A stretch of 64,000 bases of DNA, from positions 768,001-832,000 of the forward strand of contig CAVVYR010000006.1 in assembly GCA_963752475.1 (NCBI GenBank), in the 5' to 3' direction. Each line of letters starts with the position of its first letter. Position 1 is the first letter of the stretch. Positions 1-64,000 of this stretch are shown one piece after another. A model generated the notes under the pieces. That model ran no database searches. It saw only the letters and a program-made list of their open reading frames with translations, and was not told the DNA's origin. A program made the translations under genes and the position numbers. The DNA is from an uncultured Chloroflexia bacterium (GTDB lineage: Bacteria > Chloroflexota > Limnocylindria > Limnocylindrales > CSP1-4).

Positions 1-857
1 TTGCGTGCCCGGGACTCGCGCGCCTTCGTGACCGAGACCGGCTCCTCGGCGGCCGCGAGGGGGGCCTCGTCCTTGTTGCCGCGGGCGGCGACCACGCTGG
101 CCTCCAGCACCGCCATCAGGTCGGTCAGCTTGCTCGGCTCGGGCTCGGGCGCGGCAGCCTCGACGGGCTGGCCGGCGACCTTGCTGTCGATGACCTTCAG
201 CAGGGCCTCCCGGTACTCGTCCTTGTAGCGCGAGGCATCGAACTCGCCCGTGAGCGTCTCGACGAGCTGGCGAGCCATGGCCACCTCGGCCGGCTTGAAC
301 TCCTCTTTCTCTTCTGGGATGTCGAGATCGCCCGCATCGCGGACCTCGTCCGGCCAGTAGAGGGTGGAGAGCAGCATCGTCGTGCCGAACGGGTCGAGCG
401 AGGCAAGGACCTCGCGGTCCTTGAGCACGATCTTGCAGACGGCCTGGAGCTCACTCTCGGCGAGCACGCTCTTGAGCAGGCTGAAGGCCTTGCGTCCCAC
501 CGGCTCCGGCTCGAGGTAGTAGGACTGCTTGACGAAGCGTGCGCCGGGGTCTTCTCGACGCGAGGGCACGAACTGCTCGATCTCGATGGTGCGAACGGTC
601 TTGAGCGGCACGGCCTCGAAGTCGTTCTCCTCGAGGACGACGTACTGGCCCTTGGACCACTCATACCCGCGGACGGTGTCAGAGCGCTTGATCTCTCCGT
701 GTTCGGGGCAATGCACCTTCATCTGGATGCGCTTGTGGTCCTCGGCGTGGAGCATGTTGAAGGAGAGACCTCCTCGCGATTCGGTCGCAAGGAAAAGCCG
801 GACGGGGATCGTGACGAGGCCGAACTGGATCGCGCCGCGCCACATCGAGCGTGGCAT
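1..857 (-). CDS. ku: Ku protein (NHEJ DNA end-binding); 3' end runs off window
   Basis: Manual minus-strand translation from ATG 857: MPRSMWRGAIQFGLVTIPVRLF...VRGYEWSKGQYVVL...YYLEP...LYWPDEVR...YKDEYREALLKVID, which are bacterial Ku motifs. Absent from the ORF track because there is no stop in the window. Confidence 0.93.
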   Translation of the reverse strand, partial: MPRSMWRGAIQFGLVTIPVRLFLATESRGGLSFNMLHAEDHKRIQMKVHCPEHGEIKRSDTVRGYEWSKGQYVVLEENDFEAVPLKTVRTIEIEQFVPSRREDPGARFVKQSYYLEPEPVGRKAFSLLKSVLAESELQAVCKIVLKDREVLASLDPFGTTMLLSTLYWPDEVRDAGDLDIPEEKEEFKPAEVAMARQLVETLTGEFDASRYKDEYREALLKVIDSKVAGQPVEAAAPEPEPSKLTDLMAVLEASVVAARGNKDEAPLAAAEEPVSVTKARESRAR

Positions 858-984
858 TCCACGACTCCTGCTGCGTTTGACGTGCTCCGCTGGGTGCGGG
901 CCGAAAGCATAGCGCTGTGCTCCTCTTATGCCTAGAGGACCGTCGGCGAGGCGCAAGGAGGATGCGCGCTATGCTGCTTGACCG

Positions 985-1770
985 ATGGTGCTGAGACGGT
1001 TCCTCGCCTGGTCGCTCACGGCCGCCGCTGTGTTGGCGTTGACGGCCTGTGCGTCGGGCGATGCCGCGGCCCCGTCTCCGGAGGGCACGAGCACACCGAG
1101 CTCGGAGCCAGCGGCCGAGGCTGGTGACGACGCGACCGTGGCCGCCGAGACCGCGGTCAAGCAGCGCTACCGCATCGTCTTCCTGGGTGATTCCTATACC
1201 GTCGGTGTCGGCACGGACGCTCCGCGTCGCGACAGCTGGCCGGCCCAGCTGACAGCCGCGTTGAACCAGCGTGCCGACGTGCGCATCACGCCCTACAACC
1301 TGGCGCAGGAGAGCCACCCCAGCATCCAGGTGCTCGACGAGCAGGTGGACGACGTGGCCGGGTACGAGCCCGACGTGGTCACGCTACAGGTGGGGCTGAA
1401 CGACATCGTGAGCCACGATGACGGCTACGCGGACAACGTCGCGGCCATCCTCGACGAACTCCTGCTGGTCGTCGACTCCGAGCGTATCTTCGCCATCACG
1501 ACGCCGGACCACACGCTCACAGACTGGGGGCGTGAGCGTGGTTCGAGTGAAGCCGTAGCCGAGCACAACGCCAGCCTCGTCGAGGAGGCCGAGGCACGCG
1601 GCATCACGGTCATCGACATCGGACCGGTGAACGAGCGCATCGCTCTGGACGGAGATCTGCTGGTGCAGGCCAGCCCACCGGCGCCGTACCCCACCGCCAA
1701 GCAGTACGCCGGCTGGGCCGAGCTCATCGGGCCGTACGTCTACGATGCGCTGATGAGCATCGAGCCGTAG
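985..1770 (+). CDS. SGNH/GDSL hydrolase family lipoprotein
   Basis: Lipobox LTAC, block I FLGDSY, block III QVGLND; TATGCT -10 at 970-975. Confidence 0.8.
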   Translation: MVLRRFLAWSLTAAAVLALTACASGDAAAPSPEGTSTPSSEPAAEAGDDATVAAETAVKQRYRIVFLGDSYTVGVGTDAPRRDSWPAQLTAALNQRADVRITPYNLAQESHPSIQVLDEQVDDVAGYEPDVVTLQVGLNDIVSHDDGYADNVAAILDELLLVVDSERIFAITTPDHTLTDWGRERGSSEAVAEHNASLVEEAEARGITVIDIGPVNERIALDGDLLVQASPPAPYPTAKQYAGWAELIGPYVYDALMSIEP

Positions 1771-1784
1771 TACGCTTGGAGGCA

Positions 1785-1841
1785 CTTGCCGATCCGGTCC
1801 CGTGAGGCCGGAAGCCCGGTCCCGTGAGGCCAGCAAGGAGG
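1785..1841 (+). promoter_or_regulatory. Tandem PyrR-type binding loops in carA leader overlapping the RBS
   Basis: 16-nt direct repeat CCGGTCCCGTGAGGCC at 1794-1809 and 1816-1831 matches the GUCCNGNGAGGC PyrR loop. CTTGC (1785-1789) can pair with GCAAG (1833-1837), which overlaps the SD AAGGAGG. Confidence 0.7.
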
Positions 1842-1851
1842 AAGCCTGACC

Positions 1852-3023
1852 ATGTCCGTCGGTGCGCCGCGCGTCGCGCCTGCCATCCCTCTGCCCGCAG
1901 ACGCCGTCGTCGACCCCCGTATCGGTAGCAGGGGTCCCTGCCTGCTTGCGCTCGAGGACGGAACCGTCTTCGGTGGCGTGGCCTTCGGTTCCGACCGCCA
2001 TGGCGGTGGGGACCTCGTCGTCAACACCTCGCAGACCGGCTACCAGGAGGTCTGCACCGACCCCAGCTATGCCGGTCAGGTCGTGGTCATGACCTATCCG
2101 CTGATCGGCAATCACGGTCGCTTCGCCGATGACGACCAATCGGAGCGACCCTGGCTCAACGGGCTCATCGTCGGCCACGCGACAGCAGCCGTCCTTGGCC
2201 AGGCCCGCCAGATCGTGCACCTGCTGCGCTCGTGGGGCGTGCCGGCCATGGCCGGGCTGGACACGCGCAGCCTCGCTCGCCACCTCCGGGAGAGCGGGTC
2301 GCTGCGTGGCGTCATCACCGCCCCCGGCGAGACCGACCCGGAAGCCGCGGTGGCAGCCGCTCGCGCCGTCCCGGTGTGGGAGGAGCAGGACTTCGTCTCG
2401 CAGGTCTCGGCCGCGTCGCCGTACGAAGTCGGTGACCGCGGGCCGGTCGTGGCCGTCATCGACCTGGGTCTCAAGGCGAACATCGTCCGCTCGCTGCGCA
2501 AGCGTGGCGCCCGGGTACGCATCCTGCCGCACACGGCCACTGCCGAGCAGGTGCTGCGGCCGGACATCGACGGCGTCGTCATCTCCCCCGGTCCCGGCGA
2601 CCCGGGCATGCTGGATGCGCAGGTGGCGCTGGCCAGGGCCGTCATCGAGGATGGTCGGCCGCTCCTCGGCATCTGCCTGGGGCATCAGATCGTGGCCCGT
2701 GCTGCCGGCGCCCGCACCCAGCGCTTGCGCTTCGGCCACCACGCCGCCAATCATCCCGTGCGTGACGAGGTTTCCGGTCGCGTCACGGTGACCGCCCAGA
2801 ACCACGAGGTGGAGGTCGTCGCCGACTCGCTGCCCGATGACGGTGGCTTCTATGTCAGCCAGCGCAACCTCAACGATGGGACCGTGGAAGGGTTGCGAAA
2901 CCACGGGCTACCCATCGAGACCGTGCAGTACCACCCGGAAGGCTCGCCGGGGCCGCTCGACGCGGCCGAGGTCTTCGATCGCTTCCTGGGCCACGTGCGG
3001 GCCTACGCGCACCCGGTGACCGC

Positions 3024-3027
<4 letters not shown>
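1852..3027 (+). CDS. carA: Carbamoyl-phosphate synthase small subunit
   Basis: NTSQTGYQEVCTDPSYAGQ, SPGPGDP, GICLGHQ, QNH and QYHPE motifs. Confidence 0.96.
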
Positions 3028-6459
<3,432 letters not shown>

Positions 6460-6467
<8 letters not shown>

Positions 6468-6963
6468 CCCCCGGCTCGCGGACCTACCCACGGACGCACT
6501 GGTGCTGCTGGTCGGTCCCTCCGGTGCGGGCAAATCGACGTGGGCGGCGGCGCACTTCGCTGGCTCCGAGATCCTTTCGTCGGACGCGTTCCGCGAGCTG
6601 GTCGCCGGCGACCCGGCCGACCAGTCGGCCACGGGTGACGCCTTCAAGGCGCTGCACCAGGTGGCGAAGGCACGCCTGCGCCGCGGCCTGCGTACGATCG
6701 TGGACGCCACCAACCTGACCGAGGGTGCTCGGCGCTCCCTGCTGCGGCGCGCAGCCCACGCCGGACGGCCGGCGATCGCTATCGCCTTCGACGTGTCTCT
6801 TGAGCGATGCCTGCGGCAGAACGCCACGCGCGAGGACCGTTCGGTGCCGGAAGTGGTCATCCACCAGCATCACCGTGCCCTCAGAAACACCCTTGAGCGA
6901 CTGCCTGCGGAGGGGTTCGTCGGCATCGTACGGGTGCACGACGCCGACATCGACGCGCCGTGA
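6460..6963 (+). CDS. AAA_33/polynucleotide kinase-like P-loop kinase
   Basis: GPSGAGKST, SSDAFR, IVDATN and RNxxR..VP motifs. Confidence 0.85.
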
Positions 6964-7024
6964 CTCGGTATGGTTCGAGACGTGGTCGCCGCAGTGGGGA
7001 TCCGATGGAGGAGGAGGTGCGCTC

Positions 7025-8071
7025 GTGCAGATCGAGCTCCAGGATACCGGCGGTGACGTAGCAGCTATCGGTATCGTGTTGGTGGCGGTGCTGATCGGCC
7101 TGGCCATCCACTGGGTCTCATGGCAGATCGTCATCCGCATCGTCATGCGCACGGACGTGAGGCTCGACGAATACGTCGTCCAGCGCACGCGCAACCCCAT
7201 GCGCCTGCTCGTCGTGCTGGCCGCAGTGCTGGTCTCGACGTTGCTGATGGGCGAGGAGGCTGCAGACCTGGTGCGTCGCGTGGTCATCTTCATCGGCATC
7301 ATCGCGCTCGGCTGGCTCGCCGTGTCGCTGACCCTCGTGGGGCAGGACATGGCTGCCGATCGCTTTCCTGACGAAGTCGATGATCTCGAGGCCCGCCAGG
7401 TCCGCACCCAGCTGGCCGTGCTGCAGCGGTTCGGCTCGGTCATCATCTGGCTGCTGGCAGTGGCGATCGCGCTGCTGACCATCCCCGGGGTACAGCCGCT
7501 GGCAGCCAGCCTCCTGGCCGGAGCCGGCGTCCTTGGGATCGTGCTCGGCGTGGCCGCCGGCCCGCTCATCGGCAACCTCATCGCCGGGATCCAGATCGCC
7601 TTCACCCAGCCCATCAAGATCGGCGACGTGGTCGTCATCGAAGGCGAGTGGGGCCGCATCGGCGAGATCACCGTCGCCTATGCGGTGGTATACATCTGGG
7701 ACAAGCGACGGCTCATCGTGCCGCTTTCGGACATCGTCAACAAGCCCGTCGAGAATTGGACCCGGCAGACGACTGATCTGCTGGCGACCGTGAGCTTCCC
7801 CCTCGACTACCGGGCCCCCGTTGAAGCCATCCGCACGGAGTTCAAGCGGATCCTCGACGAGTCGGGCATGTGGGACGGGGAAGCCTGGTCCGTGCTGGTC
7901 ACCGACAACGACGACCGCTCCATGGTGGTGCGCGTGCTCTTCAGTGCGCCTGACTCGGGCAACGCCTGGGATCTCCGCTGTCTGGTGCGCGAGAGGCTGA
8001 TCGGTTTCCTGCAGGCTCATCATCCTGATGCCCTGCCGGTGGCGCGGGAGATCCAGTACCAGCCCGAGTAG
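7025..8071 (+). CDS. MscS family mechanosensitive channel
   Basis: TM helices; NLIAGIQIAFTQPIKIGDVVVIEGEWGRI, WD.RRLIVP and ENWTR motifs; GTG start after GGAGGAGG. Confidence 0.9.
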   Translation: MQIELQDTGGDVAAIGIVLVAVLIGLAIHWVSWQIVIRIVMRTDVRLDEYVVQRTRNPMRLLVVLAAVLVSTLLMGEEAADLVRRVVIFIGIIALGWLAVSLTLVGQDMAADRFPDEVDDLEARQVRTQLAVLQRFGSVIIWLLAVAIALLTIPGVQPLAASLLAGAGVLGIVLGVAAGPLIGNLIAGIQIAFTQPIKIGDVVVIEGEWGRIGEITVAYAVVYIWDKRRLIVPLSDIVNKPVENWTRQTTDLLATVSFPLDYRAPVEAIRTEFKRILDESGMWDGEAWSVLVTDNDDRSMVVRVLFSAPDSGNAWDLRCLVRERLIGFLQAHHPDALPVAREIQYQPE

Positions 8072-8134
8072 CGTCGGGCTGCGGCTTCCCCGCTAGGATT
8101 GCACGATGCCCAACGTCGTCATCGTGGTGCCGTC

Positions 8135-9424
8135 GTGAGTGACGCCGCCCACGTCCGCTTCAGTCAGCACACCCTCAGCAACGGCCTGCGCGTGATCGTC
8201 GCGCCCGATCGGGTGGCCCCGGTGGTGGCCATCAACCTTTGGTACGACGTGGGGTCGAAGCACGAGCAACCCGGCAAGACCGGCTTTGCCCACCTCTTCG
8301 AGCACTTCATGTTCCAAGGCAGCCGTCACGTGGCCAAGGCCGAGCACCTCTCGATCGTGCAGGGTGCCGGCGGCGTGCTCAACGCGACCACCTACTTCGA
8401 CCGCACCAACTACTTCGAGACGCTGCCGTCCCATCAGGTCGAGCTCGGACTGTGGCTGGAGGCGGACCGCATGGCCACGCTGCTCGACGCCATGAGCCAG
8501 GAGAACCTCGACAACCAGCGAGACGTCGTCAAGAACGAGAAGCGTCAGTCCTATGACAACCGCCCCTATGGCTCGTTCTACGAGAAGCTGATGGCCGCGG
8601 TCTTCCCGCCCGGCCACCCCTACCACCACACGCCCATCGGCTCGATGGAGGATCTTGACGCCGCTTCGCTCGAGGACGTCGAGGCCTTCTTCCGCACCTA
8701 CTACGTGCCCAACAACGCGGTCCTGACCGTGGCCGGCGACGTGGACGAGGCGCCGGTCATCGAGGCGGTCGAGCGCTACTTCGGGCCCATCGAGCCCAAC
8801 GAGCAGTTGCCCGCCTTCCGCCGGCCGCATGACGAGCCCGCCCCGGCCCACCGCGAGGTCGTGCCAGACGACGTACCTCTCGAGCGGGTGCATGTCGGCT
8901 ACCGCTGCCCCGCCTACGGCACGCATGAGTTCGACGCCCTCGAGGTCGCGACCCAGATCTTGGCCGGTGGTCGCGGCAGCCGGCTGCACAAGCGTCTCGT
9001 GCGTGAGGAGCAGGTCGCGCAGGACGTGGCCTTCTTCGTTCTCCCGTTGGTGGCCGGCTCGTCCATCTCGGCCGGCTGGGTCACGGCTCGCCCCGAATCG
9101 GACGCCGCCACGGTGGAGGCCATGCTCGACGAGGAGCTGCTGCGCATGACGCGCGAGCCGGTGACCGACGACGAGCTCGCGCGCGCACACGCGCTCATCG
9201 AATTGAGCGAGCTGTCCGCGCTCTCGCGCATGGACGAGATCGCCGACCGGCTCTCCATGTACACCACCTACTTCGACCGCCCTGAGCTCATCAATGAGCA
9301 GCTCGGTCGCTACCTGGAGGTGGATGCTGAGACCATCCGTGAGGTGTGCGCATCGGTCTTCGGTAGCCATGATCGCGCGACGATCACGTACGTCCCGCGT
9401 GCCAGCGAGGAGGCAGCGGCATGA
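8135..9424 (+). CDS. M16 (pitrilysin-family) zinc peptidase, catalytic subunit
   Basis: GFAHLFEHFMFQGS inverted HxxEH; NATT.FDRTNYFE; VVKNEKR. Confidence 0.92.
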   Translation: MSDAAHVRFSQHTLSNGLRVIVAPDRVAPVVAINLWYDVGSKHEQPGKTGFAHLFEHFMFQGSRHVAKAEHLSIVQGAGGVLNATTYFDRTNYFETLPSHQVELGLWLEADRMATLLDAMSQENLDNQRDVVKNEKRQSYDNRPYGSFYEKLMAAVFPPGHPYHHTPIGSMEDLDAASLEDVEAFFRTYYVPNNAVLTVAGDVDEAPVIEAVERYFGPIEPNEQLPAFRRPHDEPAPAHREVVPDDVPLERVHVGYRCPAYGTHEFDALEVATQILAGGRGSRLHKRLVREEQVAQDVAFFVLPLVAGSSISAGWVTARPESDAATVEAMLDEELLRMTREPVTDDELARAHALIELSELSALSRMDEIADRLSMYTTYFDRPELINEQLGRYLEVDAETIREVCASVFGSHDRATITYVPRASEEAAA

Positions 9425-10824
9425 GCGACTCCCTGAGCGTGCTCGACACGCGACCCGAGCCTGGCCGGCCACGCGATTACGACTTCCCGGACTTCGAGCG
9501 TTCGACCCTCGGGAACGGGTTGACGGTGCTCCAGTGCCACGTGCCTGGCCGGCCCCTGTTGCAGGCCCAGCTGATCGTGCGCGGCGATGCTGGTGGCGGC
9601 GCCACCAGCGAGGACCCCGCACTCGCCGGGGCCACGATGCTTACCGCCCGGGCGATGTCAGAGGGCACGGCCGACCACGACGCGGTCGCCTTCACCGAAG
9701 CGGCCGAACGGCTGGGCGCGGAGATGGGCGCCGGTGCGGGCTGGGACAGCCTGACCGCACACGTCGAGGTGCCAAGGACGCACTTCCCACAGGCCATGTC
9801 CCTCTTCGCGGAGATGGCCTTGCAGCCGGCCTTCCCTGAGCGAGAGGTCGAACGCCTGCGGAACGAGCGTCTCAACGACCTGCGACAGGTCATGGCCGAT
9901 GCACGCCGGCGTGCGGAGAAGGCCTTCCCGGCCACGATCTACGCCCAAGGTGCGGCCTACGCTCGGCCGCTCGGTGGGCTGGAGGAGACGGTCGGACCCA
10001 TCGATAACGAGACGCTCGCGGCGCGCCACACCGCGCTGCTGCGGCCCGAGGCCTCGACGCTCATCGTCTGCGGCGACATCGAAGACCTCGCCGTCGCCGA
10101 CATCGTGGCGGGCGCCTTCGGCTCCTGGATCTCGGATGCCGAGGGCCCGCTCGCACCGACCGCTCCCGATGCGGCCGGCGCAGTGCGACGCGTCGTGCTC
10201 GTGGACCGGCCGGGTGCGCCACAGTCGGAGATCCGCGTGGGTCATGTCGGCACCGGTCGCCGCATCGACGATTTCCACGCGCTCTCGGTGACCAACGCCC
10301 TGCTCGGCGGGCTCTTCAACTCCCGGCTCAACATGCTCCTACGCGAGGAGCGCGGCTACACGTACGGTGTGAACTCGAGTTTCGACATGCGTCGTTCGGC
10401 CGGGCCTTTCGCGGTGCGTTGTGCCGTGGAATCGGATGTGACGGCCCCGGCGGTCGATGACATCATGGCCGAGCTGGCGCGGATCGCGGTCGACCCGGTG
10501 GAAGCGGCGGAGCTGGACGCGGCGCGCGACTACCTCATCGGCGTCTTCCCGCTGCGCTTCGAGACCTCTGCTCAGGTGGCCGGCGCGCTGGCGGGTCTGG
10601 TGGTCCAGGGCCTGCCCGATGACGAGCTCGACCGCTACCGCCCGGCGATCGCGGATGTGAGCGCTGACGATGTGCGAGCGGCTGCCGCCGCCCACATCGA
10701 TCCCGAGCGGGCTTCGATCGTCATCGTCGGTGACGTGACCAAGTTCGAGGAGCCCCTGCGTGAAGCGGGGTACGGCGACGTGGAGATCGTCCAGGATGAC
10801 GGCTATGGCCGCGGCGAAGAGTAG
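9421..10824 (+). CDS. M16 peptidase non-catalytic partner subunit
   Basis: LGGLFNSRLNMLLREERGYTYG (R/Y pair); lacks HxxEH; ATGA overlap. Confidence 0.88.
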   Translation: MSDSLSVLDTRPEPGRPRDYDFPDFERSTLGNGLTVLQCHVPGRPLLQAQLIVRGDAGGGATSEDPALAGATMLTARAMSEGTADHDAVAFTEAAERLGAEMGAGAGWDSLTAHVEVPRTHFPQAMSLFAEMALQPAFPEREVERLRNERLNDLRQVMADARRRAEKAFPATIYAQGAAYARPLGGLEETVGPIDNETLAARHTALLRPEASTLIVCGDIEDLAVADIVAGAFGSWISDAEGPLAPTAPDAAGAVRRVVLVDRPGAPQSEIRVGHVGTGRRIDDFHALSVTNALLGGLFNSRLNMLLREERGYTYGVNSSFDMRRSAGPFAVRCAVESDVTAPAVDDIMAELARIAVDPVEAAELDAARDYLIGVFPLRFETSAQVAGALAGLVVQGLPDDELDRYRPAIADVSADDVRAAAAAHIDPERASIVIVGDVTKFEEPLREAGYGDVEIVQDDGYGRGEE

Positions 10825-10836
10825 GGAGGCCGTTCG

Positions 10837-11481
10837 ATGATCGTGGTCCTTGGACGCCCTCGCGTCTACCGTCCCGAACCTGATGGTGATCTCGCCCCCG
10901 GCGGCTTGGCCGTGGAGCTGGCCCTGGCCGCAGCTCGTGAAGAGGCCGAGGTAGAGCTCGTCGGGGCTATCGGTGATGACCCCGAGGGTGATCGCATCGT
11001 GGTCGAGCTGGGCCGCGGTGGGGTCGGACACTCCGCCCTGATGCGCGACCCTGCTACTCGCACGCCGCTCATCACGCAGCCGCGTGAGGCCAGGCCGTTG
11101 CCAAGGCTCGAAGCCGCCGACGTCGAGATGGGCATGCGCTATATGCGGGAGTGCCGGGTGCTGGTCATCAGCGCCGAGCTCGATCCCGAGGCCCTGGCCA
11201 AGGCCCAGGAGATGGCCGAGTACCACGGCGCGGCGGTGGTCATGATCGCCAACGTCGGCACCGTCGACCCCACGTTGCTGGGCGATGCAGTCACGCTGCT
11301 CGAGCGACCCGTGGCCGAGGACGACGAATCAGTCGAGGACGCGCTCGTGGTGGCCGCGGACGACGCGGACTTCGGCGCCTTCGTGGCTGAGTACGCCGTG
11401 CGGCTCGATCGTGGTGAAGCACCCGCCCAGGCGTTCGCGGCTGCGCTCGGCGAGAGCGCCTGGGAACCGTCGAGTGATTGA
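10837..11481 (+). CDS. Short, degenerate PfkB-like protein
   Basis: N-terminal GG.A..A.....LVGAIGDDPEGD PfkB signature; C-terminal GAGD replaced by ADDAD. Confidence 0.6.
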   Translation: MIVVLGRPRVYRPEPDGDLAPGGLAVELALAAAREEAEVELVGAIGDDPEGDRIVVELGRGGVGHSALMRDPATRTPLITQPREARPLPRLEAADVEMGMRYMRECRVLVISAELDPEALAKAQEMAEYHGAAVVMIANVGTVDPTLLGDAVTLLERPVAEDDESVEDALVVAADDADFGAFVAEYAVRLDRGEAPAQAFAAALGESAWEPSSD

Positions 11482-12634
11482 GGATCCGCTGGACCAGCCG
11501 ATCCTGGTGTGGGGGGAGGCGCTCCGCGACTACGACTTCGGGCCCGGCCATCCGCTGACGCCCAAGCGCTTCGGCCCCGGCGTGGACCTGCTGCGAGCCG
11601 TCGGCGCCGAGCGCATCGTGGAGCCGGAGGGAGCCTCCGACGAGCGATTGCTGCGGCTGCATGCCCAGCACTACGTCGAGCAGGTCCGTTCGTTCTCCGA
11701 CCATCCCTGGCAGCCCGCCGCCATGGGCATCGGATCGCAGGATGTACCCGCGTTCCACGGTATGCACGAGGTCTCCGCGCTCGTGGCTGGAGGCTCCATC
11801 GGCGCTGTCGAGCGCATCCTCGCGGGAGAAGCCGACCACGCCTTCTCGCCGGCAGGCGGACTGCACCACGCCATGCGCACCCGTGCCGCTGGCTTCTGTG
11901 TCTACAACGACGTGGCCCTGGCCGTGGCCCGGGCGCGGGATGCCGGACACCGGGTGCTCTACATCGACCTCGACGTCCACCACGGTGACGGCGTGGAGGC
12001 CCTCTTCCACGACGACCCGGAGGTACTCACCTTCTCGGTCCACGAGTCGGGTCGTTCGCTCTTCCCGGGAACCGGCATGGTCGACGATATCGGCGAGGGC
12101 AAGGGACAGGGCTTCGCCGTGAACGCGCCGCTCGATCACGGGGTCGGCGACGAGTCCTGGTGGACGGTCGTGGATCAGATGCTGCCAGTGCTCGCAGACA
12201 TGTTCAAGCCATCATTCATCGTGTCGCAGCACGGCTGCGACACCCATGCCCTCGACCCGCTGGCGCATCTGCGGCTGACCACCGCCTCGTACCGGCGGGC
12301 TACGGAGCTGGTGGACAAGCTGGCCCATGAGCACGCCGACGGGCGCTGGTTGGCCACCGGCGGCGGCGGCTACGATGCCTTCCGCGTTGTGCCTCGCTCG
12401 TGGGCGCTGGTGTGGCTGGCGCAGGCACATCGCGAGGTGCCGGCCAAGACGCCGGCCGAGTGGCGGGAGCGCTGGGCCGACGCCGCGGAGGCATTCGGAC
12501 AGGGCCCCATGCCCGTCGAGCTCGTGGATCCGCCCCGTACGGTCGCACCCGACCCCGATGTCATCGTCGCGCGTGAGCTCAAGCGCGCGCGAGAGTCGAT
12601 GATGCAGTCCTTGCGCCTGCAGGCGAGCTGCTAG
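11474..12634 (+). CDS. acuC: AcuC/histone-deacetylase family protein
   Basis: YDFGPGHPL, GGLHHA, GFCVYND, DLDVHHGDG, GCDTHALDPL and GGGGY motifs. Confidence 0.9.
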   Translation: MIEDPLDQPILVWGEALRDYDFGPGHPLTPKRFGPGVDLLRAVGAERIVEPEGASDERLLRLHAQHYVEQVRSFSDHPWQPAAMGIGSQDVPAFHGMHEVSALVAGGSIGAVERILAGEADHAFSPAGGLHHAMRTRAAGFCVYNDVALAVARARDAGHRVLYIDLDVHHGDGVEALFHDDPEVLTFSVHESGRSLFPGTGMVDDIGEGKGQGFAVNAPLDHGVGDESWWTVVDQMLPVLADMFKPSFIVSQHGCDTHALDPLAHLRLTTASYRRATELVDKLAHEHADGRWLATGGGGYDAFRVVPRSWALVWLAQAHREVPAKTPAEWRERWADAAEAFGQGPMPVELVDPPRTVAPDPDVIVARELKRARESMMQSLRLQASC

Positions 12635-12870
12635 GCAGAACCATCTTGGCGAAGTAGCGAGAAAGGCGGCAGTTCGACCCGGGATGCCCCGACGAGTCGC
12701 CGGTTGTCGACGTCGCAACGCTGCGGATCGAGCTCAGCGCGATTTGCGAAGTGCTGGCCAGCACGGCCCTCGACCCGGGCGCGGTGGTGGTGCCTGGAAT
12801 CAGCGAGCTTCAGATCCGTCGGCGGTGGCGGCCCCGAGCGATGGGGATACGCATCGGCCAGAATGGGCAG

Positions 12871-14277
12871 ATGAGGGACGAGCTTTCGGTCGCCATGACG
12901 CTGGCGTTCTATCCACGCGGCGGATCGGCCCAGGTGGTGCGGTACCTGGGTAGGGCGCTTCAGCGACTCGGAACCGACGTGACGGTGTGCTGTGGGTCGC
13001 TCGGGCCTCCGGGTGTGGCGTCTCACGCTGCGACGTTCTTCGACGGTCTGCCGGTCTACGCGTTGGACTTCAGCGAATCGGTCGCGTGGTTCGGGGACGG
13101 CCGAGATCCGATGGCGGCGCCGGTGCCGATCCACCCTTCGTTCGAGGACCGACCAGGAGTTCCCGACCGCGTGTTCGCTTCGATCGAGTCGGAGGCCTAT
13201 GAGCGGCAGGTCGCGGCATGGCTGGCGCTGCTGAAGGAGGCGGGTGCACCAGACATCTATCACGCCCATCACCTGACCCACGTGAACGATGCCATCCGCG
13301 CCCTTGACGCTCGACCTGTCGTCGCGCACCTCCACGGCACCGAGCTCAAGATGCTCCACGACATCCGCCAGCGGGAGTCGGGCGGGTGGCCGTACGCGGA
13401 GGAGTGGGATCAGCGGCTCGTGGCCGCCGCGCATCGGGCCGATCGCGTCATCGTGATCTCGCCCGCCGATGAGCAGCTCGCGGTCGATCTTCTTGGGCTC
13501 GACCCTGGCCGGATCGAGATCGTGCCCAACGGTGTCGACACGACGGCCTTTGCTCCGGCCGACGCCTCCGCCGCGGACCGGCTGGCCCGATGGCGCCGGT
13601 GGCTGGTCGACGATCCGCAGGGATGGGACGAAAGTGGAGAGCCCGGCACGATCGCCTACACGAAGGAGGAGGTGCACCAGGCCTTCGTGGCGGCCGATAC
13701 CGGCGACCTGCGTCCCGTGCTGCTCTTCGTCGGGCAATTCCTCGACTTCAAGCGCGTGCCGCTCCTCATCCGGGCCTATGCCCTGGTGCGCGAGGCCCTC
13801 GGTGCCGACGCCCCACCGCTGGTCATCTGGGGCGGCTATCCGGGGGAGTGGGAGGGCGAGCATCCCCACACCGTGGCGACCTCGATGGGCGTCGACGGTG
13901 TCTTCTTCGTTGGATGGCATGGACATGACGAACTGGCCATCGGGTTCAACTCTGCCGACGTGTTCGTGGCGCCCTCGGTCGGGGAGCCCTTCGGCCAGGT
14001 CTACCTGGAAGCCATGGCGTGCGGGTTGCCCGTGATCGCAACCAACTCGGGCGGTCCTCCATCGTTCGTGAACACCGATCCGGACCGACCGAACGGTTGG
14101 CTCGTCACGCCCGACGACGCCAGTGATCTTGCCACCGCCTTGATCGAAGCCGCCACCCAGACGAGATCACGCACGGAACGCGGACAGAACGCACGCCGCA
14201 CGGTGGTGAAGCGGTTCGATTGGCTTCGGATCGCAGAGCAAGTCGAAGGCATCTACCACCGGGTTCTGACTCAGTGA
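12871..14277 (+). CDS. Glycosyltransferase family 4
   Basis: IVPNGVD, KRV, EPFGQVYLEAMACGLPVIAT; probable leaderless start (CAGAAT 6 nt upstream). Confidence 0.9.
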   Translation: MRDELSVAMTLAFYPRGGSAQVVRYLGRALQRLGTDVTVCCGSLGPPGVASHAATFFDGLPVYALDFSESVAWFGDGRDPMAAPVPIHPSFEDRPGVPDRVFASIESEAYERQVAAWLALLKEAGAPDIYHAHHLTHVNDAIRALDARPVVAHLHGTELKMLHDIRQRESGGWPYAEEWDQRLVAAAHRADRVIVISPADEQLAVDLLGLDPGRIEIVPNGVDTTAFAPADASAADRLARWRRWLVDDPQGWDESGEPGTIAYTKEEVHQAFVAADTGDLRPVLLFVGQFLDFKRVPLLIRAYALVREALGADAPPLVIWGGYPGEWEGEHPHTVATSMGVDGVFFVGWHGHDELAIGFNSADVFVAPSVGEPFGQVYLEAMACGLPVIATNSGGPPSFVNTDPDRPNGWLVTPDDASDLATALIEAATQTRSRTERGQNARRTVVKRFDWLRIAEQVEGIYHRVLTQ

Positions 14278-14316
14278 TCATCGGCGGCTGAGGCGCGCCT
14301 CCACGTTGAACCTGGT

Positions 14317-15171
14317 TCAGCGGTTCATGCGGTCGGGCGCGTCCTCGGTGGGAACCCGGATGAGCCGCGCGTCGTCGAAGGTGTGCGAGTCGCCGAGGCC
14401 CAGCAGCGTCAGCTCCTGCACGGCGCCGTCGGGCATGCGCGGATTGCCCACGGCGTTGGTGTCGATGCCCAGCGAGTGGCCATCGTGGTGGAAGGTCGGT
14501 CCGTCCCACTGGGGCGTGTGGCCGAAGACGACGCGATCGATGCCGGCAGCGTGGTAGGCCTCGAAGGCATCAGAGTCCCACGGGGTATCGAAGAAGCCCG
14601 AACGCACCCACAGGTGTTCGTCGGTGGTGATGCCGAGGTCGTCGAGTGCGTGCCCCGGCGCCAGCCCGCCGTGGACAAAGAGCACGTCGCGCCAACGCAC
14701 GGCCTGCGGCAGTGAGCCCAGCCACTCGAAGAGCCACGGCGCACAGCGTCGGATGCCGGCCAGCAGCTCGGTGGCGTGCTCCGGATCGAAGTCACCGCAG
14801 CCGAAGGCGTCGACCGTCCCGCGGCCGCCGTAGTCGAGCCAGGTCTCAAGCCACTCGTGAGCGCCGTCAGCCGCCATCAGCGGCATGATCTCGTGGTTGC
14901 CGCGGGCCAGCACGACCGCCCCACCCGCCGCCGCAGCCTCCGACTGCAGACGTCGCAGCAGGGCCACCAGCCCATCGATATCGCCACCACGATCGAGGTA
15001 GTCGCCGCAACCCACCAGTGCGGTCTTCGCCGGCGCCACCCAGCGACCATCCCCGTCGATCAGCCCGGCTTGCTCGAGTGCCGTCACGAGGCCCGAGGTC
15101 ACGCCGTGCGTGTCGCTGAAGGCCCAAACCGCCCAGTCGTGCGGCAGGTGGGGGAGGCGGGCGTCGAACAT
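14317..15171 (-). CDS. Calcineurin-like metallophosphoesterase
   Basis: SDTHG, GDYLDRG, RGNHE, FVHGG and FGHTP motifs. Confidence 0.9.
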   Translation of the reverse strand: MFDARLPHLPHDWAVWAFSDTHGVTSGLVTALEQAGLIDGDGRWVAPAKTALVGCGDYLDRGGDIDGLVALLRRLQSEAAAAGGAVVLARGNHEIMPLMAADGAHEWLETWLDYGGRGTVDAFGCGDFDPEHATELLAGIRRCAPWLFEWLGSLPQAVRWRDVLFVHGGLAPGHALDDLGITTDEHLWVRSGFFDTPWDSDAFEAYHAAGIDRVVFGHTPQWDGPTFHHDGHSLGIDTNAVGNPRMPDGAVQELTLLGLGDSHTFDDARLIRVPTEDAPDRMNR

Positions 15172-15263
15172 GGGCCCAGTATCGCCGCCTCCCGCGGCTC
15201 GCGGGCGGAAGCGCCAGAATGGAGCGGGCACGAGATCGTGGCCGCACACGGGGGAACTGAGCA

Positions 15264-15794
15264 ATGACCGACCTGACCTCGGCGGAGGCGCTGCGGGAGG
15301 CGGCCCTGGCGCAGGCCGACGCCTACTACCTCGACGACGCTCACCCGTACGGGTGCGCCGAAACCACCTTCATGACGCTCAAGGGCGTCTACGGGCTTGA
15401 CGACCCGGCGGACCCCGCAGCCGCCATCGCCCTCAATGGCGGCATCGGCTACAGCGGCGGGCCCTGCGGCGCGGTCACCGGCGCGGCCCTGGCCGTGGGC
15501 CTGCTGGCCGAGCGACGCATCGCGGACCACAAGAAGGCGAAGTTGGTCGCTCGCGAGCTGGTGCACGGCACGATGGAGGCCTTCAGCCGGGAGCACGGCG
15601 CCATCGACTGCCGCCAGCTCATCGGCTACGACCTGCGCGCTCCCGGAGAGCACGACGCCTTCATCGAGAGCGGTCTCTGGCGTGAGGCCTGCGCCGGTCA
15701 GATCAGGTTCGTAGTAGGACACCTCGCGGTGTTGGCCGACGATGAGGCCTGGGAGACGGCGGTAGACCGAGTCGAGGCGCGACCGGCAACCTGA
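15264..15794 (+). CDS. C-GCAxxG-C-C family putative redox protein
   Basis: YGCAE...GGPCGAVTG...DCRQL...C cysteine pattern. Confidence 0.8.
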   Translation: MTDLTSAEALREAALAQADAYYLDDAHPYGCAETTFMTLKGVYGLDDPADPAAAIALNGGIGYSGGPCGAVTGAALAVGLLAERRIADHKKAKLVARELVHGTMEAFSREHGAIDCRQLIGYDLRAPGEHDAFIESGLWREACAGQIRFVVGHLAVLADDEAWETAVDRVEARPAT

Positions 15795-15808
15795 ACCCAG
15801 ACACGGAA

Positions 15809-15840
15809 AGAGCCCTCCCGCCTACCAGCGGGAGGGCTCT
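15809..15840. terminator. Hairpin between convergent genes
   Basis: AGAGCCCTCCCGC-ctacca-GCGGGAGGGCTCT, perfect 13-bp stem. Confidence 0.8.
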
Positions 15841-15870
15841 GATCAGCCGTGTCACACGGCCATCTGTCGA

Positions 15871-17223
15871 CTACCAGGTGCAGACACCATCGTCGTCGCA
15901 CTCGGCTTCTGACTTGGCGATATCGAGGATCTCGAGGCCCTGATCGGGATCGAGAACCACGATGTCACCCTTGGTCCCGTCGTCATTGAACGGGGTGTAC
16001 GACGGGGTCACCGCGTTGACGCCGGTAGGCGTGTACGTGGCGGGTCCTGTCGCGCCGTCATAGTTGATGGCCTTACCCTCGCGCAGGAGAGCCAGGCACT
16101 CCTCGTACAGGTAGCAGGCTTCGCCGTCGGCGTCGCCGACCGCATACATGGCCGGCACCCAGTCGGAAACGTTGTACGATTCTGCCTGCTCGATGGCCAG
16201 GGCCGTATGGACCAGGAGGTCATAGCCGGAAAACGCGTACGGAGTCGTCGCGTCGTACGGCGGACACTCGGCCACGCCCTCGGTGCAGCCTTCCTGCGCG
16301 TTCCACAGCTCCTCGTAGAACTGCCAGCCTGGCGAGTCGAAGTTGGGTGCAAAGGCAGCGAAGCCGATGGCTTCTTGCGTGGGGATGGGATCGGTTCCGA
16401 GTGAGCCGATGAACTCGGCCTCGCTCCAGCCGGTCTCACCGATCCAGTTGAGTGCGAGGCCGGCCTCCGCCGCTGCCTTGATCATGTTGGCGGATTCCAC
16501 GGATCCCGCCTGCATGAGGACAGCGTCCGGTTCCAGGTCGAAGATCCTCTGGGCCTCGGCCCGATACGACGCCTGCTCCGGTGGAGCGTCGATACGGTCC
16601 AGCACGTTGAGGCCGAGGGCCTCGGCAGCCTTCTCCTCGGCGTTCGCCGCCAGCTGGAAGCCCTCCACCTCGGTGGCGAAGATCACGACGTCTTCAGCGC
16701 CGATCGAGTCGGCGTACAGTGCCCCGGCGACGCCGAGCATGTCGTCGACACCCTGGGCTCGGAAGAGCGGCTCTTCGACGCTCCCGCCGAGGTTGCCCGG
16801 GATGGCCCCGCCGTGGATGGTCGGCGCGAGCGGCGCGTCGTTCTCTGCCCACTGCTCGAGCATGTAGTCACGGTAGTTGCGGTACTGGTGAGCCATGCTC
16901 ACGATGATCTCGGCACCGTGCTGCTCGATACACTTCCTGGCCGCCTGGCCCTCCATGTCATCTCCGATGTCCTCGGAGATGAGCGCCCATGGGCGTCCGA
17001 GCGGTGGGTCCACGTTGATGACCTCATCGATGACGAAGCGGACATCGTTCGTGAGGCTGGGTCCGTACGAGGCGAAGCTTCCGGTGTAGTAGGCGAGCTC
17101 GCAGACTTCGACCGGTTCAGCTTCATCCTGTGCCGCGACGCCTACGCTGAGCGACGTGGCGAGGAGGGTCGCCCCGGCGATCGACGCCGCGAAGCGACCT
17201 GCTTGCTTGCTCCTCAAGTTCAT
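15871..17223 (-). CDS. ABC transporter substrate-binding protein (LivK/LivJ-like)
   Basis: Signal peptide; INYDGATGP C-terminal motif; last gene of the livHMGF-like operon. Confidence 0.82.
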   Translation of the reverse strand: MNLRSKQAGRFAASIAGATLLATSLSVGVAAQDEAEPVEVCELAYYTGSFASYGPSLTNDVRFVIDEVINVDPPLGRPWALISEDIGDDMEGQAARKCIEQHGAEIIVSMAHQYRNYRDYMLEQWAENDAPLAPTIHGGAIPGNLGGSVEEPLFRAQGVDDMLGVAGALYADSIGAEDVVIFATEVEGFQLAANAEEKAAEALGLNVLDRIDAPPEQASYRAEAQRIFDLEPDAVLMQAGSVESANMIKAAAEAGLALNWIGETGWSEAEFIGSLGTDPIPTQEAIGFAAFAPNFDSPGWQFYEELWNAQEGCTEGVAECPPYDATTPYAFSGYDLLVHTALAIEQAESYNVSDWVPAMYAVGDADGEACYLYEECLALLREGKAINYDGATGPATYTPTGVNAVTPSYTPFNDDGTKGDIVVLDPDQGLEILDIAKSEAECDDDGVCTW

Positions 17224-17268
17224 GAACGTTCTCCTCCTGCTGTGGCCTGGACCGAGGTCATGTGGGTA

Positions 17269-17985
17269 TCAGATCCGATAGCCCTCCTTCAGCTGCTGTG
17301 TTGTCACTTCGGCGGCGTCCACTACCGCGGTGGATTCACCAAGATTGAGCACCATCACGCGATCGGCGACCTGCAAGGCCTTGGTCGCGTTCTGCTCGGC
17401 GAGAACGATAGCTACCCCCCGAAGCAGGTGCATCTCTCTGACCTTGCCCATGAAGAGGTCGACGTAGAGCGGCGACAGCCCGGCCGTCGGTTCGTCGAGG
17501 AGCAGGACCTTGGGGTCTTGCATCAGGGCTCGTCCGCAGGCGACCATCCGGGACTCCCCACCACTCAACGTGCCGGCCATCTGACCCTGCATGTCCTTGA
17601 TCGCGGGGAACAGCTCGAACACCTCACCTAGCCGTTCCTCGTAGGGGCGAACGCCGATCATGCCGCCGACCCTCAGGTTCTCCGAGACGGTGAGGTCTGG
17701 GAAGACGCCTTGCTCCTGGGGTACGTAGGCGATGCCCCGGGCCGCGGTCTGGAAGGGGCGCAGATGAGAAACGTCCTCCTCCACGAAGCGGATGGTGCCG
17801 CCCATCAGCGGAAGCAGACGCGCCAGGGTGGCGAGGAGCGTGGTCTTGCCGGCACCGTTGGCGCCCAGCACAGCGAAGACCTCGCTGCCGACCGTGAAGT
17901 CCAGGCCCTTCAGGACCGTGACGCCGTGGTAGCCGCTCTTGAGTCCGCTGACCTCGATGATGCCAGGGGCCGGTGTCTCAGACAT
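17269..17985 (-). CDS. ABC ATPase, LivF-like
   Basis: GANGAGKTT, LSGGE and LLLDEPTAGL motifs. Confidence 0.9.
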   Translation of the reverse strand: MSETPAPGIIEVSGLKSGYHGVTVLKGLDFTVGSEVFAVLGANGAGKTTLLATLARLLPLMGGTIRFVEEDVSHLRPFQTAARGIAYVPQEQGVFPDLTVSENLRVGGMIGVRPYEERLGEVFELFPAIKDMQGQMAGTLSGGESRMVACGRALMQDPKVLLLDEPTAGLSPLYVDLFMGKVREMHLLRGVAIVLAEQNATKALQVADRVMVLNLGESTAVVDAAEVTTQQLKEGYRI

Positions 17986-18772
17986 GCCCCTCTCCCAGGT
18001 ACTTCTCGACGACCGTGCGGTGCTCACGGATGGTCTCTGGTTCACCGTCGAGGACCACCTTTCCCTCGGCCATGAAGTGAACCTTGTCACACAGGCTCCA
18101 GATGACGTTGAGATCGTGCTCGACGATGACCACGGTCGTGTCCTCGGAAGCGAGTCGTCTCATCTCGTCCATGACCTTCTCGGTCAGATCTTCGGGCAGG
18201 CCAGCGGTCGGTTCGTCCATGAGCAGGAAGCTGGGCTTGAGGAGCAGGCAGCGCACGATGTCGAGCAGCTTCTTCTCTCCCGCCGAGAGGGCGAAGGTGG
18301 TGGGGTCATCGAAGCCGAAGTAGTCGAGGTAGTGGCGCATCTCCTCCTCATGAGCCTCGAAGACGGTCTTCTCGGACAAGACCCGGTAGGGCTGCTCGTA
18401 CCTGGATTCCGCGACCGACAGCAGCAGCGAATCCCAGATGGTCAGCTTCTCGAAGTCCATGATGACCTGGTTCGATTTCACCACACCGTGGTGTGCGATC
18501 TTCTGGGCCGGCAGCGATGAGAGCACGACGTCGCGGTCATCCGGCGTGTGGAGCGTGACCGTTCCCCTGTCCAGTGGCAGCGAGTGCATGACCATACGCA
18601 TCAACGTGGTCTTGCCCGCGCCGTTGGGTCCGATGAGTCCTTCGATGGGCGTCTCGCCCAGCACCAGGTCCTCGACGTCGACGACGACACGGCCCGAGAA
18701 GGACTTGACCGCATCCTTCACGCGGATCCGAGGTCGCGTCACCTCAGGCTGGGTCACGGCTTCACTTGCCAT
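17978..18772 (-). CDS. ABC ATPase, LivG-like
   Basis: GPNGAGKTT, LSAGE, MDEP and VEHD motifs. Confidence 0.9.
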   Translation of the reverse strand: MASEAVTQPEVTRPRIRVKDAVKSFSGRVVVDVEDLVLGETPIEGLIGPNGAGKTTLMRMVMHSLPLDRGTVTLHTPDDRDVVLSSLPAQKIAHHGVVKSNQVIMDFEKLTIWDSLLLSVAESRYEQPYRVLSEKTVFEAHEEEMRHYLDYFGFDDPTTFALSAGEKKLLDIVRCLLLKPSFLLMDEPTAGLPEDLTEKVMDEMRRLASEDTTVVIVEHDLNVIWSLCDKVHFMAEGKVVLDGEPETIREHRTVVEKYLGEGHV

Positions 18773-19709
18773 GGAGCTTGCTCATGAGCTTGTCTCGCCG
18801 CATGTCGCCTAGGATGCCGAGCGGACGGAAGATCAGGATGACGATGAGCGCGGCTCCGAAGACGGCCTCCCGGAGGACCGGGATCGTCTGGGTGTACCAC
18901 TCTCGAGGGAGCGGCAGATACGACTGGACCAGGATGTCGAAGAGGCCGACGGTCATAGCGACGCCCACCACGGCACCCCAGACGCGCGCGCTTCCGCCCA
19001 GCACGAGTCCGACCATCGCCGCCAGGGTCACGGTCACACCGATCTGCCCGACATCCAGGTACCGCAACTGCACGCCGGCCAGCGCGCCGAGCAGACCCAT
19101 CCCAGCAGAGGTGACGGTGAAGAGTCCGAGCTTGGCGCGGTAGGTCGACTTGCCCAGGCTGCGCGCCAGTGGCTCGTTGCCGCCGATGCCGATGAGCAGT
19201 CGGCCGTAGGGTGAGCGATGGACCTGTCTAGCGAACAGGAAGATGCCGACGACGACAGCGGCGACAACGAGTAGCCAGACGAACTCGTCCTCCTTCACCT
19301 TGCCCACGTCGAAGGGGATCCGCAGTCCGCCCAAGCCGCGTGAGCCCCCGGTCCACTGGTCCTCCGTGGTGGCTAGGATCTGCACCGCGGCGGCGAAGCC
19401 GAGCGTGGTTACGAGCACGCCGTCGGTGTCCTGGTCAGAGATGAACCAGCCCACGACCAGGCCGGCGATACCGGTGACGACCGTGGCGATGGCAGTGCAC
19501 ACGAGGAACTGCCAGGGGTCGCCGAACGGCCAGTCGATCTGAACGTAGAGCACTCCGAACACGAACATGCCCAGGCCCCAGAAACCGACCACGCCGAAGT
19601 TGGCGATGCGCGTGAGGCCCAGCTGCAGGTGCAGCAGCAGCGCGAGGCCCGTGATCATCACGACCTGGAAGAGGCCGGTGATCAGGAAGGAGTCGAGCCA
19701 GTCAAGCAT
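18762..19709 (-). CDS. ABC permease, LivM-like
   Basis: TGG..GL, SPYGR.L and RPLGILG motifs; multiple TM helices. Confidence 0.88.
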   Translation of the reverse strand: MLDWLDSFLITGLFQVVMITGLALLLHLQLGLTRIANFGVVGFWGLGMFVFGVLYVQIDWPFGDPWQFLVCTAIATVVTGIAGLVVGWFISDQDTDGVLVTTLGFAAAVQILATTEDQWTGGSRGLGGLRIPFDVGKVKEDEFVWLLVVAAVVVGIFLFARQVHRSPYGRLLIGIGGNEPLARSLGKSTYRAKLGLFTVTSAGMGLLGALAGVQLRYLDVGQIGVTVTLAAMVGLVLGGSARVWGAVVGVAMTVGLFDILVQSYLPLPREWYTQTIPVLREAVFGAALIVILIFRPLGILGDMRRDKLMSKLHGK

Positions 19710-19713
19710 CGTG

Positions 19714-20586
19714 CTACACCTTCACCGCTTCAGCCAGCTTGTGACCCCGCAACTTGAGCAGGATGACGAAGCCAACGATCAGTACCAGATGCGAGTAGAG
19801 GATGTGGTCGAACGTGAGCGCCATAGCCGTGAGTGCGACTCCGGTGGCCAGTCCCACGGCGATGACGCCGCCCAGCCCCCACGCTCCGCCAACAAGGACC
19901 ACGAGCAGGATGAACAGGAACTGCTGCCAGCCGAGCAGCGGGGCCACCGAAGAGCTGACCCCATAGAACGTACCCGCCAGGCCGCCGGCTGCCCCGGCCA
20001 CGAACCAGATCATCATCGTCACGGCCAACGGCCGGATGCCGCTCACTTGAGCGAGGTTCTCATCGGCGGCCAGGGCGCGGGCCTGGAGCCCGAACCTGGT
20101 CCGGCGGATGAAGAGGTAGAGCAGCAGTGCCAGGACGATGACGGTCACGAGCGCCACCAGCCTGAACGAGGAGATCCCTACGTCGAAGATGTAGATCGTC
20201 TCCGCGGGCGGGAGGTCGAAGAACCGACGCGGGTAGCCGAAGATGAACTGCAGCCCGTGTCGCAGGAAGATCGAAAGGCCGAAGGAGATGATGATCATCT
20301 CGAGCACGCCGACACCGCGCTGTTTGGCCGGGCGGAAGATCAACAGGTACGTACCGACCGAGAGAACCCCGCTCAGGATGGCTGTCGGGATGAGGACCGC
20401 GAAGAAGTCCAGCTCGAAGGTCGTGTTCAGCCACATGCCGAAGTAGGCACCGAGCGTGATCGTTTCCGAATAGGCCACGTTGATGAGCCCGGTGAGGCGG
20501 TAGATGAGGGCGAAACCGATCGCCGCCAGCACCAGGGGCGCGTGCTCGGTGAGGCCGATGACCACCGACTGCGCGATGAAGTCCAT
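19714..20586 (-). CDS. ABC permease, LivH-like
   Basis: AIGFALIY..TG.INVA, RTRFG...RA and VLVGG motifs. Confidence 0.88.
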   Translation of the reverse strand: MDFIAQSVVIGLTEHAPLVLAAIGFALIYRLTGLINVAYSETITLGAYFGMWLNTTFELDFFAVLIPTAILSGVLSVGTYLLIFRPAKQRGVGVLEMIIISFGLSIFLRHGLQFIFGYPRRFFDLPPAETIYIFDVGISSFRLVALVTVIVLALLLYLFIRRTRFGLQARALAADENLAQVSGIRPLAVTMMIWFVAGAAGGLAGTFYGVSSSVAPLLGWQQFLFILLVVLVGGAWGLGGVIAVGLATGVALTAMALTFDHILYSHLVLIVGFVILLKLRGHKLAEAVKV

Positions 20587-20670
20587 CAGCCGTTGAGCCG
20601 GATCCGCCGGTCAGCGGTCCGGGGCCTCGTCGCTCCGCGGGGACTGGTTTCGGTCATCCGATCCTCGACC

Positions 20671-21636
20671 CTACTCGCAGCTCGTTACCGGGCCATCGCT
20701 GGCCATCAGCTTCTGTACCCGCTGGGCCACACGCTCGGCCGACAGACAATACATGTCCAGCAGCTCCTCATCGGTGGCAGACTCGGTGTAGTGGTCCTGC
20801 AGGCCGATGCGATCGACGCGCGTGGGGCGGTGCTCGCTGAGCGTCTCGGCCACCGCGCCACCGAGGCCACCGATGACGGTGTGCTCCTCGATGGTCACGA
20901 CGCGGCCGGTCTTCTCCGCGGCCTCGATGACGCCGGCCACGTCGATCGGCTTGATCGTGGGCATGTGCACCACGTGCGCCTCGATGCCGGCAGCCGCGAG
21001 GATGTCGGCGGCGTCCACCACGCGGGGCGTCTGGGTGCCGGTGCTGATGAGCGTGATGTCGCGGCCCTCGCGCACGGTCTTGACGCGACCGAACTGGAAC
21101 TTGTGTCCGGGCTCGAAGAGCACCTGGGTGGTGTCGCGCACGAGCCGGATGAAGACCGGGCCGTCGTACTCGACCGACCAGGCCAGGACCTCTCGGGTCT
21201 CGACCTCATCCGCAGGCGAGATGACGACCATGCCGGGCATGGCCCGCGCGATGGAGATGTCATCGACGATCTGGTGGGTCTTGCCCGCCTTGCCCGTGAA
21301 GAGGCCGCAGTAGCCGGCGGTGATCTTGACGTTCGCGCCGGTCTGCGCGATGAGCACCCGGATCTGGTCCAGCGGGCGGTGCAGGGCGAAGGCCACGAAG
21401 GTGCTGATGAAGGGCATCAGGCCGACCTTGGCCATGCCCGCGGCGACGCCCAGCATGTTCTGCTCGGCGATGCCCATCTGGTAGTAGCGCTCGGGGTAGG
21501 CGTCCTCGAAGAGCTTGGCCTGGGTGGAGCTGCCGAGGTCACCGTCGAGCATCACGATGCGGTCGTCCCTGCCCGCGAGCTCGGTCACGGTCTCGCCGAA
21601 GACGAGGCGTAGCTGCTTGCCCATCGGCAACGTCAT
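20671..21636 (-). CDS. Transketolase C-terminal (pyrimidine-binding) subunit
   Basis: DGDLGSST, GIAEQN, TH, EEH..IGGLG motifs. Confidence 0.9.
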   Translation of the reverse strand: MTLPMGKQLRLVFGETVTELAGRDDRIVMLDGDLGSSTQAKLFEDAYPERYYQMGIAEQNMLGVAAGMAKVGLMPFISTFVAFALHRPLDQIRVLIAQTGANVKITAGYCGLFTGKAGKTHQIVDDISIARAMPGMVVISPADEVETREVLAWSVEYDGPVFIRLVRDTTQVLFEPGHKFQFGRVKTVREGRDITLISTGTQTPRVVDAADILAAAGIEAHVVHMPTIKPIDVAGVIEAAEKTGRVVTIEEHTVIGGLGGAVAETLSEHRPTRVDRIGLQDHYTESATDEELLDMYCLSAERVAQRVQKLMASDGPVTSCE

Positions 21637-22520
21637 GCCGCACCCCCATCGTTCTCGCCCAGGTCGCGCATGGCGATGGCGAACTCTTCCTCGGTGGGCA
21701 CGCCCATGTGCCACTTGTAGTCGCCGGCCATGAAGCTGACGCCGTAACCCTTGAGCGTGTTGGCGATGACGGCCGTGGGCCGCCCGGTCGGCTGCGAGGC
21801 CAACTCGAGCACGCGCACCACGTCAGTCATGTCGTTGCCGTTCATCTCGAGCACGCGCCAGCCGAAGGCCTTGAAGCGGGCCACGAGGTCACCCGGTTCC
21901 TCCGGTGGCAGGCGGTCGCTCGCGGAGTCGCCACGCCAGCCGAATTGCTGGAACCTGTTGTGGTCGACGATGCCGATGAGGTTGTCGGCCCCGAACCGGG
22001 GTGCCACGTGGGCGGCCTCCCAGATCTGGCCCTCCTGCACCTCGCCATCGCCCATGAGCACGTACGTGCGGAAGTCTTGGCCCAGGTGCCTGGCAGCGAG
22101 CGCCATGCCCAGGCCGGCGCTCAAGCCCATGCCCAACGATCCGGTGGAGATGTCGATGCCGGGCAGCTTGTTCATGTCAGGATGACCCTGGAGTCGGGCG
22201 CCCTTCACGTTGAAGGTGTACATCTCCTCGAGCTCGAAGTAGCCCGCGAGGGCCATGGCCCCGTACTGGCCCAGGGCGGAGTGGCCCTTCGAGAGGATGA
22301 AACGATCGCGATCGGGCCAATCGGGCTCATCGGGACGGATGCGCATGATGCGGCCGTACAGGGCCGCGAGGATATCGGCCGCGGAGAGGGGGCCACCGAC
22401 ATGTCCGACCTTGCGGTCGGTGACGGTGCGGATGACCGCGACGCGGATGCGCCGGGCCATGTCGCTGAGCCGCGCGATCTCCTCGGCCGTGGCGGGTGCG
22501 GGCGCGGGGTCGGTGGTCAT
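21633..22520 (-). CDS. Transketolase N-terminal (TPP-binding) subunit
   Basis: GHVGG, RDRFILSKGH, LQGHP, STGSLGMG, GDGE..EG..WEA motifs. Confidence 0.92.
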   Translation of the reverse strand: MTTDPAPAPATAEEIARLSDMARRIRVAVIRTVTDRKVGHVGGPLSAADILAALYGRIMRIRPDEPDWPDRDRFILSKGHSALGQYGAMALAGYFELEEMYTFNVKGARLQGHPDMNKLPGIDISTGSLGMGLSAGLGMALAARHLGQDFRTYVLMGDGEVQEGQIWEAAHVAPRFGADNLIGIVDHNRFQQFGWRGDSASDRLPPEEPGDLVARFKAFGWRVLEMNGNDMTDVVRVLELASQPTGRPTAVIANTLKGYGVSFMAGDYKWHMGVPTEEEFAIAMRDLGENDGGAA

Positions 22521-22888
22521 TCGGGCCGCTTGCCTTTCTCGTAGGAGCCAGGGACGACGGGCGGGCTGAAGAAGCAGGCGATCTCGAGCGGCTCGGGGCC
22601 ATCGGACTCGGTCGCGTGCGGGGTGCCGGGGCTGACCCATACGACCGAACCGGGCTCGAGCTCTCCGACGCCGTCGGGGGTGATGATGCGGCCGCGACCC
22701 GCGACGCAGTAGATCGTCTCCTCCTGGGTGTCGTGGACGTGGCCCTCGGGCGCAGACCCCGCGGGGAAGATCGAGACCCCGAAGCTGATGCGCTCGGTGG
22801 GGATGTTGTCGGGCCCGAGATACGTATGCCAGTCACGTCCGGGCAGGGGATAGACCTCCGCCTCCTGGCGGGATACCCGCTTCATCAT
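22517..22888 (-). CDS. Cupin domain protein
   Basis: HVH...EE..Y and PG..H cupin motifs; GAGG precedes ATG 22888. Confidence 0.82.
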   Translation of the reverse strand: MMKRVSRQEAEVYPLPGRDWHTYLGPDNIPTERISFGVSIFPAGSAPEGHVHDTQEETIYCVAGRGRIITPDGVGELEPGSVVWVSPGTPHATESDGPEPLEIACFFSPPVVPGSYEKGKRPE

Positions 22889-22971
22889 CAGGTCCACCTC
22901 TTCATGCATCCCATCGGCGCCTGCGTTCGAGCGCCGTTCCCTCCGCCCGTCTGACGGTGCGGATCATCACA

Positions 22972-23013
22972 ATCGATTATCGAGGATACGCGTTTCAGGC
23001 TAGCCAATGTCAA
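22972..23013 (-). promoter_or_regulatory. Sigma70-like promoter with operator for the leftward operon
   Basis: Minus strand TTGACA (23013-23008), N19, TATCCT (22988-22983), followed directly by the palindrome TCGAT-A-ATCGA (22973-22983). The spacer is long. Confidence 0.55.
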
Positions 23014-23148
23014 GCGGCCCCGCAACAGGGGCCATCCGGCCTATGCACACAACCGCCTATCAACCCTCCGCCGATCGGTCCACCGGCAAGGCGAGGGCCG
23101 GGTCGCCGGGCTCGTCCGTCTTCCTCGGGCGTTCCCAGCCACCCGTCC

Positions 23149-23198
23149 TTGACTGTCATGCAGCGAGGCGCGTACAGTCATCGGTAATCGATTATCTA
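23149..23198 (+). promoter_or_regulatory. Sigma70-like promoter with operator for the rightward operon
   Basis: TTGACT (23149-23154), N18, TACAGT (23173-23178), then ATCGGTAATCGATTATCTA. Confidence 0.65.
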
Positions 23199-23376
23199 TG
23201 AGTCGGGCCGCCAAGCGACCCGATGCAGGGGTGGAGGTTGCCGCTGATCCAAGTGCCCTTGAGTTGATGTCCCGACCCACGAGGTCGGGATTGATGGATC
23301 TGATGGCTCGGAGGGAGCCGAAGTCACGGACCGGCCGTGGAGGACGGCTGGCACACCGCATGGAGGCGAACGACAC

Positions 23377-25119
23377 ATGGGACTCTTGAACGACGAGGTC
23401 CTCGGACAGCAGCTCGGAGATGACTCGTTCCCGATCGAGTGGGCATCCGAAGACGAGAAGCGCCTGTTCTGGGTCTACGACGACCTGCACTGCCCCAAGC
23501 CTTTGAGCCCGATGTACGAAGACATCGGCGGCTGGTGGCTCTCCTGTGATCACATGTTCCGCCGCTTCGGCACGCCGTTCGCGACAGACTGGATCTACAA
23601 GAACATCAACGGCTACCTTTACACGACTGCCATCCCAGCCGAGGCCGGCCTGAAGTTCGAGACCCAGGAGTACAACTACCGCACGAATCCGATCGTGCCG
23701 GAGATGGGTGACGCGGACTACGCCGAGAAGATCGGCGGATACCTCAACGCCACGCTCGGCGTCTACGGCCAGAACTTCGCCGGCTGGTGGGAGACCCGCT
23801 TCGTGCCGGAGATGCAGCGGAACTTCGACTACATCGAGATGATGCTCGACCAGAAGGACGAGCTCAGCCTGGCGGATCTGGCGGTCCTCCTCGAGGACGC
23901 CATCGATATGCACGATCGCCATTGGAAGATCCACTGGATGCTCAACTTCGCGCAGCTGAGCGCGACGCTGAACCTCCGTGCGGTGATGGAAGAGACCCAC
24001 GGCCAGGCCGACGAGGTCCTCCTGGGCCGGCTGCAGAACAGCGCGAGCGACCGAAACTGGGACAAGATCCGCGCCCTCTGGGAGATGAAGGAAGAGATCA
24101 AGGGCGACGCTGAGCTGGCCCAGCTCTTCAGTGCCGAGACCGCCATCGAGATCCGACCGGCGCTCGAGGCCAGCCCCCGCGGGCAGCGCTTCATCGACGA
24201 GCGTATCGTGCCCTACCAGAAGGAGTTCGGCTGGCACGCTGTCTGGAGCCACGAGTTCGTGTTCCCCACCTTCCGTGAGGACATGACCCCCATCATCCAG
24301 CTCGTCCGCGACCAGTACGGCGAGGACTACGACTTCCAGAAGGCCATCGGCGACCTCAAGGCGGATATCGATGCCGCTGCGGTCGAGATCCTCGAGGGCC
24401 TTGAGGGCGAGGCGCTCGAGAAGATGCGCGCGGCCAACGAGATCAACCTCAAGATGGCACCGCTCACCCCGGACCACCACTTCTACATCGACCAGGGTGC
24501 CAACGCGCACGTGCGCCTCGTGCTCGTGGCCATCGGCGAGAAGCTCGTCGAGATGGGGGCGCTGGACAAGGCCGACGACGTGGTCATGTTCCGCTACAAC
24601 CAGCTTCGTGCCTTCATCGGCGATCCCGACAGCATGGATGGCAAGGCCATCGCCGCCGCCGCTCGGGAGAAGTGGCATGCCGCCGAGAAGGTGCAGCCGC
24701 TCGATTGGGTCGGTACGGCCACCGAGACCCAGCTCGCCTTCCCGTACCTCAACCTCTGGGGCTTCCCGGACAAGTTCCATCGCTCCCAGGAAAAGGTCGC
24801 GGGGCAGGTCTCGGGCATCGCCGGATCGCCTGGTGTGGTCGAGGGCATCGCTCGGGTCGTCGACTCCGAGGCCGAGTTCGACAGCCTGCAGGTGGGCGAG
24901 ATCCTCGTCTGCCAGATGACCAACCCGGCCTGGCAGGTGCTCTACGGCAAGATCATCGCCGTGGTCACCGATGCCGGCGGTACCGTCTCGCACCCGGCGG
25001 TCCTCGCCCGCGAGTACGGCATCCCGGCGGTGGTGGGTACCTCCAGCGGCACCCGCGACATCAAGACCGGTGATCGCATCCGCGTCGACGGCAACGGCGG
25101 CGTGGTCACGATCCTCTAG
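23377..25119 (+). CDS. PEP-utilizing enzyme mobile-domain protein (substrate-binding plus phospho-His swivel, no ATP-grasp)
   Basis: C-terminal SPGVVEG.ARV, T.PAW, VTDAGGTVSHPAVLAREYGIPAVVG; N-terminal W..D..H.P.P.SP as in RPH/PpsA-type substrate domains. Confidence 0.85.
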   Translation: MGLLNDEVLGQQLGDDSFPIEWASEDEKRLFWVYDDLHCPKPLSPMYEDIGGWWLSCDHMFRRFGTPFATDWIYKNINGYLYTTAIPAEAGLKFETQEYNYRTNPIVPEMGDADYAEKIGGYLNATLGVYGQNFAGWWETRFVPEMQRNFDYIEMMLDQKDELSLADLAVLLEDAIDMHDRHWKIHWMLNFAQLSATLNLRAVMEETHGQADEVLLGRLQNSASDRNWDKIRALWEMKEEIKGDAELAQLFSAETAIEIRPALEASPRGQRFIDERIVPYQKEFGWHAVWSHEFVFPTFREDMTPIIQLVRDQYGEDYDFQKAIGDLKADIDAAAVEILEGLEGEALEKMRAANEINLKMAPLTPDHHFYIDQGANAHVRLVLVAIGEKLVEMGALDKADDVVMFRYNQLRAFIGDPDSMDGKAIAAAAREKWHAAEKVQPLDWVGTATETQLAFPYLNLWGFPDKFHRSQEKVAGQVSGIAGSPGVVEGIARVVDSEAEFDSLQVGEILVCQMTNPAWQVLYGKIIAVVTDAGGTVSHPAVLAREYGIPAVVGTSSGTRDIKTGDRIRVDGNGGVVTIL

Positions 25120-25139
25120 CGATCGGGGAAGCAGCCATC

Positions 25140-25859
25140 ATGACGGACGAAGCGGGAATCACTCGTAGCGTCCTCAGCGAGCAGGTCAAGGGTCGCCTCC
25201 TACAGGCGATCCTTGACGGCCGCTACCCGCCCGGAGCCCGGATCGTGGAGACACGCGTGGCCAAGGAGTTCGGCACCAGCCAGGCTCCGGTGCGCGAGGC
25301 GCTGCGCGATCTCGAAGCGCTGGGCGTGGTCGAGACCGCGCCGTTCAAGGGTGCCCGGGTACGGCGGCCCTCCATCGAGGAACTGCTCGAAGCCTTCGAG
25401 GTGCGCGCCATCCTCGAGGGCCACGGCGCCGTCCTGGCCATGGAGAACCTGAACGGCGACGACCTTGGCCGGTTGGCCGAGCTGACCGAGGAGATGCATG
25501 CGGCCGCGGAGGATAGCGATCCCTATCGCGAAGCCACTGCGGACACCCAGTTCCACCGCATCATCATGCACCACTCCGGGAACGCCACCCTGGAACGCGT
25601 CTGGTCCACGCTCGAGCCGTTCCTGCGGACCTACATCACGATCGTCTCGCCGGGGGTGGACCGCCGGGCGGTCGCCGACCGGCATCTGCCCATCATCGAA
25701 GCCTTGCGCCGGCAGAACCCGGACCTCATCGAGGAGGCCTTCCGGGTCCACTTCGAGGAGGCGGCCATGGCCCTGGCTGAGGTATGGCCCCATCACGAGG
25801 GCGGCACCGATGCCGCCGACAAGCCGCGGCCGGATGAGATGCCGGCCATCGCCATCTAG
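25140..25859 (+). CDS. GntR family regulator (FCD domain)
   Basis: wHTH A.EFGTSQAPVREAL..LE..G.V; FCD D..FH..I...SGN and H..IIEAL. Confidence 0.92.
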   Translation: MTDEAGITRSVLSEQVKGRLLQAILDGRYPPGARIVETRVAKEFGTSQAPVREALRDLEALGVVETAPFKGARVRRPSIEELLEAFEVRAILEGHGAVLAMENLNGDDLGRLAELTEEMHAAAEDSDPYREATADTQFHRIIMHHSGNATLERVWSTLEPFLRTYITIVSPGVDRRAVADRHLPIIEALRRQNPDLIEEAFRVHFEEAAMALAEVWPHHEGGTDAADKPRPDEMPAIAI

Positions 25860-25881
25860 CCCCCACAACCGAAAGGACAAC

Positions 25882-26769
25882 ATGCCAGAGCTCGTACTCA
25901 GCCAGGAGATGTCGGCCGGTCCGGCGCGCCTTCGGGTCGACGTCCTTGGCGGCCCGGCCCGCGATTCCATCGTCAGCGACATGGACTTCCTCAACTACCG
26001 CCTCGCGGCGGTGACGATGGAGGACGCGGTCACGGTCGCACAGCCCGACGTCATCTGGGACGTCGAAGCCGATGTCGACATCAGCTACGACGGCCACGCC
26101 ATGAAGCTCTCGGGCGAGTGGTCCGCCGGCGCCATCCAGAAGGTGCTCGTGACCATGCTGGCGCTGCGCATGGAGGCCGTAGGCCTGCACCCGTCGCACT
26201 CGTCCGCGGTGCGCTACCAGGACCAGTCGATCCTCTTCCTCGGCGGTGAGTCCAACCACGGCAAGTCGATGGGCCAGATCGAGGCCTGTCGTCGTGGGGG
26301 CTTGCTCATCAGCACCGAGACCACGGTCATCGACGAGGACATCAAGGCGGTCATGGGCTCCAAGTCCGTGTTCCTGCGTGAGAAGCGGGCCAAGGGCACC
26401 GAGCGTGCCGACAAGGCCGCACCGACACAGGGCGTGAACAAGTTCTGGGGCGACATGCCCACGTGGGAGGAGTACCCCGACGTCAGCGAGATCGACGTGG
26501 TCGTGCTGCCGGCCATCGATGGCAACTTCGACCCCAGCACCAAGAAGCTGGGCGACTTCGAGTCCCAGTTCCAGGCGCTGCACTCGCTGCAGAACTACTT
26601 CCTCACCAACGAGCTGCTGGCGCCGGGCTTCCCGATGCCGCTGACCGACACCGAGGCCCTGCGCAAGGCCCGAGCCGAGTTCTGCCTCAAGTTCGGTGAC
26701 CGACCCTTCTACTTCGTCCGCGCAGCCACCCCGCAGGTGCTGATGGATGAGGTCGACAAGATCCTCTAG
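25882..26769 (+). CDS. HPr-kinase-like P-loop protein, degenerate
   Basis: H.SAV....ILFLGGESNHGKS resembles the HprK-related Walker A context; STE in place of the usual DD; SD AAAGGA. Confidence 0.5.
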   Translation: MPELVLSQEMSAGPARLRVDVLGGPARDSIVSDMDFLNYRLAAVTMEDAVTVAQPDVIWDVEADVDISYDGHAMKLSGEWSAGAIQKVLVTMLALRMEAVGLHPSHSSAVRYQDQSILFLGGESNHGKSMGQIEACRRGGLLISTETTVIDEDIKAVMGSKSVFLREKRAKGTERADKAAPTQGVNKFWGDMPTWEEYPDVSEIDVVVLPAIDGNFDPSTKKLGDFESQFQALHSLQNYFLTNELLAPGFPMPLTDTEALRKARAEFCLKFGDRPFYFVRAATPQVLMDEVDKIL

Positions 26770-26790
26770 GCCGAACGGAGAGAGGGGACG

Positions 26791-27681
26791 ATGCGCAGGT
26801 TCGCCTATGAGCGACCCCGGTCGCTGGCCGAGGCCACGAGCCTCCTCGTGGAGGCGGGCGACGGTGCCCGCGTCCTGGCTGGTGGGACGGACCTCGTGGT
26901 GGGCCTGCGTGACGACTCCATCCGGCCCGAGGTCGTGGTCGATCTCAAGTGGGTCGAGGAGTTCAGCGCTGAGACCATCGTCCTTCGCGACGGGCTCTTC
27001 ACCTTCAACGCGCTCGCCACCATGACCCAGATCGAGCACGACGTGCGCGTGCTCGGTCAGCTGTCTGCGTTGGCCGAGGCTGCCCGCGTGGTGGGCTCGG
27101 TGCAGATCCGCAACCGAGCCACGCTCGCGGGCAACATCTGCAACGGCTCGCCCGCGGCTGACACGGCCCCGCCACAGCTGCTCTATGGCGCGGTCGTCGT
27201 CATCGCCGGACCCGACGGCGAACGTCGCCAGTCGGTCCACGAGTTCATGCTCGGTGCCCGACGGCCGGGACCCGACAGACGCAAGGTCGACCTGCGTATG
27301 GGCGAGTTGGTGACGGCCATCGAGATCCCGATTCCGGCGGCCGACTTCAGCGCGGCCTACACTCGCCTCGTCCGGCGCAAGGGCACCGACCTCGCCTCGA
27401 TCACCATGGGTGTCTCGGTCGACGGTGCGGGCGTGACCCAAGTGGCCTACGGCAGCGTCGGACCACGTCCATTCCTGACGTCTGACGACAGCGGCGTCCT
27501 GGCCGACCCGGCCGCGGATCCTGCCGCACGGGCGGCCATCCTCGACGAGCTGCTGAGCCAGGCCGTGCCCTCGCCGCGCTCGATCCGGGCAGGCCCCGAG
27601 TATCGACTGGCGATGTTGCCTGTCCTGGCCATGCGCGCGCTCGATGCCGCGCTCGAACGACGATCCCGGAGTGCCGCCTGA
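26791..27681 (+). CDS. Xanthine dehydrogenase family FAD subunit
   Basis: LAGGTDL; VGSVQIRNRATLAGNICNGSPAAD. Confidence 0.92.
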   Translation: MRRFAYERPRSLAEATSLLVEAGDGARVLAGGTDLVVGLRDDSIRPEVVVDLKWVEEFSAETIVLRDGLFTFNALATMTQIEHDVRVLGQLSALAEAARVVGSVQIRNRATLAGNICNGSPAADTAPPQLLYGAVVVIAGPDGERRQSVHEFMLGARRPGPDRRKVDLRMGELVTAIEIPIPAADFSAAYTRLVRRKGTDLASITMGVSVDGAGVTQVAYGSVGPRPFLTSDDSGVLADPAADPAARAAILDELLSQAVPSPRSIRAGPEYRLAMLPVLAMRALDAALERRSRSAA

Positions 27682-28178
27682 TGGCCGAGCGACGCAAGAT
27701 CAGCCTCGAGATCAACCGACGCGCGCGCGAACTCGACGTCGCCGTGCACCATACCCTCTTGGAGGTCCTGCGCGACGAGGTCGACCTCACCGGCACCAAG
27801 GAGTGTTGCGTGGTCGGCGAATGCGGCGCCTGCACCGTGCTGGTCGACGGGCAGTCGGTCAACTCCTGCCTGATGCTGGCGGTGGAGGCCGACGGCGCGC
27901 AGGTGCTGACCGTCGAGGGACTCGCGATCGACGGCGAGCTCGACCCGCTGCAGGAGGCCTTCCTCGACCAGAGCGCGGCCCAATGCGGCTTCTGCATCCC
28001 GGGCCAGCTGATGTCGGCCAGCGCCCTGCTCGACAAGATCGAGGACCCGTCCGACGAGCAGATCCAGGAGGCGCTGGCGGGCAACCTCTGCCGTTGTGCG
28101 GGCTACGAGCAGATCTTCAAGGCCGTTCAGCAGGCCGCGCGAGTCAGGCGTGGCACGGCAGAGGAGCCGAGGGCATGA
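27681..28178 (+). CDS. XDH family 2x[2Fe-2S] subunit
   Basis: GTKECCVVGECGACTV...SCL; QCGFC.PG; GNLCRC.GY. Confidence 0.95.
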   Translation: MAERRKISLEINRRARELDVAVHHTLLEVLRDEVDLTGTKECCVVGECGACTVLVDGQSVNSCLMLAVEADGAQVLTVEGLAIDGELDPLQEAFLDQSAAQCGFCIPGQLMSASALLDKIEDPSDEQIQEALAGNLCRCAGYEQIFKAVQQAARVRRGTAEEPRA

Positions 28179-30443
28179 GCGCCGAGCGCAAGATCGGCGT
28201 CTCGCCGCACCGGGTCGGCGGCTACGAACGCGTCACCGGCGCCCAGGAGTACCTCGCGGACATCCCCTTCGAGGATGTCCTCTACGCCAAGCTTGTGACC
28301 ATCCCGTGCGGGCGTGCGCGCCTCAACGACATCGACACCAGCGCCGCGGAGGCCATCCCCGGTGTGCGGCTGGTGATGACCGCTGCCGGTCTGCCCCAGC
28401 CGGTGCCTCGCTTCGGGCCGCAGTACCAGGATCGCCCGGTGCTGGCGGTGGGCGAGACGAAGTTCCACGGGGAGCCTGTCGCTGCCGTCGCAGCCGACAC
28501 CAAGGACGCGGCCGAGGAGGCTGCCCGACTCGTGGCGGTGGACTACGACGAGCTGCCGGGCGTGTATACGGTGGGCCAGGCGCTGGCCGACGATGCCCCG
28601 TTGGTGCGCGAGCCGGAGTTGCGCCCCGAGGACGACCCACATCGTGAGAGCAACGTGCTCACGACGCACGCGTTCGGTTGGGGCGACGTGGACGCGGCAG
28701 AGGCCGCCCTCGTCATCGATGAGACCTACTCCTTCCCCATGATCACCCACTTCGCCATCGAGCCGCACGGCTTTGCGGCCGCGCCGGTCGAGGACGGTAT
28801 CGCGATCTGGTCGACGATCCAGCACCCATACCTGCTCCAGAAGCTGATGGCCCGAGTGCTGGACCTGCCGCTGGCCAAGGTGCGTGTCTACGCGCCCGAT
28901 CCCGGTGGTGGCTTCGGCGGCAAGCAGAACATCAAGCTCGAGCCGCTGGTGGCCTTCATGGCGCTCGAGACCGGCCGCCCGGTGCGACTGGTGCTGACGC
29001 TGGACGAGTCATTCCAGGCCAACCGGCGCACCTCCGCCCAGATCCGCGTGCGCAGTGGCTTCACGACTGACGGCGCGCTCGTCTTCGAGGACATCATCAG
29101 CGACTACCTGCTCGGCGCCTATGCAGACATCGCGGACCGTGTCGTGTCGAAGAGTCAGTACGCTGGAGCCGGCCCGTACAAGATCCCCAGCGTGCGCATC
29201 GCCGCGCGTTCGATCCTCTCGAACACCACTCCGGCCATGGCCTTCCGTGGCTTCGGGACGCCGCAGGTCAACTGGGCGGTGGAGTCGAACATCGACGCTG
29301 CCGCCCGCGTGCTCGGCATCGACCGTGCCGAGATCCGACTGCGCAACCTGGCCACTCGTGGCGAGGAGATCATCCCCGGCGACACCCCCGCGGACGGGCT
29401 CTGGCACGAGACCGTCGAGGAGGCCATGGACATGATCGGTTGGGACGAGCCACTGCCCGCAGGCCATGGCCGCGGACTGGCGGTGGGCCTCAAGTCCAGT
29501 GCCACCACCGGGTCTCTCCTACTCCATCGTGCGGCTGCTCGCGGATGGCAGCGTGCTGGTCTTCGCCGGCACCAGCGATATGGGTCAGGGAGCGCGCACG
29601 ATCTTCGCCCAGATCGCGGCCAACGAGATGGGCGTGCCCATCGACCTGGTCACCGTGGTCATGGGCGACACCGCGGTCGTGCCCTATGACCAGCAGACAT
29701 CGGCCAGCCGGTCGACCGTCTTCATGGGCAACGCCATCATGCGTGCCTGTCGCGACATCCAGGCCCAGGTGGCGAAGATGGCGGCGGCGGCCGAGAGCGT
29801 CCCGGAGAGCCAGATCGTCGTGGGCGAGGGCGTGGTGAACCTGCCCGATCGTGACGTCTCGATCATCGACATCGTCGAGGCCGGACTGGGCAAGCTCGGC
29901 GGCGAGCTCATCGGCACGGGCATGTACCGCAAGGAGGTCCAGCCGGACCATCCTCTCGGCGGCAGCCCCGCGTTCTACGAGTTCAACTGCACGGCCGTGG
30001 AGGTCTCCGTGGACCAGGAGACCGGCCACATCACCATCCACGACCACGTCATCGTGGGTGACACCGGCAAGTCGCTCAACCCGCAGCAGGTCGCTGGGCA
30101 GGACGAAGGCGCAGCCATCATGGGCCTGGGGCACACGCTGATGGAACACATGATCCTGGCCGACAACGGCGTCATCCGGAACCTCGGTGCCATCGACTAC
30201 CGCATCCCCACGTCCATGGACCTGCCCTTGCACATGGAGAGCGCGGCCATCGAGAACGAGGACGGACCCGGTCCCTACGGCAGCAAGGGCGTGAGCGAGG
30301 GCGGCCTGCTCTCGGTCCAGTCCGCGGTGGGATCAGCGGTGGCAGAGGCTACCGGCGTGGTCATCCGCGATCTGCCCCTGACGCCCGAACACGTGTGGCG
30401 TTGCCTGCGGGACGCGCGCGCCGACGATCAAGCCAACGACTAG
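28175..30443 (+). CDS. XDH family molybdopterin-binding subunit (single frameshift ~29510)
   Basis: GGGFGGK and AFRGFG in the first frame; DMGQG, SASRST, GQ.EG, DY.IP and G.KGVSE in the second frame. One extra base in ACCGGGTCTC. Confidence 0.88.
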
Positions 30444-30464
30444 GGAGAGGACGAGGAGGACACC

Positions 30465-31373
30465 ATGGTGAGGCCAGAGGAGATGCCCAAGCCGGGCGAG
30501 GTCGGACCGATCAAGGACATGCCCGCAGAGCAGGTGGTCAAGGCCGCCTCCATGATCAAGCAGGGCAAGATGATCTCGCTCGCGGCAGCACGCTTCAACG
30601 GCATGCCGCTGTTTCCCGGCCACCCGCCGTTCCAGGTCATCAACGCCGTCAGCCCGCGCGGCATCGTGGCCGACGGTCGCCAGCCGTGGGGTCCAGTCAA
30701 CGACGCCAACCTTGGCTACATGGCCGAGTACCTCATGTGCACCTCTCACTCTGGCGCGCACATCGACGGCCTCGCACACATGACCATCGGCGAGGACATG
30801 CACTGGTATGGCGGCGGCCGCGCGGACAAGCATCTCGGCGACCATGGCCCGGTCTTCGGTGACGCGGCCAAGATGCCCCCGTTCTTCACCCGCGGGGTCT
30901 TCCTCGACGTGCCCACCTATCGCGGTGTGCCGCATCTCCAGACCGGCGAGCCCGTCGACGCCGCAGAACTGGAGGACATCGCCAAGGCCCAGGGTGTCGA
31001 GGTCCGACCGTGGGATGTGGTCGTCATCCGCACCGGCTACATGAGCCTGTGGCCCGACTACGACGCGATGATGGCCAACAAGACGGCCGGTCCCGACATC
31101 AGCGCCGCCGACTGGCTGCTGAAGAAGGGCGTCGTCGCGACCGGCACCGACACCGAGACCTACGAGGTCCAGCCCGCCCCCGACCCGGGCCCCGAAGGCA
31201 ATCCCCAGCCGGTGCACAAACATCTGCTCATCGACAACGGCATCTACCTCATGGAGAGCCTCGACCTGGAGGAGCTGTCCAGGGAGAAGCTCTACGAGTT
31301 CGCGTTCATCGCGCTGCCCCTGAAGATCCGTGGCACGACCGCCTCGATGGTCGACCCCGTCGCCGCTATCTGA
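30465..31373 (+). CDS. Cyclase / kynurenine formamidase-like metal hydrolase
   Basis: HSGAHIDGLAH, RGVFLD, D.V.IRTG, PVH..LL..GI..ME motifs. Confidence 0.88.
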   Translation: MVRPEEMPKPGEVGPIKDMPAEQVVKAASMIKQGKMISLAAARFNGMPLFPGHPPFQVINAVSPRGIVADGRQPWGPVNDANLGYMAEYLMCTSHSGAHIDGLAHMTIGEDMHWYGGGRADKHLGDHGPVFGDAAKMPPFFTRGVFLDVPTYRGVPHLQTGEPVDAAELEDIAKAQGVEVRPWDVVVIRTGYMSLWPDYDAMMANKTAGPDISAADWLLKKGVVATGTDTETYEVQPAPDPGPEGNPQPVHKHLLIDNGIYLMESLDLEELSREKLYEFAFIALPLKIRGTTASMVDPVAAI

Positions 31374-31437
31374 TCTGACCCGACGCACCCTGTCCGAAAC
31401 GCCCTCGCCCGCCCGTTCCCGAAAGGAGCCATCCCAA

Positions 31438-32496
31438 GTGACCGACACCATGCAGGCCCTCGTCGTCCTCGAGCCCGAGCGGTTCGAGATCCAGGAGGTG
31501 CCGGTGCCTGCGCCCGGGCCGATGGAGGTCCTCTGCCGGGTCAAGGCCGTGTCCATCTGCGGCACCGACTCGCACCTCATCGCGGGTGACTACCCGGGCT
31601 TCTGGCCGCCCGCGTTCCCGATCATCCCCGGCCACGAGTGGTCCGGCGAGATCGTCGAGCTCGGTCCCGGTGCCGAGAAGGCCGGCTGGAAGGTCGGCGA
31701 CCGCGTCGCGGGCACCAGCCACGATGCCTGCGGCGTCTGCCAGCAGTGCGTCGAGGGGCGCTACAACCTCTGCGAGAACTACGGCGTGATGGACCTCCAT
31801 CGCCAGTACGGCCACAACTACCAGGGTGCCGATGCCGAGTACGTGGTCCATGGCGTCAAGTGCATCTTCCCGCTGCCCGAGAGCGTGAGCTGGGAGGAGG
31901 GCGCCGTCATCGACCCCGCGTCGATCGCTCTGCACGTGGCGAACCGGGCCCAGATCCAGCCGGGGGACAACGTCGGCATCATGGGTGGTGGCGCCATCGG
32001 TCTGCTCGGAGGGGAGGCGGCCAAGATCCGCGGCGCTGGCCGTGTCATCGTCGTGGAGCCGTTGGCGCAGCGTCGCCAGAAGGCACTCGACATGGGCTTC
32101 GAGGTCATCGACTCCTCCGCCGGCGACGCCGGCGCCACGCTGCGCGAGATGACCGGCGGCCTGGGCGTCGACAGGATCATCGAGGCGGCCGGCGTGCCCA
32201 TCACCGTGCAGTGGTCGCTGGCAGCCCTGCGCAAGGGTGGCCGTATCGCCGCTGTCGGTATCCCCAACAAGGGTGTCGAGATCGACATGCGGGAGCTCGT
32301 GCTCTATGAGTTGGAGATCGCCGGCTCACGCGCGTCCGCAGGGGAGATGCGTCGCGTGATGCCGCACGTGGCGGACGGTCGCATGCGCCTCTCGCAGGTC
32401 ATGACCCACGAGTTCAGCCTGTCTGACTACGCCGACGCGCTGACCACCTTCCGAGATCCCGACTCGGGCGCCATCAAGATCATCATCAAGCCATAG
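31438..32496 (+). CDS. Zn-dependent (MDR) dehydrogenase, polyol/threonine DH-like, copy 1
   Basis: ICGTD, GHEWSG, CGVCQQC...C and GGGAIG motifs; GTG after AAAGGAG. Confidence 0.92.
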   Translation: MTDTMQALVVLEPERFEIQEVPVPAPGPMEVLCRVKAVSICGTDSHLIAGDYPGFWPPAFPIIPGHEWSGEIVELGPGAEKAGWKVGDRVAGTSHDACGVCQQCVEGRYNLCENYGVMDLHRQYGHNYQGADAEYVVHGVKCIFPLPESVSWEEGAVIDPASIALHVANRAQIQPGDNVGIMGGGAIGLLGGEAAKIRGAGRVIVVEPLAQRRQKALDMGFEVIDSSAGDAGATLREMTGGLGVDRIIEAAGVPITVQWSLAALRKGGRIAAVGIPNKGVEIDMRELVLYELEIAGSRASAGEMRRVMPHVADGRMRLSQVMTHEFSLSDYADALTTFRDPDSGAIKIIIKP

Positions 32497-33069
32497 CGAA
32501 AGGCGTGTTCGTGCAGAGCCTCCCCCCAACGCTGCCGAAGCCGACCGACCAGACAGCCGCAGACGCGCGGGCGCCTGCATGACCGACACCATGCAGGCCC
32601 TCGTCGTCCTCGAGCCCGAGCGGTTCGAGATCCAGGAGGTGCCGGTGCCTGCGCCCGGGCCGATGGAGGTCCTCTGCCGGGTCAAGGCCGTGTCCATCTG
32701 CGGCACCGACTCGCACCTCATCGCGGGTGACTACCCGGGCTTCTGGCCGCCCGCGTTCCCGATCATCCCCGGCCACGAGTGGTCCGGCGAGATCGTCGAG
32801 CTCGGTCCCGGTGCCGAGAAGGCCGGCTGGAAGGTCGGCGACCGCGTCGCGGGCACCAGCCACGATGCCTGCGGCGTCTGCCAGCAGTGCGTCGAGGGGC
32901 GCTACAACCTCTGCGAGAACTACGGCGTGATGGACCTCCATCGCCAGTACGGCCACAACTACCAGGGTGCCGATGCCGAGTACGTGGTCCATGGCGTCAA
33001 GTGCATCTTCCCGCTGCCCGAGAGCGTGAGCTGGGAGGAGGGCGCCGTCATCGACCCCGCGTCGATCGC
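31439..33069 (+). repeat. 490-nt direct repeat (31439-31928 = 32580-33069)
   Basis: The 5' halves of the two dehydrogenases read identical by eye at offset 1141. Off-frame ORFs 31586..31789 and 32727..32930 have identical translations. Confidence 0.9.
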
Positions 33070-33634
33070 CCTGCATTGCGCCCGGCGTGGTCGCATCAAG
33101 CCCGGAGACGATGTCGTGATCATGGGTGCGGGTCCGGTGGGCCTGCTCGCGGGCGATGCCGCGATGGCCATGGGCGCCGGCCACGTCATCGTCATCGGCC
33201 GCGGGCCGCGGCTGGAGAAGGCCCGCGCGATGGGCTTCTTCGGTGTGGACTCGACCGCGGTCGACGTGGTGACGGCCATCCGCGATCAGACCGACGGCCG
33301 GGGCGCAGACGTCGTCCTCGAGGCTGCGGGGACACCCACGACGCTGACCTGGTCGCTGGCGGCCCTGCGCAAGGGTGGCCGCATCGCCGCGGTCGGCATC
33401 CCCAGCGAAGGCGTCAGCATCGACATGCGCGAGCTCGTGCTCTACGAGCTGGAGATCGCAGGCTCACGCGCGTCGCGGGGAGAGATGCGGCGGGTGATGC
33501 CGCTCATTTCCGACGGTCGGATGCGTCTGGCCGAGATCATGACCCACGAGTTCCGGCTGGCCGACTTCGCTGACGCGCTGGCCGCATTCAGGGATCGCTC
33601 CAGCGGGGCGATCAAGATCACCATCAAGCCGTGA
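32579..33634 (+). CDS. Zn-dependent (MDR) dehydrogenase, copy 2
   Basis: Same Zn motifs as copy 1; Rossmann GAGPVG. Confidence 0.92.
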   Translation: MTDTMQALVVLEPERFEIQEVPVPAPGPMEVLCRVKAVSICGTDSHLIAGDYPGFWPPAFPIIPGHEWSGEIVELGPGAEKAGWKVGDRVAGTSHDACGVCQQCVEGRYNLCENYGVMDLHRQYGHNYQGADAEYVVHGVKCIFPLPESVSWEEGAVIDPASIALHCARRGRIKPGDDVVIMGAGPVGLLAGDAAMAMGAGHVIVIGRGPRLEKARAMGFFGVDSTAVDVVTAIRDQTDGRGADVVLEAAGTPTTLTWSLAALRKGGRIAAVGIPSEGVSIDMRELVLYELEIAGSRASRGEMRRVMPLISDGRMRLAEIMTHEFRLADFADALAAFRDRSSGAIKITIKP

Positions 33635-33652
33635 GGGGAGCACTGCGGACCG

Positions 33653-35780
33653 ATGACCTGGGCCTATTCCTTCGATCATGACCACGGGCTGGCGCAGCCC
33701 GAGCTGACGGCGCTCGTCGGCGGCAAGGGCGCCAACCTCGCCATCATGACCCAGCAGCTTGGTCTGCCGGTCCCGCCTGGCTTCACCATCACCACGTTCG
33801 CCTGCAAGGTGTACCTCGATGCGGGCTGGCCGGAGGACCTCGACGGCGAGCTGCGCGAGCAGATCGGGCGCATCGAGAAGGCCGTTGGACGACACTTCGG
33901 TGACGCCGCCGACCCGTTGCTCGTGAGCGTCCGCTCGGGCGCGCCCGTGTCGATGCCAGGCATGCTCGACACCATCCTCAACCTGGGCCTCAATGCCGAG
34001 ACCGAACGGGGCCTCGCGGCCGCCGGCGATGCGGAGTTCGCGGCTGGCTGCCGTACGCGACTCGACACGATGTACAAGTGACATCGTGGGTGTGGACGAG
34101 GTCCCGGCCGACCCCTGGCAGCAGCTGCGTGGCGCGGTGGAGGCCGTCTTCCGCTCGTGGAACAGCGACCGGGCCATCAGCTACCGGGAGAAGGAAGGCA
34201 TCTCCGGGGAGCTGGGCACTGCGGTGAACGTGCAGGCCATGGTCTTCGGCAACCGAGGGGTCGACTCGGGCACGGGCGTGCTCTTCACGCGCAACCCGGC
34301 CACTGGCGAGAACACGCTGTATGGCGACGTGCTCTTCGGTGCGCAGGGTGAGGATGTCGTCGCCGGCACGCACGCGACCGAGCCCATCTCCGTGCTCGAC
34401 GAGACCCTGCCGGCGGTCGGGGCTGAGCTGCGCCGCTACGCGGACATGCTCGAGCGACACAACCGCGACATCTGCGACATCGAGTTCACCATCGAGGACG
34501 GACGCCTGTGGATGCTCCAGAACCGCATCGGCAAGCGCACGGCACAGGCGGCCGTGCGAGCGGCGGCCGAGATGGCGCAGGACGAGGACTTCCCGCTGAC
34601 CCGAACAGAGGCCGTAAGGAGAGTCGCGCGCATCCTTGCTGACCCGCCGACCATCGCCTCCGAGACGTCCGCTGATGTGGACGTGGTGGCCACCGGGCTG
34701 GGTGCCTCACCCGGCTTGGTCTCCGGTGCGATCGCCACGTCGCCTGAGAAGGCCGTCGCCATGGCCGACAGCGGGAGCGATGTGCTGCTGGTTCGCTCGG
34801 AGACCTCGCCCGACGACGTGCATGGCATGGCCAAGTCGGTCGGCATCCTGACCTCGACCGGTGGGCTGGCCTCGCATGCGGCGGTCGTCGCGCGTGGCTG
34901 GGACATCCCCGCGGTGGTCGGTGCCTCGGACGTAGTGGTGGGAGCCGGAGCGATCATCATCGCGGGCCGGACGTTCGCCGAGGGCGACGTCCTCTCGATC
35001 GACGGCAGCAGCGGCGAGATCTATGGTGGCGCCGTGACGACTGTCACGACCGTGGTGCCGGAGGCGGCCACGTTGCTCGGTTGGGCCAAGGAGCTCGGCA
35101 TCGAGATCGGTGGTTCGAAGGAAGCTGTCGGTGAGGGCGCGGGCCCTGAGACCGGGGATGCCGTGCCACTCGACTTCGTCGTGCGTACGCTGGCCATCAA
35201 GGGCTACGCCATGGGCGACATGCTCGCGCTTGCGCTCGGCGTGGACTCCGACGAAGCTGCGGCGATGGTCGAGCGGCTGGCCGCGGATGGCATCGCCAAG
35301 GACTCGGGCGGCATGTTCAGCCTGACCGACGACGGCAAGGCATTGGGTGCCGAGATGATCGCCGCCGACAGCGAGGCCTGGGGTGTCGCGAACGCCACCG
35401 CGGCCCTGGATGCGTTCATCGCGCTCGACCACAAGATGAAGGACATCGTCACCGCCTGGCAGATGAAGGAGGTCGAGGGCGAGCAGGTCCTCAACGACCA
35501 CGCCGACGCCGAGTACGACGCTGCGGTGCTCAAGCGCCTGGCCGACCTTCACCTCGAGACCACCGCCTGGATCGCGCCGCTGATCGCCGGGTTGCCGCGC
35601 CTGGCCTCGTACGGTAGGCGTCTCGACGCGGCCGCCGAGAGGGCCGCGACGGGCGACGGCATGTACATCGCGAGCCCACGTGTCGACAGCTACCACGGCG
35701 TCTGGTTCGAGCTCCATGAGGACCTCATCAGGCTGAGTGGCAAGACCCGCGAGGAGGAGGTCGCAGCGGGCCGCGCGTAG
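33653..35780 (+). CDS. Truncated PPDK (ATP-grasp plus His swivel) fused to wHTH/Rv1126c-like domain; frameshift ~34078
   Basis: GGKGANL, VPPGFTITT, VSVRSGA..SMPGM.DT.LNLG, QAMVFGN, DIEFTIE, GGLASHAAVVARGW. No pyruvate-binding barrel; C-terminal DSYHGVWFELHEDL. Confidence 0.82.
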
Positions 35781-35809
35781 GACCCATCACGCGATAGGCT
35801 TGCTTGATC

Positions 35810-37111
35810 ATGACCACGCGATCCAACGTCACCGTCCCGACCCTCGGGGCCGCCCGGTTCGACTCACCGCTTGCGGCCAAGGGCCGCAGCTTCTCCGATC
35901 CCCGACTTCGGGTGCGCTACCAGGCGCGCGTCAGTGACGAGACCCCCATCGGGGAGGACTTGCTCCTGGAGAAGGCCGGTCCACGGCAACGCATCTTCTT
36001 CGAGCCAGCCGGCACCAGCGCCGCCTTCGTCACCTGCGGAGGCCTCGCGCCAGGGCTCAACAACACCATCCGATCGGGCTTCTACGAGCTGCGCCACAAC
36101 TACGGCGTGGCACGGATCCTTGGCATCCAACAGGGCTACCGCGGCCTGGACCCGCACGAGGGCCTGGAGCCGATCGAGCTGACGGCCCAGGGCGTCGACG
36201 ACATCAACGACATGGGTGGCACCGTCCTGCAGACGTCACGCGGCGGCCGGGATCCGGTCGACATGGTCGACTATCTCGAGACGCACGAGATCGACATCCT
36301 CTTCTGCATCGGCGGCGACGGCACGCAGCGCGGGGCCCACGCCATCGCAGAGGAGGTGCGCAAGCGCGGCTCCGCACGATCGATCGTGGGCATCCCCAAG
36401 ACCATCGACAACGATGTGCCGTTCGTCTACACGTCCTTCGGCTATGCCACTGCGCTCGAGGGTGCGGCCGACGTTCTGCGCCAAGCGCACGTGGAGGCCA
36501 GGTGCCACGAGAACGGCGTGGGCCTGGTCAAGCTCATGGGCCGTGACGCTGGCTTCATCGCCGCCGGTGCCGCGGTCGCGGCCCAGGAGGCCAACTTCGT
36601 GCTGGTGCCGGAGATCGACTTCCCGCTCGGAGGCGAAGGTGGCTTCCTCGCAGCGCTCGAGCGGCGGCTCCTGTCTCGGCACCATGCCGTCGTGGTCGTC
36701 GCTGAGGGTGCGGGTCAGCAGCTCTTCGAGGAGGGACACGCGACGACCGACGCCTCGGGCAACCGGCGCTACCGCGACATCGGCCTGTTCCTCAAGGAGC
36801 GCATCAAGGTCCATCTCGGCGAGCGGGGGATCGGTCATACGATCAAGTACTTCGACCCCAGCTACTCCATCCGCAGCGTGCCGCCCAACGCCAACGACCG
36901 CTTCCTCACCGACCGCATGGCCCGTAACGCGGTGCACGCCGCCATGGCCGGCAAGACGGATGTGATGGTCGGCAGCTGGAACCAGTCCACGATCTGGGTG
37001 CCCATCGCCGTGGCCACGTCCGAGCGCAAGCGCATGGACCCTGACGGTGACCTCTGGCAGGCGGTCCTCTCGACCACAGGCCAACCGAACTGGCGGGCGT
37101 CCACCGAGTAG
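35810..37111 (+). CDS. pfkA: ATP-dependent 6-phosphofructokinase (group X type)
   Basis: AGPR..IFF, TCGGLAPGLN, GGDG, PKTIDND..FG, MGR and DPSY.IRS motifs. Confidence 0.9.
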   Translation: MTTRSNVTVPTLGAARFDSPLAAKGRSFSDPRLRVRYQARVSDETPIGEDLLLEKAGPRQRIFFEPAGTSAAFVTCGGLAPGLNNTIRSGFYELRHNYGVARILGIQQGYRGLDPHEGLEPIELTAQGVDDINDMGGTVLQTSRGGRDPVDMVDYLETHEIDILFCIGGDGTQRGAHAIAEEVRKRGSARSIVGIPKTIDNDVPFVYTSFGYATALEGAADVLRQAHVEARCHENGVGLVKLMGRDAGFIAAGAAVAAQEANFVLVPEIDFPLGGEGGFLAALERRLLSRHHAVVVVAEGAGQQLFEEGHATTDASGNRRYRDIGLFLKERIKVHLGERGIGHTIKYFDPSYSIRSVPPNANDRFLTDRMARNAVHAAMAGKTDVMVGSWNQSTIWVPIAVATSERKRMDPDGDLWQAVLSTTGQPNWRASTE

Positions 37112-37227
37112 CTGCAGTGGCGGTTCCACGCCGACGTTCCGCGGGCGCAGGCACTGCGGTAGGGGCTGACGTACGGACGCGGTGAGACACTTGGTCCGGA
37201 CCGTGCATCTATCCGGGTATGGGGGCA

Positions 37228-37761
37228 ATGGCTGGAACGGTCGATCAGGAGCTGGTCGGGCTCGCCGAGTCAGCGATGGCGGGCGATGAGCTCGCTTTCG
37301 CCCGCATCGTCTCCGGGCTGCACGAGCAGGTCTACTCCATCGCCATGATCGTCTGCCGTGAGCGGACGCTGGCGGAGGAGGCCGAGGCCGCGACGTGGAC
37401 ACAGGTCTGGCGCAAGCTCAGCTCGGTCCGACAGGGCGATCGGTTGCGGCCGTGGGTCGTGGCCATCGCCTTCAACGAGGCCAAGCAGGTCCTGCGAAAG
37501 CGCAGGCGTTGGTTCCGCCACGAAGTCGCGACCGAACCGGTGGAGGCACCCGGTGGGCTCGACCCCGCGACCGGTGTGCCTGGCATCGACCTGCGTCTCG
37601 CGGTGCAGGAGCTCGATCCGGATGACCGGGCGCTGCTGACGATGCGTTACGTGCTGGGCTTCGACGCGACCGAGCTCTCGAGCGCGATGGGCCTGACGCC
37701 GTCTGGCGTCCGTTCACGCCTGGAACGCCTCCTGGCACGCCTGAGACAGGAACTCGAGTGA
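37228..37761 (+). CDS. ECF RNA polymerase sigma factor (pair 1)
   Basis: A..GDE.AF, region 2 W.KL...LRPWV..IA.N, region 4 L...DR.L..RY..G....E....G.VRSRL.R. Confidence 0.88.
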   Translation: MAGTVDQELVGLAESAMAGDELAFARIVSGLHEQVYSIAMIVCRERTLAEEAEAATWTQVWRKLSSVRQGDRLRPWVVAIAFNEAKQVLRKRRRWFRHEVATEPVEAPGGLDPATGVPGIDLRLAVQELDPDDRALLTMRYVLGFDATELSSAMGLTPSGVRSRLERLLARLRQELE

Positions 37762-38957
37762 TGAACGACAAGCAAGCGTTCGAACGGCAACTGGGCGACG
37801 AGCTCCGACGGCAGATCGGAGCCATCCCCGAAGCCAACGCACTCGACGTTGCTCGCTCGCTCGCAGGGCGAGCGCCGGCCGGCCATCCTGTCTCGGGCCT
37901 CGCCTCATCAGTGTCCTTCGGAAGGGGGTTCCCAATGTCAGCAACACTCAAGTTCGTCGCGGGCGCGGCCGTCATCGCCTTGATCGGAGGCGTCCTCGCG
38001 ACCGCGCGCGTGCTGGAGTCGGACCCGGCAACGGTCCCGGGCGCGCCGCTCGAGACCCAGCTCGTGGCGACGTCACAGTGGGAGACGCGTGGCGATCCGG
38101 ACAATCCGCTGCTCTTCGGCAACTCGATCGAGGTGGCCCCGGACGGCAACATCTGGGTCCTGGACGCCAGGGGCGGGTTCCAGATCATCGCGCCCGATGG
38201 TTCCTTCGTCGAGAGCTGGGGCTCTCCCGGCAGTGGCGAGGGCGAGCTGGACTTCGACCGCGAGATCGACAGCCTCTACTACGGAGACATCTCCTTCGCC
38301 CCCGATGGCAGCTTCTACGTTGCGGAGTCGGGCAACCACCGCGTGTCCAAGTTCGATGCCGATCGGGAGTTCGTCATGAGCTGGGGTGGCAAGGGCACCG
38401 AGGATGGGCAGTTCATCGACGTCATCGGCGTCTCGGTCGCTCCGGACGGGAACGTCTACGTCATGGACGACGAACGCTATGAGGTTCAGGTCTTCGATCC
38501 TGAAGGGCAGTTCCTTTTCAAGTTCGCAGGCCCCGGCGACGAGGCGCACAACCTCAAGGATCCCGGCACGCTCGACGTCGATGCCGATGGCACGGTCTTC
38601 GTCGACGACTGGGGCAACAGCCGCATCGTGAAGTACACGGCCGAGGGCGAATACATCGGGGAGTGGGGCGAGCGCGGGATGGGCGATGAGCCATACGCCC
38701 TGATGAACCCGCACGGCGTCGACATCGGCCCCGATGGCCGTGTGTACGTGGCCGACATGCGCAACGATCGCCTGAAGGTCTACGAACGAGACGGCACCTA
38801 TGTGGCGACGTTGGGCGGCGAGTACGGCAGCGATCTCTACGTGGGCAAGCCAGTAGGCGTGGGCGTGGCCGAGGACGGCAGCGTCTACGTCATGCAGTAC
38901 AACGTCAAGAGCCTCGAGAAGATCCACGTCGAGGAGGTCCCGGCCACGGGCGAGTAG
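37758..38957 (+). CDS. Anti-sigma-like membrane protein with NHL-repeat beta-propeller
   Basis: Coupled to the ECF gene (GTGA overlap); short N-domain, TM helix, repeated DG..YV.D..N.RV.KF..G.F...WG. Confidence 0.82.
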   Translation: MMNDKQAFERQLGDELRRQIGAIPEANALDVARSLAGRAPAGHPVSGLASSVSFGRGFPMSATLKFVAGAAVIALIGGVLATARVLESDPATVPGAPLETQLVATSQWETRGDPDNPLLFGNSIEVAPDGNIWVLDARGGFQIIAPDGSFVESWGSPGSGEGELDFDREIDSLYYGDISFAPDGSFYVAESGNHRVSKFDADREFVMSWGGKGTEDGQFIDVIGVSVAPDGNVYVMDDERYEVQVFDPEGQFLFKFAGPGDEAHNLKDPGTLDVDADGTVFVDDWGNSRIVKYTAEGEYIGEWGERGMGDEPYALMNPHGVDIGPDGRVYVADMRNDRLKVYERDGTYVATLGGEYGSDLYVGKPVGVGVAEDGSVYVMQYNVKSLEKIHVEEVPATGE

Positions 38958-38974
38958 AAGCGCGTCGCCGACGC

Positions 38975-39010
38975 GAGCGACGCCACGTCGATGGGCGACG
39001 GGCGTCGCTC
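38975..39010 (+). terminator. Hairpin after the NHL gene
   Basis: GAGCGACGCC...GGCGTCGCTC inverted repeat. Confidence 0.5.
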
Positions 39011-39044
39011 CTTAGGACGCCCTGCTGCCGGATGGGCAGGAAGA

Positions 39045-39071
39045 AGCCCCGCCGGGAATGCCGGCGGGGCT
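39045..39071. terminator. Intrinsic terminator
   Basis: AGCCCCGCCGG-gaatg-CCGGCGGGGCT, flanked by AAGA and CTT. Confidence 0.75.
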
Positions 39072-39108
39072 CTTGCGCTGGGGCCGTACTAAGCGTGGAG
39101 CGAGGGTA

Positions 39109-39978
39109 TCAGTCCTTGTCCACCGTCATCTGATCCCAGAGGGCACCGGCGTTGTGGCCCATGATGTAGTCCATCATGTACTCCTGACCGATGTCGACCG
39201 GGAAGCGCTCCTTGAGGTTGACGCGCTCCTGTGTCTCCTCGCGGGACAGGCCCTCGGCTACCGCCGAAGCCACGCGCGACTTCCATTCAAGCAGGATGGC
39301 TCGCTGATCGTCGAGTGACGAACGGTCGGTGAGTGGACCGTGCCCGGGTACCAGGTGGTCGAAGTCGAGCGCGCGGATCGTCTCCAGCGCCGCCAGCCAG
39401 CCGTCGACATCGGAGGTCATCAGCCATGTCTGACATTCGTTGAAGATGGTGTCGCCGGTGAAGACGACGCCCTCCTGGGGCACGTGCACCGCGATCTGGC
39501 CGGGCGTGTGGCCGGCCACATGGATGAGGTCGAAGGTGGTGTCGCCCACCTCCAGGCGCAGGTCGCCGGTGAAGACGATCGAGCCGTCGTTGGGATCGGC
39601 GTAGTACTCGTCCCGGTCGGGGAAGATGGCCTCACCCTCGGGGTCGTCGGTGGGGATGGCTTCCTTGGCGTAGGCGAAGGGGTCGAGGATCGGCGCCACG
39701 ACCATGAAGTTGTCGGCCACGCCCTTGTGATGGACCACCGGCACCGGCTTGAAGTAGTAGTTGCCGAAGATGTGGTCGACGTGGTGCTCGGTGTTGATGA
39801 CGTAGCGGATCCGGCCGTGCTTCTCGGCCTCCTCGCGCATGGCCACGGCACGCGTCGGCAGCTGCGGTGTATCGATGACGACCACGCCGTCGGTGGTGAC
39901 GACGTAGCTGGGGTTGCAGCCGCGGATCCGTGTGTTGGCGAAGACGTTGGCGGTGACCTGCTCCATGGGCGGGTTCAC
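39109..39978 (-). CDS. MBL-fold metallo-hydrolase (cyclase/glyoxalase II-like)
   Basis: NTEHHVDHIFGN, GHTPG, FTGD and PGHG motifs. Confidence 0.88.
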   Translation of the reverse strand: MNPPMEQVTANVFANTRIRGCNPSYVVTTDGVVVIDTPQLPTRAVAMREEAEKHGRIRYVINTEHHVDHIFGNYYFKPVPVVHHKGVADNFMVVAPILDPFAYAKEAIPTDDPEGEAIFPDRDEYYADPNDGSIVFTGDLRLEVGDTTFDLIHVAGHTPGQIAVHVPQEGVVFTGDTIFNECQTWLMTSDVDGWLAALETIRALDFDHLVPGHGPLTDRSSLDDQRAILLEWKSRVASAVAEGLSREETQERVNLKERFPVDIGQEYMMDYIMGHNAGALWDQMTVDKD

Positions 39979-40003
39979 GATGGTTGGCTCCCTTCCGAAG
40001 TCG

Positions 40004-40789
40004 CTATTGGGTAGCAGTCAGGCCGCCGTCGATCCCGACGATCTGGCCGGTGATGAAGGACGAGGCATCACTCACCAGGAAGATCGCCGCGCCCACGAGG
40101 TCGTCGGTGCCGCCCACGCGGGAGAGGGGGATGCGCGCCAGGACAGCATTCTTGAACTCGGGATCGTCGAGCAGCATGGCGACCTGTGGCGTGTCCACGA
40201 AGGTCGGGCTGATGGCGTTGACGTTGATGCCGTACTTGGCCCATTCGGTGGCCCACTGGCGGGTGAGTGAGCTGATCGCACCCTTGGCCGCGACGTAGGC
40301 GCTGTAGCCGGCATTGATGCCGAGGGCCGCGCGCACCGAGCTGATGTTGAGCACCTTGCCGCCATTGCCGGCCTTGATCATGGCCTTGACCGCGGCCTGG
40401 GTGGGCACGAGTGTGCAGCGCACGTTGATGTCGTAGATCCAGTCCCACGCGTCATCGGGATAGTCCTGCGCCTCGAAGAGGACCTTGCCCGCGCCGCCGC
40501 CGATGGCATTGACCATGATGTCCAGCTTGCCCAGGTGGTTGACGACCTCGTCGACCACGGCATCGGCCTCGTCGCGCTGGGTCATGTCACCGGCGATGGC
40601 GAGGCATTCGCCGCCTGCCGCCTCGACCTTGGCCTTGGTGCCGTCCACCGACTCCTGGCTGATATCGATCACGGCGACCTTCGCACCGGCCTCGGCGAGG
40701 GCGACCGCCATGGCTCCGCCGATGGCACCGCCGCCACCGCCGACGAGCGCGACCTTGCCATCGAGCTTGAACCTGTCCAGCTGACCCAT
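40004..40789 (-). CDS. SDR oxidoreductase (gluconate/KduD-like)
   Basis: GGGGAIG, NISS, YVAAK, VNAISP and SFITGQ...DGG motifs. Confidence 0.9.
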   Translation of the reverse strand: MGQLDRFKLDGKVALVGGGGGAIGGAMAVALAEAGAKVAVIDISQESVDGTKAKVEAAGGECLAIAGDMTQRDEADAVVDEVVNHLGKLDIMVNAIGGGAGKVLFEAQDYPDDAWDWIYDINVRCTLVPTQAAVKAMIKAGNGGKVLNISSVRAALGINAGYSAYVAAKGAISSLTRQWATEWAKYGINVNAISPTFVDTPQVAMLLDDPEFKNAVLARIPLSRVGGTDDLVGAAIFLVSDASSFITGQIVGIDGGLTATQ

Positions 40790-40856
40790 GCTGGTTCCTC
40801 CACACAACGTGTCCGCGTGCCCGGCGGCCGGGGGTTGGGCTTCATGCCCTGCAATC

Positions 40857-40872
40857 ATCGATTATCGACGAT
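40857..40872. promoter_or_regulatory. Third copy of the putative GntR operator
   Basis: ATCGATTATCGACGAT, 15/16 identical to 22972-22987. Confidence 0.65.
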
Positions 40873-40995
40873 GTCAGCCTAGATGTCTTGCTCCGAGACG
40901 AATTCGGGTGCATCGTGGAGTCGAATCGCGTGCCGCGGGCGCCATTGGTAGTAGAGGGCGCACGAAGGCTGCGTTCGGATGTCGGGATCGGGGGC

Positions 40996-41556
40996 ATGGA
41001 TACCGACCTGGTGACACGAGCTCAGGCAGGGGACCGAAGCGCGTTCGCGCAGATCGCGGACGAAGTGCTCGACCGTTTCCTGGCCATCGCACATCGCATC
41101 CTTCGCGATGGGGCCATGGCCGAGGATGCGACCCAGGCAGCGCTGCTCAGCCTGTGGCGGGATTTGCCCCGGCTGCGCGAGCCCGACCGTTTCGGCGCGT
41201 GGTCGACGCGGCTGCTGGTGAATGCCTGCTACTCGGAGGCCCGACGCGCCCGGCGCTGGCTGCCGAACCTGCCGCTCGAGGCTGTGCCTGAACCGATCGC
41301 CCCTGATGAATTCGGCGCCGTCGCCGACCGAGACGCGCTCGATCGGGCCTTCCACGATGTTCCCGTCGACCAGCGGGCGGTCATCGTCCTGCACCACTAC
41401 GTCGGCATGCCCATCGAGACCGTCGCGCAGACTCTCGACATCCCGCCCGGCACGGTCCGCTCGCGCATGCACCGCGGGATGACCACGCTCCGCCGGGCCA
41501 TGGAAGCCGATGTCCGACCGAATCATCGAGTCGTTCGACAGGAGGCCACGAGATGA
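40996..41556 (+). CDS. ECF sigma factor (pair 2)
   Basis: MDTDLV.RAQ.GD..AF, AEDATQ, WRDLPRLREPDRFGAW, GTVRSRMHR. Confidence 0.9.
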   Translation: MDTDLVTRAQAGDRSAFAQIADEVLDRFLAIAHRILRDGAMAEDATQAALLSLWRDLPRLREPDRFGAWSTRLLVNACYSEARRARRWLPNLPLEAVPEPIAPDEFGAVADRDALDRAFHDVPVDQRAVIVLHHYVGMPIETVAQTLDIPPGTVRSRMHRGMTTLRRAMEADVRPNHRVVRQEATR

Positions 41557-42320
41557 CGCACGACCGTGACCTCGACGACAGGGTCCGCACCTGGCTCGAC
41601 GAGCCGCCGCCCGGTCCGCCCGATCGCGACGCCGTCTACGCCCGAGTGCTCGACCGCCTACCAGAGACCCATCAACGCCGGCACTGGTGGCCATTCCAGT
41701 GGAACCCTTTCGCCGCAGGCGCGACGCGTAGCGCCGACGCGAACGGACCACGCCCACAAGGGAGGTCCAGAACCATGTTGAACCCAGTCCGCGCGGTGGT
41801 GCTCGTCGCCGCGCTCGCGCTCGCCAGCAGCTTCGCGATGGTGACGGAGGTGGCTGCGCCGGGGCCGATCGTTCCGGGCGCGGAGGCACCGGGCGAGGCC
41901 ATCGCGCACGTCGTTGGGCAGACAAGTGGCCAACGCGAGATCGCCGAGGGTGAGATGCAGGTCACAGACCGCGCCATCGAATGGCGAGGGATGGTGGCCG
42001 AGTGGGATGTGACAGCGGACGACCCGCGCTTGAGCGGCGTGATGACGGCCGAATATGCCCTTGACAACCTCATGGGCGTTGCCGGGGCGGCGGCCCTGGC
42101 CGGGACGCAGACGATCAGCAACGCCGATGGCGAATGGTCGGGGACGGTGGTCGGAGTCGGCGTGCCGGACACGAACGACATCCAGTTCCAGTCGGTCCTC
42201 ACAGGATCGGGAGCCTATGACGGACTGACGGCCGTGGTCCGCGCCGACAACGCCGAGAACGTGCTCGTCTACGAGTTCGAGGCGGTCGTCTTCCCAGGTT
42301 CATTGCCAGGCAGCGAGTAG
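41553..42320 (+). CDS. Anti-sigma-like membrane protein with beta-rich extracellular domain
   Basis: ATGA overlap; N-domain W..E...LP.T.QRR..W, TM helix, DDPRLSG...LTGSGAYDGLTAV. Confidence 0.8.
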   Translation: MTHDRDLDDRVRTWLDEPPPGPPDRDAVYARVLDRLPETHQRRHWWPFQWNPFAAGATRSADANGPRPQGRSRTMLNPVRAVVLVAALALASSFAMVTEVAAPGPIVPGAEAPGEAIAHVVGQTSGQREIAEGEMQVTDRAIEWRGMVAEWDVTADDPRLSGVMTAEYALDNLMGVAGAAALAGTQTISNADGEWSGTVVGVGVPDTNDIQFQSVLTGSGAYDGLTAVVRADNAENVLVYEFEAVVFPGSLPGSE

Positions 42321-42330
42321 GCGCGCTCTC

Positions 42331-42365
42331 GAATGCCCGCGGGCCATCCAGGCTCGCGGGCATTC
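42331..42365 (+). terminator. Hairpin terminator
   Basis: GAATGCCCGCGGGCC-atcca-GGCTCGCGGGCATTC followed by TT. Confidence 0.7.
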
Positions 42366-42458
42366 TTCGATTCGAGGGACCCAGAACGCTAGCGTGCCCG
42401 TCTTACCATGTAGAGGCGCAGCAACACAGCGAGGCGCCCAAGGGCACTTTGAGGGGGA

Positions 42459-43019
42459 ATGGACACCGACCTCGTGCTTCGGGCCCAGGACGGCGACGAG
42501 ATCGCGTTCGCACGCCTGGCCGACGGCGTATACGGCCGCCTGCAGCAGGTGGCCTACCGCATCCTGCGGGACCCCGAGCTGGCTCGCGACGCATCCCAGC
42601 AGGCGGCCCTCTCGATGTGGCGCCACCTGCCGGAGCTCCGAGACCCCACCCGTTTCGAGGCCTGGTGCTATCGCCTCTGCGTCAATGCGTGCCACGAGGA
42701 GTCGCGGAAGCGCAGACGCCGCCTCCCTGAGACCGAGCTGAAGCCGTGGCACGAGCCCACGGTACGTGACGAGTACCAGCGTCTCATCGATCACGACCAA
42801 CTGGAACGCGCGTTCCGGCGTCTGTCATTCGAGCACCGGACGGTCCTGGTGCTGCATCACTACCTGGGGATGTCGGTAGACGAGGTCGCGACCACCCTTG
42901 ACACCCCGCTCGGAACCGTCAAGTCCCGCATGAACCGAGCGCTCCGACAGTTGCGTCGGCTCCTTGCGGCCGATGCCGCCCCGCCGCTTGCGATGAACCG
43001 ACAGGAGGTCACCCGATGA
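42459..43019 (+). CDS. ECF sigma factor (pair 3)
   Basis: Paralog of pair 2; WRHLPELRDPTRFEAW, GTVKSRMNR. Confidence 0.9.
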   Translation: MDTDLVLRAQDGDEIAFARLADGVYGRLQQVAYRILRDPELARDASQQAALSMWRHLPELRDPTRFEAWCYRLCVNACHEESRKRRRRLPETELKPWHEPTVRDEYQRLIDHDQLERAFRRLSFEHRTVLVLHHYLGMSVDEVATTLDTPLGTVKSRMNRALRQLRRLLAADAAPPLAMNRQEVTR

Positions 43020-43729
43020 CGATCGGACACGACCTCGAGCACCGTCTCGACAGTTGGATGCAGGAAAACGCGAGCGTGCCCGACGACCTCGCCGAGGTCC
43101 TCGCGAAGCTGCCCGAGACACCACAGCGACACCATCGATGGTCGATCAGCCTCACCGATCTCACAGGGAGGACACGAAGCATGTTCACAGCCACACGAGT
43201 GGCCGCGTTCGTCACTATCTTCACGCTAGGAGCGACGTCTGCGCTCATCATTGCGCCGCAAGAGGAGTCGGAGCCGGTCACGGTCCCCGCAGCGGAGGCG
43301 CCCTCCCTGGACGACATGGCCCGGGTCACCTGGCATGCGTGGATGTCGAAGAACGACCCCGCCAGCGCGAGTGTGACCCAGACGGAGTACGGAGAGCTGA
43401 TCGAGGGTGGTGTCGCGGAGTTCGACATCGACGCGAGCGACGATCGCCTGTCCGGCCCAGCGGAGTTTCACATCAATTCGATGTACTTCGAGCCGGCCGA
43501 CGGGCAGTACCCGGCCCAGGTATTCGTTGGCAGCGTGACCATCGAGGCTGAGGAGGGCATGTGGGAGGGCTCCTTCGTGGCCCTGGACTATCCGGGCACC
43601 CCTGACGGCGAGAGCCAACACATCCTGACGGGCACCGGCGCCTACGAGGGCCTGACGGCTGTGATGACCACGCGCGACGACGTGACCTCGGGGCTGATCT
43701 TCCCGGGCGAGCTACCCGAACTGCCGTAG
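43016..43729 (+). CDS. Anti-sigma-like membrane protein, beta-rich domain
   Basis: LPETPQR, TM helix, DDRLSG...LTGTGAYEGLTAV...FPGELP. Confidence 0.8.
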   Translation: MTIGHDLEHRLDSWMQENASVPDDLAEVLAKLPETPQRHHRWSISLTDLTGRTRSMFTATRVAAFVTIFTLGATSALIIAPQEESEPVTVPAAEAPSLDDMARVTWHAWMSKNDPASASVTQTEYGELIEGGVAEFDIDASDDRLSGPAEFHINSMYFEPADGQYPAQVFVGSVTIEAEEGMWEGSFVALDYPGTPDGESQHILTGTGAYEGLTAVMTTRDDVTSGLIFPGELPELP

Positions 43730-43740
43730 TTCTGCCCACA

Positions 43741-43778
43741 GAGAGACGCCCGCGGGACTTCCTCCGCGGGCGTCTCTC
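43741..43778. terminator. Bidirectional hairpin between convergent anti-sigma genes
   Basis: GAGAGACGCCCGCGG-gacttcct-CCGCGGGCGTCTCTC, 15-bp perfect stem. Confidence 0.82.
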
Positions 43779-43822
43779 ACGTCCAGGCCCGGAGTCTCGG
43801 GCTCCAGGCCTGGCTCGCTTCG

Positions 43823-45235
43823 TCAGCTCTCCAGATGCATTCGCTGCATCGCCGCCGAGCCGGTCTCCGTCTCCGAGGCTTCGCCAGTGACCTGGTGCCG
43901 GGTCTCGACGGTGAACTCGATGGTGGCGCTCTGGTGAGCCTCGTCCATCTGCAGGTCGCCGTAGAGCGTCGAGTTGCCGCGCTTGACCACATCGGGCCGC
44001 GGGTCGCTGTCGTAGTAGTCGATGACCACGGACGCGCTATCGGGTCCGGTGGGCAGCCAGTTGCCCACGCCGACGCCTCGGTAGGGATCGATCGTGAGCA
44101 GGGTGCCGTCGGCATGGATGGCCGTCGTGACCGAGGGTCCGTCCTCGTGCTCCTCGACCCACAGGCTGCCCAGGCTGGGCCACCAGGCCGGGTCGACGGT
44201 CGCGGCGTCCGGCTCCGGTTGTGGCTCCGCCGGCGCCCAGTCCGTGAAGCCGTTCGAGTCGCCGTAGCGGTTGGTTGCGACTCCGGTCTCCGGGTCGATG
44301 CTGACCTCGGCGACCAAGGGCAGGGCAGCAGGATCGTCGCTTGCGAACCAGGCCGTCATGATGCCGTGGTGCTCGTCGGGCTCGGCATACAGTCCGACAC
44401 CGGGGCCGACCCACGAGTTGATGCTCACCCAGGTGCCGTCCGAATGCTCGAGGTTCTGGTTGGGTCGTCCGCCGTAATCCTCGTGCGTCACGCCCAATTC
44501 GTCCGCCCTGTGCAAGTCGATGCCGATCCTGGGCTGCCAGCCGGCATCGGGCGGCGTGACCGTCTCGGCTTCGGGCGGCATCGGCGCCATCTTCTTCCGC
44601 TCCGCCGTAGAGGTGATGATGCCGAAGCTGTTCTCGTCGTAGGTCAGGGTCATGTGGTCACCGGCCTCGTCGAGTTCACCGATGAAGCGGAGCTCGGCGG
44701 TGCCGGGCTCGAGGTAGATGTAGGAGCTATCCGTGCCGGTGAAGCCGAGCTCGGCGACGAGGGAGTGGTCGCCCAGCGGCCTCCACTCCCCGAGGCCGAT
44801 CCCCAGCTCGCTGTTGACGCCCGTTGCGATGCCGTCGCCATGGAAGACGTAGTAGGTGGCCGCTTCGCCGGCATCTCGCTCGAGCCAGATGCTGCCCGGA
44901 GCGTTCTCAGGCGAGAGTGGGGCGGAAGCGCGCTCCTCTTGGCCGACGTTGAGCGCGAGCGAGCCGCTCAGCGCGATGACGGCGATGACGGCCACGATCC
45001 GTGTGGCAGTGACCATGTTCGGGTACCTCCAGTGGTGGAGCGCCCTGCCGGAACCGGGGCTACGCGTCACGCCGGGACCGAAAGGGCGCCAGTCGAGTGG
45101 CCGCAGCCACCGGTGTCTGCGCTGAGGTGTGTTCGGGAGCTGCGCGAGCACGCGGTCCAGGCCGCGGTCATCGAGCTCCGTGGGTTCTTGCATCCAGTCG
45201 TGCACGACGCGTGCCGCTTCTCGCTCGGTGGTCAT
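43823..45235 (-). CDS. Anti-sigma-like membrane protein with three internal repeats
   Basis: LPNTPQRRHRW N-domain, TM helix, three H.DG......G.G.G repeats. Confidence 0.78.
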   Translation of the reverse strand: MTTEREAARVVHDWMQEPTELDDRGLDRVLAQLPNTPQRRHRWLRPLDWRPFGPGVTRSPGSGRALHHWRYPNMVTATRIVAVIAVIALSGSLALNVGQEERASAPLSPENAPGSIWLERDAGEAATYYVFHGDGIATGVNSELGIGLGEWRPLGDHSLVAELGFTGTDSSYIYLEPGTAELRFIGELDEAGDHMTLTYDENSFGIITSTAERKKMAPMPPEAETVTPPDAGWQPRIGIDLHRADELGVTHEDYGGRPNQNLEHSDGTWVSINSWVGPGVGLYAEPDEHHGIMTAWFASDDPAALPLVAEVSIDPETGVATNRYGDSNGFTDWAPAEPQPEPDAATVDPAWWPSLGSLWVEEHEDGPSVTTAIHADGTLLTIDPYRGVGVGNWLPTGPDSASVVIDYYDSDPRPDVVKRGNSTLYGDLQMDEAHQSATIEFTVETRHQVTGEASETETGSAAMQRMHLES

Positions 45236-45783
45236 CGCGCCGCTCCTTCGGCCAGGGCCGCGGGGCTCGGCTCTGCGAGGGCTTGACGCATGTTGGCGAG
45301 GGCCCGATGGAGCCGCGAGTTGACGGTGCCGATCGGTACGTCGAGGGCCTCCGCGATGGCGTCGAGCTGCAGGTCGAGGTGGTAGCGCAGCACGAGCACG
45401 ACTCGGTGGTCGATCGACAGCGCGGCGAAACCGCGTTCCAGTTGCTCACGATCGAGGATCCGGCCGAAGTCATCGGGAGCGACAGGTTCCTTGGGTGCTT
45501 GCGAGCCCACGACGGGCAGCATGCGCTTGCGTCGCCGGAACTCCGCGTGACAGGCGTTGACGAGGAGACGGTGGGACCAGGCTTCGAAGCGATCGGGGTC
45601 GCGTAGTTGCGGCAGGTCGCGCCACATCAGCAGGACTGCCTGCTGGGTCGCGTCCTCGGCCGCTGGCCGGTCGCGCAGGATCCTGAAGGCGACCTGGTGC
45701 AGCCGCCCATACACCGCGTCGGCCAGCATGGCGAATGCGTGCTGGTCCCCGTTCCGAGCGTGGATCACGAGCTCTGTGTCCAT
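45232..45783 (-). CDS. ECF sigma factor (pair 4)
   Basis: MDTELVI.AR.GD..AF, WRDLPQLRDPDRFEAW, GTVNSRLHR. Confidence 0.9.
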   Translation of the reverse strand: MDTELVIHARNGDQHAFAMLADAVYGRLHQVAFRILRDRPAAEDATQQAVLLMWRDLPQLRDPDRFEAWSHRLLVNACHAEFRRRKRMLPVVGSQAPKEPVAPDDFGRILDREQLERGFAALSIDHRVVLVLRYHLDLQLDAIAEALDVPIGTVNSRLHRALANMRQALAEPSPAALAEGAAR

Positions 45784-45909
45784 CCCCCCACCGCTCATGG
45801 CGCTGGCGTCTGAGTCGCGCCTCTGAATCGTATGGCGCACGGCAAGCGCGAAACCTTCCATCCAAGAGAACCGTCGGGTCAGCTGCGGCGCATCGGTGCC
45901 GAAACCCTG

Positions 45910-46524
45910 CTAGTCGAGCATCCCTCGCTCGACCACGAAGTCGGCGACCTTGTCCACGCCGTCGCCACCTCGAAGGTTGGTGAAGACGTACGGGCGGTCC
46001 TGGCGCACGGAGATGGCGTCCCGCTCCATGTTCATGAGCGAGGCGCCCACGGCCGGCGCCAGGTCGCTCTTGTTGATCACCAGGAGGTCGCTGTCGGTGA
46101 TGCCCGGGACCCCGCGCCGCGTCGCCTTTTCACCGGCGGCCACGTCGATGACGTAGATGACGAGGTCGGTCAGCTCCGGGTCGAAGGTCGAGGAGCCCAG
46201 ATCGTCTCCACCTTCGATGAAGATCGCATCGAGCCCCTGGTGGCGGGTGATGAGCGCATCCACAGCGGCTAGGTTCTGCGTCGCATCGTCCCCCACGTCG
46301 GTGTGGGGACAGTTGCCGGCGTCGAGCCCGACGATCCGATCCTCAGTCAACGCTCCACGTCGCACCAGCGCCCGTGCGTCCTCGTGGGCGTTGACGTCGT
46401 TCGTGACCACCGCCACCGAGTAGCGATCGCTCAGATGCGAACAGAGCCCAGCCACCAGCGTGGTCTTGCCCGAGCCGATCGGTCCGCCGATGCCGACGCG
46501 CAGCGTCGGGCGGGACTCGCTCAC
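45910..46524 (-). CDS. ureG: Urease accessory GTPase UreG (divergent)
   Basis: GGPIGSGKT, AVVTND, CPH, IYVIDVAAGEK..R.G.PGI..SDLLVINKSDLAP.VGA.L. Confidence 0.88.
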   Translation of the reverse strand: MSESRPTLRVGIGGPIGSGKTTLVAGLCSHLSDRYSVAVVTNDVNAHEDARALVRRGALTEDRIVGLDAGNCPHTDVGDDATQNLAAVDALITRHQGLDAIFIEGGDDLGSSTFDPELTDLVIYVIDVAAGEKATRRGVPGITDSDLLVINKSDLAPAVGASLMNMERDAISVRQDRPYVFTNLRGGDGVDKVADFVVERGMLD

Positions 46525-46970
46525 CCCTGGGAGGCCAGGTCGTGATCGTGGGCGTGGTCCTTCGTGCCGCGTTCAGGCTCGAAGGGAACCTCTTCGACAG
46601 TGACCTGTGCTCCGAGCTTGCGTACGAGATCGTCGATGGCGCGATCGTGACGGTAGCGGATGAAGCCGGGGCCGACCTGCGTGCGAACATGCCGATTGCC
46701 CAGGTGGTACGCGACGCGCGCGAGCAGCATCGCATCAGAGGAGGCGATCGTCGAGACGTCCTCGGGCGCGGCTTCGACCGCGATGATGCGTTCGTCGGAG
46801 GCCTTCATGAGGTCGCCGTCGAGCAGGACCGTTCCGCGAGGCAGGAACAAGCCCACCTCCCGGCCGCTCGCGGTGGTGGCCTTGAGCCGGCTCTTGCGTC
46901 TTAGCTCCCAGGTCAGCGCCAATCGGTCGCTCGGTTCGCCCGCGGTCGCGAGTTCGTGGACCTCCAGCAT
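46521..46970 (-). CDS. ureE: Urease accessory Ni chaperone UreE
   Basis: R.KSR....G..GL.LPRG..L.DGD, AYHLGNRH, PFEPE, His-containing tail; SD GAGGAGG. Confidence 0.88.
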   Translation of the reverse strand: MLEVHELATAGEPSDRLALTWELRRKSRLKATTASGREVGLFLPRGTVLLDGDLMKASDERIIAVEAAPEDVSTIASSDAMLLARVAYHLGNRHVRTQVGPGFIRYRHDRAIDDLVRKLGAQVTVEEVPFEPERGTKDHAHDHDLASQG

Positions 46971-47101
46971 CGTCTGTGCCACCTCCTCAACTGCCATCGA
47001 TCTCGACGGTAGCCGAGGGGCCGGTTCGGATGACGACCTAGAGCGGTGACCTTTCCGTTGCCCTTGTGTTGCGAGTCCGGCCTGAGGTGTTCTCGCCGAC
47101 A

Positions 47102-47117
47102 TAGAACGGATGTACTA
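47102..47117. promoter_or_regulatory. LexA (SOS) box upstream of lhr
   Basis: TAGAAC-GGAT-GTACTA, near-palindrome of the GAAC-N4-GT(T/A)C type, overlapping the -35 region of TAGGAT (47135-47140). Confidence 0.65.
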
Positions 47118-47149
47118 TTCGTGCACGGAGGTGTTAGGATGCCGGTCCC

Positions 47150-50100
47150 GTGCCCCGACGCCGCAAGCCCGCTCCGACCGACCCGTTCGCCGCCTTCGAA
47201 GCGCCCACGCGCGAGTGGTTCGGGTCCTCGTTCGACCGGCCCACCGACGCGCAACGGCAGGGCTGGCCGGCCATCGCGGGAGGTCAGCACACGCTGATCT
47301 GCGCGCCCACCGGCAGCGGCAAGACGCTCGCCGCCTTCCTTTGGTGTCTGGACCGCCTGAAGCACGAACCCGTGCCGTCGGAGCCCAAGGCTCGGCTGCG
47401 CGTCCTGTACGTGTCGCCCCTGAAGGCGCTCGTGCATGACGTCGACCGCAACCTGCGTTCGCCCTTGGCCGGGATCGGGCTGGCGGCGGAGCGGCTAGGT
47501 ACGCCCACGCGTGAGGTGCAGGTCGGTATGCGCACGGGTGACACACCCGCGCAGGAGCGGCGCGCCTTCGGCAAGAAGCCGCCGGACATCCTCGTGACCA
47601 CGCCGGAGTCGCTCTATCTCATCCTGACCAGCCAGGCACGCGAGGCCCTGCGCAACGTGGAGTGGATCATCGTCGATGAGATCCACGCGTTGGCCGGGAC
47701 CAAGCGCGGTGCCCATCTGGCCCTATCGCTGGAGCGGTTGGAATCCATGACCGACCGTCCACCGCAGCGGATCGGGCTCTCGGCCACGCAGCGACCGCTC
47801 TCGGCCGTGGCCGCATACCTCGGAGGGCGGCAGCCGGGCGACGGTGAGAGCACGGCCGCGCCTCGGCCTGTGACGATCGTCGATGCGGGCGTACGCAAGG
47901 AGCTCGATCTGTCGGTCGTGGTGCCGGTGGAGGACATGGGCCGTCTGGGTGAGGTCATCCCGCTCGAGGAGACACCCGGTGGCCCGATGGATGGGCCGGC
48001 GACGCGGACCAGCATCTGGCCCTCTGTCTACCCCCGCGTACTGGAGCTCATCCGCGAGCACCGCAGCACGATCGTCTTCACCAATAGCCGGCGACTGTCG
48101 GAGCGCCTGGCGCAGAGCCTCAACGAGCTCGCAGAAGAGGACATCGCCCGAGCGCACCATGGCTCCATCGCACGCGAGCAACGGCTGATCATCGAGGAGC
48201 AGCTGAAGCAAGGCAAGCTCCCGTGCATCGTGGCCACGTCATCGCTCGAGCTGGGTATCGACATGGGCGCGGTGGACCTGGTCATCCAGGTGGAGTCGCC
48301 GCTGTCGGTCTCGCGCGGCCTGCAGCGTGTGGGGCGTGCCGGCCATCGGGTCGGCGAGCCCTCGCGCGGCGTGATCTTCCCCAAGTACCGCGGTGACCTG
48401 CTGGAGGCGGCGGTGGTCACGCGCATGATGCGAGACGGCGCCATCGAGCCCACGACCGTGCCCCACAACCCGCTCGACGTGCTGGCTCAGCAGATCGTGG
48501 CCACGACCCTCGACCGGGACTGGCCCATCGACGAGCTCTACGCGCTCGTGCGGCGGGCGGAGAACTTCGCCGATCTTGGCCGGGACACGTTCGAGGCCGT
48601 GCTGGGAATGCTTGCCGGCCAATACCCCGCTGACGAGTTCGCCGAGCTCAAGCCGCGGATCGTCTGGGACCGGGTGGCCGGCAGCGTGGCGGCGCGGAAG
48701 GATGCGCGCACCGTGGCCGTGACCTCGGGCGGGACGATCCCCGATCGCGGCCTGTTCCCCGTCTTCCTCTCGGACGACGCTGCCGAGACCGGCGGTCCGG
48801 CGAGGGCGCGCGGTCGGGGAGGGGGTCGCCGCGTCGGGGAGCTGGACGAAGAGATGGTCTACGAGGCGCGCACCGGTGAGGTCGTGCTGCTCGGTGCCAG
48901 CGCCTGGCGCATCGAGGCGATCGAGCACGACCGGGTGTTGGTCTCGCCGGCACCGGGCGAGTCGGGCAAGGTGCCCTTCTGGAAGGGTGACGGCGTGGGC
49001 CGGCCGGTCGAGCTCGGACGTGCGCTGGGACAGTTCACCCGGGAGATCTCGGAGCAGGCCGGTGCCAAGCGCGGTGGGCGCGCAAGGGCCATAAAGCGAC
49101 TGCGCGACGAGCACGACCTCGACCAGATGGCGGCCGAGAACGTGCTCTCGTACCTCGACGAGGAACGTGAGGTCACCGGCGCGCTGCCCACAGATACGAC
49201 GGTGGTGCTCCAGCGGTTCCGTGACGAGCTCGGTGACTGGCGAGTCTGCCTCTTGACGCCGTTCGGGGCGCGAGTGCATGCGCCGTGGGCGCTGGCCATC
49301 GAAGCCCGTCTGCAGGCGTCGCTGGGGGTGGACGTGAAGCCGCTCTGGTCCGATGACGGCATCGTGCTTCGCCTGCCCTCCACGGACGGGTCCTACGAGC
49401 CGGGTGAGGGCCTCGAGTCGATGGCTCAGCAGGCGGAGGCGGCGGTGCTCATCGCTGCCGACGACATCGAGGAGCTGGTGACCGAGTCGGTCGGCAGCTC
49501 GGCGCTCTTCTCGAGCCGCTTCCGCGAGAATGCGGCCCGAGCGCTGTTGCTGCCTCGCCGGCGCCCCGGCCAGCGGACGCCGCTGTGGCAGACGCGGCAA
49601 CGGGCCTCTCAGCTATTGGCCGTGGCCAGCCGCTACGGCTCCTTCCCGATCATCCTCGAGACCTACCGTGAGGTCCTCCGGGACGTCTTCGACCTGCCCG
49701 CGCTCCGGGGCATCCTGGCCTCGATCGAACGCCGGGAGATCCGGGTCGTGAGTGTGGAGACATCGCGCGCATCGCCCTTCGCGTCGTCCTTGCTGTTCGA
49801 CTACATCGCGACCTACATGTATGAAGGTGACGCGCCGCTGGTCGATCGGCGCGCACAGGCGCTGACGCTCGATCGCGACCTGCTCCGGGAGTTGCTCGGA
49901 GCTGAGCAGCTGCGTGACCTGCTCGATGCGGAGGCCCTGGCCGAGCTGGAGCTCGAGCTGCAGGCGCTGACCGAGGAACGGGCGGCCGGCTCGGTCGACC
50001 AGGTACAGGACCTGCTGCGGCGCCTCGGTGACCTGAGCGACGACGAGGTCGCGGCTCGGGTGCGCGGCGCTGATGCCAAGGCTCGCCGCGCGGTCGCCCA

Positions 50101-51832
50101 GGAGTGGCTCGAGGCGCTGGTGGCAGACCGGCGAGCGGTCTCGCTACGCGTGGCTGGTGAGGTCCGCTGGATCGCGGCCGAGGACGTCGGGCGCTACCGG
50201 GATGGCGTGGGTGCATCCCCGCCGGTCGGCGTGGCCGAGGGCTTCCTGGCGCCCACGAGCGACGCGCTCGGGTCGATGCTGGCTCGGTGGGCCCGGACGC
50301 ACGGTCCGTTCCACACCGAAGGGCCCGCCGACCGCTGGCAGCTACCTCGCGGAGTCGTTGAGACCGCCCTGGAGGGCCTGATGGCCGACGGTGTGCTGCT
50401 GCGGGGTGAGTTCCGACCCGGTGGCGTGGAGCGCGAATGGTGCGACCCGGAGGTACTGCGCCTCGTGCGTCGCCGTTCGCTGGCTCGGCTGCGACGCGAG
50501 ATCGAGCCGGTGGAGCCGACGGCCCTGGCTCGGTTCCTGCCGGCCTGGCAAGGCGTAGGTGCGGGGGCCGCGGGCATCGACAGGCTGGCGGAGGCCATCG
50601 GCCAGCTCGAGGGTGTGGCGCTACCGGCGAGTGTGCTGGAGCGTGACGTCCTTCCAGCGCGGGTCCAGGGCTACAGCCCCCAGATGCTCGACGAGCTGGG
50701 CGCCGCCGGCGAGGTCGTTTGGGTCGGTGCCGGGAGCCTGGGCAAGGATGATGGCCGCATCGCCTTGTATCGGCCCGATCGCCTTGCGCTGCTGCTGCCG
50801 ACACGCGTCGGAGAGGACCAGCCGGGCGAGGACGCCGGGACCTGGCTGCACGAGGCGTTGCGCCAGCACCTGTCCGCGCGTGGCGCCTCGTTTCATCGTG
50901 AGTTGCTGGGTGCGGCCCTCACTGCCGCTGCGGCCGGTGAGCGCCGACGTCCAGGAGAGCGAGAGATGCTCGATGCGCTGTGGGACCTCGTCTGGGCCGG
51001 TGAGGTCACCAACGACACGTTCCTGCCGTTGCGGGCGCTGCGCTGGCCGCGTCGAGGGGGAGGGCGGCCTGCAGCCCGGGCGCGATCGCGGATGGGTACC
51101 CGCATGGGACCGCCGGAGGCGGCGGGGCGCTGGTCGCTGGTGGAGGAGACGCTGCGGACGGCGGTCGCACTCGCCGACGGCAAGGAGCCGACGGGCACAG
51201 GACAGCGTGCCGCCCTCGCGGCCACGCTCCTCGAGCGCTATGGCGTCGTCACCCGGGACGCCGTCGCCGGTGAGAACGTGCGCGGGGGGTTCGGGGCGGT
51301 CTACCCGGTCTACCGCGAGATGGAGGAGCGCGGACGGGTGCGCCGCGGGTATTTCGTCGAAGGCCTTGGCGGTGCCCAGTTCGCCGTCGCAGGTGCGGTG
51401 GACCGGCTGCGCTCGATGCGTCGCGGCGCCGGCGCAGACTCCAGCGACGACCCCAAGACCGTGCTGCTGGCCGCAACCGACCCGGCCAACCCGTATGGTG
51501 CCGCGCTGGCGTGGCCGCAGGACGGGGTTCGGCACTCGCGGACGCCGAGCCGTTCGGCCGGCGCCTACGTCGTGCTGCACGACGGTGAACCTGTGCTCTA
51601 CCTGGAGCGTGGTGGGAAGTCGCTGCTGACGTTCTCGCCGTTCGATGACGAACGCGTCGGGGGATCGGCCGTCGATGTGCTGCGAACGCTCATCGATGAT
51701 GGACGCGTGAAGCGTCTGCAGCTCGAGCGCGTGGATGGCACGGCCATCGGTGAGTCGCCATCCCGGGAGCGCCTGGCCGCCCTCGGGTTCCGGCAGGCGT
51801 ACCGTGGGTACGTGCTCGGCCCAGTGGGCTAG
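47150..51832 (+). CDS. lhr: Lhr ATP-dependent helicase (long form)
   Basis: APTGSGKT, SPLKAL, TTPES, DEIH, SAT, TSSLELGID and QRVGRAGH motifs; C-terminal RGYFVEGLGGAQFA and ATDPANPYG. Confidence 0.95.
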   Translation: MPRRRKPAPTDPFAAFEAPTREWFGSSFDRPTDAQRQGWPAIAGGQHTLICAPTGSGKTLAAFLWCLDRLKHEPVPSEPKARLRVLYVSPLKALVHDVDRNLRSPLAGIGLAAERLGTPTREVQVGMRTGDTPAQERRAFGKKPPDILVTTPESLYLILTSQAREALRNVEWIIVDEIHALAGTKRGAHLALSLERLESMTDRPPQRIGLSATQRPLSAVAAYLGGRQPGDGESTAAPRPVTIVDAGVRKELDLSVVVPVEDMGRLGEVIPLEETPGGPMDGPATRTSIWPSVYPRVLELIREHRSTIVFTNSRRLSERLAQSLNELAEEDIARAHHGSIAREQRLIIEEQLKQGKLPCIVATSSLELGIDMGAVDLVIQVESPLSVSRGLQRVGRAGHRVGEPSRGVIFPKYRGDLLEAAVVTRMMRDGAIEPTTVPHNPLDVLAQQIVATTLDRDWPIDELYALVRRAENFADLGRDTFEAVLGMLAGQYPADEFAELKPRIVWDRVAGSVAARKDARTVAVTSGGTIPDRGLFPVFLSDDAAETGGPARARGRGGGRRVGELDEEMVYEARTGEVVLLGASAWRIEAIEHDRVLVSPAPGESGKVPFWKGDGVGRPVELGRALGQFTREISEQAGAKRGGRARAIKRLRDEHDLDQMAAENVLSYLDEEREVTGALPTDTTVVLQRFRDELGDWRVCLLTPFGARVHAPWALAIEARLQASLGVDVKPLWSDDGIVLRLPSTDGSYEPGEGLESMAQQAEAAVLIAADDIEELVTESVGSSALFSSRFRENAARALLLPRRRPGQRTPLWQTRQRASQLLAVASRYGSFPIILETYREVLRDVFDLPALRGILASIERREIRVVSVETSRASPFASSLLFDYIATYMYEGDAPLVDRRAQALTLDRDLLRELLGAEQLRDLLDAEALAELELELQALTEERAAGSVDQVQDLLRRLGDLSDDEVAARVRGADAKARRAVAQEWLEALVADRRAVSLRVAGEVRWIAAEDVGRYRDGVGASPPVGVAEGFLAPTSDALGSMLARWARTHGPFHTEGPADRWQLPRGVVETALEGLMADGVLLRGEFRPGGVEREWCDPEVLRLVRRRSLARLRREIEPVEPTALARFLPAWQGVGAGAAGIDRLAEAIGQLEGVALPASVLERDVLPARVQGYSPQMLDELGAAGEVVWVGAGSLGKDDGRIALYRPDRLALLLPTRVGEDQPGEDAGTWLHEALRQHLSARGASFHRELLGAALTAAAAGERRRPGEREMLDALWDLVWAGEVTNDTFLPLRALRWPRRGGGRPAARARSRMGTRMGPPEAAGRWSLVEETLRTAVALADGKEPTGTGQRAALAATLLERYGVVTRDAVAGENVRGGFGAVYPVYREMEERGRVRRGYFVEGLGGAQFAVAGAVDRLRSMRRGAGADSSDDPKTVLLAATDPANPYGAALAWPQDGVRHSRTPSRSAGAYVVLHDGEPVLYLERGGKSLLTFSPFDDERVGGSAVDVLRTLIDDGRVKRLQLERVDGTAIGESPSRERLAALGFRQAYRGYVLGPVG

Positions 51833-51889
51833 TCGTGATTCTCGGGTGTGATGAGAGCGACGCTCGCTATGGCTGACTTGCAGGCAGGC

Positions 51890-52885
51890 TCACGAGACGT
51901 AGATCTTCACATCGATGAAGCCATCGTCGCCCTTGCCGTTGAGCGACAGGCTCAAGTCACGTTCGGGTTTGCTGGGTGAGTCGGCGTCCACGGCGACCTG
52001 GTCTGGCGCGGCTTCGGCCGGGTCGTCGATCAGGAACGATGCGGCCGTGTCACCAGCATCGCGCTCGAAGTAGGTATCGCCGAGGACGGACGCATCGGTG
52101 TACCACTCGTGCTCGCTGCCGGAGGTCGACTCCACGCGGACCACGCTCAGGCTGACGTTGATGCCTGTAGGAGCGACCGTGTGGCTCGTGCCCCAGCTCT
52201 CGAATGTCTGCCGGACGGCCGCGGGGATGATCGCGAACGGGGTCGTGGGGTACTGGCCCATCCTGATGGTGTCGCCCCCACTGACGACACCGTCCTCGTT
52301 GGTGTCGACGATCTCGCTGATCATGATGTCACCGTCGTCCCACTCGTGGTTCGTGTTGACGTCGGCGTAGGCGATGACCAGCGTGGGGGGCTCCGGGGGT
52401 ACGACCAACGGCTTCTCACAGCGCACGACCGGGCCCGAGCCCGTGTTCTGGAAGCAGGTGTCGACACCGATGCCGCCGTCGATGACGTCGTTGCCCAGCT
52501 GCCCCGCCGCGAGGTCCGGTCCGGGTCCCGCGAACAGGCGATCGGGTCCGGGGCCGCCGTAGAGCTTGTCCGCCCCGGCACCACCGATGAGCTTGTCGAT
52601 ACCACCCTGACCCACGAGCCGGTCGTTGCCCGGACCGCCACAGATGAGGTCGTTGCCTCCGCGGCCGAAGACCTTGTCCGCCCCGCCCTTGGCCACGATG
52701 ACGTCACGCTTGCTCGTGCCGATGATGCGATCGGCCTTCCTGGTGCCGACGATGGTGGCGGTCACCCCCTGGCACTTCGGCTTGGCCGCTGACGCTGGGC
52801 TAGCGACGGTGGCCGCGGTCATGGTGGCGAGGAGCGCGGCTGAAGTGAAGAGCGCGATACCTCGGCGAAGTCGAGTGCTGTCCAT
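51890..52885 (-). CDS. Secreted RTX/hemolysin-type Ca-binding repeat protein
   Basis: Signal peptide, C.G..ATIVGT, repeated GGxGxD nonapeptides, DxNxDG loops in the C-terminal half. Confidence 0.8.
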   Translation of the reverse strand: MDSTRLRRGIALFTSAALLATMTAATVASPASAAKPKCQGVTATIVGTRKADRIIGTSKRDVIVAKGGADKVFGRGGNDLICGGPGNDRLVGQGGIDKLIGGAGADKLYGGPGPDRLFAGPGPDLAAGQLGNDVIDGGIGVDTCFQNTGSGPVVRCEKPLVVPPEPPTLVIAYADVNTNHEWDDGDIMISEIVDTNEDGVVSGGDTIRMGQYPTTPFAIIPAAVRQTFESWGTSHTVAPTGINVSLSVVRVESTSGSEHEWYTDASVLGDTYFERDAGDTAASFLIDDPAEAAPDQVAVDADSPSKPERDLSLSLNGKGDDGFIDVKIYVS

Positions 52886-53050
52886 GGCGCAAGGATCCTC
52901 CCTCGTCGGCCCGCGCCGGGGTCGGGCGCGTGGGCATGCGCGAAAGATACCGCCTCCGACTCGCGATAGCGAGTGATGGTCGTCGCCCGCACCCACGCGT
53001 GACGTACCGTTGCGTCCAACCGCTGAACAGCAGTCCAGGAAGGGACCTCG

Positions 53051-53365
53051 ATGACCGTCATCCGGATCAACGCCATCTCCGTGCCTGAGGCAGGCGGGGA
53101 TGAGCTCGAAGCACGATTCGCCAAACGACTTGGCGCCGTCGATGAGCAGCCCGGTTTTCTGGGCTTCGACCTGCTCAGGCCCACGGGCGAGAACGAACGA
53201 CGTTGGTTCGTGATGACTCGCTGGGAGTCGCAGGAGGCATTCCAGGCTTGGGTCGAGTCCACGGCGTTCCGACACGGCCATGCGCAGTCGGAGGGCGGCG
53301 GCCGGCCCGTGGCCACCGGGTCGGAGCTGCTCGAGTTCGAGGTGGTCCTCTCGAGCGAACGCTAG
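53051..53365 (+). CDS. mhuD: MhuD-like heme-degrading monooxygenase (ABM family)
   Basis: INAI.VP..G.ELE.RFA.R..V...PGFLGF.LLRP....W....F.AW...H...PVATG..LLEFEVVL closely follows the MhuD sequence as I recall it; N7, F23 and R26 present. Confidence 0.8.
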   Translation: MTVIRINAISVPEAGGDELEARFAKRLGAVDEQPGFLGFDLLRPTGENERRWFVMTRWESQEAFQAWVESTAFRHGHAQSEGGGRPVATGSELLEFEVVLSSER

Positions 53366-53386
53366 GCTGCCGGGCAGACCAGGCGG

Positions 53387-54319
53387 CTACGTCGGGGCCT
53401 GTCCTGGCTCGTTTGCCAACGGCTCGGTTTCTGCGACCGTCTTCCCCCCGGCATCCCCTTCGTCGAGGCCGAAGAAGTGCCGGCCATGTCGGTACGCCGC
53501 ATCCCAGGCGTGGGCCACTCGCCCGGGGGCGTTCCACCATGTCGTGAACGCGTCGCGCACGACCTCGCGATCCTCGCGGGCCTGCTCGCCCCAGGAGCGC
53601 CACTCGAACCAGCGCGGGTGGGCCCAGATCCAGGGCACGGCTGCCCAGATCAGCAGGATGTAGTCGAGGCGCAGCGGCCGAGGGAAGTTGATGACCAGGT
53701 CCAGCTGCCGGACGACCTGAGGCCAGACGGCCAGCGTCAGCACGCCGAACAGGACCATCCAGGCGATGCCCCACAGGCGCGTCCTCGGCTTGAGGATGAG
53801 GAACAGCAACAGCGGGAACCACTTCAGGGCGGTCGCCAGTGCCCAGAAGAACCCGCCGAGCCGCGGTCCGACGAAGTGCGCCGCCCAGATGCCCATCGCG
53901 CAGAGCAGCGTGATGTTGCCGGTGTCGAGCGTGGCGGCCAGGGGGATGGTGATGATGACCACGAGGATCGCCGTCGCCATCGGGTGCTGACGGTACGCCC
54001 AGGCCACGCTCCAGCCGAAGAGCAGCAGGTTGACCATCCGATAGACGAACCAGGCCGTCTCCCATGGCAGCGCGGCCCAGGGCGTGAAGATCGGTAGCGA
54101 CCACGACCAGTAGACGTAGGGCATATACGGCGGAGGAGGGTCGAGCGGGTCACCGCCGCTGAGCCAGAGGCGGACGCCACCCCAGTAGGCGCGCGCGTCG
54201 GCGCCGACGAGGTCACCTCGGGCGATGATCCAGACCGCGATGGCCGCGCCACAGACGACCAGGATGAGGATGGCGGCCAGCCGCACGGGGTCTCGCGCGA
54301 AGCTCAGATTCGGGCGCAT
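53387..54319 (-). CDS. GT87/DUF2029-like membrane glycosyltransferase
   Basis: D..AY, PYVY, F.P.A.LP, GNI and LK.FP motifs in a multi-TM protein. Confidence 0.65.
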   Translation of the reverse strand: MRPNLSFARDPVRLAAILILVVCGAAIAVWIIARGDLVGADARAYWGGVRLWLSGGDPLDPPPPYMPYVYWSWSLPIFTPWAALPWETAWFVYRMVNLLLFGWSVAWAYRQHPMATAILVVIITIPLAATLDTGNITLLCAMGIWAAHFVGPRLGGFFWALATALKWFPLLLFLILKPRTRLWGIAWMVLFGVLTLAVWPQVVRQLDLVINFPRPLRLDYILLIWAAVPWIWAHPRWFEWRSWGEQAREDREVVRDAFTTWWNAPGRVAHAWDAAYRHGRHFFGLDEGDAGGKTVAETEPLANEPGQAPT

Positions 54320-54366
54320 CCGAAGCATCGTACCGCCGAGCGGCGCAGGCCATAGACTCGTTGCCG

Positions 54367-55549
54367 ATGACGACGACCCCGAGCGCGACGACGCTGGGGC
54401 GGCTGCGCGACGAGGTCCAGCGCCGACTGCCCGACTACCTGACGGACCTCGAGACCATCGTCAACATCGAGTCCGGGTCCTACACCAAGTCCGGCGTCGA
54501 CGAGGTGGCGAACTGGATTGCCGGCCGGCTCGCGAACCTCGGCGCGGCCATCGAATGGGACCGGAACGAGGAACTGGGCGACACCGCGGTGGCCACCCTG
54601 GAGGGCTCCGCCGGTGGGCCGACGATCCTGCTCATCGGCCACACCGACACCGTGTTCGACCCCGGCTTTCTCGCCAAGCGCCCGTTCGGGATCGACCGCG
54701 ACAGGATCGTGGGTCCGGGTGTCAGTGACATGAAGTCGGGCCTGCTCACCGGTCTCTATGCCATCGACGCGTTGCTGACGGTCCTCGACGGCAAGCAGCC
54801 TCCCTTTGGCCGGCTCATCTACATCGTCAACCCGGACGAGGAGATCGGCTCGCCGGCCAGCGTCGATCTCATCGCGAAGTTGGCGCAGGGGGCGGATGCG
54901 GCCTTCGTGATGGAAGCTGCCCGAGCGAACGGGGACATCGTCTCGGCGCGCAAGGGCATGATGCACATCCGGGCCACGATCCAGGGGCGATCGGCCCATG
55001 CCGGCGTCGAGCCGGAGAAAGGCCGCAGCGCGACGCTCGAGGCCGCGCACAAGACCATCGCCCTGCATGCCCTCAACGGACGCTGGTCCGGCGTGTCGGT
55101 CAATGTCGGCGAGATCAAGGGCGGCACACGCCCGAACATCGTGGCCGAGGAGGCCGTGATGACCATCGATATGCGCGCGCGCCTGGCAGTGGAGCAGGAC
55201 GAAGCCGAGGCTGCCATCTACGAGATCCTCGAGTCGTCAGTCGTGCCGGACATCTGCGACCACGATCGAGAAGCTCGCCGGTACCCGCCCGATGGAGAAG
55301 ACCCCGGCATCGGCCGAGCTCGTCGATGCCGCAGTCGCCATCGCCGCCGAGCTGGGGTTCGAGCTGGCCGATGCCGAGACCGGCGGGGGATCGGACGCGA
55401 ACACGACGGCCGCGGTCGGCGCGCCCTCGGTCGACGGGCTCGGGCCGGTGGGCGGCAACGACCACACGCCGCTCGAGTACATCGAGAAGAGCAGCATCGT
55501 CCCGAGGACGACGCTGCTCGCTGCGTTGCTGCTGTCAGTCGACGGCTAG
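54367..55549 (+). CDS. M20 peptidase (carboxypeptidase G2-like), frameshift ~55255
   Basis: GHTDTV, GPGVSDMKSG, DEEIGS and G.SAHAG in the first frame; RPME, GGGSDAN and DGLGP.GG..H..E in the second frame. Confidence 0.85.
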
Positions 55550-55563
55550 AGCGCCTCGAGCGG

Positions 55564-56362
55564 TTACTCCGGCGCCTCGGGAAGCTCGCCTGGGAAGAGA
55601 CCCCTTCGAAGTCCATCCAGAGCCCCCACGTGTCCTGGGACAGTGCTCGTGAGAGCGCGACAGGCCCTCGTAGGCGCCTTCGCCACGAACCGCATGGCGT
55701 AGGTCATCGTCCGGTCCTCGTGGGTGCTCGGTAGCCCCAGTTCGACGTCGACACCCAGTGTCCATCCTCGTTCGGTGAGCGACGGCAGCCGACGTTGCGC
55801 AACACCCCAGTTGGGTCGGCGTCGTACTTGTAGTAGTCGTGGACCGAGTGCATGTTGCCGGTGAAACGGGGGTCGTTGACCATCGACGGGGCAGTTGCGT
55901 AGCGTCTCACCCTCGATGATCGCACGACCCCATCGTTCTCGGGTCGTCCGCCGTATCCGCCGGTGGACTGCACTGCACTCGTGCAGGTGAAGCCGCCGAA
56001 ATCGGCTGGGTCGATGTCGTCCATCCGTGACGGCCCGGGGCCAGAGGGCAGCGTCGCTTCCGTGAGGGGATGGCGATGAAGGTCAGGCTCCCGGCGAGTG
56101 CCAGGATGGCCACCGCGGCCAGCGACGCGTGTGGCTGTGAACATGGATCTGGCATCTCCTTCGTTCGGGGTGTGGCGCCTCCGACGTCGGCGCTACGCGT
56201 CGCGCCGAACCCGAAAGGGAACCACCTGAATGGCCACCAGCGCCGGCGCTGGGGCACAGAGGGGAGTCGATCGATCGTCTGGAAGAGGGTGTGGTCGTCG
56301 AGCGTGGGGGCCGGCTCCGACAGCCACTGCTCGAGCTCGCGCGTCACGTCCCGCTCGTTCAT
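55564..56362 (-). pseudogene. Anti-sigma-like gene (pair 5), multiple frameshifts
   Basis: Fragments MNERDV..LEQWL..LPSVPQRRRWW, MFTATRVA, DPRFTG, GEGAYEGL and FPGELPEAPE* lie in different frames. May be sequencing error. Confidence 0.65.
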
Positions 56363-56918
56363 GCCGGCACCTTCGTCTCGAATGGCTGTCGGTGGCCACC
56401 CGGTCGTCCGCCTCGAGGGCGGCGCGCAGCGTGCGCAAGGCCCGTCGGAGCCGCGAGCGCACGGTCTCCACCGGTGCGCCGACCGTCTCGGCGACTTCCC
56501 TGATGGGCAAGCCCAGGTAGTGATGAAGTCGACCACGGTGCGCTGTTCGACGGGCAGCCGAAGGAATCCGCGCTCGAGGGCATCGCGATCGATGACGGCC
56601 GAGTAGTCGTCGCCGGGCGCGCCGGGCTCGATGTGGTCGAGCGGCACCTCCGGCAACCTCGGTCGAGCACGCTTCGTTGGGCGAGCAGGTGCGCACGAGG
56701 ATCCGATAGGACCAGCCGCTGAACCGAGCGGGATCACGCAGCTGGGCCAGGTCCTGCCAGGAGCGCAGGAGCGCCTGCTGGACGGCGTCCTCGGCGAGTG
56801 CGGCGTCACGCAGGATGCGGCAGGCGACGGCGTGCATCCGGGGCGCGATGCGGGTAGCGAGCATGGCGAAGGCCGCCTCGTCCCCCCGTCGTGCTCGGAC
56901 CACGAGCTCGTCGTCCAC
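56359..56918 (-). pseudogene. ECF sigma factor (pair 5), frameshifted
   Basis: VDDELVVRARRGDEAAF..AEDAVQ..LRDPARFSGW; IDRDALERGF..LPVEQR in another frame; then HHYLGL..ETVRSRLRR. Confidence 0.7.
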
Positions 56919-57013
56919 GCGGTGTTCTCCCGCAGCTGCCCGCTCACCCTGTCGGAGCGGTCCCTACCCAGTACGGGGCCGGGACACGCCCGGACGGGTG
57001 CATCCTCCTCCGG

Positions 57014-57664
57014 TCAGGAGGCGATATCGAGAGCTGCTCGTGCTGTGTTCACCTGTTCGACGAGCGCGGCACCGTCAGGGTCGGCTCGGAGCTCTTCGAG
57101 CGTGGCCGCGAGTTCGGCCTCGGTCGACGCTCCGGCGGAGAGGTCGGTCAGCGCCACGAATGCCCTCGCGAGCTTGGCCTCGGAAGCGCCTTGGGCCCCG
57201 GCGGCCCTGGCCAGCGTGACCGCCGACTCGAAGTCCGCTCGGGCCTCTTCGGGTCGGCCGGCAGCGAGCTCGTGGGCACCCAGGATCCAGTGGGCCCGGG
57301 CGCGGGGCAGCTCACCCTTCTCCAGCTCCTTGGCCAGCTCGAGGTTGGCGCGGGCGGCGGCGCAGCCGGCGCGAGCCTCCGGCGGGGTGATGACGATGCC
57401 CGGCTCATCCCAGCCGGCCCAGGTGAACGAGGCCAGGTCGTAGCTCAGGGCCTTGGCCTGAGAGCGAAACTCGTACGCCTGGTCCGGGTCGGAAGCGTGG
57501 GCCAGCGCCAGCAGGCGGCTGATACCGGCCCAGGCGATGGCCATCGCGGCCGAGAGGTCCTTGTCCTCTCGGTAGGCGTGCCGCATGGCTTCGCTGTAGG
57601 CCTTGGGCTTGGCAGCCAGGTCGACCTCTGCGAGGGCGGCGATGTCGGCGAAGGAGTCACGCAT
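57014..57664 (-). CDS. Hypothetical helical (TPR-like) protein
   Basis: Ala-rich helical pattern; SD GAGGAGG; coupled to the upstream gene. Confidence 0.6.
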   Translation of the reverse strand: MRDSFADIAALAEVDLAAKPKAYSEAMRHAYREDKDLSAAMAIAWAGISRLLALAHASDPDQAYEFRSQAKALSYDLASFTWAGWDEPGIVITPPEARAGCAAARANLELAKELEKGELPRARAHWILGAHELAAGRPEEARADFESAVTLARAAGAQGASEAKLARAFVALTDLSAGASTEAELAATLEELRADPDGAALVEQVNTARAALDIAS

Positions 57665-57676
57665 GGTCGAACCTCC

Positions 57677-57967
57677 TCAGCGGGCGAAGGTGCTCCCGCA
57701 ACCGTCGCACACGACGTAGAGCCCGTGGCGATCGAACAGGTAGCCCGCGACGTGCAGGCGGCCTTCGATGCACTTGGGACAGACCCAAGTCCACCACTTG
57801 ACGGGCGCACCGTTCTCGGCGGGCACGACCTCACCGAGCGGCTTCGACTCCGAGGCGACGCGATCCGCGAGGCCCTCGTTGGCCTCGAACGCGGCCTTGA
57901 TGGCAGCGTCACGTTGGTCGTCGGACTCGCTGCTGTAGGGGTAGTTCTGGCTGACGTTCGAACTCAC
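57677..57967 (-). CDS. Small zinc-ribbon protein
   Basis: CPKC...CDGC motifs. Confidence 0.6.
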   Translation of the reverse strand: MSSNVSQNYPYSSESDDQRDAAIKAAFEANEGLADRVASESKPLGEVVPAENGAPVKWWTWVCPKCIEGRLHVAGYLFDRHGLYVVCDGCGSTFAR

Positions 57968-58058
57968 GTTGGTCGGGGCTCCTGGCTACGTCGAAGGCCA
58001 GCCGCGAACGTCGTGAGCGCGGCGCGACCGGCCTGGGATGAGTATAGGACTCGGGTCG

Positions 58059-59714
58059 CTACCACGCGGCCGCCGAGCCTTCTGCCCGCGGATCGGAACC
58101 GGCAGCGTAGGAGGCCACCGCACCGTCACTGTCGCGCACGACCTCGATGGCATGGGCGTGGCCCACCAACGAGGTCCACGGTTCTTGCAGCACGACGCGG
58201 TGACCCATCGCCGTGAGCGCCGCAGACACGCTGTCGTGGGCTCGCGATTCGAGCACGGTGAGCTCGGGTGGCCCGAACTGGCGCTCCATCATGGCTGCCC
58301 AGCGAGGCGCAGCCACGGCCGTGGCAACATCGGCGCCGCCGTCGACGACCGCGGACACGAACTGGGCGAAGACCTGCGGCTGGATCTCACCGCCCATCGA
58401 GCCGTGGATCATCCACGGGCGTCCATCTCGCAGGAGCATGCCGGGCGCGAGCGTGTGGGTCGGTCGCTTGCCGGGGGCAAGGGCGTTCGGGTGGTCGGGG
58501 TCGAGACGGAAGAAGGCCCCGCGATCGTGGAAGGCGATGCCTGTGGCTGGATCGACCAGTCCGGAGCCGAAGCCCTGGTAGTTGGACTGGAGCAGGCTCA
58601 CGGCGTTGCCCCACTGGTCGGTGGTCGCGAGATAGATGGTGCCGCCGGCGCGCGGCAGCGTGCCGGCGATCGGGTCCATCGGTCGGTCTGGGTCGATGCG
58701 GGCGGCCAGCCGGTCGATGTGCAGATCCGACAGCATCCGCTCGACCTCACCATCGGCCATGTACGCGATGTCGGTGACGTGAGCGTCGCGTTCGGCGAGT
58801 GCCAGCCGGGAAGCCTCGAGGCCGAGGTGGATCCAGCCGGCATCGGCCCATCCCCGCCCGTCCCACGCAGCCGGGCTCGGGGCCGCGAAGCGCGAGAGCA
58901 GGCCCAGTGTCTGGAGCGCCACGACACCGACGCTGTTGGGTGGATGGCTCAGCGAGGTCACACCGCGGTAGTCGATCGACAGCGGTGAGTCCCAGTCGCT
59001 CGCGTGGGCGGCGAGGTCATCGGCGCTGATGGGCGCGCCGCGGCGCTCGAAGTAGGACGCCGTGGACCGGGCGATCGAGCCACTGTAGGGCGCGCTCGGC
59101 CCTTCGTCGGACAAGGCCCGCAGCGTCCGCTTCAGGGCGGGCAGCCGGAGGGTCTGGCCGGGGGTCGAGGCTCGATCAGGGGGCCGATACGTCGTGGCCC
59201 AGTCACCGTCCTCTCCGAACGCCGTGGCGCCCCGCTCGATGACATCGAGCCAGTAGGCCGATGCAGGAAAGCCGGAGGCCAGTTCGATAGCCGGTTCCAG
59301 CAGGGAGGCCCAGTCGAGGCGGCCGAAGCGGCGATGGGCCTCGCCCCAGGAGTCGACGGCGCCGGGCACGGTGATCGACCAGGGGCCGCGTTCGGGGACG
59401 GCTGCGAAGCCGGCGGCGTGAGCAGCCTCGATGGTGGCACCGCTGCCAGCCCGTCCGCTGCCGTTGAGCGTGGCGGCCTCAGCGCTCGCCTCATCCCAGA
59501 TGATCCAGAACGCATCGCCGCCCAGGCCGCAGCTGTGGCCGGCGACGACCGCGAGGGCGGCGTTGGTGGCGATGGCGGCGTCGACGGCGCTACCGCCACC
59601 ACGGAGGACGTGGAGTCCCGCCTGTGTGGCGAGGTGATGCGGGCTGGCGACGGCGCCGTGGCGTCCCCGGACCGGGCGAGCCGGTGTCGTCGCGAGGAGG
59701 TGAGGGTCGGTCAC
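58059..59714 (-). CDS. ggt: Gamma-glutamyltransferase family (Ntn hydrolase)
   Basis: GG.AVDAAIA, GLGGDAF, TVPGAV, PPNS.G, G-T nucleophile (GGTIYL), PGKRP.HTL and GSMGG..QPQ motifs. Confidence 0.9.
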   Translation of the reverse strand: MTDPHLLATTPARPVRGRHGAVASPHHLATQAGLHVLRGGGSAVDAAIATNAALAVVAGHSCGLGGDAFWIIWDEASAEAATLNGSGRAGSGATIEAAHAAGFAAVPERGPWSITVPGAVDSWGEAHRRFGRLDWASLLEPAIELASGFPASAYWLDVIERGATAFGEDGDWATTYRPPDRASTPGQTLRLPALKRTLRALSDEGPSAPYSGSIARSTASYFERRGAPISADDLAAHASDWDSPLSIDYRGVTSLSHPPNSVGVVALQTLGLLSRFAAPSPAAWDGRGWADAGWIHLGLEASRLALAERDAHVTDIAYMADGEVERMLSDLHIDRLAARIDPDRPMDPIAGTLPRAGGTIYLATTDQWGNAVSLLQSNYQGFGSGLVDPATGIAFHDRGAFFRLDPDHPNALAPGKRPTHTLAPGMLLRDGRPWMIHGSMGGEIQPQVFAQFVSAVVDGGADVATAVAAPRWAAMMERQFGPPELTVLESRAHDSVSAALTAMGHRVVLQEPWTSLVGHAHAIEVVRDSDGAVASYAAGSDPRAEGSAAAW

Positions 59715-59718
59715 ATCC

Positions 59719-61239
59719 TCATGATGCCGTGCCGGGCGTGTCCACGGCGGCCGCGGTCGCAGGCAGGGTCACCCCGACGCGGGCACCGTTGCCCTCGACG
59801 TTCTCAGCGAACGACTCACCGTGGAGCACTTCGGCCAGGTCACGCACGATCGCGAGCCCCAGCCCGGAGCCTGAGCCGGTACGTGACGGATCAGCACGAT
59901 AGAAGCGATCGAACACGTGCGGCAGCGCGGTCTGGGAGATCCCGGGGCCGTCGTCGCTGACGGCCAGCGTGACCGTTCGATCCCCAGTCGAGACCTCGAC
60001 GGTGATGTGCCCACCTGGCGATGGGGCGTGCTTCAGGGCGTTCGCGATGATGTTGCCGAGGATGCGGTCGAGAGCATCCCGATCGGCTACGAGCCGTGTT
60101 CGTTCGGCGCCTTCGTCGACCCGAAGACGCTGTCCGTTCGCATCGGCCTCAGCGGCGAAGCGTTCCACGGCGGCCTGTGCGACCTCGAGGCTGTCGAGCG
60201 ACTCGAGATGCAGCGATGGACCGGCCACACCAGGGACCGTCAGATGATCGAGGTCATCGAGCATGCGACCCAGGCGGTCGGTCTCGTCGGAGATCGCGCC
60301 CGCCGCGCGCACCGCATCGTTGCCGGAGGCAGTGCCGTCCTTGAGCGCCTCGGAGAATCCACCGATGACCGTGAGCGGGGTGCGGAGGTCATGGCGGATA
60401 TCCGCGAGCAACTGACGCTGTGCCTCGCGGGTCGCTCCGACCTCATGGGCCATGGTGTTGAAGGCCTCGCTGGCTTCGGCGACCTCGATGGGTCCGGTGA
60501 CGGGTAGCGGTTCGGGCACGTTGCCCTTGGCTACATCGCTGGTGGCGGCGGAGAGCCGCCGGAGTGGACCGGTGACCGAGCGGCCGAGCCCGATGGCCAG
60601 CGGGATGCCGGTGACGACGAGGATGAGCCCGGCGACCGCCAGCGACCGCACGAGGTCGGCGGTGGCCTTCTCGCTCGAATCGTCCTCGAGCGCGAGCATG
60701 AGGAACGGAGCGGTCTGTCGACGGCCTTGCGCGGGTCCCTGCCCGACGATCGGCGTGGTGGCAAAGAGCACCTCACCGACACCTTCGATCTCCGTCGTAC
60801 CCGTGGCGACCTGGCCGCGCTCCAGGTCGCTCTCGAGCTGGGGTACCTGCTTGAGGCGTGACGCGCCACCCTCCGCGGGGTTGAAGATGATGGAGCTATC
60901 GCCGGCGGTGAAGATGACCGAGACGTCGGTGTCGGCGATGTTCTCGCGGAACGACTCCCGGAACTCGATGAGCTCTTCGGTGAACTCCTCTCCATCGAGG
61001 TTCTGCTCCAGGCGCTCGATGAGGTTGGACTCGCCGGGCTGGCGCGGTCGCAGCACCCCCGGTGGCAGTGCGCTTCGGGCCGCGGCCGAGTAGGGCACGG
61101 TCAGCTCAGTGAGCGCGCCGATGGTCGCGTCCTGGTGTAGCCCGCGTAGCACGAACCAGAGCGACCCTCCGACGGCCAGCAGGGTCGCGAGCGCGAATAC
61201 GAGCAGGACGAGACCGATGCGCCCGCTGAGTGTCCTCAA
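59719..61239 (-). CDS. HAMP sensor histidine kinase
   Basis: Two TM helices, HAMP domain, HDLRTPL, N..NA.K, DDGPGI, FDRFYR, GSGLGL. Confidence 0.93.
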   Translation of the reverse strand: MRTLSGRIGLVLLVFALATLLAVGGSLWFVLRGLHQDATIGALTELTVPYSAAARSALPPGVLRPRQPGESNLIERLEQNLDGEEFTEELIEFRESFRENIADTDVSVIFTAGDSSIIFNPAEGGASRLKQVPQLESDLERGQVATGTTEIEGVGEVLFATTPIVGQGPAQGRRQTAPFLMLALEDDSSEKATADLVRSLAVAGLILVVTGIPLAIGLGRSVTGPLRRLSAATSDVAKGNVPEPLPVTGPIEVAEASEAFNTMAHEVGATREAQRQLLADIRHDLRTPLTVIGGFSEALKDGTASGNDAVRAAGAISDETDRLGRMLDDLDHLTVPGVAGPSLHLESLDSLEVAQAAVERFAAEADANGQRLRVDEGAERTRLVADRDALDRILGNIIANALKHAPSPGGHITVEVSTGDRTVTLAVSDDGPGISQTALPHVFDRFYRADPSRTGSGSGLGLAIVRDLAEVLHGESFAENVEGNGARVGVTLPATAAAVDTPGTAS

Positions 61240-61925
61240 CCGTGTCGTACGCGCGGAGGCGGCACGAGGCGATAGCCCACACCCTTGACCGTCTCGATCG
61301 GCGGTGCGTCCTCACCCAGCTTGCGTCGAAGCTCGGAGATGTGGACGTCGACCGTGCGCGTCTCTCCTGGGAAGTCGGTGCCCCAGACCGACGAAAGCAG
61401 GTCGTCCCGGCTCCAGACGACGCCCGGGTCGCGAGCGAGGGCAGCCAGCAGGTCGAACTCCCGAGGACGCAGGCCCAGGCGCCGCTCACCGACATACGCC
61501 TCGCGACGCCGTGGGTCCACGCGGAGCTTGCCCACGTCCATGGGCCGGGTGCCACGCATCGAGGGGTCGGACCGGCGCAGGATGGCCTTGACTCGGGCGA
61601 CCATCTCGCGCGGGTTGAAGGGCTTGGTCAGGTAGTCGTCCGCGCCCAGCTCCAGCCCGACGATGCGGTCGATGTCCTCGCTGCGGGCCGTCAGCATGAG
61701 GATCGGCGTCTCGCCACGGCGGCGAACCTCGCGCGTGACCTCGGTGCCATCCATCTTGGGCATCATCAGGTCGAGCACGATGAGGTCGGGATCGACGCGG
61801 TCGTGCTGTTGGAGCGCCTCCTCGCCGTCCCGCGCCTCCACGACGTTGTAGCCGGCCTGCTCGAGGTAGAGGCGGACCAACTCGATGATGTTGCGTTCGT
61901 CGTCGACGACGAGGATGGTCTTCAC
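61236..61925 (-). CDS. OmpR/PhoB family response regulator
   Basis: VVDDE, LDLMMP, MLTA, GADDYLTKPF and RTVDVHI..LR.KL motifs. Confidence 0.95.
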   Translation of the reverse strand: MKTILVVDDERNIIELVRLYLEQAGYNVVEARDGEEALQQHDRVDPDLIVLDLMMPKMDGTEVTREVRRRGETPILMLTARSEDIDRIVGLELGADDYLTKPFNPREMVARVKAILRRSDPSMRGTRPMDVGKLRVDPRRREAYVGERRLGLRPREFDLLAALARDPGVVWSRDDLLSSVWGTDFPGETRTVDVHISELRRKLGEDAPPIETVKGVGYRLVPPPRVRHG

Positions 61926-62124
61926 GCGCGCCAGCATAGCCGCGTGGTCGACCCTCAGGCCCGCGCCCGATGTCAGGGCCACGTAAGGCCAGTGCGCACG
62001 GTGCATGTGGGGATGGTGCCGCCAGCATCGGGTGTGCCGGCCTTGTTCGCGTCGTTGAGCCGGGCGATCATCACCTCACCGTCGCGCGTGGCACCGCGAC
62101 ATGGAGGCGCGCTAGGCTCGATAG

Positions 62125-62952
62125 ATGAGTAGCGAACGATTGGTCGCGGCGGAAGCCTGGGCCGAACGGGTGCGAGCGGCACGGACACAGATCGACCGGT
62201 CACGCGAGACCGACGAGCCACAGGACCTCTACCGGCATTGGGCGACACGCTTCGCGGCTGATCCGCGTGGAGCGAGCGACCCCACGCGCGACGTGCTGCT
62301 ATCGATGGCTCGGCGGGACGATACGTGGCTGGACATCGGCGCCGGTGGGGGACGTTACTCGCTCCCAGTCGCCTCGGCCGTCCGATGGGTGGTCGCGGTG
62401 GAGCCGTCTCCCTCGATGCTGGAGGTCCTGCGTGCAGGCATCGCCGATCAAGGCATCCACAACATCGAGGTCGTCGAGGACAGGTGGCCCACCCGCAAGC
62501 CGCTGACCGCTGACATCGCGCTGATGGCCCACGTCGGCTACGACATCGAGACGTTCGGTGGCACGTTCCTGGATGCTGTGGAGGACGCGGTGCGCCGATG
62601 TGTGGTCATCATGCGCACGAGTGGCGCCAGCCGTGCCAATGAGCTGCTCTGGCCGGAGATCCACGGCGAGCCGCGCCAGACCTATCCGATGTTGCCGGAG
62701 TTCCTCGAGCTGCTGGCGGCGCGCGGGGTCTCGCCGACCGTTGCGCACGTCGACCGCGGTTCCTGGGGGTACGAATCGCGTGAGCAGATGCTGGCGGCAC
62801 TGCGGCGCCTGCTCTATCTGCGACCGGGTTCGGCCAAGGACCAACTGCTGGCACGGCTGATCGCCCAACGAGCGACCGAGCACGATGGCGGGTGGGAGAT
62901 CGATCGGACCCCGATACAGGACGGCGTCGTGACCTGGGACGTGCCGGTCTGA
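62125..62952 (+). CDS. Class I SAM-dependent methyltransferase
   Basis: WLDIGAGGGR and AVEPS..ML motifs; leaderless (TAGGCT 6 nt upstream). Confidence 0.85.
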   Translation: MSSERLVAAEAWAERVRAARTQIDRSRETDEPQDLYRHWATRFAADPRGASDPTRDVLLSMARRDDTWLDIGAGGGRYSLPVASAVRWVVAVEPSPSMLEVLRAGIADQGIHNIEVVEDRWPTRKPLTADIALMAHVGYDIETFGGTFLDAVEDAVRRCVVIMRTSGASRANELLWPEIHGEPRQTYPMLPEFLELLAARGVSPTVAHVDRGSWGYESREQMLAALRRLLYLRPGSAKDQLLARLIAQRATEHDGGWEIDRTPIQDGVVTWDVPV

Positions 62953-62965
62953 TGGCCTTGCCGCT

Positions 62966-63130
62966 GAACGGGCGAATACGACCCGTCGACAGCCGCGATC
63001 GGTACACGTGTGCAGGATCGTGTCGCTGGGCGGTCAGGACTGACGAAGCCGCTCGCGTTGCGACAGAGCCCTGAAGCGAAGAGGCTCGGAACGGACTGGG
63101 CTGTGACCGACACGTCAGGCTCGCCCGTTC
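62966..63130. ncRNA. Candidate structured RNA (multi-helix junction)
   Basis: Closing stem 62966-62975/63121-63130 (10 bp) with nested helices found by eye, in a 280-nt gap between convergent genes. Confidence 0.35.
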
Positions 63131-63232
63131 GACGACGACGAGGGACGACCACGGGTGGTGACCTGCGTCTCGCCCCTTCGCTGAGGTGCGGTCGAAGGCA
63201 CGCTGCCCGGGCTACAGCGCCCGATGCTGGAC

Positions 63233-63985
63233 CTAGCCGACCGCCGCTCCCGGCTCCGGACTCAGGACCTCCACGTCGCCGAGACCGAGATGCTCCAACT
63301 CCTCGCGCAGCTGATCGGGCGTGCCGGCGAGCGCCGGGAAGGTGCCGTAGTGGATGGGCACGACGACGGCGCACCCGAGCAGCTCGACGGCCCGGGCCGC
63401 GGCCGGCGGGTCCATCGTGAAATGGCCGCCGATGGGCAGGAAGGCCACGTCGGGCCGGTGCATCTCGTTGATGAGACGCATGTCGCCGAAGAGCGCCGTG
63501 TCGCCAGCATGGTAGAGAGAGCGCCCGTTCTCGAGCTCGATCACGAACCCCACGGGCTCACCCAGGTACAGCGGCAGACCGGTGTCGTCGACGAAGTCGC
63601 CGGCGGAGTGGTCAGCCGCGACCATCGACACGCGAACCCCGGCGACCTCGACGGTCCCGCCCTTGTTCATGCCCACGATCTCGGCCCCGGTCTCCTGCGC
63701 GCCCAACCACAGGCTCAGCTCATGGATGGCTGGCCAGGCCGGCTGCGTGCGCCGGGCGATCGTCAGCGAGTCGGCGTTCGCGATGTCGCCGGGCATGGCG
63801 CCGAGGTGATCGTGGTGGCCGTGCGTCACGAGCATCACGTCGCAGCGCTCGATGACCTGAGGGCCGGCGGGCGCGAGGGGATGCCCGAACCAGGGGTCGA
63901 TGAGGATACTCGTGCCGGCCTCGCTCTCGACGTGCACGGTCGCGTGGCCGTACCAGGTGAAACGGAAGCCCAGGTCCTCGCTCAT
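63233..63985 (-). CDS. UPF0173/UlaG-like MBL-fold metal-dependent hydrolase
   Basis: W.GHA, LIDPW, THGHHDH, YHAGDT, LPIGG.FTM and PIHYGTF motifs. Confidence 0.9.
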   Translation of the reverse strand: MSEDLGFRFTWYGHATVHVESEAGTSILIDPWFGHPLAPAGPQVIERCDVMLVTHGHHDHLGAMPGDIANADSLTIARRTQPAWPAIHELSLWLGAQETGAEIVGMNKGGTVEVAGVRVSMVAADHSAGDFVDDTGLPLYLGEPVGFVIELENGRSLYHAGDTALFGDMRLINEMHRPDVAFLPIGGHFTMDPPAAARAVELLGCAVVVPIHYGTFPALAGTPDQLREELEHLGLGDVEVLSPEPGAAVG

Positions 63986-64000
63986 CGGTCTCCTCCAGTC

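What the first reader, a model, noticed from the sequence alone, without database searches (positions are those of the whole stretch)
37758..56362. Dual-start anti-sigma genes: an internal SD plus ATG before the TM helix in all five paralogs
Seen: GAAGGGGG-N6-ATG 37935; GGAGG-N9-ATG 41775; GGAGG-N9-ATG 43181; GGAGG-N9-ATG 45016 (minus strand); AAGGAG-N11-ATG 56144 (minus strand). The first four are in frame with the upstream start (59, 74, 55 and 73 codons in); the fifth is 1 nt off in a frameshift-ridden copy. The SD is built from AGG Arg codons that are rare at this GC content (GR/WR-x-x-x-M). Each internal Met begins a signal-peptide-like sequence (e.g. MFTATRVAAFVTIFTLG). Inference: each locus yields a long isoform (cytoplasmic sigma-binding domain, TM, sensor) and a short isoform lacking the anti-sigma domain. 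The short form would be exported or anchored as a decoy, ligand shuttle or effector. I know of no description of this ECF architecture.
Basis: partly seen in the sequence, partly recalled or inferred. Interest (0 to 1): 0.88.

Follow-up and report, generated by a model that had tools for sequence, protein, structure and literature searches.

The report
Second start inside anti-sigma genes
A family of membrane anti-sigma factor genes in uncultured Chloroflexota keeps a second, well-formed ribosome-binding site and start codon just before the membrane helix, so each gene probably makes a full-length regulator and a shorter form that cannot bind the sigma factor.

Summary
All five sites are at the stated coordinates. 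The same in-frame SD plus start codon sits at the edge of the membrane helix in 111 of 133 non-redundant family genes from 63 genomes, 18 genera and 2 families. The same scan scores 156 of 1553 helix starts in other genes of this genome.

Selection acts on the nucleotides:
- Codon -4 is AGG in 90 of 111, although AGG is 4.6% of Arg codons.
- Codon -5 varies among W, R, G and E but keeps GG.
- Third positions across the motif never vary.
- 77 of 79 in-frame GG|AGG motifs are followed exactly 9 nt later by ATG, GTG or TTG.
- Predicted mRNA structure is lowest at the internal start.

The upstream segment is also translated. Its protein sequence is conserved, it has its own SD, and its ATG overlaps the sigma stop codon. 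It is modelled as binding sigma, score 0.71 against 0.00 for the best control.

Best reading (about 0.72): two isoforms, a full anti-sigma and a membrane-anchored ectodomain without the sigma-binding part. No protein or ribosome data exist. Eight literature searches found no description. I rate it a new variant of known kinds.

The parts
37219..37761 (+). ECF sigma gene S1
   Evidence: Pfam Sigma70_r2 and r4_2. TIGR02937 scores 60.5 against a cutoff of 42.9.
37758..38957 (+). Anti-sigma gene A1, long form (399 aa). Short N-terminal domain of type II (FERQL...), membrane helix, NHL beta-propeller.
   Evidence: NHL E 2.4e-23. The start overlaps the S1 stop codon.
37920..37937 (+). Internal SD GGAAGGGGG (37920-37928), 6 nt, then ATG 37935. 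The short-form ORF would be 37935-38957.
   Evidence: SD duplex -14.5 kcal/mol.
40888..41556 (+). ECF sigma gene S2 (5' end uncertain)
41553..42320 (+). Anti-sigma gene A2, long form (255 aa)
   Evidence: ATGA overlap with the S2 stop. Member of alignment A1.
41761..41777 (+). Internal GGAGG-N9-ATG. The short-form ORF would be 41775-42320.
   Evidence: SD duplex -13.0.
42459..43019 (+). ECF sigma gene S3
   Evidence: Chain 1 of the complex model.
43016..43729 (+). Anti-sigma gene A3, long form (237 aa). Residues 4-40 are modelled on sigma. The helix starts after Met56. Residues about 100-237 form an all-beta domain.
43167..43183 (+). Internal GGAGG-N9-ATG. The short-form ORF would be 43181-43729.
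   Evidence: SD duplex -10.9. W/G/R-R-T-R-x-M is kept in 13 homologs.
45232..45861 (-). ECF sigma gene S4
43823..45235 (-). Anti-sigma gene A4, long form (470 aa)
   Evidence: ATGA overlap with the S4 stop.
45014..45030 (-). Internal GGAGG-N9-ATG. The short-form ORF would be 45016 down to 43823.
   Evidence: SD duplex -10.7.
56359..56947 (-). Remnant of a fifth ECF sigma gene, frameshifted
   Evidence: split hits on C6 minus strand
55564..56362 (-). Remnant of a fifth anti-sigma gene with several frameshifts. AAGGAG 56161-56156, 11 nt, ATG 56144-56142.
   Evidence: The N-terminus resembles intact orthologs in a same-genus genome (L042).

Best explanation
These are ECF sigma / single-pass anti-sigma operons of an uncultured Chloroflexota lineage. 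Each anti-sigma gene carries two translation initiation regions in one reading frame.

The first is a GGAGG-type SD with an ATG that overlaps the sigma stop codon. It gives the full-length protein: a short cytoplasmic sigma-binding domain of about 40-50 aa, a variable linker, one membrane helix and a variable ectodomain.

The second is usually NGG AGG, then 9 nt, then ATG (rarely GTG or TTG). It lies exactly at the cytoplasmic edge of the membrane helix. It would give an N-terminally truncated isoform with about five cytoplasmic residues (M-F-S-A-x-K/R), the helix and the ectodomain. That form would sit N-in and membrane-anchored and could not hold the sigma factor.

Shown here:
- The second SD and start are under purifying selection at the nucleotide level across many genes and genomes.
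- The site looks like a real initiation region.
- The first segment is coding.

Inferred:
- Ribosomes start at the second site.
- Both proteins accumulate.
- My guess at the role of the short form (about 1 in 3) is that it competes with the full-length protein for the extracytoplasmic signal, or for the proteases that destroy anti-sigma factors. This would set a threshold and feed back on activation, because both forms come from one sigma-dependent operon.
For: Recurrence.
- In this genome 24 of 34 sigma-linked partner ORFs have a start codon at the helix edge with an SD duplex of -7.5 kcal/mol or better. Only 7% of 4000 internal ATGs reach -7 or better.
- Family-wide, 111 of 133 non-redundant segments are positive: 104 ATG, 5 GTG, 2 TTG. 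They come from 50 of 63 genomes and 16 of 18 genera, in both families.
- The same scan scores 156 of 1553 helix starts in other genes of this genome.

Nucleotide-level selection, not protein-level.
- Codon -4 is AGG in 90 of 111.
- Codon -5 is TGG 33, CGG 27, GGG 18 or GAA 9. The amino acids W, R, G and E are unlike each other, yet GG is kept.
- Arg codons at -6 to -3 are AGR in 76%, against 8.6% elsewhere in the same segments and 5.7% genome-wide.
- Other codings give the same purines: GGA GGT (Gly-Gly), AAG GAG (Lys-Glu) and GAA GGA GAC.
- In 31 orthologs the third-position entropy is 0 across TGG CCG GCG YGG AGG. Other four-fold sites reach 1.5-1.9.

SD and start are coupled. Of 79 in-frame GG|AGG motifs, the codon 9 nt downstream is ATG 75, GTG 1, TTG 1, other 2.

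The site looks like a real start.
- GGAGG lies 4-12 nt before the first start codon of the organism's genes.
- The 40-nt folding energy is weakest (-7 to -8) at -1 to +17, against -11 to -15 in the flanks.
- The internal SD is as strong as that of the first start, median -10.5 against -10.3.

The long form is real.
- The N-terminal protein sequence is conserved while third positions vary.
- The first start is ATG in 80 of 80 and overlaps a stop codon in 78 of 80.
- The complex model places residues 4-40 on sigma regions 2 and 4. Score 0.71, best of 3 controls 0.00. That mark was reached by 58 of 80 solved complexes and 2 of 110 mismatched pairs. The runs agree in at least 92% of contacts, and the partner pLDDT is at least 69. 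My own alignments were used, so these counts hold only roughly.
Against: - There is no direct evidence of initiation at the second site or of a short protein. The organism is uncultured, and the RNA-library contigs cannot tell isoforms apart.
- 22 of 133 family members lack the feature, some while keeping a Met. It is therefore dispensable for the family's basic function.
- No stand-alone gene that starts at this site with an untranslated upstream region was found in this genome or among 12 candidate loci. The one exception is a decaying copy.
- The sequences are related, and the counts are not phylogenetically independent.
- The set of 111 was chosen by SD strength, so the codon counts within it are partly circular. 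The count of 77 of 79 and the entropy profile do not depend on that choice.
- The fixed R-x-x-x-M spacing also fits a peptide motif.
- The crude gene set used for backgrounds rests on ORF length and GC3, not on a gene finder.
Confidence: 0.72

Rival explanations
1. The GGAGG is an elongation signal, not a start. The translating ribosome's anti-SD would pair with it, or the rare AGG codon would slow it. The ribosome would then pause just before the membrane helix is made. That pause would give the sigma-binding domain time to fold or capture sigma, or give the nascent chain time to be targeted to the membrane.
For: The motif sits at a fixed place just before the helix in a membrane protein. It is built from a rare codon. 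It is conserved at synonymous sites. All of this would also be expected of a programmed pause.
Against: - A pause needs no start codon, yet 77 of 79 motifs have ATG, GTG or TTG exactly 9 nt downstream.
- The seven non-ATG codons accepted as this start are GTG (5) or TTG (2). That scan accepted only start codons, so the pattern is partly built in.
- A rare-codon pause would not need GG in the codon before AGG.
- The minimum in local mRNA structure centred on the ATG is a mark of initiation sites.
- From recall, not checked here: later ribosome-profiling work disputes SD-induced pausing.
Confidence: 0.1
2. Only a peptide motif is selected: a basic residue, three residues, then Met at the cytoplasmic face of the helix. 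It could serve topology (positive-inside) or recognition by a protease. The resemblance to an SD would be incidental.
For: R at -4 in 93 of 111, M at 0, and K/R at +5 in 88 of 111 form a recognisable protein motif at a membrane interface.
Against: - Protein-level selection predicts ordinary codon use, with CGC and CGG at about 73%. Here 90 of the 93 Arg at -4 are AGG.
- Position -5 tolerates W, R, G and E but not the loss of GG.
- Gly-Gly, Lys-Glu and Glu-Gly-Asp codings replace Arg while keeping the purine run.
- Third positions in the motif do not vary.
Confidence: 0.05
3. The internal ATG is the only true start, and the upstream in-frame segment is an annotation artefact of a G+C-rich genome. 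The genes would then encode ordinary anchored or secreted proteins next to sigma genes, and there would be no anti-sigma domain.
For: Long open frames arise easily at 68% G+C. No Pfam or NCBIfam family matches the N-terminal segment. The internal site is a strong initiation region.
Against: - The N-terminal segment is conserved as protein across genera and two families, with variable third positions.
- It starts with ATG in 80 of 80 and overlaps the sigma stop in 78 of 80, with its own SD.
- It is in frame with the helix in all family hits collected. The HMM required both parts, which is a selection bias.
- It is modelled on sigma regions 2 and 4 with a score of 0.71 against 0.00.
- Gene callers of public sources report the long form for 13 of 13 orthologs aligned.
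Confidence: 0.05
4. The motif is an RNA-level regulatory element of another kind. It might be one arm of a structure or a binding site that controls mRNA stability or the translation of the whole gene. The ATG would belong to that element and would not be a used start.
For: Synonymous constraint extends upstream of GGAGG into TGG CCG GCG, which the SD alone does not explain. Strongly folded windows flank the site at about -28 and +35 to +44.
Against: No partner sequence was identified. The constrained part common to all subfamilies is just the SD and the start, at a spacing used by real genes. The upstream CCG GCG constraint is seen in one orthologous subfamily only.
Confidence: 0.06

Closest known systems
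In-frame internal translation initiation sites of bacterial genes, best matched by E. coli arcB giving ArcB-C (Meydan et al., bioRxiv 10.1101/520783; passages read). infB, clpB and mrcB are named there as older cases.
   Same: An SD-like sequence and a start codon lie in frame inside a gene for a membrane signalling protein, placed exactly at a domain boundary. The site is conserved among species. It is expected to give an N-terminally truncated isoform alongside the full protein. Those authors screened for conservation much as here (anti-SD hybrid energy plus a nearby in-frame start).
   Different: ArcB-C is a soluble C-terminal phosphotransfer domain and was verified by western blot and SD mutation. 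Here the truncated product would keep the membrane helix and the sensor ectodomain and lose the cytoplasmic output domain. Nothing is verified experimentally. Here the site recurs in dozens of paralogs per lineage.
Class II anti-sigma factors such as CnrY of Cupriavidus metallidurans, which binds CnrH (as described in PMC7406223; passages read)
   Same: A very short cytoplasmic domain of under 50 aa. In the model its first helix lies on sigma region 4 and a later segment lies on region 2. It is followed by one membrane helix.
   Different: No sequence relationship was shown, and there are no Pfam or NCBIfam hits. The proteins here carry large, varied ectodomains: NHL and other beta-propellers, a right-handed beta-helix, a small beta-barrel. 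No internal start is reported for CnrY in anything I read.
Class I single-pass anti-sigma factors (RseA, RsiW, RskA) in ECF operons (PMC7406223; passages read)
   Same: The operon layout is sigma then anti-sigma. The topology is N-in and single-pass. The function is to sequester sigma by covering regions 2 and 4.
   Different: The class I domain has four helices and averages about 101 aa. The domain here is about 40-50 aa and matches no class I model. Regulated proteolysis of these proteins is inferred here, not shown.
Isoforms of the ECF sigma factor SigE of Mycobacterium tuberculosis from alternative translation starts (PMC10027907; search listing and start of abstract only)
   Same: Alternative translation starts are used within an ECF signalling module.
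   Different: That case concerns the sigma factor, not the anti-sigma factor. I did not read the details.

Membership tests
ECF sigma / anti-sigma operon | A sigma factor with regions 2 and 4 only, of the ECF type | tested here: met
   Pfam Sigma70_r2 and Sigma70_r4_2 in all four intact sigmas. TIGR02937 sigma70-ECF is above its cutoff in all four. No subfamily model reaches its cutoff.
ECF sigma / anti-sigma operon | A partner gene immediately downstream on the same strand, translationally linked | tested here: met
   ATGA or GTGA overlap at all four intact pairs. 78 of 80 family members overlap a stop codon at the first ATG.
ECF sigma / anti-sigma operon | The partner's cytoplasmic domain binds sigma regions 2 and 4 | tested here: inconclusive
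   Structure model only. Score 0.71, best of 3 controls 0.00. Contacts are residues 4-40 against sigma residues 10-59 and 111-169. This supports binding but does not show it, and it may reflect likeness to solved sigma/anti-sigma complexes.
Class I anti-sigma domain (ASDI; zinc-binding subtype with H-x3-C-x2-C) | A four-helix domain of about 100 aa that matches ASDI profiles | tested here: not met
   No Pfam or NCBIfam match for P0001-P0004. There are only 32-88 codons between the two starts, linker included. No H-x3-C-x2-C is seen in the sequences.
Class II anti-sigma domain (CnrY-like) | A short two-helix domain under 50 aa, first helix on region 4 and second on region 2 | tested here: inconclusive
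   The length and the modelled contacts fit. No sequence or solved-structure comparison with CnrY was made.
Genes with an in-frame internal translation initiation site | An SD-like sequence at working distance from an in-frame ATG, GTG or TTG inside the ORF | tested here: met
   The 9-nt spacing lies within the 4-12 nt range seen at the genome's own gene starts.
Genes with an in-frame internal translation initiation site | Conservation of the site beyond what the protein sequence requires (synonymous constraint) | tested here: met
Genes with an in-frame internal translation initiation site | Weak local mRNA structure around the start | tested here: met
   The mean 40-nt MFE is lowest at -1 to +17 in 111 sequences. 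Amino-acid composition may contribute.
Genes with an in-frame internal translation initiation site | The short protein, or an initiating ribosome at the site, is detected | not testable with these tools
   Only contigs of metagenomic and metatranscriptomic runs are available.
Cleavable Sec signal peptide (for the short form) | A short hydrophobic core followed by a small-x-small cleavage site | tested here: inconclusive
   Windows of 14 and 19 residues stay strongly hydrophobic. By eye no cleavage motif follows. No signal-peptide predictor was available. A signal anchor is more likely.

The most novel reading that the evidence does not exclude
ECF signalling in this lineage has a built-in second layer. 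Every operon of the family co-produces, from one mRNA, the anti-sigma factor and a 'headless' copy of its own sensor (helix plus ectodomain). The headless copy titrates the extracytoplasmic ligand or the site-1 and site-2 proteases, or forms mixed oligomers with the full-length protein. The ratio of the two starts would then set the activation threshold and give negative feedback. This design principle is not described for any sigma/anti-sigma system.
Probability: 0.3. Interest if true: 0.82.

Novelty: new variant of a known kind. Interest (0 to 1): 0.68.

Why it matters
ECF sigma / anti-sigma pairs are one of the main routes by which bacteria sense the outside. Models of them assume one protein per anti-sigma gene, made in step with sigma. 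A conserved second start that removes only the sigma-binding head would mean that the sensor half is also made on its own. That changes how stoichiometry, thresholds and proteolytic activation should be thought about.

It would also give a rare example of an internal start that is conserved across more than a hundred genes and can be recognised from sequence alone. It warns annotators that both starts are real candidates. The idea can be tested with a tagged operon and two synonymous mutations.

Tried and rejected
A narrower alignment, A4, worked but found only 4 loci. I used these only for the organism labels and did not analyse them further.
- Stand-alone short forms. HMM hits that covered only the helix part looked like genes lacking the head. 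On fetching them, all of the clear cases had a second, shorter type of N-terminal domain (FERQ...GP..PVD), again followed by the SD and start. No true stand-alone gene was found there or in this genome.
- My first positional scans failed. One used too short a downstream window and missed the helices. The HMM column for the Met was also misregistered in distant members. One search replaced both.
- RNA evidence. Three RNA-library runs hold 5-7% of the sampled words. Laid contigs cover parts of the operons, for example X13 at 43153-43433 and 42579-42729, and X8 at 41594-41744. Contigs give no starts, strands or levels, and DNA carry-over is possible, so they say nothing about isoforms.
- Fold of the A3 ectodomain. 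The Foldseek matches are weak. The best is 8of7_A, E 3.6e-3, TM 0.62 on the target. They suggest only a small beta-barrel like the AbyU/Cyc15/DUF3224 group, and I assign no function from them.
- A promoter for the short form was not searched for systematically. Promoter-like motifs were seen only upstream of the sigma genes.
- Actinobacterial origin, my first guess, is rejected by the record titles of relatives.
- The counts (68 of 301 genomes; f4 35 of 103) include the unpublished genomes G138, G172 and G305. No locus from them was fetched or analysed, and no other claim rests on them.
- Supplementary files of papers were not consulted. Table S1 of the Meydan preprint could list anti-sigma genes of E. 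coli with internal starts, and I could not see it.

Full report
**1. What is in the window**

The region holds five ECF sigma genes, each followed on the same strand by a gene for a single-pass membrane protein. The four intact sigmas carry Pfam regions 2 and 4 and pass the general ECF model TIGR02937. They pass none of the subfamily models. The partner genes start in an ATGA or GTGA overlap with the sigma stop codon, behind a GGAGG-type SD.

The fifth pair (55564-56947, minus strand) is frameshifted in both genes. Between the pairs lie unrelated genes:
- an Lhr helicase
- a metallo-beta-lactamase-fold protein
- a short-chain dehydrogenase
- UreE and a CobW/HypB/UreG-type GTPase (likely UreG, being next to UreE)
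- an RTX-repeat protein
- a GT87 glycosyltransferase
- an M20 peptidase

**2. The observation**

The internal Met lies 55-74 codons into each ORF and is followed directly by a hydrophobic helix. AGG makes up 4.6% of Arg codons in 2140 crude genes of the genome.

The bare pattern GGAGG-N9-ATG is not strikingly frequent in the window. It occurs 7 times against 2.82 expected, and 4 of 100 shuffles reach 7. In frame inside other genes it is nearly absent: 1 of 11258 internal ATGs. Internal GGAGG normally sits in the G-GAG-G frame.

**3. It is a family trait**

The window's genome is 4.25 Mb in 38 contigs, 88.8% complete by marker genes. It has 45 sigma-like ORF hits and 34 downstream partner ORFs with an early membrane helix. 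Of those 34, 24 have a start codon at the helix edge with an SD duplex of -7.5 kcal/mol or better against the genome's own 16S tail. One TTG and one GTG case among the 24 may be spurious.

Ten partners of other kinds lack the feature, so it is not a habit of the organism. The members share a juxtamembrane consensus, M-F-S-A-x-K/R followed by ...ALFGGFLL. They carry one of two unrelated short N-terminal domains:
- type I: W...P-x-T-P-Q-R-R-x-W-W-P
- type II: F-E-R-Q...G-P-x-x-P-V-D

**4. Other genomes**

A profile of 19 N-terminal segments (alignment A1) gave these results:
- 10 of 12 other genomes of the genus
- 68 of 301 genomes of the class, in family f1 (32 of 91) and family f4 (35 of 103), and in none of 106 genomes of three other families. 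These tallies include three unpublished genomes.
- 13 of 401 genomes of a phylum-wide sample, all 13 in f1 or f4

These are samples, and absence elsewhere means only 'not found in those searched'. Record titles of relatives read 'uncultured Chloroflexia bacterium' or 'Chloroflexota bacterium'.

I collected 133 non-redundant segments from 63 genomes and 18 genera. Of these, 111 have ATG (104), GTG (5) or TTG (2) within 28 codons before the helix core, mostly 0-6 codons before it, with an SD duplex of -7.4 or better. The positives come from 50 genomes and 16 genera.

The identical scan on 1553 helix starts in other genes of the window's genome scores 156, or 10%. The 22 negatives are mostly distant subfamilies. 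Some of them keep a Met without an SD.

**5. Selection is on the RNA**

Within the 111 positives:
- Codon -4 is AGG 90 times, AGA twice and CGC once.
- Codon -5 is TGG 33, CGG 27, GGG 18 or GAA 9. These are four chemically unlike residues that share GG (or GA) before AGG.
- The spacing from AGG to the start is 9 nt in 89.
- There are 73 different four-residue contexts.
- Arg codons at -6 to -3 are AGG or AGA in 76%, against 8.6% elsewhere in the same segments.

This set was chosen by SD strength, so these figures are partly circular. Two tests are not:
- Starting from the motif instead, 79 in-frame GG|AGG occur upstream of the helix in the 133 segments. The codon 9 nt later is ATG 75, GTG 1, TTG 1, other 2.
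- In 31 orthologs from several genera, third-position entropy is zero across TGG CCG GCG YGG AGG. Other conserved four-fold sites reach 1.5-1.9. At codon -5, C and T alternate in first position (R/W, 15 each) with GG fixed.

Where Arg is absent, other residues supply the purines: Gly-Gly (GGA GGT), Lys-Glu (AAG GAG), Lys-Gly and Glu-Gly-Asp.

**6. It looks like a working start**

GGAGG lies 4-12 nt before the first start codon of the genome's genes, with a peak at 7. Mean folding energy of 40-nt windows is weakest (-6.9 to -8.0) when centred at -1 to +17, and -11 to -16 on either side. The internal SD is as strong as that of the first start, median -10.5 against -10.3.

**7. The long form is also real**

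Several results show that the upstream segment is coding:
- In the ortholog set the N-terminal segment is conserved as protein with free third positions.
- Among 80 positives aligned from model position 1, the first start is ATG in 80 and overlaps a stop codon in 78. The two starts are 32-88 codons apart.
- Public gene calls give the long form for the aligned orthologs of A3.
- A complex model of sigma S3 with residues 1-55 of A3 scores 0.71, with the best of 3 controls at 0.00. That mark was reached by 58 of 80 solved complexes and 2 of 110 mismatched pairs. The runs agree in at least 92% of contacts, and the partner pLDDT is at least 69.
- In that model, residues 4-40 touch sigma residues 10-59 and 111-169.

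This supports binding but does not show it. It may owe something to solved sigma/anti-sigma complexes, and my own alignments were used. The binding mode and size resemble class II (CnrY-like) rather than class I domains, as those are described in PMC7406223 (passages read). A protein started at the internal Met would lack every modelled contact residue.

**8. The rest of the protein**

The ectodomains differ between paralogs:
- NHL propeller in A1
- other propeller repeats, and right-handed beta-helix or NosD-like domains
- in A2 and A3, a confident all-beta domain (pLDDT 83-96 over residues 100-237) with only weak likeness to small barrels of the AbyU/Cyc15/DUF3224 kind

The cassette is therefore sigma, then head, second start and helix, then a variable sensor.

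**9. Mechanism**

I commit to internal initiation giving a headless, N-in, membrane-anchored isoform (0.72). The role of that isoform is inferred, not shown.

Single-pass anti-sigma factors are commonly removed by sequential proteolysis in the ectodomain and then in the helix. This is established for RseA, RsiW and RsiV, and I state it from recall. The conserved Gly-Gly in the helix would suit an intramembrane protease. A headless copy would then compete for the ligand or the proteases, or would pair with the full-length form. Because both forms come from one presumably sigma-dependent operon, this would set a threshold and damp activation.

The alternatives are a programmed pause, a pure peptide motif, a misannotated N-terminus and another kind of RNA element. 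I weigh them in the Rival explanations section. Each fails to explain the coupling of SD and start, the codon choice, or the conservation of the head.

**10. Novelty**

Eight full-text searches found no anti-sigma gene with an internal start. A 2026 review of bacterial N-terminal proteoforms does not contain 'anti-sigma' or 'sigma factor'. The nearest precedent is arcB giving ArcB-C. Both parent kinds are known, and the combination and its family-wide conservation are new as far as these searches reach.

Noticed in passing
G000 contig C36, reverse strand, about 15200-16900 in reverse-complement coordinates (outside the window): A decaying copy. The sigma gene has an internal stop, and the head of the partner has a stop at codon 7. 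GGGAGG-N9-ATG and a 216-aa helix-plus-ectodomain ORF behind it are intact. It is a possible natural 'short form only' gene, or simply a young pseudogene or an assembly error.
   Followed up: partly
L087 = G000:C36:44700-46000, minus strand: A sigma ORF truncated in region 4 runs in frame straight into ...SPMWRFWS-MFTATK plus the helix. The head is missing, and TGG AGG-N9-ATG is kept.
   Followed up: no
Upstream of the sigma genes of G000; in the window, for example before 37219, 42459 and 45861(-): Two promoter-like patterns recur. One is ...GATGGAAC... followed by TACCCTnTAGAGG and a hairpin-like GGACCG...CGGTCC leader. The other, before the type II group, is GACACTT-N17-ATCTA only about 10 nt from the ATG. 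I read them by eye and did not test them.
   Followed up: no
31 orthologs from loci L050-L147, codons -8 to -6 before the internal ATG: Synonymous constraint extends beyond the SD into TGG CCG GCG, with third-position entropy 0. The SD does not explain this. It could be a standby site or part of a structure.
   Followed up: no
window 37758-38957, and loci L076-L086: A second, unrelated type of short N-terminal domain (M-x-D-x-x-x-F-E-R-Q...G-P-x-x-P-V-D) is joined to the same SD, Met and helix module. This suggests that heads were exchanged while the second start was kept.
   Followed up: partly
Family helix, for example window 37953-38010 and alignment A1 columns 113-136: The membrane helix has a conserved A-L-F-G-G-F-L-L core. 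A Gly-Gly inside a helix is the kind of helix-weakening feature that intramembrane proteases need (recall). I did not test this.
   Followed up: no
window 47150-51832 (+), 45910-47102 (-), 51890-53281 (-): The genes between the operons are a 1560-aa Lhr-type helicase, a CobW/HypB/UreG-type GTPase and UreE (urease accessory genes), and a protein with RTX calcium-binding repeats. No link to the sigma operons is evident.
   Followed up: no
window 40800-45900: Contigs from three RNA libraries (salt marsh and sediment by their labels) match parts of the S2/A2 and S3/A3 operons at 95-99% identity. This hints that relatives are transcribed in nature, though DNA carry-over is not excluded.
   Followed up: partly
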